Source: a virus (lineage: Duplodnaviria; Heunggongvirae; Uroviricota; Caudoviricetes). Taken from it: DNA of 48,302 bases. Numbering within the stretch: the stretch's first letter is position 1; every line of letters starts with the position of its first letter. The stretch is taken from the IMG/VR virus record IMGVR_UViG_3300045988_153358; one strand, written 5' to 3'. The notes beneath the pieces were generated by a model. That model had not been told where the DNA came from, did no database searches, and saw only the letters and a program-made list of their open reading frames with translations. Below are positions 1 to 48,302 of this stretch, piece by piece. The translations under genes were made by a program, and so were the position numbers.

Positions 1-119
1 GGGCGACTGGCGATTCTTTATTAGTGAGCCGGAAATTATTTCAGTTGAGGATTTACCTCCCGGCTGGGGATTACTTCACGTTGTTAACGGAAGAGTACGG
101 AAAGTACATGGATGGCCCA
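1..119. repeat. terminal direct repeat: bases 1-119 identical to 48184-48302; indicates circular or terminally redundant genome (likely assembly overlap)
   Basis: exact identity of the two window ends read directly. Confidence 0.9.
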
Positions 120-286
120 AGGGGAATTGCTGTTGGGGTAATCCTGACGATAAGCCATTTACTGGGAATAAGCAGGTTGAATGCGATTACATGTTATCTG
201 CATTAAGGCGCATGGAGCTAAGAGGACACCTTAATGAAATATATGACGGTGTAATTGTTAATAAGAAAGAAGGAAACGCGGCATGA
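2..286 (+). CDS. 3-prime portion of the wrap-around ORF that starts at 47954; hypothetical protein with PD-x12-EAK motif (possible PD-(D/E)xK nuclease)
   Basis: reading frame is continuous across the terminal repeat and stops at TGA 284-286. Confidence 0.45.
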   Translation, partial: GDWRFFISEPEIISVEDLPPGWGLLHVVNGRVRKVHGWPKGNCCWGNPDDKPFTGNKQVECDYMLSALRRMELRGHLNEIYDGVIVNKKEGNAA

Positions 287-690
287 CAACTTTAACCGAC
301 AAAGAAATGATTAAAGAAATCAAAGAGCGCATAGGCAGCCTGGACGTCCGAGACAATATTGAGCGCCGTGCTTATGAAATTGCACTGGCATCACTGGAAG
401 CAGAGCCGGTAGCGTGGGAATGCGGTGAAAACATAATCCTGTTTAACCCTGACACAGTTGAAGCATACGCAAAACGTGCGGAAATATCACCTAAACCTCT
501 ATTCTCCGCGCCGCCAACGGTGGTAGTGCCGGATGATGGGCGCGAAAAGTTCGAAGCACTTGTCAGGTTTCATGCGGGTGATAAAAACCATGAAACATTA
601 TTGATTCGTGCCAACGAAGGGATGAATTACCAGGACCCGAATGTTGATCTGGCGTGGATATTCTGGAAGTCCAGTCGTGAACATATATAA
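283..690 (+). CDS. hypothetical protein (135 aa)
   Basis: ORF track; AGGAA Shine-Dalgarno upstream of ATG. Confidence 0.55.
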   Translation: MTTLTDKEMIKEIKERIGSLDVRDNIERRAYEIALASLEAEPVAWECGENIILFNPDTVEAYAKRAEISPKPLFSAPPTVVVPDDGREKFEALVRFHAGDKNHETLLIRANEGMNYQDPNVDLAWIFWKSSREHI

Positions 691-1031
691 GCTGTAGTGA
701 GAATCCATGCGATTACGAGCAGTATTCAGATATTCAGAGCGGGTAATGAAGCACATACAACCGAAAACATGGCAGAAACTGGACTCTATGGGAGCTAAGT
801 TGGAGAAGATTACTCAACTTAAGCAGTGGCATATCGGCGAATATTATGGAAGTCCTGGTCGGGATGTTCGGTTGGTAAAAAGTTGAACATTGTTTTTTTA
901 TTGATCGATTAACCACGATATGAAGGTTTTTTTTATGGAAAAACCTTGTTTTAGATGGTAACTGGGTGTAGTGTTTCATTTAACGTAGTAAAACTGCGTT
1001 AAGCGATTACCGCGTAATTTGTTGCTTTATG

Positions 1032-1063
1032 AAGCCCTGCCTTTTTCGGCGGGGCTTTTTTTT
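1032..1063 (+). terminator. Rho-independent terminator-like hairpin immediately upstream of the lysis genes
   Basis: 10-bp GC-rich stem AAGCCCTGCC/GGCGGGGCTT (one mismatch) followed by a T-run. Confidence 0.6.
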
Positions 1064-1076
1064 AACGAGGATTTCA

Positions 1077-1472
1077 ATGTCAGCAGAACCAATTTCCGGT
1101 ACGGCCGTTGCTGCTGGTGGCCTGATGGGTGCCAGCGTTTTTGGTATTGCAACTGGTATTGATTACGGCGTTGTATTCGGGGCATTTGCTGGCGCTGTTT
1201 TCTATGTTGCTACAGCGGTGAATATTAGCCGTCTCAAGCTGATTGGCTATTTCTTTACATCGTTCATTGTTGGAGTGATTGGAGCGCCGTTAGTTGGCTC
1301 ATTTCTTGCCAAATGGACCAGCTACAACGATCGACCTCTTGATGCGCTTGGTGCGGTTATTGTGGCTGCATTGACAATTAAAATCCTCACGTTCGTAAAC
1401 AGCCAGGATCTCGGTAGCATCTTTGGAATGCTTTCCCGCTTACGTGGAGGGGGTTCAAATGGTAAGCAGTGA
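1077..1472 (+). CDS. putative holin (131 aa, about 4 hydrophobic segments)
   Basis: internal ATG with ACGAGGA Shine-Dalgarno after the terminator; hydrophobic helices; position before endolysin. Confidence 0.6.
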   Translation: MSAEPISGTAVAAGGLMGASVFGIATGIDYGVVFGAFAGAVFYVATAVNISRLKLIGYFFTSFIVGVIGAPLVGSFLAKWTSYNDRPLDALGAVIVAALTIKILTFVNSQDLGSIFGMLSRLRGGGSNGKQ

Positions 1473-1755
1473 CCCGTCAGCACTGATTAATGCGGTGCTT
1501 TGCACAGTAATAGTAATGGCGCTGATGCTTTATCAACGGAAAGACTCCAGGCATCGTCCATTTGTTTCCTTTCTGGCTTATATCTACGTCATTGTATACG
1601 CCAATGTTCCCTTCCGTTATGTGTTCGGTCTTTATCAAGAATCCCACTGGCTGGTGGTTATTGGAAATCTGATTATCTGCATCGTTGTTCTGTATTTCAG
1701 GGGCAATCTGGCGCGGATAGTTGACGCATTAGGATTTAATCATGACCAAAGATGA
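1459..1755 (+). CDS. putative second holin or antiholin-like membrane protein (98 aa)
   Basis: ATG with GGAGGG Shine-Dalgarno; hydrophobic segments; overlaps neighbours in the lysis cassette. Confidence 0.5.
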   Translation: MVSSDPSALINAVLCTVIVMALMLYQRKDSRHRPFVSFLAYIYVIVYANVPFRYVFGLYQESHWLVVIGNLIICIVVLYFRGNLARIVDALGFNHDQR

Positions 1756-2284
1756 GATTTTTAACAGCATTCTTGGAAAAGAGGGCGGCTATGTGGATCA
1801 CCCTGACGACAAGGGAGGCCCAACAAAGTGGGGCATTACTCAGAACACTGCCCGTGCTCATGGATACCGTGGCGATATGCGCGATTTAACCCGCGAACAG
1901 GCACTAGAAATCCTTGAGGCTGATTACTGGTACGGACCACGCTTTGATCAGGTGGCCGCATTATCCTCTGATATTGCCGCAGAGCTGTGTGATACCGGTG
2001 TGAATATGGGGCCAACAGTGGCGTCCAAAATGCTTCAACGCTGGCTGAATGTGTTCAATCTGCGTGGGAAGCTGTATCCCGATTTGGATGCAGATGGACG
2101 AATCGGTCCACGTACCATTAATGCGCTGCGTGCTTATCTTGGGAATCGGGGAAAAGACGGCGAACGGGTGATGCTGACGTCGCTGAACTGTACGCAGGGC
2201 GAACGCTATCTGGAGCTGGCGGAGAAGCGCGAGGCGAATGAGTCGTTTGTCTACGGCTGGATGAAAGAGCGAGTGGTGGTATGA
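1742..2284 (+). CDS. endolysin, GH108-type muramidase with peptidoglycan-binding region
   Basis: EGGYVDHPDDKGGPTKWGIT signature typical of GH108 lysozymes. Confidence 0.8.
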   Translation: MTKDEIFNSILGKEGGYVDHPDDKGGPTKWGITQNTARAHGYRGDMRDLTREQALEILEADYWYGPRFDQVAALSSDIAAELCDTGVNMGPTVASKMLQRWLNVFNLRGKLYPDLDADGRIGPRTINALRAYLGNRGKDGERVMLTSLNCTQGERYLELAEKREANESFVYGWMKERVVV

Positions 2285-2559
2285 CTGGTTTGAAGGCCGT
2301 TTTGTCATTTATTGGCACAATTATATTGGTTGCATTCGGCGCGTTTGGTTTTGGTCGTATGAAGGGGCGAGAAAAGGCCGAAGATGAAGCTGAAAAGCAG
2401 CGCATAAATGAGAATGCAGCCGCCGTAAAAGCCACTGCGGAGCGGCGTATAGAAGTGACAAAAGAGGTGGGCAATGTACAGCAGAGTGTTAACCATATGG
2501 CTGATGACGATGTTGATCGCGAGCTGCGGGAGTCGTGGAAGCGTCCCGGTGGTGGTTGA
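2281..2559 (+). CDS. i-spanin (Rz-like), N-terminal transmembrane helix
   Basis: N-terminal hydrophobic helix then charged coiled region; position after endolysin. Confidence 0.65.
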   Translation: MTGLKAVLSFIGTIILVAFGAFGFGRMKGREKAEDEAEKQRINENAAAVKATAERRIEVTKEVGNVQQSVNHMADDDVDRELRESWKRPGGG

Positions 2560-2683
2560 TACTGCCTGTGATTGGGTAAAGCCCATCTACCTGACTGATC
2601 ACGATATCGATGTTATGGACCGCCAGACAAAGAAAGATATTCTGGCTCATAACAGGGCATGGGAAATCAACTGCCCCAAGTAA
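2474..2683 (+). CDS. o-spanin (Rz1-like lipoprotein), overlaps the i-spanin in another frame
   Basis: signal peptide with lipobox-like LIASC; overlapping architecture typical of spanin pairs. Confidence 0.6.
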   Translation: MYSRVLTIWLMTMLIASCGSRGSVPVVVDTACDWVKPIYLTDHDIDVMDRQTKKDILAHNRAWEINCPK

Positions 2684-2852
2684 TATATATTTCTATAATT
2701 ATATAAATATATAGTTACAACATTCTATGCGCTTTTCTCATGGGCGCACGCATCAACCATGTTTGTCTGATATGCCGCCGCGCCCAAAAATCCTGAATTT
2801 ATTGGCTGGGATTTTCGTGCGCGGCGCCACACCAGACAAACAGATCAAATAT

Positions 2853-2928
2853 GGCCCCTTAGCTCAGTGGTTAGAGCAGGCGACTCATAATCGCACGGTC
2901 ATCGGTTCAAATCCGGTAGGGGCCACCA
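2853..2928 (+). tRNA. tRNA with anticodon CAT (Met elongator type, or Ile if lysidine-modified), includes 3-prime CCA
   Basis: cloverleaf folded by hand: 7-bp acceptor stem GGCCCCT/AGGGGCC, D-arm GCTC/GAGC, anticodon loop CTCATAA, T-arm ATCGG/CCGGT with TTCAAAT loop. Confidence 0.85.
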
Positions 2929-3236
2929 ATTCACTCTCACACATAAAGATAAGCGCGGTGGAGTTACTTCCTTCGTGCTCATCTTTATGCGTGCCTGGTG
3001 CGCATTTCGGGCGAACGTGGGGCTAAGTTACAGGCAGGGCCTGTTATCCGCAAAGGGGTAAAAGCTGGAGCGGCACGGAACTGTAGCCGTGTTACCAAAA
3101 CAGCGTTGTCGGGCGATATCCGGCACACAACAGGCAAGGGCATTAATCAGTCTGGTTAGTGCCCTTTTCGTTGCGTCTGCTGTAGAGCTGGCCAGCGTTA
3201 TGACTGCCGGAGATAAGCGCCGGAGGCACAACTAAC

Positions 3237-3824
3237 ATGGAGGCAATTGCATTGTTTAATCTGATTTATGCAGATCCCCCCTGGGAATACAAAGATAAGT
3301 GTAAGGATGGGAATCGTGGAGCTGGTTTTAAGTATCCAACGATGAAAGCTGAGGATATTGCTCGTATTCCTGTCTGGCAGCTTGCTAATCCTGAATCGTG
3401 TTTGTTGGCCATGTGGTGGGTTCCGACTCAGCCAGAAGAAGCGTTGCTGGTGGTGAAAGCATGGGGATTCAGGCTTATGACCATGAAGGGCTTCACATGG
3501 AACAAATGTGGTAGCCGACAACCAGATAAGCTGGTGATGGGGATGGGGCATATGACTCGTGCAAACAGTGAAGATTGCTTGTTTGCGGTAAAAGGCAAAT
3601 TGCCGACCCGCCTTGATGCGGGGATCATTCAGTCGTTTACATCGCCTCGTCTGGAGCATTCTCGGAAGCCTGATGTGGTTCGTGACAAGCTGGTAAGGCT
3701 GTTAGGTGATGTTCCTCGTATTGAGCTGTTTGCTCGCGGTGATTTACCTGATGGTTGGCATGGCTGGGGCAACCAGTGCAATGGAGGTATCCAGTTGCAT
3801 GATGCTCTCTGGCAAGTGGCATAG
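3237..3824 (+). CDS. MT-A70 family N6-adenine DNA methyltransferase
   Basis: DPPW catalytic motif (IYADPPWEY). Confidence 0.8.
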   Translation: MEAIALFNLIYADPPWEYKDKCKDGNRGAGFKYPTMKAEDIARIPVWQLANPESCLLAMWWVPTQPEEALLVVKAWGFRLMTMKGFTWNKCGSRQPDKLVMGMGHMTRANSEDCLFAVKGKLPTRLDAGIIQSFTSPRLEHSRKPDVVRDKLVRLLGDVPRIELFARGDLPDGWHGWGNQCNGGIQLHDALWQVA

Positions 3825-3936
3825 AATTATATAATTATAGATTTATATAAAAAGTGCTTTACAGGTGGGAAAAAATTTCCTATGGTTATACCCGAAACCG
3901 AGCGATACCCGCCCTGGTTAAACCGGAGATAACCCG
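3821..3936 (+). promoter_or_regulatory. promoter-leader cassette copy 1: AT-rich upstream element, TTTACA, 17-nt spacer, TATGGT, conserved leader with GGAG ribosome-binding site
   Basis: 118/119 identical to 35286-35404 and about 100 nt identical to 44816-44918. Confidence 0.7.
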
Positions 3937-4206
3937 ATGAAAGTACAAGACCGTGAAGTAGTAAAAAACCTCCTGCAATACCTGACCTCAAAAAACCTGA
4001 CGGGCAGCGTTGAGTTCCGTGAAGCGTTAAAACATTTCAACGTCACTACGGTTTATCGTTGGGAAAACAAACATTCTGAAAGACCGTATGTGGTGGATGT
4101 TTTTGCGCCTGATATTGAGTGCGGTTTTGAGCGCCATTCATTCAAAAAGAAACATTCCGCTGATGTTTTTTGTGAGGTTGTATGTGCGGCAGGAGATGAT
4201 GAGTGA
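3937..4206 (+). CDS. hypothetical protein (89 aa), first gene after cassette copy 1
   Basis: ORF track; conserved leader and ribosome-binding site. Confidence 0.6.
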   Translation: MKVQDREVVKNLLQYLTSKNLTGSVEFREALKHFNVTTVYRWENKHSERPYVVDVFAPDIECGFERHSFKKKHSADVFCEVVCAAGDDE

Positions 4207-4403
4207 TGCGTATTTCCTTCAAACGTGCGACTGAGCAGCAACGCAAAGAGTTCCTGGCTGATGATGTTGCGGCCGTTTATGACCTCATGAAAGAGGTTGT
4301 GGAATCAGGAAACTACACGGCGGCAAAGATGCTTAAACTGCAATTCTTGCTGGGCGACCTGAAATACAAATCCGAAGTTGTCGCCGGACGACGCGAGCAT
4401 TAA
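4203..4403 (+). CDS. hypothetical protein (66 aa)
   Basis: ORF track; start overlaps upstream stop. Confidence 0.5.
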   Translation: MMRISFKRATEQQRKEFLADDVAAVYDLMKEVVESGNYTAAKMLKLQFLLGDLKYKSEVVAGRREH

Positions 4404-4426
4404 ACCGTAACGATAACGAACAACGA

Positions 4427-4452
4427 GCCTCGGCAATTGCCGGGGCTTTTTT
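4427..4452 (+). terminator. Rho-independent terminator
   Basis: GCCTCGGC/GCCGGGGC stem then TTTTTT. Confidence 0.6.
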
Positions 4453-4477
4453 ACATCCAGACAAAGGAGAACATGGG

Positions 4478-4933
4478 ATGCCTTCGACAAGCACCAAAAA
4501 AGAAATGGCGGTTAGTGATGTGCTTTACGCGCTTTCGACTATATGTGACGGAGCAATGATGAGGATGAAAGTCCTCCATGAAGCATACGGAAAAAGTCAC
4601 GATGAGGCAGCTAAAGAATGCCTGAATGAGATTGTGGACTTCATTGATAGCCATCGGTCGCTGATAGCTCTCGATAACCATCCGCAAGCCGAAGAATGCC
4701 AGAAGCGCGAGTATAAAACGATATATGGGAATAAGTTCTTCTGTCTAAGCGAGTTGGCTGCAAAGGTGGCCGACATTCTGGAGAACAACGGCGGTCGAAT
4801 GCATCAGGTTAGCTATCTGGCTGAATATGAATCTCTAATCATGTTAGTTGATCATTTAGTTGATACAGGAGCTTTACAGCTCAACTGCCTAAGGCTATCT
4901 GGTCACCCGATAAAAATGAATGGAAGGATATAA
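4478..4933 (+). CDS. hypothetical protein (151 aa)
   Basis: ORF track; AGGAG 8 nt upstream of ATG. Confidence 0.6.
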   Translation: MPSTSTKKEMAVSDVLYALSTICDGAMMRMKVLHEAYGKSHDEAAKECLNEIVDFIDSHRSLIALDNHPQAEECQKREYKTIYGNKFFCLSELAAKVADILENNGGRMHQVSYLAEYESLIMLVDHLVDTGALQLNCLRLSGHPIKMNGRI

Positions 4934-4935
4934 CC

Positions 4936-5142
4936 GTGGACTTGCCTGGTGATTTGTTCTGGTTACCGCTTCCAATAAGAGATTTGTTGGTATTTCTGGC
5001 TGGCGCTTACGTCTGGAGAAAAGCGAAAGACACCTCGTTATCTTTGAGGTTTGTCTTGGCTATATCGATAGGAAACGCAATTGGTACGGCGTATCTCTTG
5101 ATATTACTGGAGGTATTCATTGGAAAATGGATAGTTTCATGA
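4936..5142 (+). CDS. small membrane protein (68 aa), GTG start
   Basis: GGAAGGA Shine-Dalgarno; two hydrophobic segments. Confidence 0.45.
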   Translation: MDLPGDLFWLPLPIRDLLVFLAGAYVWRKAKDTSLSLRFVLAISIGNAIGTAYLLILLEVFIGKWIVS

Positions 5143-5291
5143 ATGGTGTTGGCATTTTTCTGATGGTTGTGGCCGTGTGTTTTTGTATCTCGCTGGTGGT
5201 TATCGCTGGTGTCCTGTGGCGCATCTTAGTGGCGCAGAGGGCTTTTCGGCTTAAGCGGGAGCAAATGCGCCTTGATTTATATCGAAAGTAA
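5139..5291 (+). CDS. small hydrophobic peptide (50 aa, one transmembrane helix and basic C-terminus); below the ORF-track cutoff
   Basis: ATG overlaps upstream TGA (ATGA); translation MNGVGIFLMVVAVCFCISLVVIAGVLWRILVAQRAFRLKREQMRLDLYRK; terminator follows. Confidence 0.4.
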   Translation: MNGVGIFLMVVAVCFCISLVVIAGVLWRILVAQRAFRLKREQMRLDLYRK

Positions 5292-5299
5292 CTCTTACA

Positions 5300-5325
5300 G
5301 CCTCGCGGTGTCGCGGGGCTTTTTA
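5300..5325 (+). terminator. Rho-independent terminator
   Basis: GCCTCGCG/CGCGGGGC stem followed by TTTTT. Confidence 0.6.
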
Positions 5326-5340
5326 TTTTCAGGTGATGTT

Positions 5341-5751
5341 ATGGAAAAGAAAGAAGATAAACCGATTGCCATTGGTGCAGAGTCTGTTCCGTTTAAGTTT
5401 GAATTATCCCAACTGGTAACAATGCGTATCAGTGAAGAGTGGGGAGAAGTTCAAGCCCGTGCTCAGTATGCAAATGGCGAAAACCAGTATCTGATTCACT
5501 ATCAGGCGGCTGATGGCCGTGCTACCACAGAGTGGTTCGGTGAGTCGATGCTGATTGCGATGGAGGATAAACGTCATCCTGGCTGCCCTGTTTTTGCCTG
5601 TATTGATTTGCCAGAAGGCGCGGTACTTGAAGACGACAAAGAAGAATGGTCGCCTGATGGCGAACTTGTCATTACCGGAATCGTGGATGGTAAGCCGGAA
5701 TATTCCCGTATTGAGGTAAATAACGGCCACATCTGTTTGATCCCTGCGTAA
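5341..5751 (+). CDS. hypothetical protein (136 aa)
   Basis: internal ATG with AGGTGA Shine-Dalgarno downstream of the terminator. Confidence 0.55.
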   Translation: MEKKEDKPIAIGAESVPFKFELSQLVTMRISEEWGEVQARAQYANGENQYLIHYQAADGRATTEWFGESMLIAMEDKRHPGCPVFACIDLPEGAVLEDDKEEWSPDGELVITGIVDGKPEYSRIEVNNGHICLIPA

Positions 5752-5985
5752 CGCATTACAGCAGCTCTTGTGCTAATCAGGGGCTGCGATAATGCGCAAA
5801 CCAAAGCTGCCTCATTAACTCCAGCTCGCTGTGGAGTTAATGCTGGTGGCTTTTTTATTACTGGAAGGTGGGCGACCGCCGTCAGTTGCGACCTGACGAC
5901 AGTCATTCATACCCACAGGGTGCCGTGGATACAAACCGAGGCCCACTTGCTTGCACAAGCGAGGGGATTTTAGCGGATAAACGGC

Positions 5986-6609
5986 ATGACAAAACATCTT
6001 AATGTGGTTTCTTTACCACTTTCTGTGTTGATTGGTTATGAAAAGAACGCTCGCACACACTCCGTGGAGCAGGTAGATCAGATTGTTGCCAGCATACAGG
6101 AGTACGGATGGACTAATCCGATCCTGATAGACGAGAACAACGTTGTAATTGCTGGTCATGGTCGAATTGCTGCGGCCACTCAGTTGGGGATGGATGATGT
6201 TCCCTGCATTGTTCTGGCTGGGCTAACGGAGAATCAGAAGAAGGCATATCGTCTGGCCGACAACCGTATTCCGCTGAATGCTGGTTGGGATGAAGAGTTG
6301 TTAAGCGCGGAGCTTGCAGATCTTGCGGCCGATGATTTTGCTCTGGACTCAATTGGTTTTACTCAGCGCGAACTGGATAACTTATTGAGTGCGGCGGTCT
6401 ACGATGACACAGAGGGTATGGATATCCCATTTGAGAAGGATGAGGCCAAATCAGGCGTAAAAGTTCAGTACCTGTCATTTGGAGGTCATAAAATCCCGGC
6501 AACGGATGAGGAAGCGGATCGTTTTGACTGCGCGGTGTCTCGTTATGTTGATGATAATGGCAGCTATATCGGATTTGTATCCGCATTGCTGGCTGGGGAG
6601 GTGTGCTGA
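5986..6609 (+). CDS. ParB-like nuclease domain protein (copy 1)
   Basis: ParB N-terminal domain motifs (IAGHGR, KKAYRLADN); paralog of 9275-9865. Confidence 0.75.
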   Translation: MTKHLNVVSLPLSVLIGYEKNARTHSVEQVDQIVASIQEYGWTNPILIDENNVVIAGHGRIAAATQLGMDDVPCIVLAGLTENQKKAYRLADNRIPLNAGWDEELLSAELADLAADDFALDSIGFTQRELDNLLSAAVYDDTEGMDIPFEKDEAKSGVKVQYLSFGGHKIPATDEEADRFDCAVSRYVDDNGSYIGFVSALLAGEVC

Positions 6610-7982
6610 TGCTTCACCTGAATTACGACATAACGCACCTACGCGGCGCGGAATATAACCCGCGTTTTATCGGTGAGGATGATCTTGCGAGGCTGGCGGA
6701 AAGCGTCAGGGAGCTGGGGCTTGTGAAGCCATTGATAGTGCGCGGCGATTTGCTGGTGGCGGGACACCAAAGGACGAAGGCGCTACGTAAGTTGGGAATA
6801 ACGCGTGCTGCGGTGTATGTGTTGCCCTGTGAAACGACGGTATACGACGAAGTACGGTTTAACCAACTGCATAACGGAACGGATTTTGATAGCGGAGATG
6901 AGCGTTGCAGGGTGTCCGGTCTGGAAGATAAGCATGGTTTTGTTCAGGTATCGGCAAGCCAGATCTCAGGCAATATGCGCGCGAAAATGGCATATGTTCG
7001 AAAGAACATAGCGGAACTGGTTATCAAGTATGGTCCGTGGGGTGGTTGTGTTGCTACTCAGTCTGGTGAGGTTATTCACTGTGCTCAGTATGCATTAGCA
7101 GCGAAAATGACGCGCACACCGCTAACGGTGTTTGTGATCCCTGATGTTGAGAAGGAAAAATACCAAAGTTATCTGAATAAAACTTATGGTGTATTTGAGT
7201 ATTCTCATCTGGAGAAAACAACATACATCCAGACGTATGCGCAGCTTATGCGGTTGCGTAATGGTGGCAGCCTGAAATCAAACCTGTATGAGTCGTTGAT
7301 CCTCCCGATCATTGCCAAGACGCCAAGAGGAATTGATTTTGGTTCGGGGCAGGGAGACTACGCGCGAATGCTCAGGGCAAAGGGATATAACCTGCATGAT
7401 CTCGAGCTTTTCCGCCGTAAGGGCGCTGGAAACACTCTGGATAGGACCGCAACAAACCGGATGATTGATACGCTGGTGGACGACTTAAAAACGCGAGGGC
7501 GTTACGACTACGTGATTTGCGATAGCGTTTTGAACTCGGTCGATAGTGTCGAGGCTGAATGGTCTGTTCTGACGGTTCTGAAAGGCCTGTGTAAAGCTGG
7601 TGGGTCAATATTCTTTTCTGGTCGTAGCCGTGGAGAGCTGGAAACAGTCCTGAAGCAAACACAAGCGGCGAGTTCCAAAAGCCGGCTTTATTTTATTGAT
7701 CATAACGGTTTTACCGCGTTGTACCGGAAGGGGCACTGGTTTTACCAGAAGTTTCACTCTGATGATGAAGTGAAGCAGTTGTGTCGTGTACATGGTTTCA
7801 GGATTAAGCGGTCAATATTCAACTGTAAGAGCTGGTATTTGCACGTCATTAACGATGATTCCCTTAGTTGGGCGAGTCTGGAGAAAGCTGTTCGTTTTGA
7901 GTTTGAGTTGCCGTTGCCTGGTGGTTCAACAATCGGACGATCTGATGATGTGCTGGCGGCTTTCCGGCCGCTGATTAAGTAG
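6609..7982 (+). CDS. ParB-like N-terminal domain fused to a class I SAM-dependent methyltransferase-like domain
   Basis: N-terminal LVAGHQR ParB-like motif; downstream DFGSGQG, DYVICDSVL and LCKAGGSIFFS resemble methyltransferase motifs I-III; no DPPY/NPPY motif. Confidence 0.6.
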   Translation: MLHLNYDITHLRGAEYNPRFIGEDDLARLAESVRELGLVKPLIVRGDLLVAGHQRTKALRKLGITRAAVYVLPCETTVYDEVRFNQLHNGTDFDSGDERCRVSGLEDKHGFVQVSASQISGNMRAKMAYVRKNIAELVIKYGPWGGCVATQSGEVIHCAQYALAAKMTRTPLTVFVIPDVEKEKYQSYLNKTYGVFEYSHLEKTTYIQTYAQLMRLRNGGSLKSNLYESLILPIIAKTPRGIDFGSGQGDYARMLRAKGYNLHDLELFRRKGAGNTLDRTATNRMIDTLVDDLKTRGRYDYVICDSVLNSVDSVEAEWSVLTVLKGLCKAGGSIFFSGRSRGELETVLKQTQAASSKSRLYFIDHNGFTALYRKGHWFYQKFHSDDEVKQLCRVHGFRIKRSIFNCKSWYLHVINDDSLSWASLEKAVRFEFELPLPGGSTIGRSDDVLAAFRPLIK

Positions 7983-7998
7983 TGTGTAGGAGGCGCTG

Positions 7999-8718
7999 GT
8001 GGCTGACAGAATTGAGATAAAGATGGATTTTTCTTCTCAGGATATTCAACGGCAACTCCAGCGCATTGAAGAACGCGAATTGCCGTTCGCAATGGCGCTT
8101 ACAGCAACCAGAACGGCAAAGGCTTCTCAGGCTGCGATTAAGGATGAAATTAATCGGGTATTTGACAGGCCCACGCCGTGGATTCAGAACTCTACTTACG
8201 TTTTAGCCGCAAAGAAGAGTGATCCTACAGCCATTGTGTATGCTCGTGAATGGGGTGGAACGCCAGCCCCTGTAACGTTGACTCCGCAAATCGAAGGCGG
8301 CCAACGACAGTACAAACGCTCAGAAGGGGCGCTAAGGGCTGGTGGATATTTGCCTAACGGCTGGCAGCTTGCTCCTGGTCCCGGCGCAAAGCTGGACAAA
8401 TACGGGAATATTTCGCGGGGGCAATTACAGCAGGTCTTATCTGGCCTAAGAGTTCAGCGAGATGCGCATCAAAATCGCCGTCAGGGCAAGCCTACGGAGT
8501 TTTTTGTTGTTCGACCTGGTACAAGTAACCCGCTTCAACCAGGCGTCTGGCAGCGCGTTGGGCGGCGTCCTACGTTGATCCTTACGTTCATCCAGCAACC
8601 TAACTATTCGCAGCGTCTTGATTGGCATGGCGTGGCGCTGCGTGCTGGTGAGGATGCGTTTGCTGATGAAGTCACAAAGGCTATTGATGACATCCTTTCT
8701 AAGACGTTCTCTCGTTAA
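7999..8718 (+). CDS. hypothetical protein (239 aa), GTG start
   Basis: ORF track; TAGGAGG Shine-Dalgarno. Confidence 0.55.
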   Translation: MADRIEIKMDFSSQDIQRQLQRIEERELPFAMALTATRTAKASQAAIKDEINRVFDRPTPWIQNSTYVLAAKKSDPTAIVYAREWGGTPAPVTLTPQIEGGQRQYKRSEGALRAGGYLPNGWQLAPGPGAKLDKYGNISRGQLQQVLSGLRVQRDAHQNRRQGKPTEFFVVRPGTSNPLQPGVWQRVGRRPTLILTFIQQPNYSQRLDWHGVALRAGEDAFADEVTKAIDDILSKTFSR

Positions 8719-9274
8719 TCATCGTGTGGTTGATGGTGTTGTTATGCAGGGTGTATTCACTGTGTTCTGTAGCGTCGCTCGCTGGCTGTCTGTGGGGGAG
8801 CACGAGCATCGTTTCATCGTCCGGCAGAATTGGGTCCTTCTGGCCAAAAGCGTTGGATGCGGGTCATTCGAACCCCGATATTCGGCTAGCTAAACGTGAA
8901 AAAAGTTAGGTTAAAAGTTGCGGTAAAAGAAATTTACTCATCTCATTGAAAAATATCGGGAAAACGTGATTTTTTCTGTATTTGTGCTGGTAAAAAGAAA
9001 GTGGAAAATTTTCTTTTAGATCATCAAGATACGCGCAGATCTTTAACCAATGTGATGTTGTTCTGATAAAAATCGTTATAAATCATGCAAATACATCCAA
9101 TCTTTTAACCAAAACACCATCGCAAGATCCTTTTTACTTATAAAAACTTAATAAAATCAGATAATTATGCTGGTTTGTGTGATTTTTCATGAGTAAAAAG
9201 ATCGTCATTTTTCTCTTTTAGTATCAATAAGTTAAACAGTTTTCTTTAACCTGTTGTGTTATGGCGGTTAAAAA

Positions 9275-9865
9275 ATGGCTCTAAAAATCGAATATTTACC
9301 AGTCGGTAAGTTGCTCAGATATGCCAAAAATTCACGGACTCATTCAGATGAGCAAGTTGAACAGTTGGTGAACAGTATCCGTGAGTTCGGTTTCACTAAT
9401 CCTGTGCTGATCGATGAAAAGAATGAACTGATTGCGGGGCATGGGCGGCTTGCAGCAGCCGAAATTCTGGAAATGGATAAAGTTCCGGCGATTCGGTTGA
9501 GTAACCTTTCTGAAAAACAGAAGAAGGCTTACAGGATTGCAGATAACAAGCTGGCTTTAAATGCTGGCTGGGATATGCAGCTTCTGGCCGAAGAAGTCAA
9601 AGAGTTAATGGATGATGATTTTGATATTGATCTGCTTGGGTTTAATGATGCAGAGCTTGACGAAATGTTAAGCGATGAACAGCCGCAGGAAGAAGACGAT
9701 AATTCTTCCCCTGTTGTTCAAATTAAGTACCTGGCTATTGATAAAGAACGTATTCCCGCGACGGATATGGAAATTGCATTGTTGCTGGATGTTTATCGTC
9801 AGTACCACGACGCGCATGAAACGCATGAGGGATTTGTTCAGTATCTTGCTAATGGTTGCAAGTAA
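9275..9865 (+). CDS. ParB-like nuclease domain protein (copy 2)
   Basis: same motif layout as 5986-6609 (NSRTHS, IAGHGR, KKAYRIADN, LNAGWD). Confidence 0.75.
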   Translation: MALKIEYLPVGKLLRYAKNSRTHSDEQVEQLVNSIREFGFTNPVLIDEKNELIAGHGRLAAAEILEMDKVPAIRLSNLSEKQKKAYRIADNKLALNAGWDMQLLAEEVKELMDDDFDIDLLGFNDAELDEMLSDEQPQEEDDNSSPVVQIKYLAIDKERIPATDMEIALLLDVYRQYHDAHETHEGFVQYLANGCK

Positions 9866-10416
9866 TGGCCATCGTCAGTAAGTCAGAGTTTGCCCGCCGG
9901 AAAGGTATTTCTCCGGCAATGGTTACGAAGCTCTGTCGTTCCGGTCGCATTCCAGTGCTGAAAAGCGGCAAGCTGGATTTTGATAAAGCCAGTGCGGCTT
10001 ATGAAGCGAGCCGACAGGTTGGTCGTGAGGTATCTGCTGAAAATGGAAAAAGAGGGCATGGGATATCTTCGGAACAACCAGAGTTACCCGCTGATGATGC
10101 CGGATTAGCTGGTGGTACTTCCGGTGTTGCGGTGCAATTCAACAAGGCTAAGACCGCAGAAAAAATTTATCAGGCAAAGCTGAAACGCCTTGAATTTGAA
10201 GAAAAGGAAGGCTCTCTCATCGCTAAAGATGCGGTCAGGGATGATGCATTTCTGGCAGCTAATGAATTGCGTAGCCGCTTATTTAGTATTGCTCCAAGAG
10301 CAGCTCCCCGTTGTGAAGGCAAAACAGCCAGGGAGATCGAGCGCATTATTGAAGACGAGATTAATTTTGCGCTTCAGGCGCTCCAGGAATCCCGATTTAT
10401 TAAGCAGGAAGAATAA
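9865..10416 (+). CDS. terS: terminase small subunit
   Basis: N-terminal HTH-like SKSEFARRKGIS motif; directly upstream of TerL; ATG overlaps upstream stop. Confidence 0.65.
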   Translation: MAIVSKSEFARRKGISPAMVTKLCRSGRIPVLKSGKLDFDKASAAYEASRQVGREVSAENGKRGHGISSEQPELPADDAGLAGGTSGVAVQFNKAKTAEKIYQAKLKRLEFEEKEGSLIAKDAVRDDAFLAANELRSRLFSIAPRAAPRCEGKTAREIERIIEDEINFALQALQESRFIKQEE

Positions 10417-10421
10417 ACCTC

Positions 10422-12278
10422 ATGGGCGAAACAGTATGGAGCACCGCTTTTTTCCGTGCGCTTCGCCCTAAATCACGGCTAACTGTTTCCGAATGGGCTG
10501 ATAAGTATCGTCATGTAGCGCCGGGAACGTCTCCAGAGCCAGGGCCGTGGCGTACAAGCCGAGTGCCATATTTGCGTGAACCAATGGATGTTATTGGTGA
10601 CGCTGATACAGAAACAGTAGTGATGCAATGTAGCTCGCAAATTGGTAAATCCGAATTACAGCTAAATGTTATGGGTTACTTTGCAGATCAGGAGCCATCT
10701 CCTCAGTTGATGATTTATCCAACGGTAGAGGCGGCTGAGGCTTTTTCAAAAGAGCGTATTGATCCGACGTTCAAATATTCCCCTGGTTTGAAACACAAGC
10801 TGCATGAAGGGAAAGAGGGGCGCGGTGCAGCCAAAAAGTCCAGCACGACTATACGTATGAAGCATTACGCTGGTGGATATATAGCACTTGTTGGTGCTAA
10901 TTCCCCAGCAGGTCTTGCATCCAGGCCAATTCGAATACTGTTAGCTGATGAGATTGATCGTTACGGTGTGACGCAGGAGGGCGACCCACTAAAACTAGGT
11001 ATTCAGCGTACTACCAACTTTCATAATCGTAAGAAAGTTTTTGTTTCTACTCCTGTTTTGGAGGAAACAAGCAAAATCCACAAGTGGTTTAAGCTCTCCG
11101 ATCAGCGTTACTACCATGTTCCTTGCCCATGTTGTGGCACCATGCAGGTGATGAAATGGTCGCAAGTCAGATGGGATAAGAGCGATTCAGGTGAGGCGTT
11201 ACCGGAAACGGCCAGATATGAGTGCTGTGAGTGCGGCGGGATTATGCGCGGATCTGGTAAACCAGACGTTGATTGGTTGGCGAAGGGGGTATGGATAGCT
11301 GAACATACTGGAGTTAAAGGTATTGTTGGTTTTCATATTAACAGTCTTTACTCCCCGTGGGTTGCATTGTCAGAGCTGGTTGAAGAATTTACGGAAGCAA
11401 CCAGAAACCGCGATAAAAATGGATTAATGGAGTTTATTAACCTTAAGCTGGGTGAGCCATGGAAAGAGGATGCTAAAGACGATATCGATCCTGAATACTT
11501 GTTGCAACGCAGAATAAGGTTTGAAGAGTTTTTACCAGATGATGTTTTATTGTTAAGTGCTGGTGTTGACGTACAGGACACGTATTTAGTTTGTGAATTG
11601 GTCGGTTGGGGAAAAGGTAAGGAGTCATGGGGGATAGAATATAAAATATTCCCAGGTGATCCCGCACAAGATGTTGTCTGGAAACAACTTGATGAATACT
11701 TACTCCGTAGCTGGTCATTCCGTGACGGTCGAAAATTACAGATTTCTTCCGTTTGTATTGACTCTGGTGGGCATTTTACGACAGAGGTATATCGCTTTAC
11801 TAAGCCGAGAGAATCAAGGCGAATATACTCTATCAGGGGGCGTGGTGGGGTAGGTTTACCATTTATAGGAAAGCCAAGTAATAATAACCGTGTGGGTGCT
11901 ATGTTGTTTAATTTGGGGGTTGATGATGGTAAAGGGACCATCATGGCAAGAATTAAACTACATGATCCTGGTCCTGGTTATATGCATTTCCCATTAGATT
12001 CTGACAGAGGATATGATACCGAATACTTTAAAGGATTATTATCAGAGAAAAAAATATTTGAATATAAAAATGGGCAGACAAAAGAAAAGTGGGTGAAAGT
12101 CTACGAGCGTAACGAGCCTCTTGATTGCCGTAACTATGCAACTGCCGCGATGGAAATTCTGAACCCTAATTTTAACTGGCTTGCCGAACAGGAAATGCGA
12201 GGTAATGTGTATGTGCAGAACTCGTCAGGTATACGTAGAAGACGCCGTAGAGTTATAAGTAAAGGCGTAACCATATAG
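10422..12278 (+). CDS. terL: terminase large subunit, lambda GpA-like
   Basis: 618 aa; GpA-family N-terminal pattern (TVSEWADKY, PGPW, PYLREPMD); gene order. Confidence 0.85.
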   Translation: MGETVWSTAFFRALRPKSRLTVSEWADKYRHVAPGTSPEPGPWRTSRVPYLREPMDVIGDADTETVVMQCSSQIGKSELQLNVMGYFADQEPSPQLMIYPTVEAAEAFSKERIDPTFKYSPGLKHKLHEGKEGRGAAKKSSTTIRMKHYAGGYIALVGANSPAGLASRPIRILLADEIDRYGVTQEGDPLKLGIQRTTNFHNRKKVFVSTPVLEETSKIHKWFKLSDQRYYHVPCPCCGTMQVMKWSQVRWDKSDSGEALPETARYECCECGGIMRGSGKPDVDWLAKGVWIAEHTGVKGIVGFHINSLYSPWVALSELVEEFTEATRNRDKNGLMEFINLKLGEPWKEDAKDDIDPEYLLQRRIRFEEFLPDDVLLLSAGVDVQDTYLVCELVGWGKGKESWGIEYKIFPGDPAQDVVWKQLDEYLLRSWSFRDGRKLQISSVCIDSGGHFTTEVYRFTKPRESRRIYSIRGRGGVGLPFIGKPSNNNRVGAMLFNLGVDDGKGTIMARIKLHDPGPGYMHFPLDSDRGYDTEYFKGLLSEKKIFEYKNGQTKEKWVKVYERNEPLDCRNYATAAMEILNPNFNWLAEQEMRGNVYVQNSSGIRRRRRRVISKGVTI

Positions 12279-12289
12279 AGGAAATATAA

Positions 12290-12529
12290 ATGAACAATGA
12301 AGCATTTTCTCTGACTGAAGCCAGAGAGATGTTATCTGTCTGGCGGGAAGCATATCGCGCTATTGCTATTGGCGGTCAGTCATATAAATTTGGTACGCGG
12401 CAGTTAACTCGTGCGGATTTATCAGAAGTCAGAAAAGAGATGGATTACTGGCGTAATGAAGTAGAAAGATTATCAGCAGGTGTACGCCGAGGCCCACGAA
12501 TTAAACGAGTGGTGATAAGAGATTTATGA
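12290..12529 (+). CDS. gpW-like head-tail joining protein
   Basis: 79 aa between terminase and portal, as in lambda. Confidence 0.6.
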   Translation: MNNEAFSLTEAREMLSVWREAYRAIAIGGQSYKFGTRQLTRADLSEVRKEMDYWRNEVERLSAGVRRGPRIKRVVIRDL

Positions 12530-14100
12530 ATATTCTTGATCGAGTTATTGCGCCGTTTTCACCTCAGAGGGCATTAAATCGAGCTTTGGCAAGAAAACGG
12601 TTAGAAGCACTTGAAGGTATTAATAACCTTGGATATTCACGTCATGGTGCAAGCACTCATAAAAAATCATTAAGGGGTTGGTTTAGTAAAGCTGGTTCTC
12701 CTGATGATGATATTGTTAAAAATATAGATAAATTGCGTGAGCGTTCTCGTGATCTCTTCATGGGAAACCCGCTATCTGTTGGCGCAATAAAAACTATCAG
12801 GACAAACGTTGTTGGTTCCGGTTTAAAACTAAATGCGAACATTGATGCCGATTTCTTGGGGATGACGCAGGAAGAAGCGCGAGCATGGGAAAAGCATGTT
12901 GAGCGTGAGTTTAGATTATGGGCTGATTCTCCAAATTGTGATGCATCAAGAATGTGTACTTTTGGACAATTGCAATCATTGGTCCAAATATCTGCGTTAA
13001 CATCTGGCGATATATTTGCTGCGCTACCAGTTATTAAGCGTAAGGGTGTTATATATGATTTGTGCGTCTATTTAATTGAAGGTGATCGTGTTTGCAATCC
13101 AGAGGATCGTTTTATACCAAATCTTTACGGTGGCGTAGAGGTTGGTGAATTTAGCGAGCCTGTGGCGTACTGGGTTGCAAAACATCACCCAGCCGGGACT
13201 TCTGGTTTTGTAACCCGCAAGTGGGAACGTATTCCCGCATATGGGAGTAAAACAGGAAGAAGAAATATTCTGCATGTCATGCAGGATTTTGAAAGGCCTG
13301 GGCAACGCCGTGGCGTTCCTGTCCTTGCTCCTGTAATTGAAGCATTGAAGCAGTTAGGACGATACACCGATGCTGAATTGGTTGCTGCGGTTGTGTCAGG
13401 GATGTTTACTGTCTTTATTAAAACAGACGCTCCTGATGGGCCAGTCGGTGAATCGGGTATCCCTCAGTACGAGCAGATCGATAACCATGATAATAACACC
13501 CAAGAAATGGGGAATGGCTCCATAGTAAGTTTGGGTGAAGGTGAGTCGATAGATACAGCAAATCCCGGGCGACCAAATACGGCATTTGATGGTTTTGTTG
13601 TCGCCATATGCCGTCAAATTGGGGCTGCTTTAGAACTCCCTTACGAACTCTTGGTAAAGCATTTTACAGCAAGTTATAGCGCAAGCAGGGCCGCATTACT
13701 TGAAGCCTGGAAAATGTTCCGTATGCGACGTGACTGGATGGTTCAGTCATTTTGCCAACCGATCTATGAGGAATGGTTGGCCGAAGCCGTTGCTAAAGGT
13801 CGTGTTATTGCCCCTGGTTTTTTTTATGGGCCTGAATATCGCGCTGCATGGAGTGGCGCTCAATGGTATGGCCCATCACAAGGCCAATTAGATCCCCTTA
13901 AAGAAGTCAAAGCTGCAAAACTGCGTGTTGAGGAAACATTCTCTACCCGTGAAAAAGAAGCGGCTGAAATGTCAGGTCTTAACTGGGAAGAAACCGCACA
14001 AATCTGTGGCAGAGAAGAGAATGCTCGCCGTGAGTTGGGGCTTATTACACCTCCTGTTTCTGAGGTAAATGAACAAAATATGGAGACTGATGATGCCTAA
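12526..14100 (+). CDS. portal protein (lambda B-like)
   Basis: 524 aa; position after terminase and gpW-like gene. Confidence 0.8.
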   Translation: MNILDRVIAPFSPQRALNRALARKRLEALEGINNLGYSRHGASTHKKSLRGWFSKAGSPDDDIVKNIDKLRERSRDLFMGNPLSVGAIKTIRTNVVGSGLKLNANIDADFLGMTQEEARAWEKHVEREFRLWADSPNCDASRMCTFGQLQSLVQISALTSGDIFAALPVIKRKGVIYDLCVYLIEGDRVCNPEDRFIPNLYGGVEVGEFSEPVAYWVAKHHPAGTSGFVTRKWERIPAYGSKTGRRNILHVMQDFERPGQRRGVPVLAPVIEALKQLGRYTDAELVAAVVSGMFTVFIKTDAPDGPVGESGIPQYEQIDNHDNNTQEMGNGSIVSLGEGESIDTANPGRPNTAFDGFVVAICRQIGAALELPYELLVKHFTASYSASRAALLEAWKMFRMRRDWMVQSFCQPIYEEWLAEAVAKGRVIAPGFFYGPEYRAAWSGAQWYGPSQGQLDPLKEVKAAKLRVEETFSTREKEAAEMSGLNWEETAQICGREENARRELGLITPPVSEVNEQNMETDDA

Positions 14101-15157
14101 TTGGTGGGAAATAAAAAATAGCACGGGTGAAGATGACTCTCCGGCTGAACTTTTAATTTACGGGTATATTGGTGAATTTGATGAGGTTTCTTCTTCTGAC
14201 ATAGTTAATAAATTAAAGGATATTTCATCAAATACTATCAACGTAAAAATTAATAGTTATGGTGGTTCTGTTTTTACTGCTCAAGCTATTCTTTCATCAT
14301 TAAAGCGTCATAAGGCGAATATTACGGTTTATATCGACGGGATTGCTGCATCGGCTGCAACTATTATTGCAATGGCGGGTGATAAAATTATTATCCCATC
14401 TAATGCTATGATGATGATCCATAATCCGTGGATATTTGCTGCTGGCGATGCGGATGAATTGCGTGATATTGCTGAGATGATGGATAAGATACGCAATAGT
14501 ATTTTATCTGCATATAAGGAGAAAACAGGGCTTTCTGAGGATAAATTAATTGAACTAATGGATCAGGAAACATGGCTAAATGCAGAAGAGGCTGTAGAGC
14601 TTGGATTTGCTGACGAAGTTGAAAAACCAATACGCTTATCCGCTTCTATAAAGGAAGGGATGCTTTCGCTTAATGGAATAACTTTTGAAGCATCAAGGTT
14701 TTCAAAATTACCTGATTCACTCGCAAAGTTGCCGCAAAATAAAAATGAGTTATCTACTGAATCAAATGAACAAAATGAGGACGATATTGTGACTCTTGAT
14801 GAATTAAAAAATAAACATCCAGAATTATACAATCAGGTTTTTAATGCTGGTAAAGACGAGGGCGTTAAATCAGAACGCGAGCGCATTGAAACAATCGAGA
14901 ATAGCGTGATTCCTGGTCATGACGACCTGGTTAAGAATGCAAAATTCAAAACAGGAGTTTCTGCGGCTGAACTTGCTTTGGAAATTATGAATGCAGAGCG
15001 AGCGCGTAACAAAAACTTTCTTAATCAACGGCAAGAAGACGCAAGTGAGGTGAATGATTCAGTTGATGTTAATCAACCAGAAAACAACGGCAACAAACAG
15101 GCTGAAGCAGTAAAAAATGTTATTGGGTCAGTATTTAAAAACCGCGATAAAAATTAA
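14069..15157 (+). CDS. head maturation protease (ClpP/S49-like) with C-terminal scaffold-like region; start uncertain (14069, 14090 or 14093)
   Basis: protease-like core (NSYGGSVF, IDGIAASAATIIAMAGD); coiled acidic C-terminus. Confidence 0.7.
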   Translation: MNKIWRLMMPNWWEIKNSTGEDDSPAELLIYGYIGEFDEVSSSDIVNKLKDISSNTINVKINSYGGSVFTAQAILSSLKRHKANITVYIDGIAASAATIIAMAGDKIIIPSNAMMMIHNPWIFAAGDADELRDIAEMMDKIRNSILSAYKEKTGLSEDKLIELMDQETWLNAEEAVELGFADEVEKPIRLSASIKEGMLSLNGITFEASRFSKLPDSLAKLPQNKNELSTESNEQNEDDIVTLDELKNKHPELYNQVFNAGKDEGVKSERERIETIENSVIPGHDDLVKNAKFKTGVSAAELALEIMNAERARNKNFLNQRQEDASEVNDSVDVNQPENNGNKQAEAVKNVIGSVFKNRDKN

Positions 15158-15166
15158 GGTGAGTTT

Positions 15167-15550
15167 ATGCGAGAGTCTTTTTCATTTGAACCAGATAATC
15201 TGATTATTTCTGGTGGTATGCCAGCAATTCCAGCAAGTATTAAACTTGCCAGCGGTAAAGTAAAACGGGGTGAGTTACTTGCTTTTGTCAGTATTGATCA
15301 GACAACAAATGTTGTCACTGTGGCGCCAATAAATCTCTCTGGTGAAGGGGAGGCAAAAGAACCGTATTGTATCGCTCAACACAATATTGATGCGACTGAT
15401 TCAGCGCAAGTCGGAACAGCATGGCTGACCGGAATGTTCAATGCACATGCGGTTATCCTTCCTGAATCAGCAAAAGTTGCCGATGTATATCTGGCTTGCC
15501 GGAAGGTTGGAATATTCCTTAATACCGCACAACAAAATCCATCTGCATAA
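15167..15550 (+). CDS. putative head decoration protein (gpD-like position)
   Basis: 127 aa between protease and major capsid gene. Confidence 0.45.
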   Translation: MRESFSFEPDNLIISGGMPAIPASIKLASGKVKRGELLAFVSIDQTTNVVTVAPINLSGEGEAKEPYCIAQHNIDATDSAQVGTAWLTGMFNAHAVILPESAKVADVYLACRKVGIFLNTAQQNPSA

Positions 15551-15570
15551 TATAAAGAGGTCGTATTTTT

Positions 15571-16614
15571 ATGCCGAATATTGATATTTTTGAACGACGT
15601 ACGATGCTTGAGCCTGTTATTCAGAATTTCAAGGCTCGTCGTTTTCTTCTTCGTACCTTTTTTCCTGGTGTTCAGACCTTTAATACAAAGAAAGTTGATC
15701 TGGATTTTGTTCGCGGTGGCCGTACTATGGCTCCGTTTGTTGGTAAAGGTTTTGGCTCAAAAACCGTTGAGCGACGCGGCTTTGTAACGAGAACTCTGGA
15801 GCCACCACTTGTTGCACCTGATTTGGTAACAACAGCCGAGCTGCTTTTAAACAGGCTTCCGGGTGAGAATATTTACAACGCAAAATCGCCAGCAGAACGA
15901 GCCGCCGAGCAATTAGGTAAAGATTTGCTTGAGCTTGATGAAATGGTTAACCGCCGTGAAGAATGGATGTGTGCACAAGTCTTGTTTACGGGGCAGGTTG
16001 ATATTGTTGGTGAAGGAGTGGATGACACAGTTTATTTTTGGCCTGAAGAGGAAGGAGATAAACCATATCTTGAACTGACAGGTGATGATTTATGGAGTGC
16101 AGCAAAATCAGATCCGTTAGTCAATGTTCGCAACTGGAAACGTCGGGTATCACTAACTTCAGGTTTTACACCTCGTGTTGCCGTAATGGGCGCAAAAGTT
16201 GTTGATGCCTTCGTTAAAAATGAAGCAGTAACTAAATATCTTGATAATCGCCGAAAAGAGCTTGGGTATATTGAGCCTAAAGAGTTAGAAGAAGGCGTAA
16301 CTCATTATGGCAATCTTGAAGGTGTCGATTTTTATGGTTACGACGAACTTATTCGCAATGATAAAACAGGAAAACCTGAACCATTAGTACCGGAAGATAA
16401 GATCCTCTTTGGCTCTCCTGGTCGAGGAACGATGCTGTATGGTGCTGTAGAGCTTGTAGATGACGCCGAAAAGACTCTAACGATTGTTGAGTCACCACGA
16501 GTTCCAGACACTTGGGTAACTCGTAAGCCGGCTGGCCGTTATGTTGCCATGAAGTCATCTCCACTGCCTAATCCTGGTGTGGCTGATGCCTATCTGGTGG
16601 CTAAGGTGGTTTAA
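15571..16614 (+). CDS. major capsid protein (lambda E-like)
   Basis: 347 aa; size and position; C-terminal pattern resembles E family. Confidence 0.8.
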   Translation: MPNIDIFERRTMLEPVIQNFKARRFLLRTFFPGVQTFNTKKVDLDFVRGGRTMAPFVGKGFGSKTVERRGFVTRTLEPPLVAPDLVTTAELLLNRLPGENIYNAKSPAERAAEQLGKDLLELDEMVNRREEWMCAQVLFTGQVDIVGEGVDDTVYFWPEEEGDKPYLELTGDDLWSAAKSDPLVNVRNWKRRVSLTSGFTPRVAVMGAKVVDAFVKNEAVTKYLDNRRKELGYIEPKELEEGVTHYGNLEGVDFYGYDELIRNDKTGKPEPLVPEDKILFGSPGRGTMLYGAVELVDDAEKTLTIVESPRVPDTWVTRKPAGRYVAMKSSPLPNPGVADAYLVAKVV

Positions 16615-17007
16615 ATGGCCAGACTGATTAAAAACATTGATACGATAAGCCACGGCTCGCTAAAAGCGGGCCGTTTGCTTAATGGGCTAATGGATAACTC
16701 CAGAATTGCCGAACTGATTGCGTCAGGACATGCTATTGCCACCGAAGAGGATGGTGATTTGGCATCGGCTGGGGGCTATGATGCTGCTAAGTTAGCTTTT
16801 GAGCATGGATACGCATCTGCTGTTAATGATGCTGTGGACGCGGGGTTGATTACGCGAACGGAGGCGGGTAGCTGTGTATTCGAGGTTGAGTTTGAGGATG
16901 ATGGCGGCAATGAGGAAATGGTTGCTGATGATTCATCTGAATCTGTAGCTACTTCTGATACCAGTAATGCGAAAAAATCAACGCAAAAAAAAGGTAATAA
17001 GAAGTAA
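16615..17007 (+). CDS. hypothetical head-associated protein (130 aa, acidic C-terminus)
   Basis: ORF track; position in morphogenesis module. Confidence 0.5.
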   Translation: MARLIKNIDTISHGSLKAGRLLNGLMDNSRIAELIASGHAIATEEDGDLASAGGYDAAKLAFEHGYASAVNDAVDAGLITRTEAGSCVFEVEFEDDGGNEEMVADDSSESVATSDTSNAKKSTQKKGNKK

Positions 17008-17351
17008 TGAACTCCTTCAAAGAGGTTATAGCGCAAGATATTTCTGCAATATTCCTCAATGAAAAAGAGTTTGCCGATACATATAACATAGACGGCAAGG
17101 ATATCCTTGCCGTTATTGATACAGACCTTATTCATGAGCGGAATAAACGCTCATATGCTGAGTTTGCAGAGGGAATAAATCAGGGGCAAATAATATTATT
17201 TGTTTCAAGAAAAGATTTTCCTGTTCTCCCTGTCAAAGACCAGTCAATGAAAATCAACGGTAAAAATTATATTGTTGATGAAGTATCAGATAATGTTGGT
17301 GTATTGGAAATAACTCTCACTGTTAATACTAACAGAGGAATGCCGATTTGA
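17007..17351 (+). CDS. hypothetical head-tail connector or completion protein (114 aa)
   Basis: ORF track; position. Confidence 0.5.
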   Translation: MNSFKEVIAQDISAIFLNEKEFADTYNIDGKDILAVIDTDLIHERNKRSYAEFAEGINQGQIILFVSRKDFPVLPVKDQSMKINGKNYIVDEVSDNVGVLEITLTVNTNRGMPI

Positions 17352-17833
17352 TTAATCTTTTGATAGATGCAATAAAAAATCGGTTGGAACATGAGGTTTT
17401 CCATGATTTATTAGTGCAGGGGCCTCCTTATGATGAAACAGACAGCGATATTAAATTGTTTGTTCCAACAATATTTAAAGGGTACTTGCCTCCTAAATCA
17501 CAACCATCTCCAGATAAACCGCCAGAATTTCCTCATGTGATTATCAGGCCCACGGAAGGAGGAATGCAGCCTGAAACGGATGAAGTTAAGGTTAAGTTTC
17601 TTCTAGGTGGTTTTTGTGAGGACCATACTGGATATGAATGGGTAATGGCTCTTCTTGAAAGGATGATGTTTCATTTTCAGGAGAAGCCTTTACTTGAAGA
17701 GAAATTTCTCTTTCAGGGTGATATCAGATGGCGAATGTTTGATGATCAACCATATCCATATTGGATAACGGAAGCAACTGGAACGTGGCTAGTATTAAAG
17801 CCTCAGAATATTCAGTCTCAGGAGTTTATCTAA
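17348..17833 (+). CDS. hypothetical tail completion protein (161 aa)
   Basis: ORF track; position. Confidence 0.5.
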   Translation: MINLLIDAIKNRLEHEVFHDLLVQGPPYDETDSDIKLFVPTIFKGYLPPKSQPSPDKPPEFPHVIIRPTEGGMQPETDEVKVKFLLGGFCEDHTGYEWVMALLERMMFHFQEKPLLEEKFLFQGDIRWRMFDDQPYPYWITEATGTWLVLKPQNIQSQEFI

Positions 17834-18124
17834 ATGGCTAATAAGAAAAGTAGTAAAGAAGATATAGAAAAGAAGGAAGATGTTGCTCAAACATTTGTAT
17901 ATATAGGGCCAACAATCCCTCAACTCTCAATTTTGAAGCATAAACTATTTAAGAATGGCTTATCTCCAGAGTGTGAAAAATTAATATCACATATTCCTGG
18001 TGCAAAGTGTTTGTTTGTGGCAACCAGTGATTTTTCAGATGCAGAAAAAAGACTTTCTGATAAAACCAGTGTCGAGTATGTAATGTACTCTAGAGTTTCT
18101 TCTTCTATCATGGAGATTAAATAA
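17834..18124 (+). CDS. hypothetical protein (96 aa)
   Basis: ORF track; position before sheath. Confidence 0.45.
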   Translation: MANKKSSKEDIEKKEDVAQTFVYIGPTIPQLSILKHKLFKNGLSPECEKLISHIPGAKCLFVATSDFSDAEKRLSDKTSVEYVMYSRVSSSIMEIK

Positions 18125-19587
18125 TGGGATATCGCCACGGTATTTATATATCTGAGCTGGCTACATCTATAACTCCTCCAGTACAAGTTAGTGCTGGGTT
18201 GATTGTCGCATTTGGTACAACTCCTGTTAATCAGTTAGAAGATCCAGCCTCAGCGGTAAATAAACCTATCATTGCTTATACATACGCAGAGGCCGTATCT
18301 AAAATAGGATATAGCACAAACTTCGAGAAATATACTTTAAGCGAAGTAATTAAAGTCGCATTTGGAATATATGGTGTTGCGCCAGTTGTATTTATCAATG
18401 TGCTTGATCCAGCAAAGCATAAGAAAGACGTAACTGATGAGGTAGTAAAACTTTCTGGCGGGAAAGGTACGCTCTCTAACGATGGTGTCTTATATAAATC
18501 TGTTGTTGTGAAAAAAGCAGATGGTGATTCTCCAGGGTTAACGGTTGATACAGATTATGTACTGGCGCTGGATGATAATGGCTATACGGTCATTACCGCT
18601 ATTAGCGGAGGAAAAATTACTGAAAAAGACGCCACTCTTAAGGTTAGTTATACGCATCTTGATCCCGGGGCTGTAACTAAAAACGATATTATTGGTGGTG
18701 TGGATTCCAACACTAAAGCGAATACGGGGCTTGAGTTACTGTCGGATGTTTATCCCCGCTTCAAACTAGTTCCAGGACAAGTGATTGCGCCTGGATTTAG
18801 TTCTGATAGTGAAGTTGGCCAGCTAATGGCGGCTAAAGCTGCGCTGATTAGTGAATTGTTCAAAGCAGAAGCTATCACCGATGCGCCGACTGATAAATCT
18901 ACTATCAGTGATTATTCTGCTGTTCCTGAATGGAAGCAGAACAATAATCATATGGCAGCTAACCAGACAGTGTGCTGGCCGATGGTGAAACTTGGTGACA
19001 ATATTTACCATCACTCAACCCATTTAGCGGCAGCAACATGCTTGCTGGATAGTCAGTATGGTGATATTCCATCACGTTCTCCGTCAAATATAAAACTACA
19101 GATGGACGGTGCTGTACGTAAAGATGGCAGTGAGGTATGGCTTAACATTAGCCAGGCAAACTACTTAAATGGACAGGGGATTGTAACAAGCCTTAATTTT
19201 GATGGTTGGAAATCATGGGGAAACCGTAATGCTATTTATCCAACATCTACAGACCCCAAAGACGCATTTCGTGTTTGCCGACGTATGTTTAACTGGGTGG
19301 GTAATACGTTAATTCTTTCGCATTGGTCAAAAATAGACAATCCTGCAAACCGTCGATTAATTGAATCGATTGTTACTAGTGCGAATATTTGGCTTAACGG
19401 CCTCACTGGTAATCAGGATATTGCAGGTGGTGTTGTTACCTTTGATCAGTCTGAAAACACGATTACGTCATTGATGGACGGGATTGTTAAATTCCATGTG
19501 AAAATGACACCATTCTCACCTGCCAGAGATATAGAGTTCGTCATGGAATATAATCCTGATTATCTGCTGAACTTGTTTTCTGAATAA
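18124..19587 (+). CDS. contractile tail sheath protein
   Basis: 487 aa; N-terminal HGIYISE pattern like P2 FI/Mu L sheaths; followed by tube gene. Confidence 0.8.
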   Translation: MGYRHGIYISELATSITPPVQVSAGLIVAFGTTPVNQLEDPASAVNKPIIAYTYAEAVSKIGYSTNFEKYTLSEVIKVAFGIYGVAPVVFINVLDPAKHKKDVTDEVVKLSGGKGTLSNDGVLYKSVVVKKADGDSPGLTVDTDYVLALDDNGYTVITAISGGKITEKDATLKVSYTHLDPGAVTKNDIIGGVDSNTKANTGLELLSDVYPRFKLVPGQVIAPGFSSDSEVGQLMAAKAALISELFKAEAITDAPTDKSTISDYSAVPEWKQNNNHMAANQTVCWPMVKLGDNIYHHSTHLAAATCLLDSQYGDIPSRSPSNIKLQMDGAVRKDGSEVWLNISQANYLNGQGIVTSLNFDGWKSWGNRNAIYPTSTDPKDAFRVCRRMFNWVGNTLILSHWSKIDNPANRRLIESIVTSANIWLNGLTGNQDIAGGVVTFDQSENTITSLMDGIVKFHVKMTPFSPARDIEFVMEYNPDYLLNLFSE

Positions 19588-19603
19588 ATAATAGGAGGTT
19601 GCT

Positions 19604-20125
19604 TTGAGCAATCAAATTCCTGAGAGACTTATTAACTTTACAGTATACGGTGAAGGAAACCGTATTATCGGTGTTGCTGACGCAAAGCTGCCATCAATTG
19701 AGATGATGACAGAAACTGTTAGTGGTGCAGGTATTGCTGGAGAGCTTGAGAGCGGAACGCTGGGGCATTTCAAACCAATGACCGTCTCTCTTAAATGGCG
19801 AACCCTAACCTCTGCTGGTACAAAATTATTTTTATCCTCATCGCATCAGGTAGATTTTCGTGGTAGCCAGCAGGTTTATGATGCCGGAACAGGAAAATAT
19901 AAAACGGTTCCCATTCGGGCTTCAATGAAGCTAAACCCTAAAAAACTGGATTTAGGTTCGCTACAGGTGGCAAAGGCTACTGATTCAGAGAATGAATTTG
20001 AAGTTCTCTATATCAAATTATTTATTGAGGGAAAAGAAGTCCTGGAAATTGATAAATTGAACTTTATTTGTATCTTCGATGGTGAAGATATATTAAAAAG
20101 CGTTCGTGATGATTTAGGTTTATAA
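19604..20125 (+). CDS. tail tube protein (P2 FII-like), TTG start
   Basis: 173 aa; C-terminal VLEIDKLNFI pattern like FII; AGGAGG upstream. Confidence 0.8.
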   Translation: MSNQIPERLINFTVYGEGNRIIGVADAKLPSIEMMTETVSGAGIAGELESGTLGHFKPMTVSLKWRTLTSAGTKLFLSSSHQVDFRGSQQVYDAGTGKYKTVPIRASMKLNPKKLDLGSLQVAKATDSENEFEVLYIKLFIEGKEVLEIDKLNFICIFDGEDILKSVRDDLGL

Positions 20126-20134
20126 GGTGACAAA

Positions 20135-20416
20135 ATGGAAACCGTTAAATTAAGTAAAGAGTATCGTTTTGAAGACTTCGAGCCGGTGACTGAACTCAAC
20201 CTTGATTTAGACAACCTAAAAGGCAGCGATATTTTAGAAGTATCGGACTTACTGCAATCTCAAGGGCATGTTACAGTTCAAACATCACTTGATCATAAAG
20301 TCCACGTTGCTCTGGCTGCTCGCTGTATTGGCCGTCCGATAGAGTATCTGAATGGATTGCCAGCGAAAGACTTTGTTAAAGTTTGCCAAAAGGTACAGAA
20401 TTTTTTGCTCTCGTAG
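20135..20416 (+). CDS. tail assembly chaperone (P2 gpE-like), zero-frame product
   Basis: 93 aa between tube and tape measure; slippery heptamer T_TTT_TTG at 20401-20407. Confidence 0.7.
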   Translation: METVKLSKEYRFEDFEPVTELNLDLDNLKGSDILEVSDLLQSQGHVTVQTSLDHKVHVALAARCIGRPIEYLNGLPAKDFVKVCQKVQNFLLS

Positions 20417-20565
20417 GTTTTGATGAGCAAAAACCTATTGATAAGCAAATAATGAGGGCCGCGAGTTCTCTATCTCAATCATCTCAATCAACACCTATAT
20501 CCTACTGGCTTTCTCTTCGGTTGAGGCGAATTGTCGCATGGATTGATGTGTTTAATGAGGATTAA
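20135..20565 (+). CDS. tail assembly chaperone extended product made by programmed -1 frameshift at 20401-20407
   Basis: canonical X_XXY_YYZ slippery site; -1 frame stays open to 20565, just before the tape measure gene. Confidence 0.6.
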
Positions 20566-20570
20566 TACTA

Positions 20571-23363
20571 ATGGCCAGCAATAAGAACTTTAAGCTGGCT
20601 TTTGAAATTGGCGGCAAAGTTGCCGCCTCTCTCCCCAAAAGTTTTACTACAGCTAATCAGGCTGTTGCTAAATTAAATGCCGAGCTTGCTGGATTAACGA
20701 AAGAACATGGGGAAATTCAAAAGCTACAATCTGTAAAAGTAAAGGTTGGACAGACTGCCCTCGAATATCATAAAGCTGCCGCTCGCGTTGAAGAGTTACA
20801 GAAGCAAATAAAAAACACGGCCAATCCAACCAGAGCGATGCTTCGTGACTTTGAGAAGGCAAAAACACATTCATCGAATTTACGAGCATCACTACGTTCT
20901 CAGCGTGAAGAACTGGCCGCTTTAAAGTCTGCCTATCAGGGAGCTGATACATCTGCCAGAGCTTTGGCTTCAAGAGAGAAAGAGCTTAAAGCCAGCATTG
21001 ATCGTAATCGTGAGGCTCAGGCCCGTAGCGTTGAGCAGGTTAACCGCTACAGAACGGCTTTGGCTTTAGCCAGAGCAAATGTTCAGCAAGTGAAAAAACA
21101 GCAGGAGGAACTTAACCGGGCATTAGAAAAACAACGTATTGATAAAATTAACAGCTATAAAAATGCGTTGGCTGAAGCACGGAAAAATGTTCTTGCAGTA
21201 AAACGTGCTCAGGAGGAGTTAAACCGCGCGTTGGAAAGGCAGCGTGAATTGAAGCGAGAGCATCTTGGTGAGGCAAAGAGTCAACTTGTAAGGTCAGGAT
21301 TACAAACTGGTGCTGTAGCTGCTGGTGCATTTGCTGCTGCTAACAATGCAGCAAATTTTAATCGTGAAAACAAAATGATTGGTCTTACGGCAGATATGAA
21401 GCCGGAAGAAGTTCAGGCGATGGGGCAGGCGATGCTTGTTACCGGAACGGCTACCAACCAGTTTGCATCTGATATTCAGGCCGCTCAGGGTTTTCTCGTC
21501 GCTGCTGGGCAGGATTATAAAGAGGCTCAGGCGAATCTACTAACTATTGGGCGAACAGCTACAGCTACTGGCTCTGATATCCTCGATGTCTCGAAAGCAT
21601 CATTTACATTAAGTGACTCATTGAAGATTGATCCATCTCAAATGAAGTCTGCAATGGGGATTCTGGTTCAGGCAGGGAAAGAGGGAAACTTTGAATTTAA
21701 AGATATGGCCAAAAATCTTCCTGTGCTTGGTGCCCAGTTCCAGGCATTAAAAATGGGAGGTAAAGAAGCCGCCGCGACGATGGGGGCAGCTTTGCAGATA
21801 GCTCGCAAAGGTGCTGCAACTTCGGATGAGGCTGCTAATAATATGAACAACTTTTTGGCGAAAATACTTTCCCCTGAAACACTAAAAAAAGCAAAGAAAA
21901 ATTTCGGTGTAGATTTATATAAAATTGTCACAACAGCGCAGAAAAAAGGGAAGAATCCATTCGAAGCTGCAATGCATTCTGTCATGAAAATGACTAAGAA
22001 CGGAGATCAGAAGTTACTTGGTGAGCTATTTGGCGATATGCAGGTTCAGAACTTTGTTCGTCCGATGATTCAAAACTGGAAGGAATACCAGAGAATCAAA
22101 GCAACATCTATTGGTGCTGGAAGTGCTGTTATTGACCGCGATTTTGCCAACATAACGAAAGACAATGCGGAGCGATTGAAACAATTACGTATTCAGGCTA
22201 GCAATGCATCATTAAGTTTTGGTCAGGCCTTGCAACCTGCTTTGAATGCCGCGCTTAGTGTTTTGGTTCCGCTGATTACAAAAATTAGTGAATTTGTAGC
22301 TAACAACCCCAATTTTGTGTCTCAGATTGTGATGGCGGCAGGTGCGTTTCTAACCATGAAAAGTGTGGTTATAGCGTGTAGGGTAGCTATGCTGGCTTTA
22401 TCTGTAGCGACAAAGCTAACACCCTTCGGGTGGATTCAGATGGCTATATCTGCGCTGGTTGCCGCAGGAATATTGCTCTATCAGAACTGGGATAAGATCA
22501 GAGATTATGCTGTCAGAGTTTGGCCTTCTGTTAAGGAATATACAGTTAAATCGTTTGAAGCTATAAAAAACTTTATCTTAAACTTTGATCTCAATGGATG
22601 GATTATATCTATGTTTGGTAAAGCATGGGATTATCTTTCCAACATAAACTGGAGTTCGGCAGGAGTAAGAATTTACAGTACATTAATTAGTGCTTTTAAA
22701 TGGATGTCTCCGCTTCCGTTCTTAATTAAAGCATTTAAACTTACAACAAATTACCTTTCTGGCATTAACTGGAGCGAAACAGGAAAGAAAATCATAGATA
22801 CACTGGTATCTGTTTTTATGCGTTTTTCACCAGTTGGACTCTTTATAAGAGCATTCCAATCTGTAACGGCTTATTTGTCTGGAATAAACTGGAGTGAGTC
22901 AGGCGCAAAAATAATTGAGACGTTAATCACTGGGATAAAATCAAAAGCAAATGCTTTAATTAATGAAGTGAAAGGCGTTTTTTCTTCTGTACGTGAGTAT
23001 TTACCGTTCTCTGATGCGAAAAAAGGTCCATTCTCACAGCTAACAAAGTCAGGTAGTGCAATAATGACTACTCTGGCATCTGGTGTTAGCAGAAATAACA
23101 GCTTACAGAATGCAATCGCAACCCAGTTCGGGCAATCAAATTTATCACCTCACGGGATCTCTGCTGCCGGGAGTTCTGGACCTCGCCAGAACGTTAACGC
23201 AGTGACTGGTGGGATAACCTATTCGCCTGTAATCAATCTTCCGGCTGGCTCACCAAAGGAAACTGAGGCGGCAGCTAAAAGAGCATTAGATGCGGGATAT
23301 TCTGATTTTGAGAAGAAATTGAGTGCTCATATGTTCCAACAACGGAGATTAAGTTTTGGATGA
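20571..23363 (+). CDS. tail tape measure protein
   Basis: 930 aa, coiled-coil rich, tandem about 40-aa repeats, hydrophobic segment; position. Confidence 0.85.
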   Translation: MASNKNFKLAFEIGGKVAASLPKSFTTANQAVAKLNAELAGLTKEHGEIQKLQSVKVKVGQTALEYHKAAARVEELQKQIKNTANPTRAMLRDFEKAKTHSSNLRASLRSQREELAALKSAYQGADTSARALASREKELKASIDRNREAQARSVEQVNRYRTALALARANVQQVKKQQEELNRALEKQRIDKINSYKNALAEARKNVLAVKRAQEELNRALERQRELKREHLGEAKSQLVRSGLQTGAVAAGAFAAANNAANFNRENKMIGLTADMKPEEVQAMGQAMLVTGTATNQFASDIQAAQGFLVAAGQDYKEAQANLLTIGRTATATGSDILDVSKASFTLSDSLKIDPSQMKSAMGILVQAGKEGNFEFKDMAKNLPVLGAQFQALKMGGKEAAATMGAALQIARKGAATSDEAANNMNNFLAKILSPETLKKAKKNFGVDLYKIVTTAQKKGKNPFEAAMHSVMKMTKNGDQKLLGELFGDMQVQNFVRPMIQNWKEYQRIKATSIGAGSAVIDRDFANITKDNAERLKQLRIQASNASLSFGQALQPALNAALSVLVPLITKISEFVANNPNFVSQIVMAAGAFLTMKSVVIACRVAMLALSVATKLTPFGWIQMAISALVAAGILLYQNWDKIRDYAVRVWPSVKEYTVKSFEAIKNFILNFDLNGWIISMFGKAWDYLSNINWSSAGVRIYSTLISAFKWMSPLPFLIKAFKLTTNYLSGINWSETGKKIIDTLVSVFMRFSPVGLFIRAFQSVTAYLSGINWSESGAKIIETLITGIKSKANALINEVKGVFSSVREYLPFSDAKKGPFSQLTKSGSAIMTTLASGVSRNNSLQNAIATQFGQSNLSPHGISAAGSSGPRQNVNAVTGGITYSPVINLPAGSPKETEAAAKRALDAGYSDFEKKLSAHMFQQRRLSFG

Positions 23364-23574
23364 TTATAGAACGGTTCAAGGGGACTCATGGGATAGCATC
23401 GCGTTAAAGTTGTATGGTAATGAGTACCTGTCTTATCTTCTTATTGATGCTAATACTGAGCACCGCTTTACGGTGCTTTTTTCTGCGGGAATTATTCTTA
23501 AAGTTCCTGATGCTCCGGTTATGCCAATATCAGTAAACAATTTGCCTCCGTGGAGACGCAATAGTGTTACGTAA
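23356..23574 (+). CDS. tail protein X-like (LysM-like), TTG start
   Basis: 72 aa with VQGDSWDSIALKLYG LysM-like pattern as in P2 gpX; GGAG Shine-Dalgarno. Confidence 0.7.
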   Translation: MDDYRTVQGDSWDSIALKLYGNEYLSYLLIDANTEHRFTVLFSAGIILKVPDAPVMPISVNNLPPWRRNSVT

Positions 23575-24565
23575 AACGCTTTTTGATGTTATATATCAGA
23601 ATGTAAATATTACCGCTCATATGTCACCTGATGTTTTGTCAATGTCTTATACAGATAATGAAGATGGTCAGGTCGATGATATTTCTATTATATTAAAAAA
23701 TGATGATGGGAAATGGTCTGGAGACTGGACACCTAAAAAGTGTGATTTTATTGATTTGAGCTTTAAGCCTATAAATCAAATCGTCCTTGAGTGCGGGAAA
23801 TTCCAGGTGGATGGCATAACTTGCTCTGGACCACCTTCTGTTGTTGAGGTGACTGCTGTTTCTGTTCCTGTTTCATCAGGCATTAGACGTGATTTAAAAA
23901 GTAATGCATGGGAAAAAACAACTCTTAAAGATATAGCGACTTCTATAGCTAAATTAGCTAACCTTGAACTGTTGTTTCTTATTGATGGTGATAGTAATCC
24001 ATATTATGCGCGTGAAGATCAAATGGAGGAAAGCGATTTAAAATTTCTCCATCGACTTTGCCAGGATGAAGGGGTGTCGTTAAAGGTCACTGATAGCCAA
24101 TTAATAATATTTGCTCAAGAGATGTTTGAGCAAAAAGATCCTATCGCTACGCTTACGTTAGGTATTGATGAGATAATCAGATATAGCTTTAGCACACAAT
24201 CTACAGATTTGTATAAAAGTTGCACGTGCAAATATCGCGTACCTAAAAAAAGAAAATCGCTTTCGTATACTTGGGTAGATCCATCCGTAGAAGAAGGGGC
24301 GAATCTTAAGATAAGAAAACTGGTAGCTAATTTAGATGAAGCAAAACGTAAGGCAAAGGCTGCTTTGCGGCTTAAAAATAGATATCAAAATACCGGATCT
24401 TTAGTTTTGGTTGGAGACACCAGATTGGTAGCTGGTGTAACTATAAATCTGGACGGATTTGGTTCATTTTCTGGAAAATATCTTATATCGAAAGCTGTGC
24501 ATTCAATTGGGGCTAGTGGTTATACCACCTCGATTGATGTCCGAAGAGTAATTAATGGGTATTAA
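23564..24565 (+). CDS. tail protein D-like (P2 gpD / Mu gpP family)
   Basis: 333 aa; position and pattern. Confidence 0.65.
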   Translation: MLRKTLFDVIYQNVNITAHMSPDVLSMSYTDNEDGQVDDISIILKNDDGKWSGDWTPKKCDFIDLSFKPINQIVLECGKFQVDGITCSGPPSVVEVTAVSVPVSSGIRRDLKSNAWEKTTLKDIATSIAKLANLELLFLIDGDSNPYYAREDQMEESDLKFLHRLCQDEGVSLKVTDSQLIIFAQEMFEQKDPIATLTLGIDEIIRYSFSTQSTDLYKSCTCKYRVPKKRKSLSYTWVDPSVEEGANLKIRKLVANLDEAKRKAKAALRLKNRYQNTGSLVLVGDTRLVAGVTINLDGFGSFSGKYLISKAVHSIGASGYTTSIDVRRVINGY

Positions 24566-24567
24566 TT

Positions 24568-25188
24568 ATGAATGATTTAGAAACATTATTACGTCAGACT
24601 ATAAGAGTTGGCGTTGTTTCTGATATTGATGATGGTGATGTTACAGCAAGAGTTACTTTCGATGATCAGGATAACGTCACTTCGGCAAAGTTATCAGTTA
24701 TTGTGAAAAATACAGATAAGAATGCTGATTACTGGATGCCAGATATTGGTGAGCAAGTTTTGTGTATCTTTCATCCCGCAGGGCCGCAACAAGGTTTTAT
24801 TCTTGGTAGTTTTTATGATGAAACACAGAAGCCGCCATCTAATACTGTTAATAAACGCGTAATTAGATTTAATAACGGAACTCGTATTGAGATAGACAGA
24901 GAATCTAATTTACTCCTTGTTGATGCTGTCGGAGATGTAACCGTTAAGGCTACAGGAACCGTAACTATTGATGCTCCAGAAACCATCATTACCGGAAATG
25001 CTACAGTTGAAGGATTACTAACCTTCAAAGGTGGAATGAAAGGATCTTCTGCTGGAGGTGTTGCAGCTACAATTTCTGGGAATGTTAAGGTTGTTGGTGG
25101 TGATATAGATGTTGATGGGATTAAATCTAAAGGCCACCATCACACAGCTCAGGGGGAATACGCTCCGACAACGGAGGCTCAGGCATGA
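24568..25188 (+). CDS. baseplate assembly/spike protein V-like
   Basis: 206 aa; IGEQVLCIF and C-terminal GHHHT pattern like P2 gpV. Confidence 0.75.
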   Translation: MNDLETLLRQTIRVGVVSDIDDGDVTARVTFDDQDNVTSAKLSVIVKNTDKNADYWMPDIGEQVLCIFHPAGPQQGFILGSFYDETQKPPSNTVNKRVIRFNNGTRIEIDRESNLLLVDAVGDVTVKATGTVTIDAPETIITGNATVEGLLTFKGGMKGSSAGGVAATISGNVKVVGGDIDVDGIKSKGHHHTAQGEYAPTTEAQA

Positions 25189-25652
25189 TTGTGGGTATGC
25201 TTGGTACAATGCCTTTTGTTGCCTCATCAATAGTAGTGAATACGTTCAACAATTTTAAAAGGACGTCAAAGCGTCGTGTAGCGCGCCATGATGTTATTGG
25301 GCTTAAACCTGTTCTGGAGGATATAGGTCCAGATCTGGATGAAGTTAGTTTTAATATGCGGTTGGATACAACACTTGGCATTGTTCCATTGGCTGCGCTT
25401 TCATTACTTAGGACGATGCAATCAATTCAGGAAGTAAATCCTGTTGTAATTGGTATTCAGTATTTTGGTAATTTTATAATTACAGATATAGAGGAATCAT
25501 GGACTTATTTCGGTCCAACTGGGAATCCGCGAGTGATTATCGTCGGCATTAAATTACAGGAAGTCGGACAGACCTCTCTGAAAGAAGCATTAGTTGATAT
25601 TGCTGGCAATATAGAGTCAAAAACTAGAAGTGCGTTAGGTAAATTATTATGA
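25185..25652 (+). CDS. tail or baseplate protein (tentatively P2 gpU-like)
   Basis: 155 aa; weak recalled resemblance only. Confidence 0.4.
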   Translation: MIVGMLGTMPFVASSIVVNTFNNFKRTSKRRVARHDVIGLKPVLEDIGPDLDEVSFNMRLDTTLGIVPLAALSLLRTMQSIQEVNPVVIGIQYFGNFIITDIEESWTYFGPTGNPRVIIVGIKLQEVGQTSLKEALVDIAGNIESKTRSALGKLL

Positions 25653-25969
25653 ATAATACGTTTACCATATTATCAACTTCTTACTCGATTGATTGGTCGC
25701 CCAAAACAGTTGTAGAAGAAGTTTTGCAAAATGTCTCTACTATTATTAACACTCAGATTGGCACTGTACCATATGCCAGAAAATTAGGAGTTAATTCAAG
25801 TCCTGTTGATAGCCCCAGTCCAATTTTTATTGCTACAGCAACACGAGAAATAATTCAAAAAATTAGTGAGTTTGAGCCTAGAGCGATTATCCATTCTGTT
25901 ACTTTTGAAAGAACGGACGTTTCTGATGGTTTTATTAGGCCAAAACTTGTGATAGGAGTTAGAGAATGA
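25649..25969 (+). CDS. baseplate protein W-like (gp25 family)
   Basis: 106 aa; position before J-like gene. Confidence 0.7.
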   Translation: MNNTFTILSTSYSIDWSPKTVVEEVLQNVSTIINTQIGTVPYARKLGVNSSPVDSPSPIFIATATREIIQKISEFEPRAIIHSVTFERTDVSDGFIRPKLVIGVRE

Positions 25970-27090
25970 CGTTGCCGCGTGGTGGTTTGCCAGATATTAC
26001 TTTCGCAGATTCTAACCCGACTGATATAACAACTCGTTCAATCAGGGCTTTTGAGAGTATAACAGGTGAAACATTAGCACCTGCTGATCCACGTAGATTA
26101 TTCATCTTATCATTGTGTGAGATTATTATACAGCAAAGAAAAGCTATCGATTTTTCTGCAAAACAAAACCTTCTTACATATGGTGAAGGTGAATATCTCG
26201 ACCATATAGGCTATCTGACGGATACGCCTAGGCTGGAAGCTCAATCTGCCTTGACTACATTTGAGTTTAATCTGTCAACAAAATTATCGGGGATATATAC
26301 AATACCTGCTGGCACTCAAGTTTCAACTGGAAATGGTGTTATTTTCCAAACAGATATTTTGTTGGAAATACCTGCTGGGAAAACAGTTGGTACAGTCTCA
26401 GGATATGCTGTTATACCTGGTTTATCTGGGAATGGCTTTTTACCAGGGCAAATAAATGAGTTGGTGACTCCGTTGCCGTATGTTTCCAGCGTAAGGAATG
26501 TAACAACATCTAATTCTGGTGCTGATACGGAGTCAGATGATAATTATGCTGAAAGAATAAAACTGTCGCCGGAAAAACTGTCTACAGCAGGGCCGGAGGA
26601 TTCTTATAAATATTGGACAAGAACAGCCAATCAGAATATAAAAGATGTGAATGTATATACACCATCGCCCGGAATTGTAGAAATCCGTTCTTTGTTAGAG
26701 AACGGAGATATACCTTCTAATGAACTATTAGAGCAGATAAATAGCGTTCTCTCTGCAACTAATATTCGACCATTCACAGATAAAGTTCTTGTTAAGAAAC
26801 CAGAGAGCATTGAATACGATATAATAATTAAATACTGGATTAACTCATCGGACAAAAACAGAACAACTTTAATTCAAAGTGAGGTTGAGAAAGCTATTGA
26901 TGAGTATAAACAATGGCAACGTTCGGTTATGGGAAGAGATATAAATCCAGATGAAATTATTCAACGTTTAAAAAATGCTGGGGCTAAAAGATTAGAAATA
27001 TCAAGTCCTGTTTTTACTGTGATTGGAGAGACACAGGTCGCCAGAGAGAGAAATATAAATTGCCAGTATGCGGGGTTAGAGGATGGCTGA
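25966..27090 (+). CDS. baseplate protein J-like
   Basis: 374 aa; position and pattern. Confidence 0.75.
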   Translation: MTLPRGGLPDITFADSNPTDITTRSIRAFESITGETLAPADPRRLFILSLCEIIIQQRKAIDFSAKQNLLTYGEGEYLDHIGYLTDTPRLEAQSALTTFEFNLSTKLSGIYTIPAGTQVSTGNGVIFQTDILLEIPAGKTVGTVSGYAVIPGLSGNGFLPGQINELVTPLPYVSSVRNVTTSNSGADTESDDNYAERIKLSPEKLSTAGPEDSYKYWTRTANQNIKDVNVYTPSPGIVEIRSLLENGDIPSNELLEQINSVLSATNIRPFTDKVLVKKPESIEYDIIIKYWINSSDKNRTTLIQSEVEKAIDEYKQWQRSVMGRDINPDEIIQRLKNAGAKRLEISSPVFTVIGETQVARERNINCQYAGLEDG

Positions 27091-27664
27091 TATCTTTAAT
27101 GTTAGCTTGTTGGATGTTTTACCTCCTAACTTAGCTAGCGATCCCAACGTGATAGCTATGTCGAAAGCTATTGATGATGAACTACAAGCAATTAACAATT
27201 TAATATATAAGACAGAAATATATAGCGTTGTTGATAACCTGGACTCAGTTGTTCTCGATCATTTAGCTTGGCAATGGAATGCTGATACATGGAGGGATAG
27301 TTGGCCTGTATTGTTAAAGCGTTCTGTTTTTAAATCAATAATACGAACAAAGCGAATAAAGGGTACAAGGGCAGCGGTTGAAGATGTAGTAAATAGCTTG
27401 GGTGGAGAGGTAAACATAACAGAATGGTTTGAAACATCACCACCTGGCGAACCATATACAGCCTCAATTGTTGCTTCGATTAACTCTTTTGATGGTGCTG
27501 TTCCTTCGAAAGAGATGTTGGAGGATACGTTAAGAAGTATCAAGAGTGCAAAGTCGGCAAGAACACTATTTACATTTTCGCAAGCAACCAATGTTTCAGG
27601 TGGTGTTGGTATTGTCGGTGCTTTCCAGCCTGTGTCTTATGTACGATTAATTGGTGAGTGCTAA
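27083..27664 (+). CDS. tail protein I-like
   Basis: 193 aa; position between J and tail fibre. Confidence 0.7.
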   Translation: MADIFNVSLLDVLPPNLASDPNVIAMSKAIDDELQAINNLIYKTEIYSVVDNLDSVVLDHLAWQWNADTWRDSWPVLLKRSVFKSIIRTKRIKGTRAAVEDVVNSLGGEVNITEWFETSPPGEPYTASIVASINSFDGAVPSKEMLEDTLRSIKSAKSARTLFTFSQATNVSGGVGIVGAFQPVSYVRLIGEC

Positions 27665-27694
27665 TTTGCGATTTGTTAATCCAAGGAATTAAGC

Positions 27695-30541
27695 GTGAGT
27701 AAATTATTATTTACGATGACTGACGCCGGGCGTAAGGCGCTGGTTAATGCCAACAAGACTGGAACAAATAAAGTTGAGATCGTTTCTGTTGGTTTAGGTA
27801 GTAGATATTATGCCACATCAACCACACAAACAAAAATAACAGATGAAATAAAGCGACTTACCACAATAGGAGGCAAAGTCGTTTCTCCTGATACCATTCA
27901 TGTAACTGCGAAGGATGATAGTAAAGATGAGTATGTTGTCCATACAATAGGTTTGTATACAAATAAAGGAACATTGTTTGCTGTATACTCGCAAGAACAA
28001 GTAATAATAAATAAAGCATCTTCTACAATTGCTTTAATATCAAGTGATATAGCAATTAAAAATCTTGATACTAAAAACATTACATTTGGTGATGTTGAGT
28101 TTATTAACCCTCCCGCAACCGAAACTGTTGTTGGAGTAGCAAGATTTGCTAATGAACAAGAAATTGATGCAGGTACAGATGATTCCCTGGCTGTTTCAGC
28201 AAAGCGGCTTAAGCAAGCTATTGTAAAACATGAGCAATCACGTAATCATCCTGATGCAACTTTAACATCAAAAGGCATTGTTCAACTCAGTAATGCCACC
28301 AATAGCACGTCTGAAAAGCTCGCAGCGACGCCTAAGGCTGTTAAGGCTGCATATGACCTGGCTGACGGAAAATATACCGCCCAGAATGCCACCACGGCAC
28401 AAAAAGGGATAGTTCAGCTCAGTAGTGCCACTAACAGTACGTCTGAAACGCAGGCGGCAACGCCAAAAGCGGTCAAGGCAGCAAATGACAACGCAAATTC
28501 ACGTCTGGCGAAAAATCAGAACGGTGCAGATATCCAGGATAAATCAGCTTTTCTGGACAATGTTGGCGTTACCAGCCTGACGTTTATGAAAAACAATGGC
28601 GAAATGCCGCTTGATGCTGATCTGAATACGTTTGGTCCTGTTAAGGCTTATTCAGGTATCTGGTCTAAAGCAACATCCACCAACGCAACACTGGAGAAAA
28701 ATTTCCCGGAAGATAATGCTGTCGGTGTGCTTGAGGTTTTTGCTGCCGGCAATTTTGCAGGTACGCAACGCTTTACCACGAGAGACGGCAATGTATACAT
28801 GCGTAAACTCGCCAATAAGTGGAATGGCACTGATGGTCCGTGGGGCGTATGGCGTCACACTCAATCTGCTACCCGCCCTTTGAGTACGACTATAGACCTG
28901 AATACGCTTGGAGCCGCCGAGCATCTTGGTTTATGGCGTAACAGTAGCTCAGCTATAGCTTCATATGAACGCAATTATCCAGAGGAAGGCGGCTTTGCTC
29001 AGGGGATGCTTGAGATCCTCGAAGGCGGAAATTATGGAAGAACGCAACGTTATACCACTCGCCGTGGAAATATGTATGTCCGCTGTCTTGCGGCAAGCTG
29101 GGATGCATCAAATCCGCAGTGGGAACCGTGGTTAAGAGTCGGTCATCAGTCAGAGAGTCGTTATTACGAAGGTGATTTGAATGATGTAACCTCACCAGGT
29201 ATTTACAGCGTTACAGGTAAAGCGACCAACGGTCCAGTACTGGACGGAAACGGCGTGACTGTACTCGGCATTCTGGAAGTGTTGAGGCGGTTTGATGGTG
29301 TTAATGTATGGCAGCGTTATACAACTGCCGGAACAGGTACAACCCTTAAAGGCCGCACCTTTGAGCGCGTCTTTACCGGCAGCTCATGGAGCGAATGGCG
29401 GGAAGTCTACACCTCGTATTCACTTCCCCTGAATCTAGGTATCGGCGGTGCTGTGGCAAAGCTCACCAGCCTGGACTGGCAGACCTACGATTTTGTGCCG
29501 GGCAGTCTGATAACCGTTCGGCTTGATAACATGACCAATATTCCCGACGGTATGGACTGGGGCGTCATTGATGGCAACCTGATAAACATCTCAGTCGGTC
29601 CGAGTGATGATTCTGGTTCGGGACGCTCAATGCATGTATGGCGCAGCACTGTAAGTAAAGCCAACTACCGCTTTTTTATGGTTCGCATTTCAGGAAATCC
29701 GGGAAGCCGCACGATCACGACAAGACGTGTGCCAATTATCGACGAAGCTCAGACATGGATGGCGAAACAGACATTCAGCGGTGGTCTTTCAGGCGAACTA
29801 TCCGGCAATGCTGCTACAGCAACAAAGCTGAAAACGGCAAGGACAATTAACGGCGTAAAATTTGACGGCTCGGCAAATATTGAAGCGTTTCCGCCAGGTG
29901 TTCCGCTGCCGTGGCCATCAGATACGCCACCTGCAGGTTATGCAATCATGCAGGGGCAGACGTTTGATAAGGCAGCATATCCGAAACTGGCTATTGCCTA
30001 TCCTTCTGGTGTTATTCCAGATATGCGCGGCTGGACAATCAAGGGCAAACCCGCCAGTGGTCGGGCCGTATTGTCTCAGGAACAGGATGGCATTAAATCG
30101 CACACCCACAGTGCCAGCGCATCCAGTACGGATTTGGGTACGAAAACCACATCGTCGTTTGATTACGGTACTAAATCAACGAATAACACAGGTGCACATA
30201 CCCACAATGTATCTGGTACTGCAAATAGTGCTGGCGCACATACTCATACCGTTCCATTAAGGAGACCAAACAGTGGCGGTATGAATTTCGACTGGCTGGA
30301 TGGTTCATCAAGTGGCACGGTGGTGGGGAATGGAACTGTGCCTTCTTCTGGCGCACATACCCACTCAGTATCAGGTACCGCTACAAGTGCTGGGGCACAT
30401 GCACACACTGTTGGTATTGGCGCTCATACGCACTCTGTTAAGATTGGTTCACATGGACACACCATCACCGTTAACGCTGCTGGTAACGCGGAAAACACCG
30501 TTAAAAACATCGCATTTAATTATATTGTGAGGCTTGCATAA
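27695..30541 (+). CDS. tail fibre protein (start GTG 27695 or ATG 27716)
   Basis: 948 aa; tandem [23 protein letters not shown] repeats; C-terminal GAHTH repeats. Confidence 0.85.
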
Positions 30542-31158
30542 TGGCATTCAGAATGAGTGAACAATCACGTACCGTAAAAATTTATAACCTGCTGGCCGGA
30601 ACTAATGAGTTTATTGGTGAAGGTGACGCATATATTCCACCTCATACAGGGCTGCCAGCTAATTCTACAGATATCGCCCCACCGGAAATTCCTGCTGGCT
30701 TTGTGGCAGTTTTTAACAGTGAAAATGAATCGTGGAATATTGTTGAAGACCATCGTGGTAAAACGGTCTATGACGTGGCGTCGGGGGACGCATTGTTTAT
30801 TTCTGAACTCGGACCGCTACCAGAGAATGTCACCTGGTTGTCGCCAGCAGGGGAGTATCAGAAGTGGGACGGCGTATCCTGGGTGAATGATGAGGAAGCA
30901 GAAAAACTGTTTCGGATACGGGAAGCGGAAGAGAAAAAGGCAAGGTTGATCCAGGAAGCAACAGATAACATCGCAATTCTGCAGGATGCAGTTAATCTTG
31001 AAATAGCAACAAACGAGGAAAATTCACAACTGGATTCCTGGAGAAAATACAGAGTATTAGTGAGTAGAATTGACACCAGTACAGCTCCGGATATCGTATG
31101 GCCAGAGCTGATGAATCAGGGTTATGTTCGGGAGGACGAGCAGATAACTTCAGACTGA
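30541..31158 (+). CDS. tail fibre assembly protein
   Basis: 205 aa directly after tail fibre gene; typical N-terminal pattern. Confidence 0.8.
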
Positions 31159-31685
31159 AATTTAGTGATGAATGTTGAATCATCAGGAATATCATGCAAT
31201 ACCAATGCATGAGCACCTATTGTGACATTGTTTCCTATACGCACTTTGCCACCAAGAATGGTGGCATTACAACCAATGGTCACATTATGCCCTATAACAA
31301 TATCCATATCATTAAATTCCCCGCGAAGTCCAATAGTTACTCCGGGCTTAATTGAACAATTTTCACCGATTGTTACTTTGTGACCGATAACAACACTGTT
31401 GAGATAAGAAATATCAAAGCCTTTCCCTATATTTACAGTTAAAGGGACTGTTACATTATATTTATCAAGAATGAAACGTTCTATTTTTCCCGCAATCTTC
31501 CGACAGTATCCGCCTTTATCAAAAAGGTATTTGGCTATGCGCCACCAAAATAAATAACGAACCCTTCTATGTTTTATTGCGCGAACAATTGCCTTTCGCC
31601 AGGAGAAAGGACGCTCGCTACCGATTACTTCATAGTGAATACAGTCTTTAAGTTCATTAATATTCATATCTTTATTATTCAGCAT
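31122..31685 (-). CDS. hexapeptide-repeat acyl/acetyltransferase (left-handed beta-helix family)
   Basis: repeated [LIV]-G-x-x-x-x hexapeptides ([43 protein letters not shown]). Confidence 0.75.
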
Positions 31686-32155
31686 AAGATAATCATGTGA
31701 CCAATTATTGTAATAATTTTAATGGTATGTTTCTACTGGCTATCCAGCGTGTCTGATATCCAGTAACAAATCGTCAACACGGGTGCAATCAAATGGTGAG
31801 TGTTAAGACTGACCACTTATTACCAGGTATGAGTGGCCAGCATTAAATCAGAACAGCCCTTTAACTGAACTGGCCGCGCTGTTAAGGGATGATGTCACCT
31901 TATCTTTGAAGCCGGACAGCATATTGCTGAACGATGAGTTTACCGCAGGTTTCTGGCTGGGAATCATTGACTGGAGTTAGGCCAGTAGTATGATGCTCGC
32001 AAAACGAGATCCAATTTAGATCCTTTTACTGGTGGATTATCGTTCGATCAGTGAGAGACTTCGTGCATGACCGAAAGTGTTGTGGTAGAGTTCTCTTAAA
32101 ACCACGTAACGTGGTTATGATTGTGGGTGTCTGGTTGGAAAGTGACCAGATATGG

Positions 32156-32268
32156 AAACAAAAAGCCCGCAGATAAATCTGCGGGCTTCTTGCGACATCC
32201 ACGGAAAACCAACAATTAACCATGGGCGCCTCGACAACTCCCATTATACGTTGGTTTTCCGTGGACGC
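32156..32268 (-). ncRNA. candidate CopA-like antisense RNA region for repA control
   Basis: 16-bp perfect inverted repeat 32198-32213 / 32250-32265 with about 36-nt loop; 10-bp hairpin 32163-32188 followed on the minus strand by a U-run. Confidence 0.45.
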
Positions 32269-32280
32269 AAGAGCGAACAT

Positions 32281-33129
32281 ATGGATAGACCAATGCCGTC
32301 TCTACGTTCAGCTTACGTTTGTAATTTGTCGCCGGAGTTCCAGCGTCCAAAGCACCATACGCACAAGCTGCCGCTGGTGTTATCTGATGCTTTACAGCGC
32401 ATTAATGGGCGTGATCTTACGTGTGAGGTTGCGTTCTACGTTAATCAACCGTCAGAGCGGAAGCGCCGGATAAACGAGCATCGTCGTCGGGCGATTAATG
32501 CTGTGATCGCTGCGATTTTGCACCATGTAAACATCATTTCTAAGCGGGTTCTGGCTAGTGCTGAGGCGTTGGCTGATTTTTGCGGCCTGTCTACCGTATC
32601 CGAAGCTGGGAACAAGTCTATAACGCGCTGTACAAGGGCGTTGTCGCAACTGAAAGCGTTAGGTTTTATTGATTATGAACGTCGCTGGGATCGGGTGAAT
32701 AAACAGTATTGGCCAGCGAAAATAGAGATTCGTGATCAACTGCTGGAAACCGTTGGTATTACTGAACAAGCATGGAGACGTGCGGTTAGCCAGAAACTTA
32801 ATTACTTCAATGCGAAGAATAGCGAACGGCTTAAAAAAGCGATAACGGAGGCTGATTATAAGCGTATTGTTATTCAGGAGCAGATGGAGAATGTATGGCG
32901 TCAGAGGAAGACGGCCAGAGAGATAAAGGCAAAACAGAAAGCAGCGGAGAGAGCTGCGCGTCTTGTTCGGGAAAAGGGAGAGGCCGAACTTCGTCATCAA
33001 ATCACCAGAGAGGTTAGTCAGGAATTTGCTGATGGCATGTATCCTGGTGCTGACCTTGCATATTTACGATCCCTCGTTGAGCAGCGTTATAACAGGTTAA
33101 GAAAGACCTGGAAATCACTCCAACATTAA
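32281..33129 (+). CDS. repA: plasmid replication initiator RepA, IncFII RepA1-like
   Basis: central region (GLSTVSEAGNKSITRCTRALSQLKALGFIDYE) closely resembles R100/R1 RepA1; ORF extends upstream to 32152 but that stretch holds the stem-loops. Confidence 0.75.
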   Translation: MDRPMPSLRSAYVCNLSPEFQRPKHHTHKLPLVLSDALQRINGRDLTCEVAFYVNQPSERKRRINEHRRRAINAVIAAILHHVNIISKRVLASAEALADFCGLSTVSEAGNKSITRCTRALSQLKALGFIDYERRWDRVNKQYWPAKIEIRDQLLETVGITEQAWRRAVSQKLNYFNAKNSERLKKAITEADYKRIVIQEQMENVWRQRKTAREIKAKQKAAERAARLVREKGEAELRHQITREVSQEFADGMYPGADLAYLRSLVEQRYNRLRKTWKSLQH

Positions 33130-33400
33130 CCCACCTGAATGATGAATCCGGTTTTACCGGAGGATTATCTACGTCGCAATAAAATATCTGTTCAAAAAAC
33201 AATCTAAATTAATTTTCTCTAAACCTGAACACAGCAAAAATATCGCCTTTACAGGCATCGGCTAATAAAGTTATCCACAGTTCTGATATGTATATGCAAA
33301 TGGTTTTTTATAATAGATGCACTAAACAAATAAATGCAAAATCACTTTCTTTTATTAAGACTTTCTTTATTTAACTTACGCAGGCTTTGCCTGTGAATAT
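33130..33400. other. putative plasmid-type replication origin region
   Basis: AT-rich tract directly downstream of repA with a perfect DnaA box TTATCCACA at 33271-33279. Confidence 0.5.
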
Positions 33401-33772
33401 GTTCGCCCTTGCAGCGAGCTAAAGCTCGCGCCGGTTCGAGTCGCTACGCTCAAATATACCTCCTCCGGCACTTGCCGGAGGCATGGAGCAGCCTGATCAT
33501 CCTTTTCGAAACGGCACGTTTCGAACTATACAAAATCAATTTATATAAGGCCGAAATAAGGCCTACGGCCGGGCTTTGCAGGAGGAAGGGGCGAGCCTTA
33601 TCAATAAACGTCGATAAATACGCACACAGTAGCCATCAGAACGCGATAAAATGTAAGAAACATCATTTCCTATTAGACATAGAAAACTTGTCTTATACGC
33701 AATGTAGTAAATTTCTATTGCCACATAGGAAAAGATTTCCTACCATCGTAGATATAATAAATGGAGATGGTT

Positions 33773-34060
33773 ATGGATAAAGATACTGTTTTAAAAATGT
33801 TGAATCCGGCTTGTTTAAAAAAAGCGGATGAATGGGAATCTCCTACATGTGGAGAAGTTCGGGCAGTCATTGGCCTGACCGGAATGAGCGGCTCGCAGTT
33901 AGCCAAAAAACTAGGCTTAAAAGATAGTCGCAATGTTCGCAACTGGCAGATGTTAAAGGAGTCCACATCCAGATCCAGCATTCCGTATGCAGCCTGGGCG
34001 CTGCTGTGTTACTTCGCTGGGTTAGGGTTAATCTTCATTGATAACAAAACAGATGTTTGA
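33773..34060 (+). CDS. hypothetical HTH protein with C-terminal transmembrane helix (95 aa)
   Basis: HTH-like GMSGSQLAKKLGL, hydrophobic IPYAAWALLCYFAGLGLIFI; GGAG Shine-Dalgarno. Confidence 0.5.
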   Translation: MDKDTVLKMLNPACLKKADEWESPTCGEVRAVIGLTGMSGSQLAKKLGLKDSRNVRNWQMLKESTSRSSIPYAAWALLCYFAGLGLIFIDNKTDV

Positions 34061-34083
34061 AACATGCAAATATGAGGTTTGTT

Positions 34084-34347
34084 ATGGAACTTGTACGCAA
34101 AACACGCAAAGAGTTCTTGGACCTGTATCGCATGGGAGCTTTCACTTGTGTTGTGGCTACCCAGGACGAAGTGACAAAAAGCTGGCGGCTTTTTGCTCTC
34201 AATAAAAAAGGGATTGCCGTTTTCATTGAAAAAGCCCGTGGTGGTATCCGCGAATGGGCGGGATTGAATTATGTGGCTGATTTTTGCGCAGCTATGGGGA
34301 TTCGTCGCTGGGAAGTCCATATGCCAGGAGTAAAGTCACAAAAATAG
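34084..34347 (+). CDS. hypothetical protein (87 aa)
   Basis: ORF track; internal ATG with GAGG Shine-Dalgarno. Confidence 0.45.
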   Translation: MELVRKTRKEFLDLYRMGAFTCVVATQDEVTKSWRLFALNKKGIAVFIEKARGGIREWAGLNYVADFCAAMGIRRWEVHMPGVKSQK

Positions 34348-34535
34348 GGCTTTCGCGTCGAAAATGAGGCGAAACTGAAAACGAGATTTCATTAACAAAT
34401 AAGCAACATAAAAAACGGTGGAAAACGCCCAGGAAAACATGATCTTTTGAGCGGATTTTTTAGATCCGACAATGAACGGTGATCCGGTGGTGCCGATAAC
34501 GTCCATTATGTTAAATAGCCCCGTTTTTCTTGAAA

Positions 34536-34581
34536 TTATAACTCACAGGTTATATAGTTAGTGATATAAACTACAGGTTAT
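34536..34581 (+). promoter_or_regulatory. two dyad-symmetric operator-like sites upstream of the toxin-antitoxin operon
   Basis: TATAAC-N6-GTTATA at 34536-34553 and TATAAA-N6-GTTATA at 34564-34581. Confidence 0.5.
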
Positions 34582-34591
34582 AGGATTGAGC

Positions 34592-34939
34592 ATGTGGACG
34601 GTACTTTTTAGCCAGCGATTTGACGACTGGCTAAATGAGCAAGAAGACGCTCTTCAGGAAAAGGTTTTGGCTGATTTGAAAAAGCTACAGGTTTACGGAC
34701 CTGAGTTACCCAGGCCATATGCCGATACCGTAAAAGGTTCTCGGTACAAAAATATGAAAGAGCTTCGCGTTCAGTTTTCTGGCCGTCCGATAAGAGCCTT
34801 TTATGCGTTCGATCCGATTCGCCGGGCCATCGTTCTTTGTGCAGGAGACAAAAGTAACGATAAGCGGTTTTATGAAAAACTGGTGCGTATAGCTGAGGAT
34901 GAGTTTGCAGCACATCTGAACACACTGGAGAGCAAGTAA
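34592..34939 (+). CDS. type II toxin, RelE/ParE superfamily (gp49/HigB-like)
   Basis: 115 aa; MWTVLF start, ELPRPYADTVKGSRYKNMKELR and VLCAGDKSNDKRFYE patterns; upstream of HTH partner. Confidence 0.75.
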   Translation: MWTVLFSQRFDDWLNEQEDALQEKVLADLKKLQVYGPELPRPYADTVKGSRYKNMKELRVQFSGRPIRAFYAFDPIRRAIVLCAGDKSNDKRFYEKLVRIAEDEFAAHLNTLESK

Positions 34940-35238
34940 TGAGAACATTAGATGAGGCGATTGCCAGCCGTTCACCTGAAAGCCAGGCGCGAATTAAAGA
35001 AATGGCAGATGAGATGATTCTTGAGGTCGGCTTGCAGATGATGCGTGAAGAACTCCAGTTATCACAAAAACAGGTTGCTGAGGCGATGGGTATAAGCCAG
35101 CCAGCAGTAACAAAGCTGGAGCAGCGCGGAAATGATTTAAAGCTGGCGACATTAAAGCGTTACGTTGAAGCTATGGGAGGCAAATTAAGCCTGGATGTTG
35201 AGCTTCCCACAGGAAAACGAATAGCGTTTAACATCTGA
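34939..35238 (+). CDS. HTH (XRE-type) antitoxin
   Basis: 99 aa; HTH LSQKQVAEAMGISQPAVTKLE; ATG overlaps toxin stop. Confidence 0.75.
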   Translation: MRTLDEAIASRSPESQARIKEMADEMILEVGLQMMREELQLSQKQVAEAMGISQPAVTKLEQRGNDLKLATLKRYVEAMGGKLSLDVELPTGKRIAFNI

Positions 35239-35252
35239 TCAGAACGAATGAT

Positions 35253-35280
35253 AAGCCCCTGTTGCAAAGGGGCTTTTTTG
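35253..35280 (+). terminator. Rho-independent terminator
   Basis: AAGCCCCT/AGGGGCTT stem followed by TTTTTT. Confidence 0.7.
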
Positions 35281-35285
35281 CGCTC

Positions 35286-35401
35286 ATAGAATTATATAAT
35301 TATAGATTTATATAAAAAGTGCTTTACAGGTGGGAAAAAATTTCCTAAGGTTATACCCGAAACCGAGCGATACCCGCCCTGGTTAAACCGGAGATAACCC
35401 G
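35286..35401 (+). promoter_or_regulatory. promoter-leader cassette copy 2
   Basis: 118/119 identical to 3821-3939; the single mismatch is in the candidate -10 (TAAGGT versus TATGGT). Confidence 0.7.
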
Positions 35402-35782
35402 ATGAGCATGATTAAAATCCGCAAAAACGCTTTCCTTAAAATTCAAACTATCCTGGCTGGTTCTGTTGGCGTGATTTGCCGTTCTTCTTCAAGCCGCATC
35501 GATGACGGCTACGATGATGAGTATCGTTTGTCCTCGTGCGATGAGGCTTTAACCTGGCTGAAGGAGAATCAGGAACGTGCCCAGGTATATCTGGAAACAG
35601 AGAACGGCAATCAGATGCTCCGTATTAGCGGTCGTTATGGATTTGAAACCACATTCATGGCCTATTTTAATCAGGCTTACTTTGACAAGGAGTTGGCCTG
35701 GTACACTGATCGCATGAGCAAAAGCGAGCCAGCCCCGATTACACCGCCGAACGATAAACCATTTTTATTCCTCGTTAAGTAA
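35402..35782 (+). CDS. hypothetical protein (126 aa)
   Basis: ORF track; conserved leader and ribosome-binding site. Confidence 0.6.
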   Translation: MSMIKIRKNAFLKIQTILAGSVGVICRSSSSRIDDGYDDEYRLSSCDEALTWLKENQERAQVYLETENGNQMLRISGRYGFETTFMAYFNQAYFDKELAWYTDRMSKSEPAPITPPNDKPFLFLVK

Positions 35783-35790
35783 ACACAATG

Positions 35791-35817
35791 CGCAAAGTGT
35801 CAAAATGACACTTTGCG
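35791..35817. other. 12-bp perfect hairpin between convergent genes (possible bidirectional terminator)
   Basis: CGCAAAGTGTCA-AAA-TGACACTTTGCG; no clear U-run on either strand. Confidence 0.4.
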
Positions 35818-35885
35818 AGTGTTAATATAGGGGGCGTTTGAAGATAGATAACTTATTGTGGGGCAAGCCGATAACTTACATTGGG

Positions 35886-36311
35886 TTAGCTTGAATAGGT
35901 AGTTGGTATTTTGAGCATATGGCCAATCTCTTCGAGATGCTTAGATGGATTCTCCCCAGTCTTACCTTCATGTATTGACGCTATATAGTTCAAATTTTGA
36001 GCTGCCCCAAGAATCTCGGTGGCTGATGGAACAAGACGAAAGCCGATATGTAACTTTTTGATATAGAAAGGTAAAGTGGAATATTTCGCCATTAACTGTG
36101 CTGCGGAATCTTTTAGATCATGAATGATTTCTGGCTTTAAGTTCGAGCCAGGATTCACTATTTTTGCTTGGTTACACAATAACAGATTGGATATTTTCCC
36201 TAGCTGTTCCCTGAATGAAATGTAAGGCTCAATAGCTCCTTTGACGATGAGTTGGCCTAGAACAAAAACACTTACACCAGTGACCACGGTGACAAAAGCA
36301 GATGAACTCAT
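35886..36311 (-). CDS. hypothetical membrane-anchored protein (141 aa) in an AT-rich moron
   Basis: N-terminal helix AFVTVVTGVSVFVLGQLIV; own flanking hairpin and promoter region. Confidence 0.55.
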   Translation of the reverse strand: MSSSAFVTVVTGVSVFVLGQLIVKGAIEPYISFREQLGKISNLLLCNQAKIVNPGSNLKPEIIHDLKDSAAQLMAKYSTLPFYIKKLHIGFRLVPSATEILGAAQNLNYIASIHEGKTGENPSKHLEEIGHMLKIPTTYSS

Positions 36312-36412
36312 TTTTTACCTAAAGCCTAAAGATTGGATTGTTAATACATCTTATTTTGTCGTGAGTGGCTATGTCTAATTTATTGAATATCTAGGGAAAG
36401 GTAGAGGATGTA

Positions 36413-36673
36413 ATGACGGGTTACGAATTGAAATTATGGCGTCGTGGGATGAACTGGACGCAGGAGCGAGCCGCCGAAGAGTTTGGGATATCGTTGGCTA
36501 CATATAAGCGATATGAGAAGGGTGAGCCGCCGAGGGTCATTGAGATGGCCATTCGCGTTCTGTCGTTTGACGATATGGTTAAGGATCTTTCACACCTTGA
36601 TAAAGATGTGATTCTGTTAAGGCTGCAAACCCTTGTATGGGAAAAGGTTAAAGTGTCGTCAGAATTGGAATAA
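36413..36673 (+). CDS. HTH (XRE-type) transcriptional regulator
   Basis: 86 aa; HTH WTQERAAEEFGISLATYKRYEKGE; divergent from the membrane protein. Confidence 0.65.
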   Translation: MTGYELKLWRRGMNWTQERAAEEFGISLATYKRYEKGEPPRVIEMAIRVLSFDDMVKDLSHLDKDVILLRLQTLVWEKVKVSSELE

Positions 36674-36734
36674 GGGATCAAATGATCCTTTACGGATCGT
36701 TTTATGGTGGTGTAATGTAAGCGCCAGAAAGACA

Positions 36735-36758
36735 AAAACCGCCTTGCCGGGCGGTTTT
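36735..36758. terminator. bidirectional Rho-independent terminator
   Basis: AAAACCGC/GCGGTTTT stem flanked by A- and T-runs. Confidence 0.6.
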
Positions 36759-37295
36759 CAGTCTGAAATTTAAATCTTGCTTGGTAGGCTGGATTTAAAA
36801 AGACACCTCTTGATTGGGGCGGCTTTCTTGCGTCTAAAGATAATCAAATCTTTTTGCGCCTGCAACCCCTTTTTTACTGGTGCCCATTTCAGACTCACGC
36901 TCGCGTCGTTGTCTTTGCCACTTCGTTGGGTTCGGTGTTTTTGGGCGAAGTGGCGCGCGGGTATGCGTACAAGGGGAAAGTGTGCTGACGCAAGCCAGGA
37001 ACAGCGATCTAAACTAAGTCGAGTCTGAGAAAGGCAGGAGTGCGACAACTCGCCTGTGCTCTATGAGCAGAAGAAGGTATATCAGACGACCAATGGCATG
37101 ATTGTGGGCCACAGGGCGCACACGGCGGCGAAGCATTGGAAACGATGTGGAGCTATCTGGTGGCATGAGTTCCGGTACTCGATCTCGAGCTTTTTTTGAT
37201 GCTTTTGAGAAGGGGCCGGAACTCCGGTAAAGGGCACCCTGTATGGGGGGAGGGGGGGTTGTGTCTGAAGGGTGGTTATCGGTTATGGTGGAATT

Positions 37296-37484
37296 ATGAT
37301 GCGTAGAAAAGCGAGTTTGCTGCAAGCTGTTGGGTCCATTATTTCTTTGTTTCCGGCAGTTGATCATTTTCGTCATATGGCGACACGTTCCAGTATGGGC
37401 TTAGCGCGTGATGCTGACGCTATTCGAAAGGATTTTCAGAAAGTCTCTGGCGTTGATAAGAGAGAAAAGAGTAAGGGGCCGTAG
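37296..37484 (+). CDS. possible small protein (62 aa)
   Basis: ATG with GGTGGA upstream; stop lies in the hairpin 37473-37490. Confidence 0.3.
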   Translation: MMRRKASLLQAVGSIISLFPAVDHFRHMATRSSMGLARDADAIRKDFQKVSGVDKREKSKGP

Positions 37485-37494
37485 CCCCTTGTAG

Positions 37495-38694
37495 TTATGG
37501 TCTGCTCTTCTGTGCCAGCTTATCAGCACATGTTTTTATCAGATCCTGTAGTGTCCTGGCTGGCAGGTTTGCATCCAGTACGCTGAGTATGCTGTTGTGA
37601 TCTGCTTGGTCGACTACTTTGCCTGTCGGTGGTAGTAGCTTGAGCTGAGGATTCAGGTTTTCGTCAAAGCTGATAAGTGCTCTGGCGTTTCTGAGCAGAT
37701 CAAGAAGTAAGGCTGATATCACATTTTCCTGAGTCATTGCTGACAGATTTAGCGCCGCTTTGGTTTTCCCTGTTGCCTTGTCAAACTCCTTGATTAGTTC
37801 CTTCCTGTAGTTCGGTTCCGTTAATAGCCGATTATGCTCTGTTGCCGCGCGGATAATCGTTTTTTCCTGGTACAGTCGTTTAGCCAGATCACGCTCGTAC
37901 TGTGTTTTTAACACGCTGCTGATAGCGTTAAAGGCTTCAATGTAGGCCAGCTTGATATCTTTCACGCCTGGACCGTCGATACTTTCCATGAGCAAGGTAA
38001 ATCCGTCTTTTGTCATGCGATAGATTGTTATTTCGCGGTCGCTTCCTTCCAGCGGTCGTTGCTCTTTAAAGAAATGACGTGCCGCAGCTGTGCGAGGAAT
38101 GCGTAACGCATCGATGGCCATAACGATGGAATTGTTTGTGGTGCTGAATGCCTGGGCAACATCGGCTGAGGTTGTGAGTGGCTCGTTGTTGCACACCTTA
38201 ATGTAAAACATCGGTTTGGCGTTGAGCGTATCGACAACCTCACGAGCATTGTTTGGCGAGACGGTTACGGTCGCGGCCGTTTGTGTGTTCTGGCTGAAAT
38301 AGCAGTCTTCCAGCCGTTCGAACACATCCCAAGCCTGATCGGTTTCAAGCATTTTGGCGTGACGTGCAGCCCCGCGTTCTGTCCAGAGAATGAGGGAGCG
38401 GGCTTTCGGGGAAATTTGTAACCCTCTTAAAGATGGTTGCACATTTTGTGAGTTACTTAAAGTAACCCGCAAATTTTGTGAGTGACTTAAAGTCACTCGC
38501 AAAGTTTTTAACTCATCGCCAGCCACTTTGAAAAAATGCTTTCCTTCAATAAAGCGGTTTGCGTTACGTGAGTAATTTTTTTTGATGTTATCAACGTCTG
38601 TGCCGTATAGCTTTGCCAGTAGTTCAGTAGTGATAACGGGGATCTGGTTATGCAGGATAGGCTGTAGGGTGTTAACGGTCGGAAGCGTTTTCAT
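37495..38694 (-). CDS. antirepressor-like protein (ORF6N/KilA-type N-terminus, Rha-like C-terminal part)
   Basis: ITTELLAKLYGTDVDNIKKNYSRNANRF motif; downstream of a small overlapping ORF and structured RNA region. Confidence 0.65.
   Translation of the reverse strand: MKTLPTVNTLQPILHNQIPVITTELLAKLYGTDVDNIKKNYSRNANRFIEGKHFFKVAGDELKTLRVTLSHSQNLRVTLSNSQNVQPSLRGLQISPKARSLILWTERGAARHAKMLETDQAWDVFERLEDCYFSQNTQTAATVTVSPNNAREVVDTLNAKPMFYIKVCNNEPLTTSADVAQAFSTTNNSIVMAIDALRIPRTAAARHFFKEQRPLEGSDREITIYRMTKDGFTLLMESIDGPGVKDIKLAYIEAFNAISSVLKTQYERDLAKRLYQEKTIIRAATEHNRLLTEPNYRKELIKEFDKATGKTKAALNLSAMTQENVISALLLDLLRNARALISFDENLNPQLKLLPPTGKVVDQADHNSILSVLDANLPARTLQDLIKTCADKLAQKSRP
38443..38502. repeat. two tandem 30-bp dyad-symmetric repeats inside the antirepressor gene
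   Basis: ATTTTGTGAGTTACTTAAAGTAACCCGCAA then ATTTTGTGAGTGACTTAAAGTCACTCGCAA; arms GTTAC/GTAAC versus GTGAC/GTCAC. Confidence 0.8.
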
Positions 38695-38882
38695 TTTGCA
38701 CCTCCCATAACTACTTTGGTTACGAGGGAGATTTTTGCGTCAGAAACAGCGTTATCGTTGCTGGCGATGCGCATAGCTTCGCGCTCGATGATTTCAGCCA
38801 GGCGGAATTTATCGGCGTATGAGGCTTTCTTGAGAAGGATCTTTACGAGGTTGACGTAATAGTCATGGGGTAGGTTTGTCAT
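38691..38882 (-). CDS. small ORF (63 aa) overlapping the antirepressor start; icd-like position
   Basis: 4-nt overlap with downstream gene; AGGGA Shine-Dalgarno. Confidence 0.45.
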   Translation of the reverse strand: MTNLPHDYYVNLVKILLKKASYADKFRLAEIIEREAMRIASNDNAVSDAKISLVTKVVMGGAK

Positions 38883-39046
38883 TGTGATGATTCCCTTAAA
38901 GGTTAAGGATACTCACCACCGTCAGGTTCCAATCATTGGGTGGTGAGACGTGCAGGGTTGGAACTACCGGACACAATGACGAACCGGCGAGTCTTACGAC
39001 TCCCCCGCACGCCCCACCATAATTTGGGTGTAGCAGTGCTTTACGC

Positions 39047-39150
39047 ATAAAAAAACCGCTAACGCGGTATGCGCCATTGTGTCTACGGGGTTCCAATCCC
39101 GACCGTAGATTTTGCTACGGCTCGGAAAGTGTCCACCAATGGCGCATTCA
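39047..39150 (-). ncRNA. candidate c4-like antisense sRNA (5-prime end not determined)
   Basis: minus-strand hairpin ACCGC-GUUA-GCGGU plus U7 at 39049-39068; stem CCGUAG/CUACGG; GAUUGGAACC element repeated in the leader at 38925-38936 and complementary to 38954-38964. Confidence 0.35.
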
Positions 39151-39638
39151 TGTCAATACGGCGGGATTTTAACAGAGACAACCACATAGCGTGGGTTTAT
39201 TGGTAGGCAGAAACAAAAAAACCGCCCTATTGAGGACGGTTCTTTCGTGCTGATCGGATTCGCGGTCCTTTCAGCATAACGTCGTTGTATAAACAACCAC
39301 GCAAGCACAAGCAGCAAGTTAATTTTACCCAAAAGGTAATAATAGTCCACTATTATGCTTCAAAAAATTGTGGTTCTTGTTGTGCCTGCAAACTCACAGA
39401 TTGTGGGTAGGTTACTGATTTTGTGAAAATAAACGAGTTTTTTCGTTTAATTTCTTTCCTATTACTAATCTTAAAATAATCGTAAAATACCTGTGGACCT
39501 TCCCGCCGATTCGCACCCGGGCACCGACTTTAGGGGAGGATTCTCCGTTGCCGTACATGCAAGCACAAGCAGCCGTGCTTGCTCTCGCGTTGTTTTCGTC
39601 GGTGGGGATGCCGTGAAACGGCCTGTAAGGGCCATACA

Positions 39639-39761
39639 ATGAAAAAATACTGTATGTGTATTTTTATCGTTGTTACTGGGGCTTTGTTTACGCCACATGG
39701 GGAGGGTTGGAAGATTACTGATAACGCTCTGAATGTGACGATAAACATTAGCAGCAAGTAG
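39639..39761 (+). CDS. possible small hydrophobic peptide (40 aa)
   Basis: AAGGG Shine-Dalgarno 8 nt upstream; translation MKKYCMCIFIVVTGALFTPHGEGWKITDNALNVTINISSK; strong terminator follows. Confidence 0.3.
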   Translation: MKKYCMCIFIVVTGALFTPHGEGWKITDNALNVTINISSK

Positions 39762-39766
39762 CGATT

Positions 39767-39790
39767 AGGCCCCTTCGGGGGCCTTTTTTA
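39767..39790 (+). terminator. Rho-independent terminator with UUCG tetraloop
   Basis: AGGCCCC-TTCG-GGGGCCT followed by TTTTT. Confidence 0.75.
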
Positions 39791-40010
39791 TGGTTGAATT
39801 TAAACGCTGGAGCGCTTAAGCCTTTCAGAACTGCTTCACGTACCCATTCTGGCCTGGTGGATAGCAGGGCAAATAAGCGACCAGCTTGCAGCCGTTTGAG
39901 GTCGGTTAGACGAGTTTTCAGTAACCGTGTATATTGTTGCTCGGACATAACAAATTCCCCTTGTTGTGTCGCGACGGCCAACAGTTGGCGCTGGAGGCCG
40001 TCACCTTCTC

Positions 40011-40259
40011 TTACTTCTGGTTGTATTGAGCCTTGAGTAACTCAAAAGATTTTGTCAGCACTTCTTTCAATGACATATCCATTGAGCTGGCGAACGTTTT
40101 GTACTCGCGTTTAAATTCAGGGTCGACGTTAAACGCCATTTGTGCCCCACCTGATTTGGTTCTGGTTGGCGTTTCAGTCGGGTCGAAAACCTGCGGTTGT
40201 TCGATCGATGGCGGTACGCCTTTGCTGTTCTTCTTTGGTGGTTTTGATGGTCCGGCCAT
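40011..40259 (-). CDS. ParG-like ribbon-helix-helix partition/centromere-binding protein
   Basis: 82 aa; disordered basic N-terminus, C-terminal RHH-like segment; adjacent to ParA. Confidence 0.55.
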   Translation of the reverse strand: MAGPSKPPKKNSKGVPPSIEQPQVFDPTETPTRTKSGGAQMAFNVDPEFKREYKTFASSMDMSLKEVLTKSFELLKAQYNQK

Positions 40260-40302
40260 GTGTATCCCCTCTTATATAAATCTATAAATCTATAATTATA
40301 TA
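40260..40302. promoter_or_regulatory. AT-rich repeat motif between parA stop and parG start
   Basis: tandem TATAAATC units; same motif family as other intergenic sites. Confidence 0.5.
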
Positions 40303-40956
40303 TTACGCGGCAGTAGTCAGAGCCTCAAGCTGGTTGATAATCCCCTGAATAACGTCGTCTGCCTTTTTGCGTGGCGCAACGTATGAGCATTCAATGAGGC
40401 TTAAGCCCTTATCCTGAGCTTTGCTCAGAGCTGGCTTGTGGGGAATGTACTTATCGACAACAAAGTATGGCGTATTAGCCAGGTACTCTTGGGCTTCAAT
40501 GTAGTCGGCTTCGTTTTCAGCCGCGCCTGAGAACACCATGCAAATTTTCTTGATTGGCACACCCTTTTTAACGATGCCGTGAGCTGTGTTAACGGTGGTT
40601 TCTAGGTCATCGGTAGAGAATCTGGTTGGCAAAATAACCATATCCAGAAATTCAGAGAGCTTCGGTACTGATTCAGATGCGTAGGCACCGCCATCGACGA
40701 TAACCAGGTCGTATACTTCTGATTCGATGATTTTCTGGACTTGTGATGGCGTGCCGCACGGCTGCGCCGCGATTGCAGGTTCGATATTGTTGGCCATTCT
40801 GCGTTGTACCCAACGCGTTACCGTTCCGTTAAGCACATCCATATCGATCAGGCATACATTCCAGCCGGCCTTTGCATAAGCAACTGCTAAAGCACGGGCA
40901 ATTGTTGATTTGGTTACGCCGCCTTTTCCGTTGAAAATACCTACAGAGATAGTCAT
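40303..40956 (-). CDS. parA: ParA/MinD-type partition ATPase
   Basis: deviant Walker A GIFNGKGGVTKST; start at second ATG chosen because of GGAG Shine-Dalgarno. Confidence 0.8.
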   Translation of the reverse strand: MTISVGIFNGKGGVTKSTIARALAVAYAKAGWNVCLIDMDVLNGTVTRWVQRRMANNIEPAIAAQPCGTPSQVQKIIESEVYDLVIVDGGAYASESVPKLSEFLDMVILPTRFSTDDLETTVNTAHGIVKKGVPIKKICMVFSGAAENEADYIEAQEYLANTPYFVVDKYIPHKPALSKAQDKGLSLIECSYVAPRKKADDVIQGIINQLEALTTAA

Positions 40957-40974
40957 TTGTCGAGACTCCATGTG

Positions 40975-41080
40975 TTTGGTTATATAATTCTATAAATCTA
41001 TATTTATAGAACGAGGTAAGCATAACCAACTTTTTGGCGGATGAAAAGCGTTTTATATAATTATATAAATCTATAATCAT
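40975..41080. promoter_or_regulatory. parA upstream region with two further copies of the AT-rich motif
   Basis: 40981-41010 and 41053-41077 carry TATATAATT...TATAAATCTATA-type elements. Confidence 0.5.
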
Positions 41081-41106
41081 GTAAGCGGGCGTTAGCCCGC
41101 TTTCAG

Positions 41107-41481
41107 TCAGAGGTCAGCTATCGTTGATATCAGTTGATTTGCTAGCTGTCGCTGTTTACGTGAGAGGGTGAGAGCAGCTTCTGAGCGGTCGCTAAGAGGG
41201 GTGTTTTCATCAAGAATCATGAGGCATACAGAAATAATAGCCCTGTTATATGCCATCAATGGCTGGCACAGCTTCGATATCGCTGGCACATCGTATTGTA
41301 AGGCCGTTTTGAGGCAGACTTTTTGTTCTGATGCCAGATGAAGGATAGATTCTATCCAGTCGATATCTTTCTCATTATCAATGATTTGGCATAACATACA
41401 CTCAATCGCTATGTTCAACGCTTGGATTTCGATTCCAGCAGTGATCAGAGTTTCGTTTTTATTGGCTGTATGTAATTCCAT
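41107..41481 (-). CDS. hypothetical protein (124 aa) between repressor and par locus
   Basis: ORF track. Confidence 0.5.
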   Translation of the reverse strand: MELHTANKNETLITAGIEIQALNIAIECMLCQIIDNEKDIDWIESILHLASEQKVCLKTALQYDVPAISKLCQPLMAYNRAIISVCLMILDENTPLSDRSEAALTLSRKQRQLANQLISTIADL

Positions 41482-41517
41482 GCGTAGCCTCTTTTATACT
41501 TTTACATGTTGTCAAAA

Positions 41518-41530
41518 CCACAAAATGTGG
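41518..41530. promoter_or_regulatory. operator-like dyad CCAC-N5-GTGG downstream of the repressor gene
   Basis: CCACAAAATGTGG, same pattern as the sites in the cI-cro intergenic region. Confidence 0.45.
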
Positions 41531-41573
41531 TTTTTTTGAGCGTAGAAATGCACGGCTTTCGCCGTGCTGTGTA

Positions 41574-42230
41574 TCATAACCAGTTGACAACACTAACTAC
41601 GCGGCCAAGAACTTTATAACGCTTAAATTCCTCGTTATTCAGATGCTTAGTGTTCATTTCAGCATCCCTTTCGGTTGACAGCATAACAGCATTGTCACCC
41701 GGTATGACTCTACAGTGCCTCAAAACAACCAGGCCATTTCTGTCTTCAAGGGCATAGATCCCCTCATGAATCTCTGTATCGTCTGTATTAATCAGGACTT
41801 GGGAGCCAGGGGATATTGTTGGTGACATTAACTCATCGTTGCTCTGGAGAACTGACAGAGACGATGGGTTGATGTTCTTGCTTCGTAGAATCTCCTGTTC
41901 TATCGCCAGCACTGGCTTTTCTCCGGCGTGCGATGCTATGTCATTTTTTATAGCTACAAGCCCAGGAATAACAGGAGCGTTAGTATTCTGGGGTGGGAAC
42001 GGGTTATCTGTTAAGCACGCGATATAAGGCGCTGATGCTTTCAGGGCGTGCGCGATTTTCTTGATGGCAGGTATAGATGGTTGTCTTAATCCGGCCTCAT
42101 AGTTCTGCAAGGTGCTTAAGCCTATTCCAGTGACTTGCTGGAGATCTCCGGCAGTCATGCCGGATTGTTTCCGTAGAGTCTGAATGCGCAGACCTATTTC
42201 TTTCTTGATGTTCTCGTCGTTGCTTTTCAT
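41574..42230 (-). CDS. CI-like repressor (N-terminal HTH, C-terminal S24/LexA-like peptidase domain)
   Basis: HTH GMTAGDLQQVTGIGLSTLQNYEAG; S24-like C-terminal region; divergent from cro-like gene. Confidence 0.8.
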   Translation of the reverse strand: MKSNDENIKKEIGLRIQTLRKQSGMTAGDLQQVTGIGLSTLQNYEAGLRQPSIPAIKKIAHALKASAPYIACLTDNPFPPQNTNAPVIPGLVAIKNDIASHAGEKPVLAIEQEILRSKNINPSSLSVLQSNDELMSPTISPGSQVLINTDDTEIHEGIYALEDRNGLVVLRHCRVIPGDNAVMLSTERDAEMNTKHLNNEEFKRYKVLGRVVSVVNWL

Positions 42231-42404
42231 GTCTCATCAATCGTGAATGGTGGGTTATTTATACATTACCACATTTAGTGGTTTTCACATGGTAAGACGA
42301 GAGGTGGACCACAAATAGAAGGTTATTTTTTGTTTCGCCCATTGAAAAACTCACGATATGTGGTTTTAATACCACATATCGTGGTTTTGACTGGAGTTCG
42401 TTAA
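42231..42404. promoter_or_regulatory. cI-cro intergenic switch with three CCAC-N5-GTGG operator-like sites
   Basis: CCACATTTAGTGG 42269-42281, TCACGATATGTGG 42351-42363, CCACATATCGTGG 42372-42384. Confidence 0.6.
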
Positions 42405-42899
42405 ATGACCTTTCAGGAGTGGGTTGACGAAAATGGAGGCCAAATTGGTGTTGCCAGAAAGTTTGGCTTTACGTCATCACTGATTGGTGCCTGGTATCGC
42501 TTCGAGAGATTCCCTCGTGCGGATAACCTGACGCTGCTGGTGGCGTATTCGGAAGGCCGGATTAACGTCCAGCAATGGGCGGCAGATTTTGCCGAACGTC
42601 AGCGCCAGCGTAGCGATGGCACATCGGTTCGGCAGAACAAGATCAAAGGGAATCTCCCTGTTAACTGCTTATCAAGGCTGAAAGCGGTTTTCTCTGAGCT
42701 GGGGATGCCTGCGGAGCGTTGCAATCTACGCGGTCCGCGATTCATTGCTCGCTGGAAACACTCACATGTAACCGTTTCAGAGGTTCGTGATGCGATTACC
42801 GTGCTGGAGCTTAAGAATAAAGATTCCAGCGATATCGAGCTGATTCATAAGGAGATTAGCAACGCCCGGCGTTCAGCACTTGGGAGGCTTGAGGAATGA
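42405..42899 (+). CDS. Cro-like regulator with extra C-terminal domain (164 aa)
   Basis: divergent from cI; N-terminal Cro/YdaS-like region. Confidence 0.5.
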   Translation: MTFQEWVDENGGQIGVARKFGFTSSLIGAWYRFERFPRADNLTLLVAYSEGRINVQQWAADFAERQRQRSDGTSVRQNKIKGNLPVNCLSRLKAVFSELGMPAERCNLRGPRFIARWKHSHVTVSEVRDAITVLELKNKDSSDIELIHKEISNARRSALGRLEE

Positions 42900-43411
42900 T
42901 GATTCTGGCCTTCTTTGGTGATAATCACCAGATTCAATCGCAGGTGGTGCACTACCTTGATCAAACGATTAAAGGATTTGTTATCGATCATATTGATAAC
43001 GATAGCAAACGTCTATCTGTAGAGCAGAAAATTGGAGGTGTGCAGCGACTGGTTGCCAGCCGTAACAGACGTGACACCGTAACAGTCGTTACGGGGATTA
43101 CGGAGGTCATGGAGTACCAGATGTTGCTGCATCGTGGAGCTGTTTTCTGCGTTCTTCCTGGTATTCTGCCAGCAATTCTTGCTCGTGGTTTTGTCCCTAT
43201 TGATGAGTCGTTCTTATATGTAACCCCAAGCCGTTCCCTTCTGGATACGGAGGCGAAGCGTCGCATTTATATGATGCCGGACGAGGCATTTTCTGAATGT
43301 TACCGCCGTGAAATGAGGTTGGGTAAACGAGAAGTGTCTGTTGTTCGTGATGGCAGGTTTTTAAGAAGCCGCACGGTGAAAAGCACCAGAAATGACGGGG
43401 GCCATCAATGA
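42896..43411 (+). CDS. hypothetical protein (171 aa)
   Basis: ORF track. Confidence 0.5.
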   Translation: MMILAFFGDNHQIQSQVVHYLDQTIKGFVIDHIDNDSKRLSVEQKIGGVQRLVASRNRRDTVTVVTGITEVMEYQMLLHRGAVFCVLPGILPAILARGFVPIDESFLYVTPSRSLLDTEAKRRIYMMPDEAFSECYRREMRLGKREVSVVRDGRFLRSRTVKSTRNDGGHQ

Positions 43412-43641
43412 GTAGTTATGTTCGCGGTGCTGCGATGCATTGCCAGAATCCCCAATTCTGGCGCTTTCTGGCCAGTAAAACAGGGAAGAACGTTTCAAAC
43501 AGTTCTGAGGCCTCTGTGATTCTGCGTGAGTTTTGCGGGATCTCATCCCGTAAAGAGCTGGCAAAGAACTACGCGGCCAGAAGCATGTATGTCCAGTTAA
43601 TCAACGAGTTCAACCTCTTTATCAATGGTAAGGGGCGCTGA
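43408..43641 (+). CDS. hypothetical protein (77 aa)
   Basis: ORF track; overlapping start/stop. Confidence 0.45.
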   Translation: MSSYVRGAAMHCQNPQFWRFLASKTGKNVSNSSEASVILREFCGISSRKELAKNYAARSMYVQLINEFNLFINGKGR

Positions 43642-44045
43642 TGAACGGACGTACACCAACGAAGAAAGAGAAACTTTATATACAAGCGGTGCTCACTCAC
43701 GTGGGTTGCATAGCTTGCATTATTGATGGCCGTGAAATTGAGAATCCAGAGCTGTGGACGGAGCTACATCACGATCCTGATTACGGCAGCGTTGATGAGA
43801 ATTGCCACTTCCATAGCTTTGGGTTGTGCGCACCACATCATCGCGGTGTTGTGCCTGGTGGTGGGCGTGTGCCTCCGCATATTGCCGTTCGTCACCCTCC
43901 CCTGAGTAATTGTGCTCGCTTTGTTGAGCGTTATGGCACAGATGAATTTTTGTGTGCGCAGACGTGGGAGCTGTTGCCGCAGTCAGTTAAAGACGAAATT
44001 GGGTTTGATCTTAGTCTTGGTGAAGTACCAGGGGATACCAAATGA
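43641..44045 (+). CDS. hypothetical Cys/His-rich protein (134 aa), possible metal-binding nuclease-like
   Basis: clustered Cys and His (CIACI, CHFHSFGLCAPHH). Confidence 0.45.
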   Translation: MNGRTPTKKEKLYIQAVLTHVGCIACIIDGREIENPELWTELHHDPDYGSVDENCHFHSFGLCAPHHRGVVPGGGRVPPHIAVRHPPLSNCARFVERYGTDEFLCAQTWELLPQSVKDEIGFDLSLGEVPGDTK

Positions 44046-44374
44046 GATATACCGGCTTTCGCAAACCAGCGACAAGGAAAAGCAAATACGGCAATAAAAA
44101 AACGGTTGTCGATGATATCGCTTTTGATAGCAAAAAAGAGGCTGATTACTACTGCGAACTGAAGCTACTGAGAAAAGCTGGCCGCGTTGTGACGTTTCTT
44201 ATGCAGGTGCCTTTTCATCTGCCAGGTGGTGTCGTTTATAAACTTGATTTCATGGTGTTTTATGACGATGGGACGATTGATTGTGTCGACACTAAAGGTG
44301 TGCGAACAGACGTCTACATCATGAAGAAAAAGCAGGTAGAGGCGCTTTATCCCGTCACGATACGGGAGATCTGA
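44042..44374 (+). CDS. DUF1064-like phage protein (110 aa)
   Basis: N-terminal KYGNKKT...DSKKEADYYCELKLL pattern recalled for this family. Confidence 0.5.
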   Translation: MRYTGFRKPATRKSKYGNKKTVVDDIAFDSKKEADYYCELKLLRKAGRVVTFLMQVPFHLPGGVVYKLDFMVFYDDGTIDCVDTKGVRTDVYIMKKKQVEALYPVTIREI

Positions 44375-44377
44375 ACA

Positions 44378-44755
44378 GTGAGACGCGATCTGGATAGCTT
44401 GTTTGAGCTATGGGCGCTGTGGGTGCGCAATGGCTGCAACGCCCGTAGCGGTTTCGCGTCGATGTTAGAAATGATGATGGTTACGCGCTGCCAGTTTACC
44501 GGAGGGGGCGGCGCACCAAATGACTCACTGGAAACCAGTATAGAGGGAGCGGTGACGGCCCTCACGGTAGTTGATGAGACTGCGGCGCTGGTTGTCCGAA
44601 TTGAATACGGGGCGTGGGAGATTCGGGGCCTCGACATAAATGCACCGCATATTGATAAAGCCCACGCCCTTTCTCTTAGCCTCAGACAGTATCGCCGGAA
44701 GCTGGCAAAAGCCAGGGCGTATGTTGTCGACTATTTGAAAAAGCGAAGAGAGTAA
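44378..44755 (+). CDS. putative late-gene regulator, antitermination Q-like (PF06530-type), GTG start
   Basis: LFELWALWVRNG and downstream pattern resemble recalled Q-like family; lies directly upstream of cassette copy 3. Confidence 0.45.
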   Translation: MRRDLDSLFELWALWVRNGCNARSGFASMLEMMMVTRCQFTGGGGAPNDSLETSIEGAVTALTVVDETAALVVRIEYGAWEIRGLDINAPHIDKAHALSLSLRQYRRKLAKARAYVVDYLKKRRE

Positions 44756-44807
44756 AAGTGTCATTTTGAGCTGTTTTGATGGTGTGTAGACATCGGGAAC
44801 ATCGAAA

Positions 44808-44924
44808 ATCTATAAATATATAATTATAGATTTATATAAAAAGTGCTTTACAGGTGGGAAAAAATTTCCTATGGTTATACCCGAAACCGAGCGATACCCG
44901 CCCTGGTTAAACCGGAGAAATCTG
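44808..44924 (+). promoter_or_regulatory. promoter-leader cassette copy 3
   Basis: about 100 nt identical to copies 1 and 2, diverging only in the last 6-7 nt before the ATG. Confidence 0.7.
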
Positions 44925-45992
44925 ATGAATAAACAAGTAATTATTTCTGACTGGATCAACAACCCTAACAGCCTGTTAAGCACTGATACTGGCTACCTAT
45001 TACGCCATGTTAATGGTCGTATGGTCAAAAGCGATGAGCACGAAACCTTTTTCTTTGTTGAAGACGATGGGCGTATCTATGAGGATGGTTACTCTTATGA
45101 AGCCCAAACTGGTTGTATCCCTGCGGAGCTGGTGGATGTAACAGAAGATCTGCGCAAAGCATGGCTTGAACAGCAGCAGCGCGGAGATGATTACGTAAAC
45201 ACCTATCAGGAACGCCAGAACGCGCGTCTTGCCCGATATATTGCTCGTGCAGAAAAAGCCAGAAAAGAAGGTGCGGTAGCGCATAAGCGAGCGCATGACC
45301 TGTTGGATGTGATCCCGTTAGGCCAGCCGATTTTAGTTGACCATTATAGCGCGAAAGGCCATCGCCGCCGTTTGTCTAAAGCTGATGCGTTATTCAGAAA
45401 AGCGTTTGTTGAATGCGAAAGTAAAGCATCACACTACGAGAGCAAAGCCGCAGGTGTTGGTCGTAATGGAATTTCGTCTGATGATCCTGATGCGCTATTT
45501 AAGTTGCTTCGTAAGCTGCAAGGCTGCATGAAGTCACACGTCAAAATGAAGGCCGCAAATAAGGCCATTCGCAAATACAAAAAAGACCAAATACAGCAGC
45601 TTTCTGCATTAATCGATCTCAGGTTTACAGAAAGCGAAGCCAAAGAGTTACTGGCCGGAGATTTCTGTGGGCGCATCGGATTCCCTTCATACGCACTGAG
45701 CAACAATAACGCCGAAATCAAACGACTACAGAGCCGTATTAAGGAGCTTGAATCGGTCAAGTCTGTAACAGGAGCACAGCGCGAAGAATACGACGGCTTT
45801 TCTATGGAGATAGATCCAGAGGATAACCGCATCCTGTTTTATTTCCCTGGCAAACCAGAGGCAAACATTCGTTCGCTGCTTAAATCACGCGCCTTTAAGT
45901 GGAGTCCAACCCGTAATGCATGGGTTCGCAAGATTACTCCAAACGCCCTGGCTGATGCCCGATATCTGAAAGAATCGCTATTGAAAGCCTGA
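44925..45992 (+). CDS. hypothetical protein (355 aa), first gene after cassette copy 3
   Basis: ATG at 44925 at the same leader position as the other copies; the track ORF start at 44871 lies inside the promoter. Confidence 0.6.
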   Translation: MNKQVIISDWINNPNSLLSTDTGYLLRHVNGRMVKSDEHETFFFVEDDGRIYEDGYSYEAQTGCIPAELVDVTEDLRKAWLEQQQRGDDYVNTYQERQNARLARYIARAEKARKEGAVAHKRAHDLLDVIPLGQPILVDHYSAKGHRRRLSKADALFRKAFVECESKASHYESKAAGVGRNGISSDDPDALFKLLRKLQGCMKSHVKMKAANKAIRKYKKDQIQQLSALIDLRFTESEAKELLAGDFCGRIGFPSYALSNNNAEIKRLQSRIKELESVKSVTGAQREEYDGFSMEIDPEDNRILFYFPGKPEANIRSLLKSRAFKWSPTRNAWVRKITPNALADARYLKESLLKA

Positions 45993-46069
45993 CAGTAAGC
46001 CTACGGCGGGATGTCTCCCGCCGTATATAGAATTATATATTTATATAAATGTATAAGGACGCCTCGACA

Positions 46070-46351
46070 ATGAAACGCAAAATTATTAACCCCCAAGATG
46101 TGATTAATTTCCTGACCGATCACCCATGTTCAAAAGTGGACGTAATCGCGGAGCACATTGGTGTGTCGCAGAACTCTATGCGTTGCAGACTGAGAAGCAT
46201 GGTTGCCGAAGGACAGATAACAACCAGGAAAATAAATGGTTGCCTGTACTACTCCGCTAAACCGGAATTGCCATTTGGCATGAATCCTAACTCCATGTTG
46301 TTTAACACCTTATTAGCCAAAGTTAAGCCGTTGAGAGGGGCTGTGGCATGA
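46070..46351 (+). CDS. hypothetical protein (93 aa), possible winged-helix DNA-binding
   Basis: internal ATG with AAGGA upstream; track start 46049 lies in the AT-rich motif. Confidence 0.45.
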   Translation: MKRKIINPQDVINFLTDHPCSKVDVIAEHIGVSQNSMRCRLRSMVAEGQITTRKINGCLYYSAKPELPFGMNPNSMLFNTLLAKVKPLRGAVA

Positions 46352-46713
46352 GCATCAAAACACATACCGGAATAATCATTACCAATGATGGTGAGAAAAA
46401 AGTGAAGTTGCGCGAGACGCCGACAACCTGGTGTGTTGGTCCGAAAGAAACATATCGCAAGGAAGATGGCCGTCGTTGTGGGGCACCACTTTCCCGCCGT
46501 CGCCTCCTTTTGAGCACGATAAAACCTATCGGGCAGGTTGAGCAACCAACGACTCCGGTAACGAAGATTTCAGACAAGAGTCTGGCAAACCTGATCGCCG
46601 ATGCGGACAAGGTGCTGGAGCGGAACACCCCCGTTGCAGATGAGGAATGGTGGCAGGATTTCCGAGCCGCAATGCTAGAGCTTCAGGAACGTCGTCGGGA
46701 GGAGTTGAAGTGA
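46348..46713 (+). CDS. hypothetical protein (121 aa)
   Basis: ORF track; GAGAGGGG Shine-Dalgarno. Confidence 0.5.
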   Translation: MSIKTHTGIIITNDGEKKVKLRETPTTWCVGPKETYRKEDGRRCGAPLSRRRLLLSTIKPIGQVEQPTTPVTKISDKSLANLIADADKVLERNTPVADEEWWQDFRAAMLELQERRREELK

Positions 46714-46901
46714 GCAAGAAAAATGCCGGATGGGTCAGGCCAATGAAGGCGAATAAACATCATTATTTTAATGAAGGTGAAGTAACCAGCATTTGCGGCC
46801 GTTGGATGTATTTTGGTGATTACCGTGAGCCAGACACTTTTGAGAGTCCTGATGATTGCGTGTCTTGTCGCCGGAAATTGAACAAGGTGGCTTCTAAATG
46901 A
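46710..46901 (+). CDS. small Cys-containing protein (63 aa, CxxxxxC ... CxxC), GTG start
   Basis: GGGAGGAG Shine-Dalgarno; overlaps upstream stop. Confidence 0.4.
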   Translation: MSKKNAGWVRPMKANKHHYFNEGEVTSICGRWMYFGDYREPDTFESPDDCVSCRRKLNKVASK

Positions 46902-47518
46902 AAGAACGTGGTGTTGTTTTTAATGACGATATGGTTAGGGCCATCCTCGAAGGAAGGAAGACGCAGACTCGCCGACCTGTAAAAAATGTCAGGGCCGATA
47001 ACTGCCTGGTTATCCGTAAACCGACAAAGAAACGCAATGGTGTCTATACCCACGTTATGGATGCACCGGAACATGGTTTATGCCCGTTCGGTAACGTTGG
47101 TGATCGCATATGGGTCCGTGAAACATTCAACGCTTTTTGGCTGGATAACGATGTCATTCAGGAAATCAAAGATGGTGTCTCTCTGGCTTCTGAACTGTGT
47201 GATTACAAGGCTGATTACTCAGATAGTAGCAAGCCAGCTGAGGGCTGGACCCCGTCGATTCACATGCCGCGCTGGGCTTCGCGTATTTTGCTGGAAATTA
47301 CCGACGTGCGTGTGGAACGGCTGCATGACATGAGCGAGGCAGATGCTAAAGCGGAAGGCGCATCTCCGGCGACGTACAAGATTACACCGCCGGAAGCGGT
47401 TTATCGCGTTGGCTTTGGTGATATCTGGCGCGGTATTTACGGGCAAGAGAACTGGCTATCTAACCCGTGGGTATGGGTAATTGAGTTTAAACGTATTCAG
47501 GGGGCAACCAGTGAGTAA
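46898..47518 (+). CDS. hypothetical protein (206 aa), possibly ASCH-like
   Basis: N-terminal MVRAILEGRKTQTRR pattern. Confidence 0.5.
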   Translation: MKERGVVFNDDMVRAILEGRKTQTRRPVKNVRADNCLVIRKPTKKRNGVYTHVMDAPEHGLCPFGNVGDRIWVRETFNAFWLDNDVIQEIKDGVSLASELCDYKADYSDSSKPAEGWTPSIHMPRWASRILLEITDVRVERLHDMSEADAKAEGASPATYKITPPEAVYRVGFGDIWRGIYGQENWLSNPWVWVIEFKRIQGATSE

Positions 47519-47768
47519 TTCCGCACGGCTACAGCTTGGTTTTTCACCGCTATCAAAAACCATCGTGTTGGCCAAAATGCGCGATTTAGGTGACGGAACA
47601 AAACGCCGTGTAGGCAATGATCGCGGTCGTGATGTAACCAACGAGGCCGCACAACTCGTTTGGCATCTTGTCATGGCAGAAGGCGGTGAAATCAATTGGG
47701 AGCTGGATGATGGTTCTCGCATGGTGTTAAGGGCAGAAAAGCAGGGGGCAAACGATGAAAAACCGTAA
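47511..47768 (+). CDS. hypothetical protein (85 aa), GTG start
   Basis: GGGG upstream; overlaps upstream stop. Confidence 0.4.
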   Translation: MSNSARLQLGFSPLSKTIVLAKMRDLGDGTKRRVGNDRGRDVTNEAAQLVWHLVMAEGGEINWELDDGSRMVLRAEKQGANDEKP

Positions 47769-47952
47769 AGCAAAGATGCTAATTTCCCGTGTATACAGAC
47801 TTTGCTACCCCAGCCAGTGGTTGAGAGTTAGCAATCGCCGTGTGGTGTTGTTCTCATTTTCTGGAATTGCCAGAGAGGGAGTCAAAGATAAGCGTAGCGC
47901 GGTGCAAAACCGCTGGAAAAACCACTGTTATCTGCGCACTAAAGGAGAGTGA
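47755..47952 (+). CDS. hypothetical protein (65 aa)
   Basis: ORF track; overlapping start. Confidence 0.4.
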   Translation: MKNRKAKMLISRVYRLCYPSQWLRVSNRRVVLFSFSGIAREGVKDKRSAVQNRWKNHCYLRTKGE

Positions 47953-47953
47953 G

Positions 47954-48302
47954 ATGGCGTTAACACACCGCGAACTCTGTCAGATTGCGTACAAGTTCCT
48001 TAAGCGCAACGGGTTCAAGGTTTGCTTTCATGACCGCTTTATAGCTGTAACCAGTACCGGAGAACAGCCAGATGCTATGGGATTCAGAAATTCAGCATCA
48101 TGCTTGATAGAGGCGAAGTGTTCTCGTGCTGACTTGTTGGCAGATAGAAAAAAGCGTTTCCGTAAAAATCCCTCACTTGGCATGGGCGACTGGCGATTCT
48201 TTATTAGTGAGCCGGAAATTATTTCAGTTGAGGATTTACCTCCCGGCTGGGGATTACTTCACGTTGTTAACGGAAGAGTACGGAAAGTACATGGATGGCC
48301 CA
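47954..48302 (+). CDS. 5-prime portion of wrap-around ORF (171 aa in total, continues at 2-286)
   Basis: ATG at 47954; no stop before window end; PD-x12-EAK motif. Confidence 0.45.
   Translation, partial: MALTHRELCQIAYKFLKRNGFKVCFHDRFIAVTSTGEQPDAMGFRNSASCLIEAKCSRADLLADRKKRFRKNPSLGMGDWRFFISEPEIISVEDLPPGWGLLHVVNGRVRKVHGWP

Follow-up and report, generated by a model that had tools for sequence, protein, structure and literature searches.

Near-identical promoter-leader cassettes of a 48-kb enterobacterial phage-plasmid as a proposed four-promoter regulon of an Aca-type repressor, with a putative second input from a partition protein

The stretch of viral DNA analysed here (the window, 48,302 nucleotides) represents a circular replicon of 48,183 bp, because bases 1-119 recur at 48184-48302. 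It contains three copies of a cassette that runs from an array of iterons through a promoter and a leader to the ATG of a gene. The cassettes, their promoters and leaders, and the neighbouring features that bear on their expression are the following.

3821-3939, + strand, cassette copy 1, from the iterons to the ATG, upstream of an 89-aa gene (3937-4206) and a 66-aa gene (4203-4403).
35286-35404, + strand, cassette copy 2, upstream of a 126-aa gene (35402-35782); its -10 hexamer is TAAGGT.
44806-44927, + strand, cassette copy 3, immediately 3' of a Q-like gene and upstream of a 355-aa DUF3560 gene (44925-45992).
3858-3886, + strand, sigma-70-like promoter of copy 1 (TTTACA-17-TATGGT), from a consensus scan, its hexamer positions kept in 24/24 aligned cassettes; the equivalents of copies 2 and 3, also + strand, lie at 35323-35351 and 44847-44875.
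3896-3919, + strand, leader hairpin of copy 1, with a lower stem of 4-5 bp, a bulge, an upper stem of 3 bp and a 5-nt loop; in copies 2 and 3 at 35361-35384 and 44885-44908.
3925-3939, + strand, ribosome-binding site GGAG, 8-nt spacer and ATG of copy 1; the block (G)GAGATA is kept in most clades.
4425-4448, + strand, strong intrinsic terminator, a hairpin with a T run ~530 nt 3' of the copy 1 promoter.
5299-5320, second terminator-like hairpin with a T run, downstream of copy 1.
1031-1058, terminator-like hairpin with a T run, within the unit begun by copy 3.
44378-44755, + strand, gene of a candidate Q21/Q82-like antiterminator of 125 aa, the final gene of the early rightward operon.

A repeat search of the window returned a three-copy family of 121 nt (3820-3940, 35285-35405 [99%] and 44809-44929 [90% ungapped]); with gaps allowed, the pairwise identities among the three cassettes are 99.2, 94.2 and 93.3%. 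A repeat of such length and identity cannot be attributed to chance. These values bear out an earlier inspection of this DNA (the sequence-only reading), which had described near-identical cassettes ahead of three unrelated genes. The promoter which it had put forward was detected by the consensus scan in copies 1 and 3 and its positions are kept in relatives; the one difference in copy 2 falls within the -10 hexamer. Each of the three copies ends, as had also been observed, in GGAG, 8 nt and the ATG of a differing gene (3937, 35402 and 44925). The transcript of copy 1 is predicted to start near 3893-3895.

The window belongs to a family of ~48-kb E. coli phage-plasmids. The element was found in 74 complete E. 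coli genomes, at a median of 3 copies and nearly always on plasmids of ~48 kb; the reference strain ATCC 25922, with its plasmid NZ_CP009073.1, is among these genomes. Three Yersinia pestis phages are ~98% identical to the window, and their annotation is uninformative. An assignment of the window to the pSLy3 group of phage-plasmids was dropped, pSLy3 being a member of the SSU5 supergroup. Literature searches on PA0613, on the vB_YpM phages and on phage-plasmids with anti-CRISPR-associated genes yielded nothing relevant.

More distant cassettes occur on a plasmid of Salmonella Weltevreden (~88% identical to those of the window) and on one of Serratia marcescens (~70%). In an alignment of 24 cassettes, drawn from the window, from Salmonella and Serratia and from metagenomic relatives, all keep the order and spacing of the parts (iterons, -35, inverted repeat, -10, hairpin, ribosome-binding site), even though identities fall to 63-73%. 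The cassettes of E. coli and Salmonella share 84-89% identity, compared with 54-73% for the 300 nt of coding sequence downstream, 50-66% for the 200 nt upstream and 45-68% (amino acids) for the proteins encoded behind the cassettes. As to whether the leader is lost where the downstream genes are kept, a point on which the sequence-only reading had made its proposal depend, the reverse is thus seen. Within a genome the cassettes are closer to one another (93-99% in E. coli) than to any Salmonella copy (84-89%). Since this closeness exceeds that between orthologous positions the cassettes have undergone concerted evolution, either by gene conversion or by the tracking of a shared factor.

The conservation well beyond a core promoter had been taken to imply a sequence-specific factor or an RNA structure, and both are now indicated, the first by an inverted repeat and the second by a covarying hairpin. 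The inverted repeat, and a further promoter and gene associated with it, are located as follows.

3866-3882, no strand assigned, 17-bp inverted repeat of copy 1, TGGGAAAAAATTTCCTA (TAGGAAA-N3-TTTCCTA), a candidate operator which fills the spacer and covers the first two bases of the -10; in copies 2 and 3 at 35331-35347 and 44855-44871.
33718-33746, + strand, fourth promoter, TTGCCA-17-TACCAT, with a perfect inverted repeat, TAGGAAAAGATTTCCTA, in its spacer (33726-33742), and with neither iterons nor hairpin.
33773-34060, + strand, gene of a 95-aa HTH protein, proposed Aca-type autorepressor and candidate reader of the inverted repeat.

In every cassette the 17-bp inverted repeat lies in the spacer and overlaps the -10, so that a candidate operator sits upon the core promoter. 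The sequence-only reading had overlooked this repeat, as well as the link to the partition locus that is described below. In relatives the repeat takes the form TAGGA-N7-TCCTA, with the variant TAGGTC-N5-GACCTA in one of them. Over the 24 cassettes it is 94.6% symmetric, and symmetric double changes are seen, A-T having become C-G at mirrored positions. The window and the Salmonella and Serratia genomes each contain exactly four such repeats, namely those of the three cassettes and of the promoter of the 95-aa gene.

This fourth promoter is situated immediately 5' of the 95-aa gene, right after the replication region, and the arrangement recurs in Salmonella (L002, position 29090) and in Serratia (L003, position 27003; L numbers denote lineages of related loci). 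A full cassette precedes the 95-aa homologue of the L020 clade. The putative operator in the promoter of the 95-aa gene would therefore give the window, Salmonella and Serratia the layout of autoregulation. The protein itself is a small HTH regulator related to known Aca proteins, its profile matching the HTH domain of AcrIF24 [E 1.6e-7] and Aca3 [E 2.4e-3].

All repeat-bearing lineages have a homologue of the 95-aa gene (the window, L001, L002/L018, L003, L020-23, L027 and L028). As judged from ~14 related loci, some of them covered in part only, the repeat, the hairpin and the 95-aa gene co-occur in ~10 lineages and all three are absent from four. The latter (L006/7, L024, L025 and L029) have no 95-aa homologue, repeat or cassette and keep the Q-like, ParA, ParG-like and CI-like genes. 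A further HTH gene, 36413-36673 near copy 2, was dismissed as reader of the repeat because only the E. coli and Salmonella lineages have it. So far as sequence can tell, the idea of coordinated control appears to hold, with the inverted repeat in three cassettes and a fourth promoter and the 95-aa protein as the likeliest factor.

The leader hairpin begins 2-3 nt past the predicted transcript start; a structured RNA motif directly after the start is also a feature of Aca modules. A common fold is formed in E. coli (AACCG/GCG...CGC/UGGUU), in Serratia (GGCC/GGC...GCC/GGCC), in Salmonella and in the other clades. The helix is paired in 97% of cells over the 24 cassettes, with both sides changed in 4/7 pairs; in a control in which the 3' partners were slid by one to three columns, whole-structure pairing dropped to 23-44%. 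Since there are few independent events (~four clades) and the structure was itself obtained from the aligned sequences, the support for a hairpin kept by compensatory changes is good but not conclusive. Because G-U pairs occur in the helix, an RNA fits better than a DNA site. The sequence of the hairpin is unlike that of the DNA operator, which counts against the regulon proposed below. Across 400 kb of related loci the covariance-model search that had been recommended for the leader gave 29 matches, all within cassettes and two of them new, and no match in loci without the 95-aa gene; against Rfam the leader had no match at E values up to 1. The direct repeats ATACCCG/AAACCGAG, to which attention had been drawn earlier, are real in the window and are not conserved in Salmonella or Serratia; it is the hairpin that is conserved instead.

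The upstream part of the cassette, which the sequence-only reading had called AT-rich, is indeed so, but it is in fact a specific array of 8-bp iterons, which also occurs at the partition locus and at two further places.

3821-3852, + strand, iteron array of copy 1, four 8-bp units (ATAGAATT ATATAATT ATAGATTT ATATAAAA), ending 5 nt before the -35; the arrays of copies 2 and 3 lie at 35286-35317 and 44806-44841.
40303-40971, - strand, gene of a small ParA ATPase of type Ib, 222 aa, with matches to CbiA, ParA and MipZ domains.
40011-40259, - strand, 82-aa gene directly 3' of parA, encoding a proposed ParG/omega-like centromere-binding protein and candidate reader of the iterons.
40270-40301, - strand, iteron array between parA and the 82-aa gene.
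40986-41009 and 41051-41074, - strand, iteron arrays flanking the parA promoter.
2681-2712, - strand, dispersed iteron array upstream of a tRNA gene.
46027-46054, another such array, ahead of a MarR-like gene (46049-46351).

A three-unit iteron pattern has 19 matches at 8 sites in the window, compared with 0 in 100 shuffles. The boxes differ by clade, being ATAG/ATAT in E. coli and Salmonella, AAAG/AAAT/CTTT in Serratia and L027, and GATATAAA/TATATC in L008 and L020-23, with a further variant in L028. Each of these four clade-specific types is common to the par promoter and the cassettes, and this joint switching points to a protein of the par locus as the reader. An unrelated conjugative plasmid carries a related pair of parA and small gene flanked by the matching iteron type; the same plasmid has, alongside this par/higBA module, a cassette fragment cut by IS26. 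The ParA is of the small Walker type and has no N-terminal DNA-binding domain. The 82-aa protein resembles ParG and omega in size, position and sequence pattern, including a flexible basic N-terminus. A ribbon-helix-helix fold is only weakly indicated for it (SvtR 2kel [E 0.21] and one HicB match), and a search for its homologues found unnamed proteins only.

Taken as a whole the cassette looks like a composite promoter-operator-leader module made up of iterons, promoter, 17-bp inverted repeat, leader hairpin, GGAG and ATG. We consider it probable that the three cassettes and the fourth promoter constitute a regulon of four promoters under the 95-aa protein as an Aca-type autorepressor, the partition protein supplying a further input. 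From the anatomy, the homology, the co-occurrence and the covariation described above we infer the following course of events. A dimer of the 95-aa protein would bind the inverted repeat between -35 and -10 and so block RNA polymerase at the three cassettes and at its own promoter. On arrival in a new cell no repressor would yet be present, and all four promoters would fire; they would then be shut off and kept low in the plasmid-prophage state. The iterons next to the -35 would give the 82-aa protein a second, likewise repressing, input, and each cassette might serve as an extra partition site. The leader hairpin could allow control at the RNA level by the same repressor or could stabilise the mRNA. 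The strong terminators behind copies 1 and 3, taken with the presence of a Q-like protein, suggest that transcription would require antitermination to reach the lysis and structural genes. The 95-aa gene's own promoter in the E. coli clade has neither hairpin nor iterons, and the three modules need not act through the same protein.

If the promoters do fire early and are then shut down, the genes next to the cassettes become candidates for functions in establishment or anti-defence. By association these would be the 89/66-aa pair, the 126-aa gene, the DUF3560 gene and a 96-aa gene, and the "anti-defence" label is given here by association alone. The cassette-driven proteins had no match to known anti-CRISPR, anti-defence or other solved proteins, nor to functions in Pfam, NCBIfam or PHROG, and sequence searches of the PDB with the 126-aa, 89-aa and 355-aa proteins gave no matches. 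DUF3560 is widespread as a plasmid gene and has been seen near orphan methyltransferases. Copies 1 and 3 are placed at the start of the lysis/structural region, which is untypical of acr operons.

The foremost rival, which we regard as unlikely, holds that the cassettes are Q-dependent late promoters of the kind formed by lambda PR' and qut. The 125-aa protein would bind an element in the spacer, join the RNA polymerase while it pauses within the leader, and take it past the terminators into the lysis and structural genes. Such a protein is plausibly present. Nine of 112 distant relatives match Pfam Phage_antitermQ, and the full-length profile alignment with E. coli QuuD has an E value of 3.5e-4; a distant Q-type antiterminator is therefore plausible, on a similarity to the Q families that is weak (a probability of 37%, and no Pfam match of the 125-aa protein itself). 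The Q gene region of VP882, a Vibrio phage-plasmid, contains nothing related to the 125-aa protein: the Q encoded there falls in Pfam PF06323, and the adjoining ORF is unrelated. Position also favours this rival, the Q-like gene being the last of its early operon with copy 3 directly after it, and known Q-binding elements do sit between -35 and -10 (PMC6606751, PMC9371919). Furthermore, strong terminators follow copies 1 and 3 (the hairpins listed above at 4425-4448, 5299-5320 and 1031-1058).

Against this stands, above all, the distribution of the parts. It is the 95-aa gene that the spacer repeat and the cassette follow, and the four lineages lacking both repeat and cassette retain the Q-like gene; the suggestion that the product of 44378-44755 is the cassette factor is therefore probably wrong, since it is kept where cassette, repeat and leader motif are missing. 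In the L020-23/L028 clade the two to four cassettes are found only in the accessory region between repA and parA, with none in the stretch 3' of the Q-like gene, of which up to 10 kb was covered. A palindrome would not be expected of an oriented Q-loading element, and in the initially transcribed region of the aligned leaders no -10-like hexamer with A in position 2 and T in position 6 is conserved. The ATACCCG/AAACCGAG repeats were rejected as a Q21-style binding element, given their absence from Salmonella and Serratia. The leader offers, on reading, no boxA-like sequence, and its single interrupted hairpin of 24 nt differs from the boxA plus boxB of nut sites or the two ~70 nt stem-loops of put sites. 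A Q-like protein is thus an unlikely reader of the conserved cassette. It may nevertheless act in this genome on the transcripts from copies 1 and 3, which could be primarily late promoters; such a role is compatible with the four-promoter regulon.

It is considerably less probable that the cassettes are ordinary promoters repressed in lysogeny, with the spacer repeat as the operator of the CI-like repressor (41574-42230) or of another general phage repressor. A repeat within the spacer is a classical repressor site, a plasmid-prophage must silence units leading to late genes, and a CI-like repressor with HTH and S24 peptidase is encoded; however, CI-like homologues are found in all lineages, those without the repeat included, and the intergenic stretch that separates the CI-like gene from the early operon lacks the repeat and has a different palindrome, with arms of 13-14 bp (42351-42384). 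The least probable reading, in which recent duplication and gene conversion of a strong "mobile promoter" account for the near-identity, with no dedicated factor and the hairpin as a 5' stabiliser, agrees with the grouping of the copies by genome rather than by position and with the IS26-cut fragment that travels with the par/higBA module, but not with an architecture kept at 63-73% identity across clades with its repeat symmetric and its hairpin paired, with the strict co-occurrence with one HTH gene, with iterons that change type jointly with the par locus, or with a cassette better conserved than its flanks.

Should the regulon under the 95-aa protein be confirmed, Aca-type control would no longer be limited to one anti-CRISPR operon but would reach four promoters across a whole genome, and a common yet unstudied family of ~48-kb E. 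coli phage-plasmids would acquire a testable regulatory map. The shared iterons also suggest that partition proteins feed into the control of phage promoters. One might go further and propose a dual-input node at which the partition-complex protein and the Aca-type repressor jointly gate the establishment/anti-defence genes and two Q-dependent late entry promoters, a scheme in which we place little confidence. Were it true, the segregation machinery would directly silence the lytic units of the phage, the eight iteron sites would double as dispersed centromeres, and the hairpin would be a second grip of the repressor at the level of RNA.

The cassettes share features with several known systems. 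With the lambdoid Q/AlpA group they have in common a conserved element in the spacer, strong terminators before late genes and, directly 5' of copy 3, a candidate for a Q21/AlpA-like fold. They differ in that the spacer element tracks another gene, no -10-like pause element is conserved, the genes start right after the leader, and cassettes are missing from several lineages with the Q-like gene.

Type Ib partition proteins that bind centromeres, such as omega of pSM19035 and ParG of TP228, act as global regulators. In these systems a small ParA is followed by a small gene, and arrays of short repeats adjoin the -35 both at par and at further promoters of the same replicon; parH of TP228 is built of tetramer boxes with 4-bp spacers. 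The phage-plasmid likewise has a small ParA with a small gene and arrays near the -35 of par and other promoters, and the 8-bp periodicity of its iterons resembles the tetramer boxes and 4-bp spacers of parH. Unlike those systems, it has one array between parA and the small gene, a ribbon-helix-helix fold of the 82-aa protein is only weakly indicated, and its arrays share a promoter with another operator that is unrelated to them.

Closer in design is the acrIF23-acrIF24 promoter of a Pseudomonas prophage, where AcrIF24, a dimer, represses TTGCAT-N17-TATAGT through a 17-bp inverted repeat between -35 and -10 (PMC9638941). Both systems have a 17-bp repeat of the form TAG...CTA, a 17-bp spacer and the same placement relative to -35 and -10, and in both the regulator is encoded behind a repeat-bearing promoter. 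In contrast to AcrIF24, the 95-aa protein consists of the HTH domain alone and lacks the head and wing domains of the anti-CRISPR; the repeat-bearing promoters number four instead of one, none of the genes downstream is a known anti-CRISPR gene, and the host is an enterobacterial phage-plasmid.

The operons controlled by Aca1, Aca2, Aca10 and Aca12, as described in a preprint of July 2026 (bioRxiv 10.64898/2026.07.27.740549), have an operator in the promoter, a start 10-15 nt downstream of it and an RNA motif directly after. Binding of RNA was shown there for Aca1 and cited from earlier work for Aca2, and one Aca protein controls several operons. The cassettes agree in an operator that overlaps the promoter, in a predicted start 10-15 nt downstream of it, in a hairpin directly after the start whose lower stem is conserved, whose bulge is small and whose 3-bp upper stem covaries, and in the single regulator predicted for several operons. 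The description of the cassettes as an undescribed regulatory system was accordingly overstated; their layout fits Aca-controlled anti-defence operons (PMC9638941; bioRxiv 10.64898/2026.07.27.740549). They differ from the Aca operons in that the targets are dispersed over the whole 48-kb genome instead of being neighbouring operons; the hairpin is not operator-like, and binding of RNA by the 95-aa protein is putative. What appears to be new is that a phage-plasmid encodes an AcrIF24-like HTH protein that stands alone and whose four proposed target promoters are dispersed, that the complete 119-bp unit is nearly identical among its copies, and that partition-type iterons are added to it.

The first 119 nt of the window (1-119) are repeated exactly at its end (48184-48302), and the record is a circular replicon of 48,183 bp written with an overlap.

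The cargo directly behind the cassette, the repeated promoter-leader unit of about 119 bp, differs among near-identical genomes. In the close relative vB_YpM_41 the 89-aa gene that follows copy 1 is largely missing (1738-1959 against window 3961-4201), this loss having left a shorter first gene. A fragment of the cassette, identical (100%) to 48 nt of it, lies at 4001-4048 of NZ_CP037908.1, a conjugative resistance plasmid; it comprises the iterons, the -35 element and a piece of the spacer, and is truncated by IS26. Its neighbours are a higBA-like pair and, with iterons of the same type, a parA/small-gene pair. In L006, a relative without the cassettes, several genes have the motif ATTTGAAGTA/AATTGAAGT upstream of them (at 1648, 9427 and 12533), and in that lineage it may serve as the equivalent control site. 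The related phage-plasmid contig L008 has a stretch of some 1.9 kb (12070-13980) with no called genes, in which no Rfam family was found at its threshold.

The Q-like protein (44378-44755), a candidate antiterminator, matched the NCBIfam "PA0613 family" weakly and at full length; this match (E 2.5e-4) lies below the cutoff. The interval that separates the CI-like repressor gene from the first early gene holds a palindrome, which could be the CI operator or a leader terminator:

42351-42384, palindrome with 13-14-bp arms, TCACGATATGTGG...CCACATATCGTG, with T runs after it on both strands

An array of par-type iterons, the 8-bp repeats common to the parA promoter region and the cassettes, is present at 2681-2712, immediately 5' of a tRNA gene:

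2853-2925, + strand, tRNA gene, tRNA-Met in the record of a related phage

Since this gene sits within the mechanical ORF 2727-3026, the latter is probably not a gene.

Three Rfam matches at gathering score are found on the upstream side of a Rha-domain gene:

37495-38694, - strand, Rha-domain gene (399 aa)
38936-39024, - strand, C4 antisense RNA
39049-39121, - strand, isrK
39493-39789, + strand, ryfA

Together these look like an immI (C4/antirepressor) module of the P1 type. Another set of genes includes:

3237-3824, MT-A70 methylase
5986-7982, ParB/Srx-domain gene followed by a 459-aa methyltransferase, an annotation taken from the Salmonella relative

These three genes and the DUF3560 gene behind cassette copy 3 recall plasmid establishment regions.

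What the first reader, a model, noticed from the sequence alone, without database searches (positions are those of the whole stretch)
3937..5751. Accessory operon of unknown small proteins downstream of cassette copy 1
Six ORFs of 50-151 aa, none recognisable, include two small membrane proteins (68 aa and an unannotated 50 aa with a translationally coupled ATGA start) and are punctuated by three intrinsic terminators. The location between the methyltransferase and the ParB cluster and the shared cassette promoter suggest co-regulated accessory functions such as anti-defence or host takeover.
Basis: inference. Interest (0 to 1): 0.5.

Follow-up and report, generated by a model that had tools for sequence, protein, structure and literature searches.

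The report
Small accessory gene block in phage-plasmid
The six small genes are real, fast-evolving and dispensable passenger genes of an E. coli phage that lives as a plasmid, sitting behind a shared promoter and split by three transcription stops; what they do is still unknown, so this is fairly ordinary phage "dark matter".

Summary
Window 3937-5751 carries six tiled + strand genes of 89, 65, 151, 68, 50 and 136 aa. Two are small membrane proteins joined by an ATGA overlap. Three strong intrinsic terminators split the block into three modules; the third lies just outside the given coordinates.

The window is a complete ~48.2 kb E. coli phage-plasmid (RepA, ParA, P2-type tail). The block lies between an MT-A70 methylase and the ParB/packaging genes.

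Gene order, terminators and the upstream 121-nt promoter cassette are kept in Salmonella relatives. There the six proteins are only 36-53% identical, against 62-93% for most other conserved genes. Within E. coli the block is a mosaic of deletions, frameshifts and replacements, including in isolated Yersinia phages, so it is dispensable for lytic growth.

No protein matches Pfam, NCBIfam, PADLOC or any solved structure. Four fall in PHROGs of unknown function. AlphaFold models were poor.

The cassette promoter shares its upstream AT-rich 8-bp boxes and core design with the parA promoter. My best reading is a moron-like accessory operon, attenuated by its terminators and tied to the plasmid partition regulon. 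Anti-defence is possible but has no direct support.

The parts
3820..3940 (+). Promoter cassette copy 1. AT-rich 8-bp-phased TATAA boxes at about 3826-3850; -35 TTTACA 3858-3863; -10 TATGGT 3881-3886; an invariant leader of about 45 nt; SD GGAGA 3925-3929; ATG 3937.
   Evidence: Three copies in the window (3820, 35285, 44809), 90-99% identical. About 88-90% identical at three syntenic sites in Salmonella plasmid CP053324. Promoter-like hit. Boxes enriched, 15 found against 0.09 expected.
3937..4206 (+). ORF1, 89 aa, soluble, with an acidic C-terminus (GDDE). PHROG 6143, unknown function.
   Evidence: Variant codons 4 synonymous: 1 non-synonymous. 45% identical over 64 aligned residues (query residues 1-59) to the Salmonella homologue. 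Removed by a 245-nt in-frame deletion in L001 and L008. Replaced by a non-homologous 86-aa gene in pMB9272_3.
4206..4403 (+). ORF2, 65 aa, basic and probably helical. PHROG 6621, unknown function. The constant member of module 1.
   Evidence: Variant codons 5 synonymous: 2 non-synonymous, with 6 of 7 changes at third positions. Present in every relative examined, as alleles about 36% identical.
4425..4455 (+). Intrinsic terminator T1: 10-bp GC-rich stem, 4-nt loop, U-run. The SD of ORF3 follows about 10 nt after the U-run.
   Evidence: z = -4.9. Kept in Salmonella relatives.
4478..4933 (+). ORF3, 151 aa, helical. PHROG 14707. A shortened form of a 251-323 aa protein found in the Salmonella relatives.
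   Evidence: AlphaFold pLDDT 53. The most common E. coli variant shown carries a ~175-nt deletion that leaves a 99-aa product. dN/dS about 0.9.
4936..5142 (+). ORF4, 68 aa, small membrane protein. GTG start; SD AAGGA lies inside the end of ORF3.
   Evidence: Full-length (at least 80% coverage) in 58 of 59 PLSDB relatives. 53% identical to a homologue in the S. Weltevreden plasmid. Absent from the S. salamae plasmid. Not called by PGAP.
5139..5291 (+). ORF5, 50 aa, single-pass membrane protein with a basic C-terminal tail. ATGA overlap with ORF4.
   Evidence: 44% identical to the S. salamae homologue in the syntenic position; a 50-aa syntenic counterpart in S. Weltevreden seen as an ORF only. 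Frameshifted in vB_YpM_41 and C-terminally replaced in p48.
5299..5329 (+). Intrinsic terminator T2. The SD of ORF6 (GGTG 5332-5335) starts right after its U-run.
   Evidence: z = -4.2. A terminator followed directly by an SD is kept at the same place in both Salmonella relatives, with a different stem sequence.
5341..5751 (+). ORF6, 136 aa, acidic. A beta-rich core at about residues 18-98 plus a C-terminal extension. PHROG 1935. Homologue of phiP27 L33.
   Evidence: Variant codons 13 synonymous: 12 non-synonymous, dN/dS 0.43. Replaced by a DUF2513 gene in pRHB23-C02_4 and pP136-7.
5752..5862 (+). Two-hairpin region: hairpin A 5752-5796, then terminator T3 hairpin 5803-5853 with a U-run.
   Evidence: z = -6.2 for the whole region. 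The same two-hairpin design, with different stem sequences, occurs in both Salmonella relatives.

Best explanation
This is a conserved but plastic, moron-like accessory gene block of a phage-plasmid. It is inserted in the long rightward transcription unit between the lysis/tRNA/MT-A70 genes and the ParB/packaging genes.

Proposed transcription (inferred):
- A sigma-70-type promoter in the 121-nt cassette drives ORF1-ORF2.
- Each of the three terminators passes only a fraction of transcripts, so expression falls in steps: ORF1-2, then ORF3-4-5, then ORF6. The terminators also shield the packaging genes from this promoter.
- During lytic growth, late transcription arriving from upstream would read the whole block, provided it can pass the terminators.

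Proposed regulation (inferred):
- The cassette promoter has the same upstream array of 8-bp-phased TATAA boxes and the same core design as the parA promoter.
- It is therefore probably controlled by the plasmid's small partition (centromere-binding) protein. That would make it active when the element enters a naive cell and damped once the plasmid state is established.

Products:
- Six small proteins that are not needed for lytic growth and evolve fast.
- They most likely act on the host or on competing elements during establishment or carriage. ORF4 and ORF5 would act at the inner membrane. ORF2 is the conserved core of module 1.

Shown here: the genes, the terminators, the cassette, synteny, plasticity, rapid divergence, and the shared boxes. 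Inferred: promoter activity, control by the partition protein, graded read-through, and any cellular target.
For: Genome identity: complete phage-plasmid with RepA, ParA and a P2-type tail.

The genes are real.

Promoter: the cassette hit (3858-3886) is the only + strand promoter-like site anywhere in or next to the block, 3700-6000.

Terminators:
- All three are strong and are kept in Salmonella relatives with changed stem sequences.
- Among the strongest + strand terminator-like sites (at least 8 stem pairs, at least 5 G-C, a clean T-run), those inside the rightward gene block outside this region are only 1031-1058 and 23458-23478. The block is therefore enriched for them.
- The SDs of ORF3 and ORF6 closely follow the U-runs of T1 and T2, in all lineages.

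Plasticity: deletion of ORF1, deletion inside ORF3, frameshift of ORF5, insertion of a tail-fibre-assembly gene fragment, and replacement of ORF1 and of ORF6.

Divergence: 36-53% identity against 62-93% for most other conserved genes.

Boxes:
- 15 matches against 0.09 expected, confined to the three cassettes, three sites around parA and its 82-aa partner gene, and two other intergenic sites.
- The same set of loci carries boxes in the Salmonella relative.
- The arrays align in register, and the parA promoter repeats the cassette layout: boxes, then -35 TTTTCA, 17 nt, -10 TATGCT.
- A 44%-identical ParA with a small partner protein on an unrelated conjugative plasmid has similar phased AT-rich boxes at the same two positions.
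Against: - No transcript data exist. The promoter matches only 9 of 12 consensus positions, and such scans find fewer sites here than in shuffled sequence.
- The 82-aa candidate box-binding protein matches no known family. Its ribbon-helix-helix character rests on reading the sequence only.
- G+C content of the block (0.46-0.48) does not differ from its neighbours. The block is also present in diverged Salmonella relatives, so it is not a recent import as classic morons are.
- ORF3 and ORF5 show dN/dS near 1 within E. coli, which also fits decay.
- The ORF6 family in P2-like prophages has no promoter or terminator of its own and is plainly a late gene there.
- No antiterminator gene was recognised.
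Confidence: 0.5

Rival explanations
1. One reading: early anti-defence or host-takeover genes. The products inhibit restriction or other host immunity, or shut down host functions, straight after DNA entry.
For: - The block is flanked by two DNA methyltransferase genes, MT-A70 and a ParB-methyltransferase fusion, which are typical self-protection functions.
- The proteins are small, fast-evolving and swappable, as counter-defence genes often are.
- ORF6 is acidic (pI 4.5).
- A promoter held down by a plasmid-encoded repressor would fire on entry into a naive cell (inference).
Against: - No similarity to any characterised protein.
- Structure models were too poor to compare, and all fold searches gave E > 0.06.
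- Only ORF1-2 lie before the first terminator.
- ORF6 relatives sit in late operons.
- Many natural variants lack intact ORF1, ORF3 or ORF5.
- No anti-defence HMM library was available to test.
Confidence: 0.2
2. Late-expressed passengers. The block has no meaningful promoter of its own and is made only as part of the late transcript. Its products give minor help with lysis timing, envelope events or particle release. ORF4/ORF5 would be membrane modulators and ORF6 a factor associated with the lysis/packaging junction.
For: - The block is co-oriented with, and lies between, the lysis and packaging genes, with no terminator between the MT-A70 gene and ORF1.
- ORF6 homologues directly follow the spanin genes in P2-like prophages, precede the small terminase gene in lambdoid prophages and phiP27, and follow the small terminase gene in ESSI2 phages.
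- A strong terminator directly upstream of the holin gene (1031-1058) suggests a late transcript that resists termination and could also pass T1-T3.
Against: - The lysis cassette is already complete: two holin-family genes, endolysin, i-spanin and o-spanin.
- The lysis cassette was exchanged in the Salmonella relatives while this block was kept.
- The 121-nt cassette, promoter-like elements included, is more conserved than the neighbouring coding sequence. That is hard to explain without a function.
- Bcep176 gp32, an ORF6-core homologue, lies among tiny ORFs with no lysis or packaging gene annotated nearby.
Confidence: 0.2
3. Mostly decaying, functionless remnants that persist because deleting them has no cost.
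For: - dN/dS is about 0.9 for ORF3 and 1.3 for ORF5.
- Frameshifts, truncations and in-frame deletions are frequent.
- E. coli ORF3 is an internally shortened form of a longer Salmonella protein.
Against: - All six families stay open and syntenic across the E. coli-Salmonella divergence.
- ORF1, ORF2 and ORF6 show purifying selection.
- ORF4 is full-length in 58 of 59 plasmids.
- Terminators and ribosome-binding sites are maintained.
Confidence: 0.1

Closest known systems
Morons of lambdoid phages (for example lambda bor, HK97 gp15), as defined by Hendrix and colleagues. Cited from my own knowledge.
   Same: Extra genes inserted between conserved late-gene modules. They are bounded by a sigma-70-like promoter and factor-independent terminators, dispensable for lytic growth and variable among relatives. 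The set includes small inner-membrane proteins.
   Different: There are three terminator-bounded modules but only one recognisable promoter. Base composition is not atypical. The block is syntenic even in Salmonella relatives, so it is old rather than recently acquired. Expression in the lysogen has not been shown.
Partition-protein regulons of plasmids: RK2 KorB with the kil/klc operons, pSM19035 omega, TP228 ParG. Cited from my own knowledge.
   Same: Short phased repeats, found at the par operon, recur upstream of several other promoters on the same replicon. This suggests one small partition protein co-regulates maintenance and accessory genes.
   Different: Binding has not been tested. 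The 82-aa protein matches no ParG, omega or KorB family. The element is a phage-plasmid, and the controlled genes are of unknown function.
phiP27 L33 / PHROG 1935 (ORF6), and PHROGs 6143, 6621 and 14707 (ORF1-3)
   Same: Clear sequence membership, E = 1e-49 to 1e-106. ORF6 is 80% identical to L33 over 96 residues.
   Different: These families have no known function. ORF6 in the window carries an extra C-terminal segment of about 35 residues that many members lack.
Small phage superinfection-exclusion or immunity membrane proteins (T4 Imm, HK97 gp15). Cited from my own knowledge.
   Same: ORF4 and ORF5 are 50-68 aa inner-membrane-type proteins encoded in an accessory slot of a temperate element.
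   Different: No sequence similarity. No evidence of expression in the lysogen. No exclusion phenotype has been tested.

Membership tests
Moron (promoter-gene-terminator insert in a late operon) | Lies between conserved late modules and varies among relatives | tested here: met
   It lies between the lysis/tRNA/MT-A70 genes and the ParB/terminase genes. Deletions, insertions and replacements occur in relatives.
Moron (promoter-gene-terminator insert in a late operon) | Own sigma-70 promoter | tested here: inconclusive
   There is one promoter-like site (9 of 12 consensus positions) inside a strongly conserved cassette. None precedes ORF3 or ORF6. No transcript data exist.
Moron (promoter-gene-terminator insert in a late operon) | Own factor-independent terminator | tested here: met
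   T1, T2 and T3 have z-scores of -4.2 to -4.9, and no shuffle out of 200 folds as well. All three are kept in Salmonella relatives.
Moron (promoter-gene-terminator insert in a late operon) | Atypical base composition, indicating recent import | tested here: not met
   G+C is 0.46-0.48, against 0.48-0.50 in the flanks. The block is syntenic in Salmonella relatives.
Moron (promoter-gene-terminator insert in a late operon) | Expressed from the repressed prophage | not testable with these tools
   Needs RNA-seq of a lysogen.
Characterised anti-defence proteins (Ocr, ArdA/ArdB/KlcA, Acr and similar) | Sequence or fold similarity to a characterised member | tested here: not met
   No curated-family hit in Pfam, NCBIfam or PHROG functional classes, and none to PDB sequences. 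Fold searches gave E > 0.06 on low-confidence models. Dedicated anti-defence HMM sets were not available.
Holin, antiholin or spanin (ORF4, ORF5) | Transmembrane segment(s) | tested here: met
   Hydropathy maxima of 2.08 for ORF4 and 3.13 for ORF5.
Holin, antiholin or spanin (ORF4, ORF5) | Membership of a holin or spanin family, and a position inside the lysis cassette | tested here: not met
   No holin or spanin Pfam or PHROG hit. A complete lysis cassette lies at about 1077-2683, 2.3 kb upstream.
Type II toxin-antitoxin pair (ORF1-ORF2) | Two small overlapping genes with homology to toxin or antitoxin families | tested here: not met
   The overlap is present (GTGATG), but there are no Pfam, NCBIfam or PADLOC hits. 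ORF1 is freely deleted or replaced by an unrelated gene.
PHROG 1935 / phiP27 L33 family (ORF6) | Significant full-length profile match | tested here: met
   E = 1.4e-65, residues 1-121 against profile positions 1-116 of 116. 80% identity to L33.

The most novel reading that the evidence does not exclude
The accessory block, together with the two other cassette-led genes (a 126-aa protein at 35402 and a DUF3560 protein at 44925), belongs to a conserved regulon run by the plasmid's small partition protein through phased TATAA boxes. Terminators meter out expression module by module. This would be a phage-plasmid counterpart of the RK2 kor regulon: it fires on entry into a new host and then falls quiet, and it carries establishment functions, possibly counter-defence or exclusion.
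Probability: 0.25. Interest if true: 0.55.

Novelty: new member of a known kind. Interest (0 to 1): 0.3.

Why it matters
Phage-plasmids of this ~48 kb type occur in about 1.4% of complete E. coli genomes (76 of 5426), including the reference strain ATCC 25922, and in Salmonella, Klebsiella and as Yersinia phages. Their accessory genes are unstudied.

Showing that this block is conserved in order, fast-evolving and dispensable gives six small targets and natural knock-out variants for testing what such elements do to their hosts. The shared promoter boxes give a testable link between plasmid partition and accessory-gene control.

As it stands, it adds well-delimited hypothetical genes, not a new mechanism.

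Tried and rejected
- **Family searches.** Pfam, NCBIfam, PADLOC and PHROGs on all six proteins gave only PHROGs of unknown function.
- **Solved structures.** Sequence and profile searches of PDB sequences gave nothing below E = 0.05.
- **Structure prediction.** AlphaFold2 on ORF6 (37-sequence alignment) and ORF3 (9 sequences) gave mean pLDDT 50 and 53.
  - Foldseek against PDB and viral models gave no hit with E <= 0.001.
  - The SH3/Tudor-like and helix-turn-helix impressions are therefore not claimed.
- **Exhaustive HMMER search with ORF3.** It found only longer relatives (251-323 aa), of which the 251-aa form matches the S. salamae plasmid ORF3' and the 323-aa form resembles the S. Weltevreden one, plus one low-complexity false lead, P0107.
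- **Small-RNA control.** I tested whether the invariant cassette leader is a target of the element's C4, isrK or ryfA-like RNAs. Duplex energies were no better than for shuffled leaders. The leader itself has no significant fold (z = -0.8), and Rfam finds nothing there.
- **Antiterminator.** I looked for a Q-type antiterminator among the genes upstream of the lysis cassette and recognised none.
- **Toxin-antitoxin pair for ORF1-ORF2.** Rejected: no homology, and ORF1 is freely lost or swapped.
- **ORF4/ORF5 as a second holin system.** Rejected: no family match, and a complete lysis cassette lies elsewhere.
- **'ORF6 is strictly lysis-associated'.** Weakened by Bcep176, where the homologue gp32 lies among tiny ORFs with no lysis or packaging gene annotated nearby.
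- **Literature.** Searches for the relatives and for the RefSeq protein accessions found nothing on these genes.
- **First substitution analysis.** It was confounded by non-homologous stretches in the alignment. I replaced it.
Full report
**What the window is**

Bases 1-119 repeat exactly at 48184-48302, so the window is a circular genome of about 48.18 kb written with an overlap.
- It is 97-99% identical over this region to 76 complete E. coli records. 215 of the 220 matched places are on plasmids of 47-49 kb.
- It is also close to three Yersinia phages, vB_YpM_39, 41 and 44.
- The RefSeq annotation of the closest plasmid shows RepA, ParA, a RelE/HTH toxin-antitoxin pair, an XRE-family transcriptional regulator (candidate repressor), terminase, portal, capsid and a P2-type contractile tail.

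The element is therefore a phage-plasmid. PLSDB relatives also occur in Salmonella, Klebsiella, E. fergusonii and E. albertii.

**The observation**

The six + strand ORFs exist as described.
- ORF1 3937-4206, 89 aa.
- ORF2 4206-4403, 65 aa. It overlaps the ORF1 stop in GTGATG.
- ORF3 4478-4933, 151 aa.
- ORF4 4936-5142, 68 aa, GTG start 2 nt after the ORF3 stop.
- ORF5 5139-5291, 50 aa, ATGA overlap with ORF4.
- ORF6 5341-5751, 136 aa.

Shine-Dalgarno motifs precede ORF1, ORF3, ORF4 and ORF6 at 5-8 nt (sequence).

Three terminators are real: T1 at 4425-4448, T2 at 5299-5320 and T3 at 5803-5853. Each is followed by a U-run, has a z-score between -4.2 and -4.9, and folds better than all 200 shuffles. 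T3 lies beyond the stated end of the finding and is preceded by a second strong hairpin at 5752-5796.

Hydropathy supports one very hydrophobic segment in ORF5. In ORF4 it supports one clear segment plus a weaker one.

**Are they genes?**

Two diverged Salmonella phage-plasmids keep the same order.
- CP053324 (S. salamae) has ORF1' (97 aa), ORF2' (64 aa), T1, ORF3' (251 aa), ORF5' (55 aa), T2, ORF6' (87 aa), then ParB.
- NZ_LN890526 (S. Weltevreden) in addition has an ORF4 homologue that is 53% identical.
- ORF4 is full-length in 58 of 59 PLSDB relatives, although PGAP usually does not call it.

Within the E. coli family I counted distinct variant codons as synonymous: non-synonymous.

| ORF | Synonymous : non-synonymous |
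|---|---|
| ORF1 | 4 : 1 |
| ORF2 | 5 : 2 |
| ORF6 | 13 : 12 |
| ORF3 | 5 : 13 |
| ORF4 | 6 : 12 |
| ORF5 | 3 : 4 |

Changes in ORF1, ORF2 and ORF6 fall mostly at third positions.

Against the more distant plasmid pMB9272_3, dN/dS differs sharply between the block and its flanks.

| Gene | dN/dS |
|---|---|
| MT-A70 | 0.12 |
| ParB | 0.18 |
| ORF6 | 0.43 |
| ORF3 | 0.86 |
| ORF5 | 1.3 |

All six are therefore protein-coding. ORF1, ORF2 and ORF6 are under clear constraint. ORF3, ORF4 and ORF5 are under weak constraint in the recent E. coli lineage.

**Recognisability**

No Pfam, NCBIfam or PADLOC family passes any curated threshold. No PDB sequence or profile match is better than E = 0.05.
- ORF1, 2, 3 and 6 belong to PHROGs 6143, 6621, 14707 and 1935, all of unknown function. 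ORF4 and ORF5 belong to none.
- ORF1, ORF2, ORF3 and ORF5 have no relatives outside this phage-plasmid family; no ORF4 search reached beyond the plasmid collection.
- An exhaustive HMMER search links ORF3 only to forms of 251-323 aa: the 251-aa one matches the S. salamae plasmid ORF3' and the 323-aa one resembles the S. Weltevreden ORF3'. The E. coli protein is an internally shortened version of these.
- ORF6 is broader. Its core of about 80 residues occurs in Escherichia, Salmonella, Enterobacter and Citrobacter prophages. It is also phiP27 L33, and more distant copies occur in Burkholderia and Bordetella phages.
- AlphaFold2 models were poor, pLDDT 50 for ORF6 and 53 for ORF3. Fold searches gave nothing significant.

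**Context and plasticity**

Upstream lie a complete lysis cassette, a tRNA with anticodon CAU and an MT-A70 methyltransferase. Downstream lie a ParB-like protein, a ParB-methyltransferase fusion and the packaging genes.

Within the E. coli family the block is a mosaic.
- A 245-nt in-frame deletion removes ORF1 and joins its first 8 codons to ORF2. This is seen in vB_YpM_41 and in an E. albertii plasmid.
- A deletion of about 175 nt truncates ORF3 to 99 aa. This is the most common variant among those listed (18 of 30 rows).
- An insertion of about 280 nt carrying a tail-fibre-assembly gene fragment follows ORF5 and fuses to ORF6.
- ORF5 is frameshifted in vB_YpM_41.
- ORF6 is replaced by a DUF2513 gene in two plasmids.
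- In pMB9272_3 the ORF1 slot holds an unrelated 86-aa gene, next to an ORF2 allele only 36% identical to the window's.

ORF2 is present in every relative examined. Phages deposited as isolates carry several of these lesions, so the block is not needed for lytic growth.

Across the whole genome, most proteins shared with the Salmonella relative are 62-93% identical. The block's proteins are 36-53% identical, among the lowest in the genome.

**Transcription signals**

The only + strand promoter-like site in or next to the block, 3700-6000, is TTTACA-17 nt-TATGGT at 3858-3886. It sits inside a 121-nt cassette present three times in the window.
- Copy 1 at 3820 leads ORF1.
- Copy 2 at 35285 leads a 126-aa protein.
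- Copy 3 at 44809 leads a DUF3560 protein.

The cassette runs through the leader and SD to the start codon. All three copies are kept at syntenic sites in the Salmonella plasmid at about 88-90% identity. That is more conserved than the adjacent MT-A70 protein, which is 76% identical.

No terminator separates the MT-A70 gene from the cassette. The SD of ORF3 lies about 10 nt after the U-run of T1, and the SD of ORF6 directly follows the U-run of T2. The same arrangement holds in the Salmonella relatives, whose stems differ in sequence. Modules 2 and 3 can therefore be expressed only by read-through.

Apart from a terminator just before the holin gene (1031-1058) and one at 23458, the rightward gene block outside this region has no other + strand terminator-like site of comparable strength (at least 8 stem pairs, at least 5 G-C).

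**Link to partition**

The upstream edge of each cassette is an array of 8-bp-phased boxes, TATAA-N3-TATAA.
- The motif occurs 15 times, against 0.09 expected.
- It is confined to the three cassettes, three sites flanking parA and the 82-aa gene downstream of it, a site upstream of the tRNA, and one at 46033.
- The same set of loci carries it in the Salmonella plasmid.
- The arrays align in register. The parA promoter region repeats the cassette layout: boxes, then TTTTCA, 17 nt, then TATGCT.
- An unrelated conjugative plasmid has a 44%-identical ParA and a roughly 40%-identical small partner protein. It carries similar phased AT-rich boxes at the corresponding two positions.

I infer that the small partner protein binds these boxes and that the cassette promoters belong to its regulon. 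The protein itself matches no family, and binding is untested.

**ORF6 context elsewhere**
- In P2-like Enterobacter prophages the homologue starts at the stop codon of the i-spanin gene and precedes gpR, with no promoter or terminator of its own.
- In lambdoid prophages and phiP27 it lies between the lysis genes and the small terminase or HNH gene.
- In ESSI2 phages it follows the small terminase gene.
- In Bcep176 it lies among tiny ORFs with no lysis or packaging gene annotated nearby.

It is therefore a widespread small phage domain. It is usually a late-operon passenger near the lysis/packaging junction, but not exclusively.

**Interpretation**

The best-supported reading is a moron-like, terminator-segmented accessory block.
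- It is driven by a cassette promoter that shares operator boxes with the partition operon.
- Its expression would be graded by read-through.
- Its products are dispensable and fast-evolving.

Its anti-defence or host-takeover suggestion remains possible but has no direct evidence. The rivals (purely late passengers with a lysis or packaging helper role; decaying remnants) are not excluded, and RNA mapping and deletion phenotypes would separate them.

None of this departs from known kinds of phage accessory regions. The gene families already sit in PHROGs as unknowns. Interest is modest, and the partition-box regulon is the most novel testable thread.

Noticed in passing
window 3820-3940, 35285-35405, 44809-44929; boxes also at 2694, 40275-40295, 40983-40995, 41053-41076, 46033-46056: A 121-nt promoter, leader and start-codon cassette occurs three times. 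Its TATAA-N3-TATAA boxes (15 found, 0.09 expected) are shared with the parA region. Both features are kept at syntenic loci in a Salmonella relative. This suggests a regulon controlled by the partition protein.
   Followed up: partly
window 40011-40259 (-) and 40303-40971 (-): A small ParA (222 aa) is followed by an 82-aa protein that matches no family. By eye, its C-terminal half looks like a ribbon-helix-helix centromere-binding protein. A homologous gene pair with similar AT-rich boxes sits on a conjugative cfr/IS26 plasmid (L024).
   Followed up: partly
window 38936-39024 (-), 39049-39121 (-), 39493-39789 (+): Rfam finds a C4 antisense RNA, an isrK-like RNA and a ryfA-like RNA next to the antirepressor-type gene at 37495-38694. 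This suggests a P1/P7-style immI control region.
   Followed up: no
window 1031-1058: A very strong intrinsic terminator lies directly upstream of the holin gene, after about 340 nt of non-coding sequence. The layout resembles lambda PR'-tR' and suggests late genes controlled by antitermination. No Q-like gene was recognised.
   Followed up: partly
window 2853-2928: A tRNA with anticodon CAU is called Met by ARAGORN but annotated tRNA-Ile in RefSeq relatives. It is preceded by a TATAA box array.
   Followed up: no
window 2929-3236: About 300 nt of apparently non-coding sequence lies between the tRNA and the MT-A70 gene and is conserved in the Salmonella relative: spurious ORFs on both strands there give 70-83% 'identity'. 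It could be a regulatory or RNA element.
   Followed up: no
window 5863-5985: The stretch between T3 and the ParB gene start is nearly invariant in the E. coli family and is conserved in Salmonella. It contains short inverted repeats (CGTCAG-N7-CTGACG; GCTTG-CA-CAAGC). It may be the control region of the packaging operon.
   Followed up: no
window 1-119 and 48184-48302: An exact 119-nt terminal duplication, most simply the overlap left by circular assembly. True genome length is about 48,183 bp.
   Followed up: yes
window 5986-6609, 6603-7982, 9275-9865: Three genes with ParB/Srx N-terminal domains lie upstream of the terminase genes. One is fused to a methyltransferase domain.
   Followed up: no
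L022 (NZ_CP103524.1) 2073-2406: In pMB9272_3, and in the Salmonella plasmids, the ORF2-ORF3 spacer is about 330 nt instead of 74 nt. In pMB9272_3 it also carries an extra terminator right after ORF2. The short E. coli spacer looks like a deletion derivative.
   Followed up: no

Follow-up and report, generated by a model that had tools for sequence, protein, structure and literature searches.

Within the window, a 48,302-nucleotide stretch of viral DNA (IMG/VR record IMGVR_UViG_3300045988_153358), an intergenic gap at positions 8719 to 9274 separates the stop codon of a 239-amino-acid gene (7999 to 8718) from the ATG of a gene for a ParB_N-domain protein (9275 to 9865). To the right of the gap lie, in order, this ParB-like gene (plus strand; 196 amino acids with a ParB/Srx N-terminal domain; Pfam ParB_N, phrog_620), the small terminase subunit gene terS (9865 to 10416, plus strand; phrog_57, E 1.4e-41), the large terminase subunit gene terL (10422 to 12278, plus strand), and genes for a lambda-family portal and a ClpP-like protease. 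The TerL product belongs to the lambda gpA family (Pfam GpA_ATPase, E 7e-76; GpA_nuclease, E 1e-84), so that the terminase type expected beside a lambda-type cos site is found next to the gap. TerS carries an N-terminal helix-turn-helix (HTH) segment; it has no BLASTP similarity to lambda Nu1 and is 26% identical to TerS of Serratia phage vB_SspM_BZS1 (E 1e-10). In the ParB-like protein, only residues 5 to 91 match solved ParB/Noc structures; beyond about residue 91 there was no structure match, and the canonical ParB HTH region was not detected. Altogether three ParB_N-domain genes flank the gap (5986 to 6609, 6603 to 7982, and 9275 to 9865). Two of them are short paralogues assigned to phrog_620, and the third carries a fused methyltransferase domain (phrog_5475). 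They might act in DNA modification, anti-defence, or packaging. The 239-amino-acid protein immediately upstream matches phrog_1924, "minor tail protein" (E 1e-96), with no Pfam match. This label looks doubtful, and in the packaged genome proposed below the gene and the tail module lie at opposite ends.

The gap falls into two parts of different composition. Its left part (8719 to 8889) has 54% GC, whereas its right part (8890 to 9274) has 29% GC and is the lowest-GC 385-nucleotide stretch in the window (44.5% GC overall). A sequence-only reading had described the entire gap as AT-rich and noncoding, with long A/T runs and short direct repeats. This description holds, with the AT-rich DNA located in the right part. 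The runs are real (11 runs of A or T of at least 5 nucleotides in the AT-rich part), as are the repeats, although these had been quoted inexactly: "GATCTTTTTA" is absent, and the actual sequences are GATCTTTAACC (9038) and GATCCTTTTTAC (9126). The noncoding claim stands. The only open reading frames in the gap (8724 to 8909 and 8618 to 8893) are rejected as genes because indels of 34, 14, and 16 nucleotides in relatives break the frame, and the flanking genes end at 8718 and start at 9275. Among the listed Escherichia coli replicons the gap carries no annotated gene save one "hypothetical protein." An Rfam scan of 8400 to 9500 at a permissive threshold returned no matches, and a tRNA scan found none within the gap, though GGGTCATTCGAACCCC resembles a T-arm. 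The AT-rich part also contains four GATC (Dam) sites, at 9019, 9038, 9126, and 9200; those at 9126 and 9200 are kept across lineages and adjoin repeat copies.

A search of 5,426 complete E. coli genomes found matches to the gap, at 96 to 99.8% identity, in 72; in all but one of these (71) the match lies on a plasmid of 47 to 50 kb, including the ATCC 25922 plasmid and pECO-b75. The gene content of the latter, which is collinear with the window, includes genes for RepA and ParA, lysis genes, and genes for a myovirus tail. Judged from these plasmid matches and this collinearity, the element is a ~48-kb myovirus-type phage-plasmid and the window a circularly permuted copy of it, with repA at about 32152 to 33129 and ParA at roughly 40303 to 40971. 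Phages of this kind also include vB_YpM_39, vB_YpM_41, and vB_YpM_44 of Yersinia pestis and vB_EcoM-613R2 of E. coli. The group is distinct from the SSU5/pSLy3, P1, and N15 groups: assignment to pSLy3/SSU5 was ruled out, since those elements are SSU5-related, and vB_YpM_HQ103 was set aside as an unrelated 32-kb peduovirus. No cos site annotation for the group was found in the public records examined or the papers searched, and a literature search on the overhang sequence described below and on the Yersinia phages returned nothing relevant. Elsewhere in the window, a tRNA at 2853 to 2928, between the lysis genes and an MT-A70 methyltransferase gene, is called a CAT-anticodon tRNA-Met by ARAGORN, and its pECO-b75 homologue a tRNA-Ile by PGAP; the tRNA-Ile (CAT) is presumably lysidine-modified. 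A 399-amino-acid open reading frame at 37495 to 38694 (minus strand) is intact in the window, and its counterpart in pECO-b75 is split and marked as a pseudogene; an integrase was considered here and rejected, as the frame corresponds to the pECO-b75 region encoding a Rha-family regulator and an ORF6N domain.

The position of the genome ends comes from phage records that are nearly identical to this element. The records of vB_YpM_41 and vB_YpM_39 begin with GGTCATTCGAAC|CCCGAT (window position 8862) and end with GGATGCG (8861), whereas that of vB_YpM_44 begins with CCCGAT (8874) and ends with GCGGGTCATTCGAAC (8873). All three are virion derived and 96 to 99% identical to the region, and their two break points are exactly 12 nucleotides apart, as expected from assemblies of end-repaired DNA with 12-nucleotide cohesive ends; we therefore take GGTCATTCGAAC (8862 to 8873, plus strand) as the cohesive-end sequence. 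The three Yersinia records (OR545053 to OR545055; L001 and L003 to L007 in our set) are labelled circular, have every coding sequence named "hypothetical protein," and carry no cos feature, and their start coordinates coincide with the two proposed nicks.

Ends at the homologous base were also found in more distant relatives. IMG/VR contig L033, whose TerL is 58% identical to that of the window, opens with the tail of an Illumina adapter (GCTCTTCCGATCT) joined without a gap to GGTAGGCGCGGC|CCCGATTTCGTCCTAGCT. A pattern scan recovered four further contigs that open with an adapter remnant and GGT-N8-C|CCCGA, giving five adapter-capped left ends (L033/L076, L075, L079, L067, and L159), each with CTAG after this pattern. 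All five encode TerL homologues (28 to 65% identity) 0.6 to 0.9 kb downstream (4.9 kb in L159). Three other contigs (L208, L209, and L213) have right ends consisting of GGT-N8-C and adapter sequence AGATCGGAAGAGC, with GGGTCCTT (L208 and L209) or AGGTACTT (L213) about 28 nucleotides upstream. In metagenomes, a loose adapter-junction pattern gave mostly chance internal matches, and matches at contig termini alone were kept. Public viral and metagenomic contigs retain such adapter remnants at their termini exactly at the cohesive ends. Because the 12 nucleotides are present on both the left and the right ends of relatives, the overhang there is most likely 5′, filled in during library preparation, and a 5′ overhang is predicted for this element. 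Taken together, the records of the 96 to 99% identical genomes and the adapter-capped ends of relatives indirectly indicate the fixed ends and 12-nucleotide stagger of a lambda-type cos, and the genome is most likely cut at 8862 to 8873 to give 12-base sticky ends, with the top strand nicked at 8861/8862 and the bottom strand at 8873/8874.

Conservation around the proposed cut was assessed in 22 relatives by aligning the 2 kb that precede terL; most of these sequences come from one lineage. The spacer following the 239-amino-acid gene (8719 to 8821) lies outside the conserved element, with indels of 34, 14, 16, and 28 nucleotides and low identity in relatives. To the right of this indel-rich stretch (8722 to 8821 in the alignment), 8822 to 9274 is conserved like the flanking genes and peaks at 8842 to 8941, a measure dominated by one lineage. 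Majority-base agreement in the AT-rich part was 82 to 96% per 20-nucleotide bin, on a par with that of the flanking genes, again mostly within one lineage. A conserved segment of normal GC content (8830 to 8891) contains both proposed nicks, and the core GGGTCATTCGAACCCCG is invariant in relatives except for one substitution in L026. In relatives with 56 to 61% TerL identity, the overhang differs in its center only (GGTCGGACGAAC), with the flanks CG|GGTC and GAAC|CCCGA retained. Between cosN and the first repeat, a conserved spacer of the form CCCGA-N7-CTAGCT (8874 to 8897, plus strand) occupies the position of lambda I2; CCCGA and CTAG persist in BZS1 and in relatives whose TerL identity is as low as about 35%.

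The block GGGTCCTT (8830 to 8837, plus strand) starts 30 nucleotides upstream of the proposed top-strand nick. When the two sequences are aligned on the nick, lambda has the same 8 nucleotides at the same offset (48473 to 48480). The GGGTCCT heptamer within it (8830 to 8836 here) is cosQ in lambda, an element that Wieczorek and Feiss reportedly described in 2001. Both the sequence and the offset of about 30 nucleotides of a lambda-type cosQ are thus found here, and on the lambda model this block is a putative packaging termination signal. High conservation has been described for the 7-bp cosQ as well as the CG flank (PMC4669245). The block also occurs in the E. coli, L012, and L023 lineages, in BZS1 (31 nucleotides from the end), and at the right ends of L208 and L209. 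Lambda, BZS1, and this lineage all carry GGGTCCT with little or no change in offset, although the TerL of this lineage shares only 28% identity with lambda-like TerLs. This pattern suggests far stronger conservation of the termination signal than of cosN or cosB.

To the right of the spacer, the AT-rich part carries an array of a recurring unit, GGTWAAAAG/CTTTTWACC. Six copies were counted at one mismatch or fewer, compared to 0.43 in local dinucleotide shuffles (0 of 2,000 reached 6), a contrast to be read in light of the motif having been chosen after seeing the data. Degenerate copies are present too, for a total of 6 to 9 copies over about 385 bp. Counted from the first overhang base, four of the six copies are forward (+48, +128, +331, and +405) and two are inverted (+241 and +269). 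The proximal repeats (8898 to 8929, plus strand) include the invariant AAAAGTTAGGTTAAAAG, conserved in all four lineages, with GGTTAAAAG at 8909 to 8917 (bp 48 to 56) and a degenerate copy, GGTAAAAG, at 8922 to 8929 (plus strand). A further forward copy, GGTAAAAAG (8989 to 8997; bp 128), has equivalents at +130 in L012 and +131 in L026. The distal set of motif matches, which spans 9040 to 9251, consists of inverted copies on the minus strand (TCTTTAACC at 9040 to 9048 and again at 9243 to 9251, CTTTTAACC at 9102 to 9110, and CTTTTTACT at 9130 to 9138) and an oppositely oriented one on the plus strand (AGTAAAAAG at 9192 to 9200). In lambda and N15, R3 occupies bp 48 to 65 (PMC9026076). The arrangement expected of cosB, with a first repeat at about bp 48 to 65, is matched here by GGTTAAAAG at bp 48 to 56 and by copies in both orientations.

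The layout of the array is retained across lineages even when the motif changes. In L012, copies are found at +48, +62, and +130 (forward), +181, +271, and +318 (inverted), and +333 (forward). In L026, whose TerL is 77% identical to that of the window, the layout is unchanged and is built from 11 copies of a different 10-mer, GGTTAACAAA: +49, +63, and +131 forward, then eight inverted copies (TTTGTTAACC) from +183 to +529, for an array of about 540 bp. The offsets of its first four copies match. The same layout with a changed motif points to sites co-evolving with a DNA-binding protein. The three lineages sharing the motif have one and the same TerS HTH segment, from which that of L026 differs; however, the ParB-like protein has also diverged in L026, so this covariation fails to single out TerS. 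Scanning a genome collection with the ParB-like protein did not help in deciding, since it recovered only distant alpha-, beta-, and gammaproteobacterial homologues, all without this cos. Relatives without the ParB-like gene (L033 and BZS1) have proximal repeats (GGTAAC, at +44 to +74), which makes TerS, with its HTH segment, the most economical candidate; it probably binds the GGTWAAAAG repeats.

Two further properties of the AT-rich DNA bear on how a protein might engage it. AA/TT dinucleotides recur with a period of 10.5 bp across 8890 to 9274, the whole cosB-like region (power 2.15, compared to 0.22 in shuffles; reached by 0 of 1,000), and such phased A/T tracts suggest curved DNA suited to wrapping around a protein. 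Searching for IHF sites and terminase-binding repeats, as the sequence-only reading had recommended, yielded the array above and a single exact match to the IHF consensus WATCAANNNNTTR, at 9222 to 9234 (TATCAATAAGTTA, plus strand), which is kept in L023 and L026 and has one mismatch in L012. Between the first two repeats (bp 56 to 128), where a lambda-type site would have its IHF sequence, there was no match to WATCAANNNNTTR even with one mismatch.

Compared to lambda, the site shares a gpA-family TerL, a 12-nucleotide stagger with a probable 5′ overhang, a CG left flank, GGGTCCT(T) 30 nucleotides before the nick, a first repeat at the R3 place, repeats in both orientations, a cos immediately upstream of the terminase genes, and the lambda-family portal and ClpP-type protease. 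It differs in its overhang, which matches that of lambda at 3 of 12 positions, and in its right flank (CC here, CG in lambda). The array is also larger (about 385 bp and 6 to 9 copies, compared to 120 bp and three R sites in lambda cosB), a ParB/Srx-domain gene lies between cosB and terS, TerS has no detectable similarity to Nu1, IHF consensus is missing between the first repeats, and the host element is a myovirus-type phage-plasmid. With 3 of 12 overhang positions matching, GGTCATTCGAAC falls outside the "Lambda-like cohesive end" group of PMC4669245 (lambda, 21, phi80, N15, and gifsy-1). The sequence-only reading had suggested that the gap could hold a cos or pac site and had recognized no lambda-like cosN. 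Our data support a cos site, with the cut in the GC-normal segment at 8830 to 8891 rather than in AT-rich DNA. The second statement needs correcting, because the architecture is lambda type (GGGTCCT(T) offset, stagger, left flank, and R3-positioned repeat) and only the overhang sequence differs; this low overhang identity explains why cosN was missed.

A relative with characterized ends is BZS1, for which a 12-nucleotide 5′ overhang, GCATTGCGCGCC, was predicted by PhageTerm and a single 12-bp cos was confirmed by comparing phage-end sequences with a prophage PCR product (PMC7556043). Its TerL and TerS are 37.5% and 26% identical to those of the window. The overhang is of the same length at the homologous place, preceded by GGGTCCTTCC 31 nucleotides before the end and followed by CTAGCT at +24 to +30 and GGTAAC repeats at about +46 to +70. 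Unlike the element studied here, BZS1 has a different overhang sequence, only 62 nucleotides from overhang to terS, and no ParB-like gene, and it is an integrating prophage rather than a plasmid. N15, like the element studied here, is a phage-plasmid packaged from a lambda-type cos, with a gpA-family TerL 27.5% identical to that of the window (PMC4669245). However, N15 is a siphovirus with a linear plasmid form, its cohesive ends hardly differ from those of lambda, and its simple cosB comprises essentially a single R3 site; the cosB-like region here is the opposite extreme.

Read from these sequence comparisons, the layout (cosQ-like block at 8830 to 8836, cosN overhang at 8862 to 8873, and cosB-like array at about 8898 to 9274) is that of a lambda-type cos, a known type of site with, in this case, an unusually long cosB-like array. 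We put the probability at roughly 80% that a ~48-kb phage-plasmid has its cos site in this gap, functioning as in lambda with TerS on the repeats, TerL nicking cosN, rightward packaging, and a cosQ-like stop. During lytic growth, TerS, the candidate repeat binder, would most likely occupy the GGTWAAAAG repeats, which lie rightward of the cut in AT-rich DNA with probable intrinsic curvature. Bound TerS would position the gpA-type TerL, the candidate nickase, on cosN, and nicking of the top strand at 8861/8862 and the bottom strand at 8873/8874 would leave 12-nucleotide 5′ cohesive ends, GGTCATTCGAAC. Packaging would run rightwards, taking in the ParB-like gene, terS, and terL first, and would stop at the next cos, with the GGGTCCT block 30 nucleotides upstream of the nick as the termination signal. 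Since the array far exceeds the 120 bp of lambda cosB, and relatives lacking the ParB-like gene have only 130 to 250 bp between cosN and terS, the distal half of the array may serve another function.

One such function would be regulatory. The distal AT-rich half (about 9000 to 9274) could be mainly a promoter or regulatory region for the ParB-like, terS, terL, and structural operon, with the repeats as operators, possibly for TerS, and cos confined to 8830 to 8930; this is compatible with the cos explanation for the left part, and we regard it as possible, if on the unlikely side. The short cosN-to-terS interval in relatives without the ParB-like gene suggests that the extra DNA came with that gene, the IHF-consensus site lies 40 bp upstream of the ParB-like ATG, and curved AT-rich DNA is typical upstream of promoters. 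However, a scan of 8400 to 9500 for sigma-70 promoters and intrinsic terminators found no promoter-like site (0, compared to 2.3 expected from shuffles), and the P2-type late promoter element TGT-N12-ACA is absent from the gap, so the strong structural-operon promoter suggested from sequence finds no support; a non-canonical promoter may be present. The same scan found no terminator in or just before the gap, which allows read-through from upstream, and the genes to its left and right share one strand, so that transcripts could plausibly cross the closed cos, as they do in lambda. In addition, the distal repeats share one motif with the R3-positioned proximal repeats, both in the window and in L026. 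The neighboring gene raises a different idea, which we consider improbable: that the array is a centromere-like loading site for the ParB/Srx protein, acting in plasmid partition or as an accessory terminase-specificity factor. With 6 to 11 repeats in two orientations, the arrays look like plasmid centromeres, and the ParB-like gene lies directly downstream. Long arrays are found only in lineages that carry this gene, and its product differs in L026 as well. Against this, a ParABS-type centromere would pair an HTH-containing ParB with a cognate ParA alongside, whereas only the N-terminal domain was detected in the protein, ParA lies about 31 kb away beside other small genes, and the proximal repeats (+44 to +74) persist in L033 and BZS1 without a ParB-like gene between cos and terS.

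Two other explanations fare worse. Iteron-like repeats in AT-rich DNA with four GATC sites in 385 bp would suit a replication origin, either a plasmid oriV or a lytic origin, but iteron-type origins have iterons next to a rep gene, along with DnaA boxes, and repA is about 23 kb away; of the four GATC sites only two are kept in relatives, and the first repeat sits where a cos site has its R3. We consider an origin very improbable. Headful (pac) packaging with no fixed end, in which record starts reflect assembly or submitter choices, would agree with the circular labels of the Yersinia records, for which no terminus analysis was found. This is hardly credible given break points exactly 12 nucleotides apart on invariant sequence, adapter-capped ends of relatives at the homologous base, a gpA-family TerL, and the experimentally determined ends of BZS1.

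The proposed lambda-type cos site at 8830 to 9274 locates both the packaging signal and the physical ends of the genome for a widespread but sparsely described phage-plasmid group present, as 47- to 50-kb plasmids, in 71 of 5,426 complete E. coli genomes, with relatives that infect Y. pestis as well. Knowing the cos allows correct genome orientation, prediction of co-packaging or hijacking, and the design of cosmid-like vectors. By scanning public contigs for adapter-plus-motif junctions, physical genome ends can be mapped inexpensively and with no need for reads. Three features stand out: the long, lineage-specific array, the ParB-like gene that separates cosB from terS, and GGGTCCT, which is conserved in distant gpA-type systems. 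With its lineage-specific motifs, the long array lends itself to studies of TerS-DNA specificity in a natural setting. More speculatively, and with little weight on our part, the array could be more than a long cosB, namely a centromere-like platform from which the ParB/Srx protein, possibly a CTP-dependent clamp, hands DNA to TerS/TerL or switches between plasmid maintenance and packaging; if true, such a platform would add to cos recognition a new accessory layer that is particular to this phage-plasmid group.

Follow-up and report, generated by a model that had tools for sequence, protein, structure and literature searches.

The window analyzed here, a stretch of 48,302 nucleotides from a Caudoviricetes record (IMG/VR IMGVR_UViG_3300045988_153358), carries on its plus strand a tightly packed series of virion genes between positions 9275 and 31158, in which 25 of 25 open reading frames are intact. 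The series opens with a ParB-like nuclease gene (9275..9865; ParB_N 3.8e-8, phrog_620 4.6e-75), found in the same place directly upstream of the terminase in the Vibrio phages X29 and XM1 (59-62% amino acid identity), and with the terminase small subunit, TerS (9856..10416; phrog_57 7.4e-42; 42% identity to the X29/XM1 TerS). These are followed by a lambda GpA-type TerL (10422..12278; GpA_ATPase 7e-76, GpA_nuclease 1e-84) that shares 63-65% identity with X29/XM1 and 28% with lambda A, a small head-tail adaptor occupying the position of gpW (12290..12529; DUF6148 7e-16, phrog_118 7e-29), and a portal of the lambda family (12526..14100; Phage_portal_2 7e-101) that shares 66% with X29 and 27% with lambda B. 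No similarity of the adaptor to lambda gpW was detectable by hhalign (probability 0.2%), and on its sequence the protein is gpW-like by position only. The prohead protease (14069..15157) belongs to the ClpP family (S14; CLP_protease 1.2e-31, residues 41-185 of 362), not to S49 as in lambda gpC, and its C-terminal part is probably the scaffold. Next come a head decoration protein (15167..15550; phrog_49 8.4e-25), which scored 19.7 bits against Pfam HDPD and thus under the family cut-off, and a major capsid protein of the lambda E type (15571..16614; Phage_cap_E 1.5e-55; PDB 7vi9, lambda gpE, 6e-17; 47% identity to X29). Four small head-completion or neck genes (16615..18124; 130, 114, 161 and 96 aa; phrog_5541, phrog_2551, phrog_2581 and phrog_4089) complete the head region; three of the four have a counterpart in X29 and XM1, and the phrog_2551 gene additionally gave a weak Hc1 match.

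The tail genes, likewise on the plus strand, begin with a contractile tail sheath (18124..19587; phrog_23 4e-95; R-pyocin sheath 5e-15; 53% identity to X29), which was aligned with P2 FI by hhalign at a probability of 97.7% and gave no match to Pfam or to Mu L. Downstream lie a tail tube of the P2 FII family (19604..20125; Phage_tube 2.2e-43) and a tail assembly chaperone pair of the E/E' type (20135..20565; Phage_TAC_7) with a -1 frameshift, where the slippery heptamer T TTT TTG, read from the sequence at 20401-20407, is intact and is the same as that of the annotated P2 E/E' site. A tape measure protein (20571..23363; PhageMin_Tail 1e-20) is followed by gpX-like, gpD-like hub and gpV-like spike genes (23356..25188; Phage_tail_X, Phage_GPD, Phage_base_V, Phage_spike) and by gpU-like, gpW/gp25-like, gpJ-like and gpI-like baseplate genes (25185..27664; Phage_P2_GpU 2e-22, GPW_gp25, Baseplate_J 6e-54, Tail_P2_I 1.8e-26). 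The tail fibre gene (27695..30541, plus strand) is itself a mosaic, with a lineage-specific N-terminal part and a remainder exchanged from about position 28489. At the breakpoint (28488), similarity to the Yersinia phage vB_YpM_41 stops and GC content changes from 0.34 to 0.50; positions 28414-29850 share 92-94% DNA identity with P2-like H genes, and the 3' end shares about 83% with lambda stf. The adjoining tail fibre assembly gene, tfa (30541..31158, plus strand; Caudo_TAP 1.1e-39), has 81% amino acid identity to lambda tfa (orf-194).

Outside the virion genes, the window encodes plasmid maintenance, lysogeny and lysis functions. Holin(s) and a GH108 endolysin are located at 1029..2284 on the plus strand (Phage_holin_8 2.4e-37, Glyco_hydro_108 5e-27, PG_binding_3). 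The plasmid replication initiator RepA (32152..33129, plus strand; IncFII_repA PF02387 5.6e-43) shares 31-40% identity with true IncFII RepA proteins in alignments that span 26-39% of the protein, and no Rfam match to the CopA RNA was obtained at the gathering threshold or at E-values up to 1. RepA is only distantly related to the other IncFII_repA proteins, and the IncFII label is valid at the level of the Pfam family only. On the strand opposite the 5' end of repA lies a strong terminator hairpin, a hint of candidate antisense control. Also on the plus strand is a toxin-antitoxin pair (34586..35238; a Gp49/HigB-like toxin, Gp49 5.7e-23, with an HTH_3 antitoxin), labelled RelE/ParE in the annotation of a near-identical plasmid. 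The minus strand carries a P1-like immunity cassette (37495..39121), comprised of a C4 antisense RNA and an isrK RNA (77.8 and 67.7 bits, respectively; Rfam) upstream of an ORF6N/Rha antirepressor-like gene (ORF6N 4e-20, Phage_pRha 4e-12), as well as a ParA partition ATPase (40303..40971; CbiA and ParA family matches) and a candidate CI-like HTH repressor (41574..42230; HTH_3 4.5e-11).

All of the virion genes named in a preliminary description of this DNA were present where it had placed them, with strong family matches, and several of its readings need adjustment. It had the packaging block start at 10422, and the block in fact starts earlier, with TerS and the conserved ParB-like gene. Its head genes in lambda order are borne out for the order and families of TerL, portal and capsid, but not for gpW, which is a matter of position, or for the protease, which is ClpP rather than S49. 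Its P2/Mu tail pattern is correct as P2-type sequences in a contiguous, Mu-like order, but Mu itself matches J only. Likewise, its IncFII-type replicon agrees with the Pfam match, but not with the partial RepA alignments or the missing CopA match.

The element has already been sequenced and is common in E. coli rather than unusual. More than 40 plasmids of 47-49 kb in PLSDB are 98-99% identical to it; among 5,426 complete E. coli genomes it was detected in 72, and 92 of its 93 places in these genomes are plasmids (~47-49 kb), with ATCC 25922 among the carriers. The full length of the originally flagged region (10422-31158) shares 98-99.4% DNA identity with E. coli phage-like plasmids and with the Yersinia phages vB_YpM_39, vB_YpM_41 and vB_YpM_44. 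Close copies, all non-mobilizable and from E. coli, include pWP5-S18-ESBL-08_3 (NZ_AP022164.1) and ECONIH1 (NZ_CP009861.1), both within 47-49 kb, and the 48,488-bp plasmid of ATCC 25922 (NZ_CP009073.1). The E. coli plasmids of 47-49 kb and the three Yersinia phages have the same gene order, RepA, ParA, toxin-antitoxin pair and immunity genes as the window, and the subgroups diverge from about position 28489: the Yersinia phages and many plasmids carry a different fibre tip together with a hin invertase and a fibre/tfa set in inverted orientation, whereas the fibre of the window ends in P2-like and lambda-like sequence, its tfa is lambda-like, an acetyltransferase is present, and there is no invertase segment such as the Yersinia isolates have. 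A sister clade of Salmonella plasmids is 84-90% identical across all markers, with RepA at 85%, indicating that the replicon and the virion genes diverged together. No paper describing the element by name was found in the literature.

The phage-plasmid status put forward in the preliminary description agrees with these findings, since RepA and ParA accompany the virion genes and copies 98-99% identical reside on plasmids. The element combines a full set of virion, packaging and lysis genes with RepA and ParA, it is extrachromosomal in its hosts, and no integrase is annotated in a 99%-identical plasmid. It is thus a phage-plasmid. This exact variant may form infectious virions; the evidence is indirect, in that 98%-identical genomes are deposited as Yersinia phages with Y. 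pestis EV76 given as the host, and the variant differs from those isolates in its fibre tip and in the missing invertase segment.

For TerL, the major capsid protein and the sheath, the nearest relatives were identical and in identical rank order: the Vibrio phages X29, phi 2, Rostov 7 and XM1 ranked first (63-66% for TerL, 45-47% for the capsid protein and 50-53% for the sheath), followed by HFM1 (Acinetobacter), EalM-137, Lily (Paenibacillus), phiERICV and Saumur. The block from the ParB-like gene and TerS to gpI (9275-27664) is collinear with X29 and XM1 at 25-66% amino acid identity, with the exception of one small neck ORF, and most of its genes were matched in the same order in HFM1 and Lily. 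Additionally, the GC profile has no break at the head-tail junction (16.6-18.1 kb). In IMG/VR, 80 loci have a capsid relative, and 45 of these combine all five of TerL, portal, capsid, sheath and tube (coverage of at least 80% was demanded); only four of the loci with sufficient downstream DNA were without a sheath. The arrangement of a lambda-type head and a contractile tail is conserved across hosts that range from Vibrio to Paenibacillus, and dozens of IMG/VR contigs have it as well. The family name 'Weiviridae' has been proposed (PMC11432961) for the group of X29, phi 2, Rostov 7 and XM1, of which vB_VpaM_XM1 is a myovirus by electron microscopy. The X29-like group has no ICTV genus, and 'Weiviridae' is without ICTV ratification.

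Combined, these results suggest that the head and the contractile tail of the element have been passed down jointly as a single old block. The recombination that is visible lies at the fibre tip and at the junction of the virion block with the plasmid/lysogeny half, not between head and tail. At a probability of roughly 0.86, the window is a complete, approximately 48-kb copy of an established enterobacterial phage-plasmid, a temperate myovirus whose virion block is one vertically inherited unit.

An ancient modular origin, in which the clade arose once from lambda-type head and P2-type tail cassettes and has occasionally swapped tails since, was judged to stand at a little under even odds. 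The sheath is a homologue of P2 FI, and relatives of the E-type capsid at 27-29% identity include phages that their annotators named as siphoviruses (Xylella Salvo and Sano, and BcepNazgul). Across the wider superfamily, Mantel correlations between head and tail markers (r of 0.49-0.69) were lower than those within modules (0.86-0.89 for head-head and 0.88 for sheath-tube), and at four loci (L036, L054, L062 and L074) a similar head is paired with a far more divergent contractile tail; some loci have a discordant sheath. Therefore, module exchange does occur at depth, a point against the single inherited unit. Such an origin would not make the element unusual, and it can hold alongside the preferred reading of the block as one unit. 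The virion would then be a mosaic in no other sense than the deep-time one in which most tailed phages are.

It is improbable that the window represents a decayed, domesticated element, such as a cryptic prophage-plasmid or a tailocin-like system that does not form infectious virions. In line with decay, PLSDB types all of the relatives merely as non-mobilizable plasmids, some copies in complete E. coli genomes are truncated or rearranged (31-39 kb), one locus (L097) has a deletion, and the segment with the invertase and the alternative fibre, present in the Yersinia isolates, is missing from the variant. However, every virion ORF and the frameshift signal are kept, lysis genes are present, the element still has its head genes, which sets it apart from tailocins, and genomes 98% identical over 8862-28482 (vB_YpM_39/41/44) were deposited as phages grown on Y. 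pestis EV76.

It is very improbable that the element is a recent or lineage-specific recombinant that combines the head and packaging genes of a lambdoid siphovirus with the tail genes of a P2/Mu-like myovirus: its head genes do fall into lambda-named and its tail genes into P2-named Pfam families, and the pairing seems hybrid if judged against textbook lambda and P2, but this reading fails because TerL, capsid and sheath share their nearest relatives in the same order, and it is further opposed by the identities (27-28% to lambda, at TerL and portal only, and 25-31%, partial, to P2, vs. 25-66% to X29-type phages in both modules), by the even GC across the junction and by the wide distribution of the arrangement. 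The comparison of TerL, capsid and sheath had been set beforehand, and its outcome, in which all three cluster with the same phages, in substance overturns the unusual recombinant lineage proposed in the preliminary description; the collinear block, the lack of a compositional break and the commonness of the lineage speak in the same direction.

Under the preferred reading of a phage-plasmid with a single inherited virion block, the gene families involved suggest how the element may work. It would be a temperate myovirus that does not integrate and is kept at low copy number as a plasmid. During lysogeny, RepA, ParA, the toxin-antitoxin pair, the CI-like repressor and the P1-like c4/antirepressor cassette would maintain the plasmid. 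TerS and the GpA-type TerL would cut and package the DNA, starting at a putative cos site near 8862, in the gap that precedes the ParB-like gene. The portal, the ClpP-type protease, the E-type capsid and the decoration protein would build a lambda-style head, which small adaptor proteins may link to a P2-style tail made up of a sheath, a tube and a baseplate; assembly of this tail would need the tape measure protein and the -1 frameshifted chaperone. The exchangeable fibre tip and its chaperone are predicted to set the host range. The block at 9275-27664 is the 20-kb cassette for a head plus a contractile tail that X29 and the other Vibrio phages phi 2, Rostov 7 and XM1 also have, with remoter versions in HFM1, Lily and many uncultured phages.

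Compared with known systems, the element resembles the textbook phages in parts. Lambda is a siphovirus, and the head of P2 differs from that of lambda. With the lambda head module, the element shares the order and Pfam families of TerL, portal and capsid E and the position of the decoration protein, and sequence matches were limited to TerL and portal; neither the S49 gpC/Nu3 nor the gpW of lambda was found in the element, and the lambda tail is non-contractile. Homologues of FI, FII, E/E', T, U, D, X, V, W, J and I of the P2 tail and R-type pyocins are present, with partial identities to P2 of 31% at best, and no tblastn match in the element was obtained for Q, P, O, N, M and L, the genes for the head and terminase of P2. 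The tail genes of P2 are divided between separate V-G and F-D operons, whereas those of the element form one contiguous block in a Mu-like order. The resemblance to Mu is one of gene order only, since gpJ alone matches (Mu gp47; 29% identity, 41% coverage), and the element has neither the transposase replication nor the set of Mu-type head and tail proteins that characterizes Mu-like phages. True IncFII replicons of the R1/R100 type are carried mostly by conjugative plasmids, whereas the element is non-mobilizable. The X29-like vibriophages share the virion block, including the frameshifted chaperone of X29, but have integrases and lambda O/DnaC-like replication genes where the element has RepA and ParA, and their fibres are unrelated; among the 41 non-structural ORFs of the element, only three have X29/XM1 relatives. 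The lambda-type head and P2-type tail of the element are therefore an ordinary pairing, shared with X29 and many other phages.

In the window, a tightly packed phage genome of 48.3 kb that also carries plasmid-maintenance genes, family searches confirmed each of the lambda-type head and P2-type tail genes that a preliminary description had named at 10422-31158; its observation thus stands, subject to four corrections. The head genes comprise TerL (10422-12278; GpA_ATPase 7e-76, GpA_nuclease 1e-84), a 79-aa adaptor (12290-12529; DUF6148 / phrog_118), a portal of the lambda family (12526-14100; 7e-101), a ClpP-family protease (14069-15157), a decoration protein (15167-15550; phrog_49 8e-25, with a Pfam HDPD match under the cut-off) and an E-type capsid (15571-16614; 1.5e-55, and 6e-17 to the lambda gpE structure 7vi9). 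Four small neck genes lie ahead of the sheath (18124-19587), which had no Pfam match in the family search and matched phrog_23 (4e-95), the R-pyocin sheath (5e-15) and P2 FI (hhalign probability 97.7%). An FII-type tube gene follows the sheath, and the block continues with a chaperone pair linked by a -1 frameshift at T TTT TTG (20401-20407), which is also the heptamer of P2's annotated E/E' frameshift site, and then with the tape measure, X, D, V, U, W, J, I, fibre and tfa genes.

The virion block begins earlier than 10422, with a ParB-like gene from 9275 and, preceding TerL, TerS from 9856. The gene called gpW-like, the adaptor at 12290-12529, corresponds to gpW in position only; homology was ruled out by profile comparison (hhalign probability 0.2% to lambda gpW). 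The protease is of the ClpP type, whereas that of lambda is of the S49 type. Of the proposed P2/Mu tail pattern, the P2-type protein sequences and a Mu-like contiguous layout were upheld, but J was the sole Mu gene matching the tail block, and Mu homology of the sheath was rejected on comparison. Additionally, three ParB_N-domain genes lie close together at 5986-9865 (+), namely 5986-6609, 6603-7982 (fused to a methyltransferase domain) and 9275-9865, of which only the last keeps its position in Vibrio phages X29 and XM1; all three are at most candidate partners of ParA (40303-40971). A tRNA-Met gene (anticodon CAT; 2853-2928, +) is located between the lysis genes and an MT-A70 methyltransferase gene.

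The interpretation that this gene combination marks an unusual recombinant lineage was not borne out. Translated searches with TerL, capsid and sheath against 50,697 phage records returned identical nearest relatives in identical order for all three markers. The nearest tier consisted of Vibrio phages XM1, R19R, PVP-XSN, R20L, Rostov 7, X29 and phi 2 (TerL 63-66%, capsid 45-47% and sheath 50-53% identity), the second of Acinetobacter HFM1, Exiguobacterium EalM-137, Paenibacillus Lily and phiERICV, and Clostridium Saumur, and the third of Faecalibacterium and Fusobacterium phages. Among 15 distinct phages with a capsid at least 33% identical and outside the element's own group, 12 were also found among the best 60 sheath matches listed. 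X29 and XM1 carry collinear counterparts of all genes from the ParB-like gene to gpI (25-66% aa identity), a single small neck ORF being the exception, and a per-gene table showed counterparts of most virion genes, in conserved order, in HFM1 and in Lily, the latter a phage of a Gram-positive host in the ICTV genus Lilyvirus. In contrast, lambda matched TerL (28%) and portal (27%) only, and P2 gave weak, partial matches of 25-31%. No step in GC content was seen at the head-tail junction (16.6-18.1 kb). Combined, these results identify the lambda-type head and P2-type tail as a single cassette that was inherited as a unit and is typical of a wide clade of phages, with no tail-cassette exchange visible in the element's own line; the preliminary description was right in its observation and largely wrong in its interpretation. 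Virions of a large, old clade are ordinarily built with this pairing, and the recombinant claim as put forward is of minor importance; labels such as 'lambda-like' and 'P2-like' can give an illusion of mosaicism that a shared-nearest-neighbour check of the markers removes.

The wider IMG/VR collection contained 80 loci with capsid relatives (38-100% identity), 45 of which carried TerL, portal, capsid, sheath and tube, all at no less than 80% coverage; the sheath was missing from only four loci having enough downstream sequence. When distance matrices were compared across 30 dereplicated genomes, Mantel correlations within modules were high (head-head 0.86-0.89, sheath-tube 0.88), whereas those between head and tail were significant but weaker (0.49-0.69). 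Additionally, four of the loci (L036, L054, L062 and L074) encode head proteins at 41-62% identity, with sheath and tube only 25-33% identical and tails still contractile, making them candidates for true tail-cassette exchanges in the wider superfamily. The weaker head-tail correlation and these discordant loci together point to tail-cassette exchange in the deep history of the superfamily.

Exchange within the lineage itself was found at the fibre tip, within 28250-31938. Similarity to the Yersinia phage vB_YpM_41 ends at 28488, inside a conserved fibre-repeat motif, and GC content rises from about 0.34 to 0.50. The stretch 28414-29850 has 92-94% DNA identity to H genes of P2-like phages, while the 3' end of the fibre gene and tfa have approximately 83% DNA identity to lambda stf and tfa (81% protein identity for tfa). 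Other group members carry an invertible fibre segment with hin at this position; the Yersinia isolates (vB_YpM_39, 41 and 44) have an inverted fibre/tfa set and a hin invertase where the window has an opposite-strand hexapeptide-repeat acetyltransferase gene (31122-31685, -). This gene is convergent with tfa and overlaps its 3' end, has relatives annotated as serine acetyltransferase, is confined to the window's fibre subgroup, and may serve in lysogenic conversion or surface modification. Besides this tip, the lineage has a second exchange point, at the boundary where the virion block gives way to the lifestyle genes.

Beyond that boundary, relatives in X29 or XM1 were found for only 3 of the 41 non-structural ORFs. 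X29 and XM1 have integrases and lambda O/DnaC-like replication genes, whereas the corresponding half of the window codes for RepA and ParA, for a toxin-antitoxin pair of the Gp49/HigB type and a CI-like repressor, and for a P1-like immunity cassette (37495-39121, -). In this cassette, a C4 antisense RNA (38936-39024; Rfam, 77.8 bits) and isrK (39049-39121; Rfam, 67.7 bits) are immediately upstream of a gene resembling ORF6N/Rha antirepressors, which implies c4/ant-type lysogeny control in a phage unrelated to P1. At 39493-39789 (+), the phage-plasmid also gave a full-length hit to the sRNA family ryfA (141.8 bits against a gathering score of 80), in the region least conserved relative to related plasmids (90-94% identity).

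The replicon was found to be IncFII-type at the level of protein family (Pfam IncFII_repA, 5.6e-43). RepA proteins of true IncFII plasmids are 31-40% identical to that of the window over just 26-39% of its length, and searches for a CopA-type RNA were negative both at the gathering threshold and with relaxed E-values; 'IncFII-type' is therefore a label for a superfamily rather than for an incompatibility group. A close copy of RepA occurs in only about 60 plasmid records, and a scan of GTDB representative genomes with RepA gave no match. Iteron-like repeats around repA amounted to short two-copy matches, likely due to chance. A strong intrinsic terminator hairpin on the minus strand (32159-32192; fold z = -6.6 over 32120-32230) falls inside the first 40 nt of repA as annotated, which suggests that an antisense transcript covers the 5' end of repA and possibly controls the gene. 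Alternatively, repA may start further downstream than annotated; the IncFII_repA match begins at residue 52.

The element is a common phage-plasmid that has already been sequenced many times. E. coli plasmids of 47-49 kb match the region 10422-31158 from end to end at 99.4% identity. Two E. coli prophage records match at 99.4% as well, and the Yersinia isolates (recorded host Y. pestis EV76) at 98%; many further plasmids, including ones from E. fergusonii and Klebsiella aerogenes, match 87% of the region at 98% identity. The matching plasmids are all typed as non-mobilizable, and no integrase is annotated in a near-identical plasmid. A survey of 5,426 complete E. coli genomes placed the element in 72, on a plasmid in 92 of 93 places. 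One carrier is ATCC 25922 ('Seattle 1946'), with a 48,488-bp plasmid (records for this strain: NZ_CP009073.1 / NZ_CP037450.1; NZ_CP032086.1); in one assembly a 94-kb record contains the element twice, which probably reflects a dimer or an artefact of assembly. A sister clade of 44-49 kb plasmids in Salmonella enterica (IMG/VR loci L013-L031 and L095; NZ_LN890526.1, CP053324.1, NZ_CP044178.1) is 84-90% identical in the TerL, portal, capsid, sheath and tube proteins and 85% identical in RepA, indicating that the replicon-virion pairing is older than the E. coli group and that the two have diverged together.

Gene content, conservation and extrachromosomal location come from tool results, and the protein families suggest how the parts may work together. 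TerS and the GpA-type TerL would package the DNA. The Yersinia isolates, X29, XM1 and HFM1 all have phage records that start just upstream of the virion block (equivalent to about 8862 in the window), and 11-nt cohesive ends are annotated for HFM1. Portal, ClpP protease, capsid E and decoration protein would form the head, adaptor proteins would connect it to the P2-style contractile tail, and the exchangeable fibre tip would set host range. During lysogeny, the genome would be replicated and partitioned as a plasmid. Virion production by the window's variant is putative.

Myovirus morphology has been documented for XM1, and a family 'Weiviridae' has been proposed for XM1, Rostov 7, X29 and phi 2 (PMC11432961). 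Searches of the literature by phage names, plasmid accessions and element traits found no paper describing or naming the element, which may sit in an unnamed community of phage-plasmid surveys (PMC7969092; bioRxiv 10.1101/2025.08.29.673033). Its only residual novelty seems to be that the lineage is under-described as a phage-plasmid type. ATCC 25922 is a widely used reference strain for antimicrobial testing and quality control; the phage-plasmid that it carries is probably functional, belongs to a type that current typing schemes lack, and is relevant to phage or plasmid work with that strain. Ten well-characterised phage-plasmid types have been listed, namely AB_1, P1_1, P1_2, N15, SSU5_pHCM2, pMT1, pCAV, pSLy3, pKpn and cp32 (PMC7969092; bioRxiv 10.1101/2025.08.29.673033), and these are the ones covered by current typing software (bioRxiv 10.1101/2025.08.29.673033). 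The element is not among them despite its presence in ATCC 25922, and assignment to the pSLy3/SSU5 group was rejected, pSLy3 being 114 kb (PMC5009973) and SSU5-related. We give slightly less than even odds (about 0.45) to the reading that it represents an under-described type, an X29-like myovirus lineage of Escherichia, Salmonella, Klebsiella and Yersinia in which the integrase and lambda O/DnaC-like genes of the Vibrio relatives gave way to a distant IncFII-family RepA together with ParA, a toxin-antitoxin pair and a c4/antirepressor immunity cassette like that of P1. If so, the Vibrio phages and the enterobacterial element would form a natural pair in which integrative and plasmid lifestyles can be compared on one virion chassis.

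Follow-up and report, generated by a model that had tools for sequence, protein, structure and literature searches.

A complete temperate myovirus genome that very probably persists as an autonomous circular plasmid

The window, meaning the whole 48,302-nt stretch of DNA analysed here, is very probably the entire genome of a temperate myovirus that is lysogenic as an autonomous circular plasmid (phage-plasmid). This lifestyle had been proposed in an initial annotation and was borne out by the analysis: replication, partition and toxin-antitoxin (TA) modules were present, an integrase was absent and the phage was complete. We also infer that the element is kept at low copy number. As a phage-plasmid the finding is largely ordinary; the window's family is common, yet little described, and its members are carried by E. 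coli as small separate plasmids. The features of the window are listed in Table 1.

Table 1. Features located in the window, with coordinates, strand and basis of assignment
Feature	Coordinates	Strand	Basis
Terminal direct repeat	1..119 (= 48184-48302)		Assembly overlap, circle-closing
Lysis cassette (two holins, GH108 endolysin, small downstream ORF)	1029..2559	+	Pfam and annotation
Complete myovirus virion module	9856..31158	+	Pfam; RefSeq annotation of collinear plasmid
Hexapeptide-repeat acetyltransferase	31122..31685	-	Pfam Hexapep 1.1e-12
Remnant of DNA-invertase gene 3' end	31939..31970	+	Last ~30 bp of gene found in relatives
Promoter-like site for repA leader transcript	31967..31994	+	TTGACT-16-TATGAT, 10/12 consensus positions
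Candidate replication-control countertranscript	32148..32272	-	Two hairpins, complementary to repA leader
RepA replication initiator, IncFII/IncL-M superfamily	32281..33129	+	Pfam PF02387, NF040977
Probable origin of replication	33271..33360	+	DnaA box, then conserved AT-rich block
Three hairpins downstream of origin	33410..33530	+	Kept in Salmonella relative
HigB-like toxin, RelE/ParE superfamily	34586..34939	+	Pfam Gp49 5.7e-23
HigA-like HTH antitoxin	34939..35238	+	Pfam HTH_3 3.9e-10
P1 ImmI-like second immunity region	37495..39121	-	Rfam and Pfam matches
ORF6N+Rha antirepressor	37495-38694	-	Pfam ORF6N 4e-20, Phage_pRha 4e-12
63-aa ORF in ImmI-like region	38691-38882	-	
c4 antisense RNA	38936-39024	-	Rfam C4 77.8 bits, gathering score 45
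isrK-like RNA	39049-39121	-	Rfam isrK 67.7 bits, above gathering score
ryfA/timP homologue	39493..39789	+	Rfam ryfA 141.8 bits
Candidate centromere-binding partner of ParA, 82 aa	40011..40259	-	Directly downstream of parA
Iteron array, 8-bp period, TTATATAA/TTATAGAT	40272..40307		Between parA and 82-aa gene
Two iteron arrays (40980-41007 and 41053-41080)	40980..41080		On both sides of promoter-like site preceding parA
Small Walker-type ParA partition ATPase, type Ib-like	40303..40971	-	Pfam, PHROG, PDB matches
CI-like repressor	41574..42230	-	Pfam HTH_3 4.5e-11, Peptidase_S24 0.0018 (weak)

Genome unit and replicon state

The two ends of the window match exactly over 119 bp, and this overlap closes the contig to a circle of 48,183 bp; virion DNA could also give a circular assembly, and the episomal state of the window itself is read from relatives with >99% identity. 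Collinearity at this level of identity was found with circular E. coli plasmids, e.g. pMB9698_3, and extended over the end junction in the circular plasmid NZ_CP103471.1. The region under study was matched by 192 PLSDB plasmids, and the rep DNA was present only in non-mobilizable plasmids (63; those listed measure 32-52 kb). A search of 5,426 complete E. coli genomes placed near-identical relatives on plasmids at 76 of the 77 places matching the terminase-portal segment, and at 129 of the 130 places matching the rep-TA segment. The plasmids bearing these matches were 31-94 kb in size, mostly 46-52 kb. The plasmid matches include ATCC 25922/Seattle 1946 in at least six independent assemblies, which argues for stable inheritance of the element.

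A full virion and a lysis cassette had been claimed for this genome, and Pfam matches were found for both modules. The virion module encodes terminase gpA, portal, a ClpP-type protease, decoration protein, capsid E, sheath (named from the annotation of relatives), tube, tape measure, the baseplate proteins J, V, W, gpU and gpD, and a tail fibre with its assembly protein; the lysis cassette matched Phage_holin_8, Phage_holin_3_7, Glyco_hydro_108 and PG_binding_3. It is unlikely that the window represents a defective plasmid prophage, that is, a plasmid with phage genes which forms no infectious particles and is inherited only vertically. The family does undergo decay, as seen in some relatives that are reduced to 31-39 kb or have an IS within the terminase gene, and a literature search found no paper that shows induction or the plasmid state for this phage family, nor experimental induction data. 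However, the virion, lysis and regulatory genes of the window are all intact ORFs with full-length family matches. In addition, the Yersinia phage isolates vB_YpM_39/41/44, for which the records give Yersinia pestis EV76-CN as host, are 98-99% identical to the window in both the structural module and the rep-TA region.

All 91 stop-to-stop ORFs of at least 100 aa in the six frames were compared with Pfam at E<=0.01, and no integrase, resolvase, DDE transposase or protelomerase was matched, in agreement with the earlier statement that no tyrosine or serine recombinase was seen. No dif/cer-like site was present within 3 mismatches, and with neither a recombinase nor such a site, no dimer-resolution function was found. 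These searches count against an integrating prophage, which would use an unrecognisably divergent recombinase, or the host XerCD at a dif-like site, and of which the plasmid records would be excised or mis-assembled forms. That reading could draw on the one place in each E. coli search that was labelled chromosomal (1/77 and 1/130) and on several ORFs of 100-240 aa without a family assignment, but it is highly improbable given the plasmid location of all the other places. An integrating prophage would have no need of rep, par and TA modules of its own, and in the sole over-long IMG/VR contig (68.5 kb) the element is fused to the terminase-portal region of another lambdoid phage, not to host genes. 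Pseudolysogeny, in which the DNA of an essentially lytic phage would persist in a carrier state without regulated plasmid replication, is almost certainly not the explanation: PMC11177050 describes a plasmid-like pseudolysogen of an unrelated Y. pestis phage, but the window has a CI-like repressor, c4/antirepressor immunity, RepA with its candidate control RNA, and par and TA genes, and the element occurs in many finished genomes that are unrelated to one another and repeatedly in assemblies of one 1946 strain.

The acetyltransferase gene at the start of the region under study was considered as a maintenance gene and rejected, being cargo beside the tail-fibre genes. Many relatives have an invertible tail-fibre segment and a Hin/Cin-type invertase in place of this segment. 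When the invertase of the ATCC 25922 plasmid was used as a tblastn query, only its residues 175-184 were found in the window; homology to that plasmid resumes at position 31939, the first base of the invertase remnant.

Replication initiator, control region and origin

The element carries its own replication initiator. The ORF at 32152-33129 matched Pfam IncFII_repA (E=5.6e-43) and scored well above the cut-off of NCBIfam RepA_IncFII_LM (231 bits, cut-off 70), but fell below the strict IncFII model TIGR03474 (77 bits, cut-off 446.9). The initial description of an IncFII-like RepA thus holds at the superfamily level and not at that of the strict model. The nearest outside relatives by tblastn were a Buchnera plasmid RepA (47%) and plasmids of pKPC_UVA01 size (37%), and no classical IncFII plasmid was among the matches at E<=1e-10. 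PGAP-style annotation puts the repA start at 32152; the N-terminal extension from this position is absent and frame-broken in a Salmonella relative, and the conserved start is probably the ATG at 32281 or 32293. The promoter-like site upstream, predicted to drive the leader transcript, is kept in the same relative.

Shortly before the repA start, the leader is complemented by a candidate countertranscript. Two hairpins make up this RNA, a long one (32196-32266) and a GC-rich terminator with a U-run (32155-32191), the U-run being present on the minus strand only. The minus-strand fold of 32148-32272 had a minimum free energy of -69.5 kcal/mol (z=-9.6). Among six family variants, pairing was retained in 95.7% of cells, versus ~47% in slid controls, and compensatory changes were seen at three pairs. 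The countertranscript was nearly invariant in comparison with the Salmonella relative, while identity over the rest of the rep region is 74%. The antisense promoter is weak (8/12 by eye) and was uncalled in promoter prediction, and a search with Rfam CopA (RF00042) gave no match, either at the gathering score or with the limit relaxed to E<=10. The antisense-type control region claimed earlier is therefore upheld as a conserved two-hairpin candidate, through its fold and covariation, but not as a member of the CopA family. No small ORF abutting repA, of the kind expected for a tap-like leader peptide, was kept in both the window and the Salmonella relative.

The DnaA-box origin was corroborated. 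A single perfect box, TTATCCACA, exists in the 48 kb; it lies at 33271-33279, 142 bp 3' of the repA stop, and adjoins an AT-rich block that is almost identical in the Salmonella relative despite the general divergence of the two rep regions. This segment is probably the replication origin, with firing predicted from its sequence. The hairpins further downstream (DNA fold z=-4.0) may, speculatively, form a single-strand initiation site.

Partition, addiction and immunity genes

The predicted ParA is a protein of 222 aa with a P-loop at about residues 10-20 and without an N-terminal HTH. It matched CbiA (1.7e-12), MipZ (5e-9) and also ParA in Pfam, a ParA-like PHROG (2e-39) and the ParF structure 4dzz in the PDB (E=3e-4), and scored 78 bits against NCBIfam ParA_partition (NF041546), which is under the cut-off of 180. 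The 82-aa protein encoded downstream has a disordered N-terminal half, followed by a strand-like segment and two helices at the C-terminus; in the AF2 model the helices span residues 47-59 and 62-79 (pLDDT 70-84). Alignment with ParG by hhalign was in register and not significant (E=0.062, probability 0.9%), and the protein had no Pfam, PDB sequence or Foldseek fold match and close homologues only. For the proposed ParA/ParG-like pair, the small ParA-type ATPase was confirmed and the size and position of the partner fit, but a significant match to ParG was not obtained.

The iterons gave 24 matches, versus 2 expected, and the Salmonella relative has the same par-promoter arrays at the syntenic place. 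The two arrays upstream of parA are a candidate centromere/operator. Arrays with the 8-bp period occur at eight intergenic sites, both sides of the par promoter included.

The toxin-antitoxin pair was recovered as a HigB/HigA-type system, in which the toxin gene comes first and the antitoxin start overlaps the toxin stop codon by 1 nt. The toxin also matched the PHROG 'toxin' (9e-34), and its RefSeq relatives are annotated as RelE/ParE toxins. The ryfA/timP homologue contains a hydrophobic ORF of 40 codons (39639-39761), the position of which agrees with that of the TimP ORF (PMC7667032). This locus is a candidate for a type I toxin and possibly forms a second addiction module.

The CI-like repressor gene heads a minus-strand block that runs on into the par genes. 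The CI half of a previously proposed CI/Cro switch was thus retained, but the Cro homologue was unconfirmed by Pfam. The second immunity region has the P1-type ImmI layout, in which the c4 RNA precedes a small ORF and the antirepressor.

Proposed maintenance and comparison with known systems

On infection, cos-type linear DNA would circularise. RepA and host DnaA would then open the AT-rich block at the DnaA box, and replication would begin. The ~120-nt countertranscript would pair with the leader hairpin that immediately precedes the repA ribosome-binding site and limit RepA synthesis, by which the copy number would be held down. The small ParA and its putative partner would segregate the copies via the AT-rich iteron arrays around the par promoter, and HigB/HigA would lead to death or arrest of cells losing the element, perhaps with a like contribution from the TimP-like toxin. 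Lytic genes would be kept off until induction by CI and the c4 RNA/antirepressor circuit.

P1 has a genome of 94 kb, an iteron-controlled RepA, ParA/ParB, Cre/lox dimer resolution and Phd/Doc. The element resembles P1 and P7 in being a temperate myovirus with a circular plasmid form that has its own initiator, partition genes and addiction module, in its immunity region of c4 antisense RNA and antirepressor, and in that its relatives have an invertible tail-fibre segment together with a Cin/Hin-type invertase. It differs from P1/P7 in having half the genome size (48 kb) and a lambda-type head and terminase (gpA, portal_2, capsid E). It differs from P1 also in its RepA, which is of the IncFII superfamily and is paired with a candidate countertranscript, in having a small ParA and a short putative partner, in lacking Cre/lox-type dimer resolution and in having HigBA where P1 has its own addiction module.

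With the IncFII plasmids R1/R100 (copB-copA-tap-repA-oriR), the window shares the IncFII_repA family, a structured countertranscript candidate opposite the repA leader and a DnaA-box origin ~140 bp downstream of repA, although origin function in the window is predicted. Unlike these plasmids, it fails the strict RepA model and has no Rfam CopA match. Comparison with the Salmonella relative showed no conserved tap-like leader peptide, and no CopB was recognised. Similarity to the type Ib systems ParF/ParG (TP228) and delta/omega (pSM19035) lies in the small Walker ATPase that has no DNA-binding domain at its N-terminus, the short protein that follows it and whose N-terminal tail is disordered, and the arrays of short repeats spaced at 8 bp around the par promoter, which are candidate binding sites. 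As for omega, the same repeats also precede several other promoters. ParF is, in contrast, only weakly matched by the window's ParA, which stays under the NCBIfam ParA_partition cut-off, and similarity of the 82-aa protein to ParG is not significant.

The linear N15 encodes a protelomerase and the type Ia proteins SopA/SopB, whereas the window is circular, has no protelomerase match and has a type Ib-like pair. The two are alike in that candidate centromere/operator repeats (sopC in N15) are dispersed around a phage-plasmid genome beside phage genes. According to the passage of PMC11652158 that cites Ravin et al. 2008, the dispersed sites of N15 link the partition proteins to late gene expression.

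Circular form, relatives and absence of recombinases

An exact 119-bp repeat stands at both ends of the window, and the contig thus closes as a circle of 48,183 bp. The window was collinear with pMB9698_3 (NZ_CP103471.1, 47,715 bp), a circular plasmid of E. coli, at 99.3-99.7% identity, and the differences were confined to two short variable stretches. In PLSDB, 192 plasmids matched the region 31122-35238, of which 33 covered at least 80% of it. The same region was matched at ~99% identity over 80% of its length by the Yersinia phages vB_YpM_39, vB_YpM_41 and vB_YpM_44, three deposited 49-kb phage genomes with Y. pestis EV76-CN as the stated host; the structural genes were 98.3-98.6% identical. 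The records of these phages have a near-absent annotation and no classification.

Searches of 5,426 complete E. coli genomes found the terminase-portal segment in 72 of them, and the segment from the replication genes to the toxin-antitoxin pair in 112. The element was plasmid-borne at 76 of the 77 places and at 129 of the 130 places, respectively. A chromosomal label was attached to the one remaining place in each set, neither of which was among the matches listed. The matches listed for these genomes measured 31-94 kb, mostly 46-52 kb, and ATCC 25922/Seattle 1946 was represented by at least six of them, from separate assemblies. The family occurs in ~1.3% of finished E. coli genomes, this reference strain included, and was also found in E. 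albertii, E. fergusonii, Klebsiella and Salmonella. In one ATCC 25922 assembly (CP032086), a single plasmid record of 94 kb contains two copies of the element, probably through dimer formation or duplication during assembly. In a 68.5-kb metagenomic contig (IMGVR_UViG_3300029841_000009; L145, 13857-20375), a full copy of the element is joined, through the variable early-gene region, to terminase-portal DNA from a lambdoid prophage of E. coli. The contig was ruled out as a host junction or integration site, as the extra DNA is a prophage packaging region; it is therefore a chimera of the assembly or a genuine recombinant.

All 91 six-frame stop-to-stop ORFs of at least 100 aa were compared with Pfam (E ≤ 0.01). 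None matched an integrase, resolvase, large serine recombinase, DDE transposase or protelomerase family, which bears out the initial annotation on this point. The families matched were phage structural, lysis, regulatory, methyltransferase, ParB_N-domain and nuclease families. No dif/cer-like XerCD site was present in the window within 3 mismatches. Many relatives carry a Hin/Cin-type invertase beside an invertible tail-fibre segment with two opposed assembly genes. In the window, a fixed fibre end, a single assembly gene and a hexapeptide acetyltransferase take the place of this segment, and of the invertase gene only the final ~30 bp are left; a swap of the tail-fibre module has occurred.

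The replication, partition and toxin-antitoxin modules, the lack of a recombinase and the plasmid-borne state of near-identical relatives together support the interpretation of the initial annotation, that this is a phage-plasmid. The lifestyle is like that of P1, but the parts differ: a lambda-type head, a P2/Mu-type tail, an IncFII-superfamily RepA with RNA control, a type Ib-like par pair and HigBA. Recent surveys recognise well-defined phage-plasmid groups of 55-111 kb (P1, N15, AB and SSU5-related groups), none of which fits the element by size and virion type. As possible members or relatives, pSLy3 and AnCo3 were dismissed as ~100-kb SSU5 relatives, and HQ103 as an unrelated 32-kb phage. 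Searches of the literature by phage names, plasmid accessions and likely family names, including D6-type plasmid prophages, found no description of the family. The kind of element is known and the family is catalogued, with near-identical sequences abundant in databases, yet it is apparently undescribed, and the present result is mainly the correct classification of an element that is already plentiful there. Phage-plasmids carry genes by two routes, viral and plasmid, and are easily mis-filed as 'cryptic plasmids'. This family would offer a compact model for the wiring of an RNA-controlled IncFII-superfamily replicon into a lysogeny switch, for partition-site repeats that possibly double as regulatory sites, and for coping without a dimer-resolution recombinase.

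Features of the phage-plasmid in window coordinates
Feature	Coordinates	Strand	Remark
Iteron cluster	2686-2714		neither by the par genes nor heading a ~120-bp unit
tRNA-Met (CAT) gene	2853-2928	+	after the lysis cassette
~120-bp unit	3820-3940		followed by 89-aa ORF
Iteron cluster	3827-3847		heads a ~120-bp unit
ParB_N/Srx-domain proteins (three)	5986-9865		just upstream of the terminase genes
ParB_N/Srx protein with methyltransferase domain	6603-7982		one of the three
Tail-fibre module swap	27695-31970
Hexapeptide acetyltransferase	31122-31685
Promoter-like site of sense leader	31967-31994
Candidate control RNA	32148-32272	-	opposite the repA leader
N-terminal extension of annotated RepA	32152-32280		runs through the control-RNA target
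RepA ORF as annotated	32152-33129
Probable RepA start	32281 or 32293		ATG
Perfect DnaA box	33271-33279
Three conserved hairpins	33410-33530
HigB-like toxin	34586-34939
Antitoxin	34939-35238
Iteron cluster	35284-35312		heads a ~120-bp unit
~120-bp unit	35285-35405		followed by 126-aa ORF
ImmI-like unit	37495-39121	-
ryfA/timP homologue	39493-39789	+
40-codon ORF	39639-39761		within the ryfA/timP homologue
82-aa candidate ParA partner	40011-40259	-	immediately downstream of parA
Iteron cluster	40272-40307		between the two par genes
parA	40303-40971	-
Iteron cluster	40980-41007		upstream of parA
Iteron cluster	41053-41080		upstream of parA
CI-like repressor	41574-42230
Palindrome	42351-42384		between the CI-like gene and the first rightward ORF
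First rightward ORF	42405-42899
Iteron cluster	44811-44836		heads a ~120-bp unit
~120-bp unit	44812-44929		followed by DUF3560 protein
Iteron cluster	46025-46056		neither by the par genes nor heading a ~120-bp unit

Replication and addiction modules

The RepA ORF matched Pfam IncFII_repA (E=5.6e-43, residues 52-318) and NCBIfam RepA_IncFII_LM (231 bits, cut-off 70), but with the strict IncFII model it scored no more than 77 bits, where the cut-off is 447; the earlier term IncFII-like thus holds only at the level of the superfamily. Classical IncFII plasmids were absent from the protein-level matches at E ≤ 1e-10; the nearest proteins outside the family were a Buchnera plasmid RepA (47%) and the RepA of 43.6-kb enterobacterial plasmids (37%). 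No relative of RepA was found among the GTDB species representatives. At the DNA level, the rep region matched 63 plasmids only, all non-mobilizable, those listed being 32-52 kb. They included the Salmonella Concord plasmid pAR-0407-1 (hereafter the Salmonella relative), with 74% identity and the gene order kept. This plasmid lacks the first 43 codons of the RepA ORF as annotated in E. coli, and the frame there is broken; one of two downstream ATGs (see table) is therefore probably the real start, and the E. coli records probably annotate RepA 43-47 codons too long. Reading from the RefSeq-style start (ATG 32152) crosses the target of the control RNA, and this start is not conserved in the Salmonella relative.

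Directly upstream of the two downstream ATGs, the minus strand folds (-69.5 kcal/mol, z=-9.6) into two hairpins, one long and the other GC-rich, the latter with UUUUUGUUU behind it; the U-run is absent from the plus strand. This segment is near-invariant between the window and the Salmonella relative, and its flanks have diverged. Pairing was kept in 95.7% of cells over six distinct family variants, compared to 36-49% with the partners slid, and both partners had changed in three pairs, including one of the terminator stem. The sense leader has a promoter-like site, and the antisense promoter is a weak match read by eye. We interpret this segment as a putative countertranscript controlling RepA synthesis, analogous to CopA/CopT but outside that family: the antisense-type control proposed earlier is retained as a structured, covarying RNA candidate, without a CopA match in Rfam. 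Weak Rfam matches to Thr_leader were dismissed, as they merely reflect the terminator hairpin. No conserved tap-like leader peptide was found upstream of repA.

As previously noted, a DnaA box accompanies repA: the sole perfect box of the window lies 142 bp past the repA stop. Next to it comes an AT-rich block with a near-identical counterpart in the Salmonella relative, and box and block together mark the probable replication origin. One-mismatch boxes were no more frequent than expected by chance. The three hairpins after the AT-rich block (DNA fold z=-4) are shared with the Salmonella relative, and may be a single-strand initiation site for lagging-strand priming.

The toxin-antitoxin pair was confirmed as two adjoining genes, a Gp49/HigB-like toxin (5.7e-23) and an HTH antitoxin (3.9e-10), in the toxin-first order of HigBA. 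In addition, a full-length ryfA/timP homologue (Rfam ryfA, 141.8 bits) was found. It contains a 40-codon hydrophobic ORF (MKKYCMCIFIVVTGALF...) at the position corresponding to the TimP toxin ORF (PMC7667032). This is a possible second addiction module, of type I, with the 40-aa ORF as the candidate toxin.

Partition genes and dispersed iterons

The parA gene encodes a small ParA-type ATPase (Pfam CbiA and MipZ; PHROG ParA-like, 2e-39; PDB ParF, 3e-4), which falls below the NCBIfam ParA_partition cut-off. The 82-aa protein encoded next to it has close homologues only, and its AlphaFold model has a disordered first half and two C-terminal helices only. It had no match in a PDB phmmer search, and its model gave nothing below E=1.9 in Foldseek. 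Alignment with hhalign placed it in register with the ribbon-helix-helix of ParG (1P94), but not significantly (E=0.062, probability 0.9%). Thus, for the proposed ParA/ParG-like pair, 'ParG-like' is a guess, if a reasonable one, based on architecture only. The three ParB_N/Srx-domain proteins, which lie apart from the ParA pair, are unlikely to form the partition system.

AT-rich repeats with an 8-bp period (TTATATAA/TTATAGAT) form one array between the par genes and two upstream of parA. With up to 2 mismatches, the motif TTATAGATTTATA had 24 matches in the window compared to 2.0 expected, all grouped in eight intergenic clusters. The Salmonella relative had 22 matches compared to 1.0 expected, with these clusters at syntenic positions. 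Three of the clusters head identical copies of a ~120-bp promoter/5'UTR unit, composed of iterons, a -35/-10-like pair (in two of the three copies), a common 5'UTR, and the Shine-Dalgarno sequence and ATG of unrelated genes. By this arrangement, the DUF3560 gene would start at ~44929 and not at 44871. The promoters read by hand in this repeat and upstream of parA were not called by a promoter scan.

The eight clusters might constitute a dispersed centromere/operator network, and this network is the sole feature that goes beyond routine classification. It is a tentative and rather unlikely proposal that the 82-aa protein binds all eight sites, as dispersed centromere binder and genome-wide repressor at once. 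If true, plasmid segregation would be coupled to phage and accessory gene expression. Such a dual role would resemble that of omega of pSM19035 and of SopB/sopC of N15, but the host element here is a circular enterobacterial myovirus-plasmid.

Lysogeny control and accessory genes

The CI-like repressor (HTH and a weak S24 match) heads a minus-strand block that runs into the par genes. The first rightward ORF had no Pfam match, so a Cro homologue was not confirmed, and the CI/Cro switch described initially is retained for its CI part. The gap between these two genes holds a near-perfect palindrome (14-pair stem, 6-nt loop), which is likely to be an operator. A 63-aa ORF and an ORF6N+Rha antirepressor are preceded by an isrK-like RNA and a C4 antisense RNA (Rfam), an arrangement like ImmI of P1/P7 (c4 RNA, small ORF, antirepressor). 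This circuit would be a second immunity layer beside CI. PADLOC analysis of ten unassigned ORFs gave a methyltransferase match and nothing else. The tRNA-Met gene is also annotated in Yersinia phage vB_YpM_44.

What the first reader, a model, noticed from the sequence alone, without database searches (positions are those of the whole stretch)
31122..31685. Hexapeptide acetyltransferase convergent with the tail fibre assembly gene
A left-handed beta-helix acyltransferase is encoded on the opposite strand, overlapping the 3-prime end of the tail fibre assembly gene by about 37 nt. Enzymes of this family commonly acetylate sugars or xenobiotics. In a prophage next to the receptor-binding genes, a plausible role is lysogenic conversion of the surface polysaccharide to block superinfection. 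Xenobiotic acetylation is the alternative.
Basis: partly seen in the sequence, partly recalled or inferred. Interest (0 to 1): 0.45.

Follow-up and report, generated by a model that had tools for sequence, protein, structure and literature searches.

The report
Histidine-less acetyltransferase-fold gene riding tail-fibre cassette
A small gene that travels with a phage's host-recognition (tail fibre) genes encodes a protein built like a serine/sugar acetyltransferase, but the two residues such enzymes use for catalysis are replaced while the protein stays strongly conserved, so the database label "serine acetyltransferase" is wrong and its real job, probably altering the host cell surface, is untested.

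Summary
ORF 31122..31685 (-) encodes a left-handed beta-helix protein that converges on the tail fibre assembly gene and overlaps it by 37 nt. The element is a ~47 kb IncFII-RepA phage-plasmid, not an integrated prophage.

Sequence and predicted fold are closest to the serine acetyltransferase (SAT)/WcaB branch, but it fails every curated cut-off and lacks the serine-binding residues.

Unexpectedly, its clade has replaced the SAT Asp-His catalytic dyad with Thr79/Tyr94. All 63 non-redundant close-family relatives, WcaB and CysE keep the His. The clade is still under strong purifying selection (dN/dS 0.08-0.10).

The gene is A+T-rich and has its own conserved promoter. It is inherited as the last gene of a mobile cassette (fibre tip, tfa, this gene) shared by P1-like plasmids, P2-like prophages and this plasmid. 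It occurs in 184 of 5,426 complete E. coli genomes.

Best reading: a lysogeny-expressed moron acting on an envelope glycan precursor linked to the fibre's receptor, with rewired chemistry. A non-catalytic pseudoenzyme is the main rival. No function has been tested anywhere.

The parts
31122..31685 (-). ORF as listed (187 aa): SAT/WcaB-fold left-handed beta-helix protein, member of phrog_2154
31122..31667 (-). Probable true CDS starting at Met7 (181 aa)
   Evidence: The first ATG is lost in L038/L042 and the homologues start here. PGAP uses this start in pSCEC128.
31404..31406 (-). Codon TAT = Tyr94, at the column of the catalytic His (CysE His158, WcaB 'IHH')
31449..31451 (-). Codon ACA = Thr79, at the column of the dyad Asp/Glu (CysE Asp143)
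31302..31304 (-). Codon GAT = Asp128, at the column of CysE His193. Met127 sits at the column of CysE Arg192.
31707..31735 (-). Conserved sigma-70-like promoter, TAGAAA-17 nt-TACAAT (TATAAT in 4 of 6 relatives), inside the shared upstream stretch
30541..31158 (+). Tail fibre assembly gene (Caudo_TAP). Residues 191-205 are an extension that creates the overlap.
31122..31158 (.). 37-nt convergent 3'-3' overlap
27695..30541 (+). Tail fibre gene (948 aa)
28563..31755 (.). Mobile host-range cassette (distal fibre, tfa, this gene, promoter), 94% identical in P1-like plasmids. It extends over 28398..31938 in a P2-like prophage.
32152..33129 (+). IncFII-type RepA. It is context that marks the element as a phage-plasmid and is not part of the cassette.

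Best explanation
The gene is a moron: an A+T-rich, independently transcribed accessory gene placed antisense at the end of the late tail operon. It is inherited as the terminal gene of a horizontally exchanged host-range cassette made of the tail fibre tip, tfa and this gene.

It encodes a ~20 kDa soluble, basic protein, presumably trimeric, with the serine acetyltransferase/WcaB architecture: a helical N-domain plus a left-handed beta-helix. It is not a serine acetyltransferase.

Its wider family is marked by an invariant FWWR motif. That family keeps a normal Asp/Glu-His dyad, and some members sit among LPS or O-antigen genes, so the ancestral activity is most likely acetyl-CoA-dependent O-acetylation of a cytoplasmic-face envelope glycan precursor, as WcaB does for colanic acid.

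Inferred, not shown: in the lysogen this protein acts on such a precursor that is related to the receptor or shield seen by the co-inherited fibre. That would change the cell surface, giving superinfection resistance and less loss of progeny on lysogens.

In the window's clade the active site has been rewired (Thr79, Pro81, Tyr94, Pro114, Met127, Asp128) under strong purifying selection. The chemistry or the acceptor has therefore changed, for example a Tyr/Asp-assisted reaction or an amine acceptor that needs no base.
For: Shown by tool results:
- Fold and family.
- Serine-binding Arg192-His193 and Asp157 equivalents are absent, and all curated cut-offs are failed.
- Dyad: all 63 non-redundant close-family relatives keep His at position 94, with D/E at position 79 in every one tabulated. 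All 8 non-redundant members of the window clade have Tyr94 and T/K/V at 79.
- dN/dS is 0.08-0.10.
- GC is 0.37 against 0.46-0.47 for the neighbouring tail genes.
- A promoter is conserved in all backbones.
- The cassette boundaries are the same in P1-like plasmids, P2-like prophages and this IncFII plasmid.
- Convergent adjacency to a tail fibre assembly gene (-36 to +50 nt) recurs down to 34% identity.
- A His-type allele occupies the same slot next to a diverged fibre tip and Tfa.
- Some chromosomal relatives neighbour GT2, Wzy_C, GT9 and AT3-SGNH genes.
- No TM segment, pI 9.4.

Precedents:
- NeuO is a prophage-borne LbH capsule O-acetyltransferase that raises phage resistance (PMC3046976, PMC13001214).
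- NeaT is an antisense, A+T-rich acyltransferase moron in the same slot after tail fibre gene G of a P2-like prophage (PMC3573123).
Against: - No biochemical or phenotypic data exist for any member. PMC9603915 says the reason for the gene's presence is unknown.
- The catalytic His that PMC3046976 describes as shared by all LbH family members crystallised up to 2011 is absent, which argues against ordinary O-acetyl transfer.
- The Proteus paralogue is present in all 60 serotypes whatever the O-antigen structure, and the authors doubted an O-antigen role (PMC5560731).
- Many relatives are lone inserts beside unrelated genes.
- Linkage to the fibre tip could simply reflect a permissive insertion site, since the slot after the tail fibre assembly gene is a known moron hot spot (PMC3573123).
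- The acceptor is unknown.
Confidence: 0.4

Rival explanations
1. Pseudoenzyme. The clade has lost acyl transfer and works by binding. It could sequester a lipid-linked glycan intermediate, CoA or acetyl-CoA, or it could bind and inhibit a host or phage protein, using the conserved SAT-like scaffold.
For: - Both dyad residues are lost together. Position 79 then drifts between T, K and V, as expected once it has no catalytic partner.
- Strong purifying selection shows that some function is retained.
- An independent loss of the His (Asn) is seen in another small group of homologues.
- From general knowledge, non-catalytic LbH proteins exist, such as dynactin p25/p27 and the eIF2B LbH domains. 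A weak LbH_EIF2B match appears.
Against: - Tyr94 is invariant across 53-100% identity, so it is not merely tolerated.
- The other clade-specific changes sit at pocket positions (81, 114, 127, 128), which suggests a remodelled pocket and not an abandoned one.
- The small-residue motifs of the C-terminal coils that line the CoA groove in SATs are retained.
Confidence: 0.22
2. A cytoplasmic acetyltransferase with a non-glycan target (a protein, nucleotide, tRNA or small molecule) that serves anti-phage defence, counter-defence or host physiology.
For: - The slot after the tail fibre assembly gene carries varied accessory cargo, and a HicB antitoxin gene shares the slot in L068-L078 (PMC3573123).
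- Many relatives are lone genes with no glycan neighbours.
Against: - There is no match to any of the 5,027 PADLOC defence models.
- No partner gene is conserved.
- The nearest sequence and fold relatives act on serine or on sugars.
Confidence: 0.15
3. A genuine serine O-acetyltransferase, as databases label it: an auxiliary metabolic gene that boosts cysteine synthesis.
For: - NCBI names it 'serine acetyltransferase'.
- All 50 listed top fold matches are SATs.
- A relative sits right after cysE in Proteus.
Against: - TIGR01172 scores 71.5 bits against a cut-off of 210.65, and NF008349 scores 44.7 against 397.
- The catalytic Asp143/His158 equivalents are Thr/Tyr, and the serine-binding Arg192-His193 equivalents are Met-Asp.
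- The C-terminus ends '...SSSRT' and has no CysK-binding tail with a terminal Ile (the requirement is from general knowledge of CysE).
- The cysE adjacency in Proteus is explained by the O-antigen locus lying there (PMC5560731).
Confidence: 0.03
4. A xenobiotic or antibiotic acetyltransferase of the CatB/Vat type.
For: Weak local matches to CatB/Vat profiles, confined to generic hexapeptide coils.
Against: - Scores are 22-27 bits against cut-offs of 300-475.
- The N-terminal helical domain and the fold matches are SAT-type.
- The catalytic His is absent.
- The gene is linked to phage tail genes and not to resistance elements.
Confidence: 0.02
5. The functional product is the transcript. It would act as an RNA antisense to the 3' end of tfa and regulate or exclude phages, as STnc6030 does in BTP1.
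For: - The gene overlaps tfa by 37 nt in antisense.
- A prophage antisense RNA that excludes superinfection is a documented precedent (PMC7067206).
Against: - dN/dS of 0.08 shows selection on the protein.
- The overlap is absent in the 88-89% relatives, where the gap is +11 nt.
Confidence: 0.03

Closest known systems
WcaB (colanic acid O-acetyltransferase) and other short SAT-like polysaccharide acetyltransferases such as EpsC
   Same: Similar size (162-187 aa), a helical N-domain plus LbH coils, an invariant Arg in the N-domain, and a soluble cytoplasmic protein.
   Different: Identity is only 25-26%, and the scores are 60-62 bits against cut-offs of about 195. WcaB keeps the Glu...His pair where this protein has Thr...Tyr. 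This protein also has the FWWR motif and a one-residue insertion ('ILGGKV'). It is phage-borne and not in a polysaccharide operon.
CysE serine O-acetyltransferase
   Same: The best matches among solved structures by both sequence and fold (TM about 0.7), and the same domain order.
   Different: It lacks about 90 N-terminal residues, the Asp143-His158 dyad, the serine-binding Asp157/Arg192/His193 and the CysK-binding C-terminal tail. It fails all the equivalog cut-offs.
NeuO of prophage CUS-3 (K1 capsule O-acetyltransferase)
   Same: An LbH-family protein carried by a temperate phage that modifies a surface polysaccharide which is also a phage receptor, and that increases phage resistance (PMC3046976, PMC13001214). 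It is the functional model for the leading hypothesis.
   Different: NeuO belongs to a different LbH subfamily. No polysialate O-acetyltransferase appears among the 55 PDB sequence hits. NeuO has a catalytic His and Trp and a 5' heptanucleotide VNTR for phase variation, and no tandem repeat is found here.
NeaT of P2-like prophage phi-b0847 (E. coli CFT073)
   Same: The same slot ('moron position 2', directly after tail fibre gene G), antisense to the tail genes, strongly A+T-rich, patchy distribution among unrelated phages, and effects on aggregation and on interactions with host phagocytes (PMC3573123).
   Different: NeaT is an integral-membrane AT3 acyltransferase (PF01757) and is not homologous to this protein.
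His-type members of the same family (for example P0020 at the edge of a P2/HP1-like prophage, L053/L054, and the second 'serine acetyltransferase' of Proteus)
   Same: 34-49% identity, the same FWWR N-domain, the same insertion, and often the same convergent position next to tfa.
   Different: They keep the D/E79 and His94 dyad and Gln114. None has been characterised either.

Membership tests
Hexapeptide / left-handed beta-helix acyltransferase superfamily | Hexapeptide repeats that form an LbH domain | tested here: met
   Pfam Hexapep scores 47.5 bits against a cut-off of 27. The model has pLDDT 89.4 with short strands at coil periodicity. All 50 listed top fold hits are LbH serine acetyltransferases.
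Hexapeptide / left-handed beta-helix acyltransferase superfamily | A catalytic histidine on a loop at the subunit interface | tested here: not met
   Tyr94 aligns with CysE His158 and the WcaB His in three independent alignments. No other His is conserved in the clade. PMC3046976 states that all LbH members crystallised by 2011 share this His.
Serine O-acetyltransferase (CysE, EC 2.3.1.30) | Score above the curated equivalog cut-off | tested here: not met
   TIGR01172 scores 71.5 against 210.65, and NF008349 scores 44.7 against 397.
Serine O-acetyltransferase (CysE, EC 2.3.1.30) | The Asp143-His158 dyad and the serine-binding Asp157, Arg192 and His193 | tested here: not met
   The equivalents are Thr79, Tyr94, Ser93, Met127 and Asp128.
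Serine O-acetyltransferase (CysE, EC 2.3.1.30) | A C-terminal tail ending in Ile that binds CysK | tested here: not met
   The protein ends '...VICSSSRT'. The requirement itself comes from general knowledge of CysE.
WcaB / EpsC polysaccharide acetyltransferases | Score above the curated cut-off | tested here: not met
   WcaB scores 62.4 against 196 and 60.1 against 194.65. EpsC scores 81.2 against 150.
WcaF / NodL / maltose-galactoside acetyltransferase group | Profile match above the cut-off | tested here: not met
   WcaF scores 25.9 against 192, LacA 33.1 against 347 and Maa 30.8 against 314.
CatB / Vat xenobiotic acetyltransferases | Profile match above the cut-off | tested here: not met
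   CatB scores 25.1 against 350 and Vat 25.1 against 300.
PHROG phrog_2154 (phage protein family of unknown function) | A full-length profile match | tested here: met
   E 6.9e-79, with residues 5-186 matching profile positions 2-184 of 185.
Known anti-phage defence systems (PADLOC-DB 2.0) | A match to any defence-protein model | tested here: not met
   There are no hits at E <= 0.1 for this protein or for two His-type relatives.
Moron / lysogenic conversion gene | Own promoter, antisense to the late genes, atypical composition, variable presence among related phages | tested here: met
   The promoter is conserved. GC is 0.37 against 0.46-0.47 for the neighbours. The orientation is convergent. 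The gene is present in 184 of 5,426 genomes and in three backbones.
Moron / lysogenic conversion gene | Expression in the lysogen and a host phenotype | not testable with these tools
   This needs RNA-seq or 5'-RACE and surface chemistry or adsorption assays.
NeuO-type phase-variable phage O-acetyltransferase | A 5' heptanucleotide VNTR plus a catalytic His/Trp pair | tested here: not met
   No tandem repeats are found in 30900..32200. No polysialate O-acetyltransferase appears among the PDB sequence hits.

The most novel reading that the evidence does not exclude
Phage host-range cassettes carry, as a fixed third gene, a SAT-fold protein that has given up the LbH catalytic Asp-His dyad yet is strongly conserved. 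It would be either the first LbH acyltransferase to use a Tyr/Asp-based or base-free mechanism on an O- or N-acceptor, or a pseudoenzyme that masks or blocks synthesis of the receptor recognised by the co-inherited fibre. Either way, the fibre tip, its chaperone and a receptor mask would move between P1-like, P2-like and IncFII phage-plasmids as one unit.
Probability: 0.3. Interest if true: 0.65.

Novelty: new variant of a known kind. Interest (0 to 1): 0.45.

Why it matters
First, the label 'serine acetyltransferase' applied to hundreds of E. coli phage, plasmid and chromosome records is not supported. One paper has already puzzled over why a phage-plasmid would carry a cysteine-biosynthesis gene (PMC9603915).

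Second, the gene is physically part of the unit that phages swap to change host range, and it is present in about 3% of complete E. coli genomes, including clinical phage-plasmids. If it modifies the receptor or its shield, it would affect superinfection, phage-therapy susceptibility and possibly serology.

Third, a strongly conserved LbH protein without the catalytic His is either a mechanistic novelty or a pseudoenzyme. A few simple mutants and assays could distinguish the two.

Tried and rejected
- PADLOC defence profiles gave no hit.
- Tandem Repeats Finder found no NeuO-like phase-variation repeats.
- Rfam on 30000..34000 found nothing that bears on the gene. It returned only a sub-threshold IS009 match inside tfa and weak Thr_leader-like hits near repA.
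- Terminator scan: no convincing terminator lies between the convergent genes.
- Contexts of the divergent Tyr-type members were uninformative. P0014 sits beside a transposase fragment on a non-phage contig, and P0009 sits beside a UDG gene on a 2 kb contig.
- I considered His102, His133 or His159 as a replacement base and rejected them, because none is conserved across the Tyr clade.
- I considered that the cysE adjacency in Proteus points to cysteine metabolism and rejected it. The O-antigen locus lies there, and the paralogue lacks the serine-binding residues (PMC5560731).
- A literature search for hexapeptide + prophage + tailspike returned nothing.
- The QdtC paper, needed to cite base-free LbH N-acetyltransferases, was not available. 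That precedent rests on my own knowledge.
- I could not model the trimer or dock acetyl-CoA, because model coordinates are not exposed.

Full report
**1. Observation**

The ORF 31122..31685 (-) is real. It encodes 187 aa and converges on the tail fibre assembly gene 30541..31158 (+), sharing 37 nt with it.

- Pfam Hexapep is above threshold, and phrog_2154, a phage family of unknown function, matches full length at E 6.9e-79.
- The upstream gene is a 948-aa tail fibre and the overlapped gene is a Caudo_TAP chaperone.
- The overlap arises because this Tfa has 15 extra C-terminal residues. The 190-aa Tfa of related cassettes ends at '...WPEL', 11 nt short of the gene.
- The first ATG is lost in the 88-89% relatives and the homologues begin near residue 7. 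The true start is therefore probably Met7 at 31667, giving 181 aa.

**2. What the element is**

The next gene, 32152..33129, is an IncFII-type RepA (NF040977, 231 bits). The region is identical in a dozen circular 47-49 kb E. coli plasmids and in 'phage' vB_EcoM-613R2. The window is therefore a phage-plasmid and not an integrated prophage.

**3. Family placement**

- NCBIfam ranks EpsC (81 bits against a cut-off of 150), CysE (71.5 against 210.65) and WcaB (62 against 196) first. WcaF, LacA, Maa, CatB and Vat score 22-33 bits against cut-offs of 192-475.
- The best matches among solved structures, by sequence, are serine acetyltransferases.
- The AlphaFold model has pLDDT 89.4, with four helices followed by LbH coils. 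All 50 listed top PDB matches are SATs, with TM about 0.7.
- There is no TM segment and the pI is 9.4.

**4. The unexpected feature**

Three independent alignments (phmmer to PDB, MAFFT with genuine E. coli CysE and WcaB, and MAFFT of about 160 loci) agree on these equivalences:

| Window residue | CysE position | Role in CysE |
|---|---|---|
| Thr79 | Asp143 | Partner of the catalytic His |
| Tyr94 | His158 | Catalytic His |
| Met127-Asp128 | Arg192-His193 | Serine binding |

- After thinning for redundancy, all 63 close-family relatives (30-47% identity) keep His94. D/E is at position 79 in every one tabulated. All 8 members of the window's clade (53-100% identity) have Tyr94, with T, K or V at position 79.
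- Other clade-specific changes fall at SAT pocket positions: Pro81 (CysE His145) and Pro114 (CysE Gln178; Gln in 58 of 63 relatives). The fold glycines and the family's invariant FWWR motif are kept.
- Among 92 broader database homologues the column reads His 81, Tyr 8 (this clade) and Asn 3 (a separate group).
- The Tyr clade is monophyletic in an NJ tree, with weak bootstrap support of 53. Its sister is a His-type group.
- dN/dS within the clade is 0.08-0.10 with dS up to 0.64, so this is a selected protein and not a decaying one.
- PMC3046976 notes that all LbH members crystallised by 2011 share a catalytic His.

**5. Genomic behaviour**

- The gene's GC is 0.37, against 0.46-0.47 for the tail genes.
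- A promoter, TAGAAA-17-TA(C/T)AAT, is conserved in all backbones within the 70 nt upstream.
- Homology with P1-like plasmids runs over 28563..31755 at 94% identity. It covers the distal fibre, tfa, this gene and the promoter, then stops.
- A P2-like prophage shares 28398..31938. Other relatives share from about 29900 to 31736-31755.
- In P1-like plasmids the cassette sits after the tail fibre genes R and S. From my knowledge of the P1 map, that is where U'/S'/cin lie, and PMC9603915 describes the same substitution in JL22.
- L053/L054 carry a His-type allele in the same slot, next to a diverged fibre tip and Tfa.
- Convergent adjacency to a tail fibre assembly gene, at -36 to +50 nt, recurs down to 34% identity.
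- Other relatives lie at prophage edges next to integrases or next to sheath/GpU genes. Some are lone chromosomal inserts.
- The gene is in 184 of 5,426 complete E. coli genomes, at 158 chromosomal and 58 plasmid places.

**6. Clues to the acceptor**

- Some chromosomal His-type relatives neighbour GT2 glycosyltransferases, a Wzy_C protein, a GT9 heptosyltransferase or an AT3-SGNH acyltransferase.
- In Proteus the relative directly follows cysE, at the O-antigen locus. It is present in all 60 serotypes, however, and the authors doubted an O-antigen role (PMC5560731).
- PADLOC gives no defence match, and no phase-variation repeats are present.

**7. Interpretation**

The best-supported reading is a lysogeny-expressed moron, co-mobilised with the receptor-binding module, that acts on a cytoplasmic-face envelope glycan precursor.

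- The functional precedent is NeuO (PMC3046976, PMC13001214).
- The positional precedent is NeaT, an unrelated antisense, A+T-rich acyltransferase in the same slot of a P2-like prophage (PMC3573123).
- Because the dyad is replaced, the clade either uses altered chemistry or a different acceptor, or it is a binding-only pseudoenzyme. The invariance of Tyr94 and the remodelled pocket slightly favour a rewired, functional site.
- A genuine SAT role and xenobiotic acetylation are effectively excluded by the cut-offs and by the residues.
- An antisense-RNA role is unlikely given the selection on the protein and the absence of the overlap in relatives.

**8. Novelty**

The gene is annotated and has been noticed in the literature, where its role is called unknown (PMC9603915). 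Three things are new here: the demonstration that the label is wrong, that the gene belongs to the exchangeable host-range cassette, and that its clade lacks the catalytic dyad under purifying selection. This is a new variant of a known kind (phage-borne LbH surface-modifying morons), and its function is still to be tested.

Noticed in passing
window 30884..31082 (+), inside tfa: Full-length match to Rfam IS009 (RF02111) at 81.5 bits and E 4.7e-18, below the gathering score of 117. The family model probably derives from a prophage tfa region.
   Followed up: no
window 31756..32266: The region between the cassette boundary and repA gives weak Thr_leader-like hits on both strands (32098..32266). 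It also has a promoter-like site at 31967..31994 (+). These are probably repA leader or copy-control structures of the IncFII-type replicon.
   Followed up: no
window 34586..35238: A RelE/ParE-family toxin and an HTH antitoxin pair lie downstream of repA, as annotated in the identical plasmid pSCU-204-5.
   Followed up: no
L002 8700..9685 (pSCEC128, P1-like): About 1 kb of GC-rich sequence with no credible ORF lies between the acetyltransferase and the holin genes. From my knowledge of the P1 map, this is where cin and the second half of the invertible C segment would be. It may be a remnant or an unannotated element.
   Followed up: partly
L098-L101, L105, L108, L111, L115, L149 (Proteus spp.): A His-type family member directly follows the genuine cysE, with a gap of 0-3 nt, in all the Proteus species sampled. 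It corresponds to the 'two serine acetyltransferase genes' reported at the O-antigen locus of all 60 serotypes (PMC5560731).
   Followed up: partly
L130 5387..5935 and 6001..6564 (Buttiauxella MAG): Two tandem paralogues of the family sit in the same orientation.
   Followed up: no
L068, L070-L075, L078 (IMG/VR prophage contigs): A HicB-like antitoxin gene lies immediately upstream, on the same strand, of the His-type gene in the slot after tfa. The slot therefore collects several accessory genes.
   Followed up: no
P0083, P0099, P0106 (distant homologues): A separate small group has Asn at the catalytic-His column and Tyr at the Asp column. This is a second, independent loss of the His among short SAT-like proteins.
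   Followed up: no
L050 6001..6558: A copy with a disrupted C-terminus, where the frame changes after '...GAHALV'. It has no adjacent tfa and is probably a decayed or rearranged cassette.
   Followed up: no
L006-L010 (E. coli chromosomes, next to mntR): The His-type relative P0020 (208 aa) sits at the edge of a P2/HP1-like prophage beside a DUF4760 gene. The pair persists in L010, where the tail-gene content differs.
   Followed up: partly
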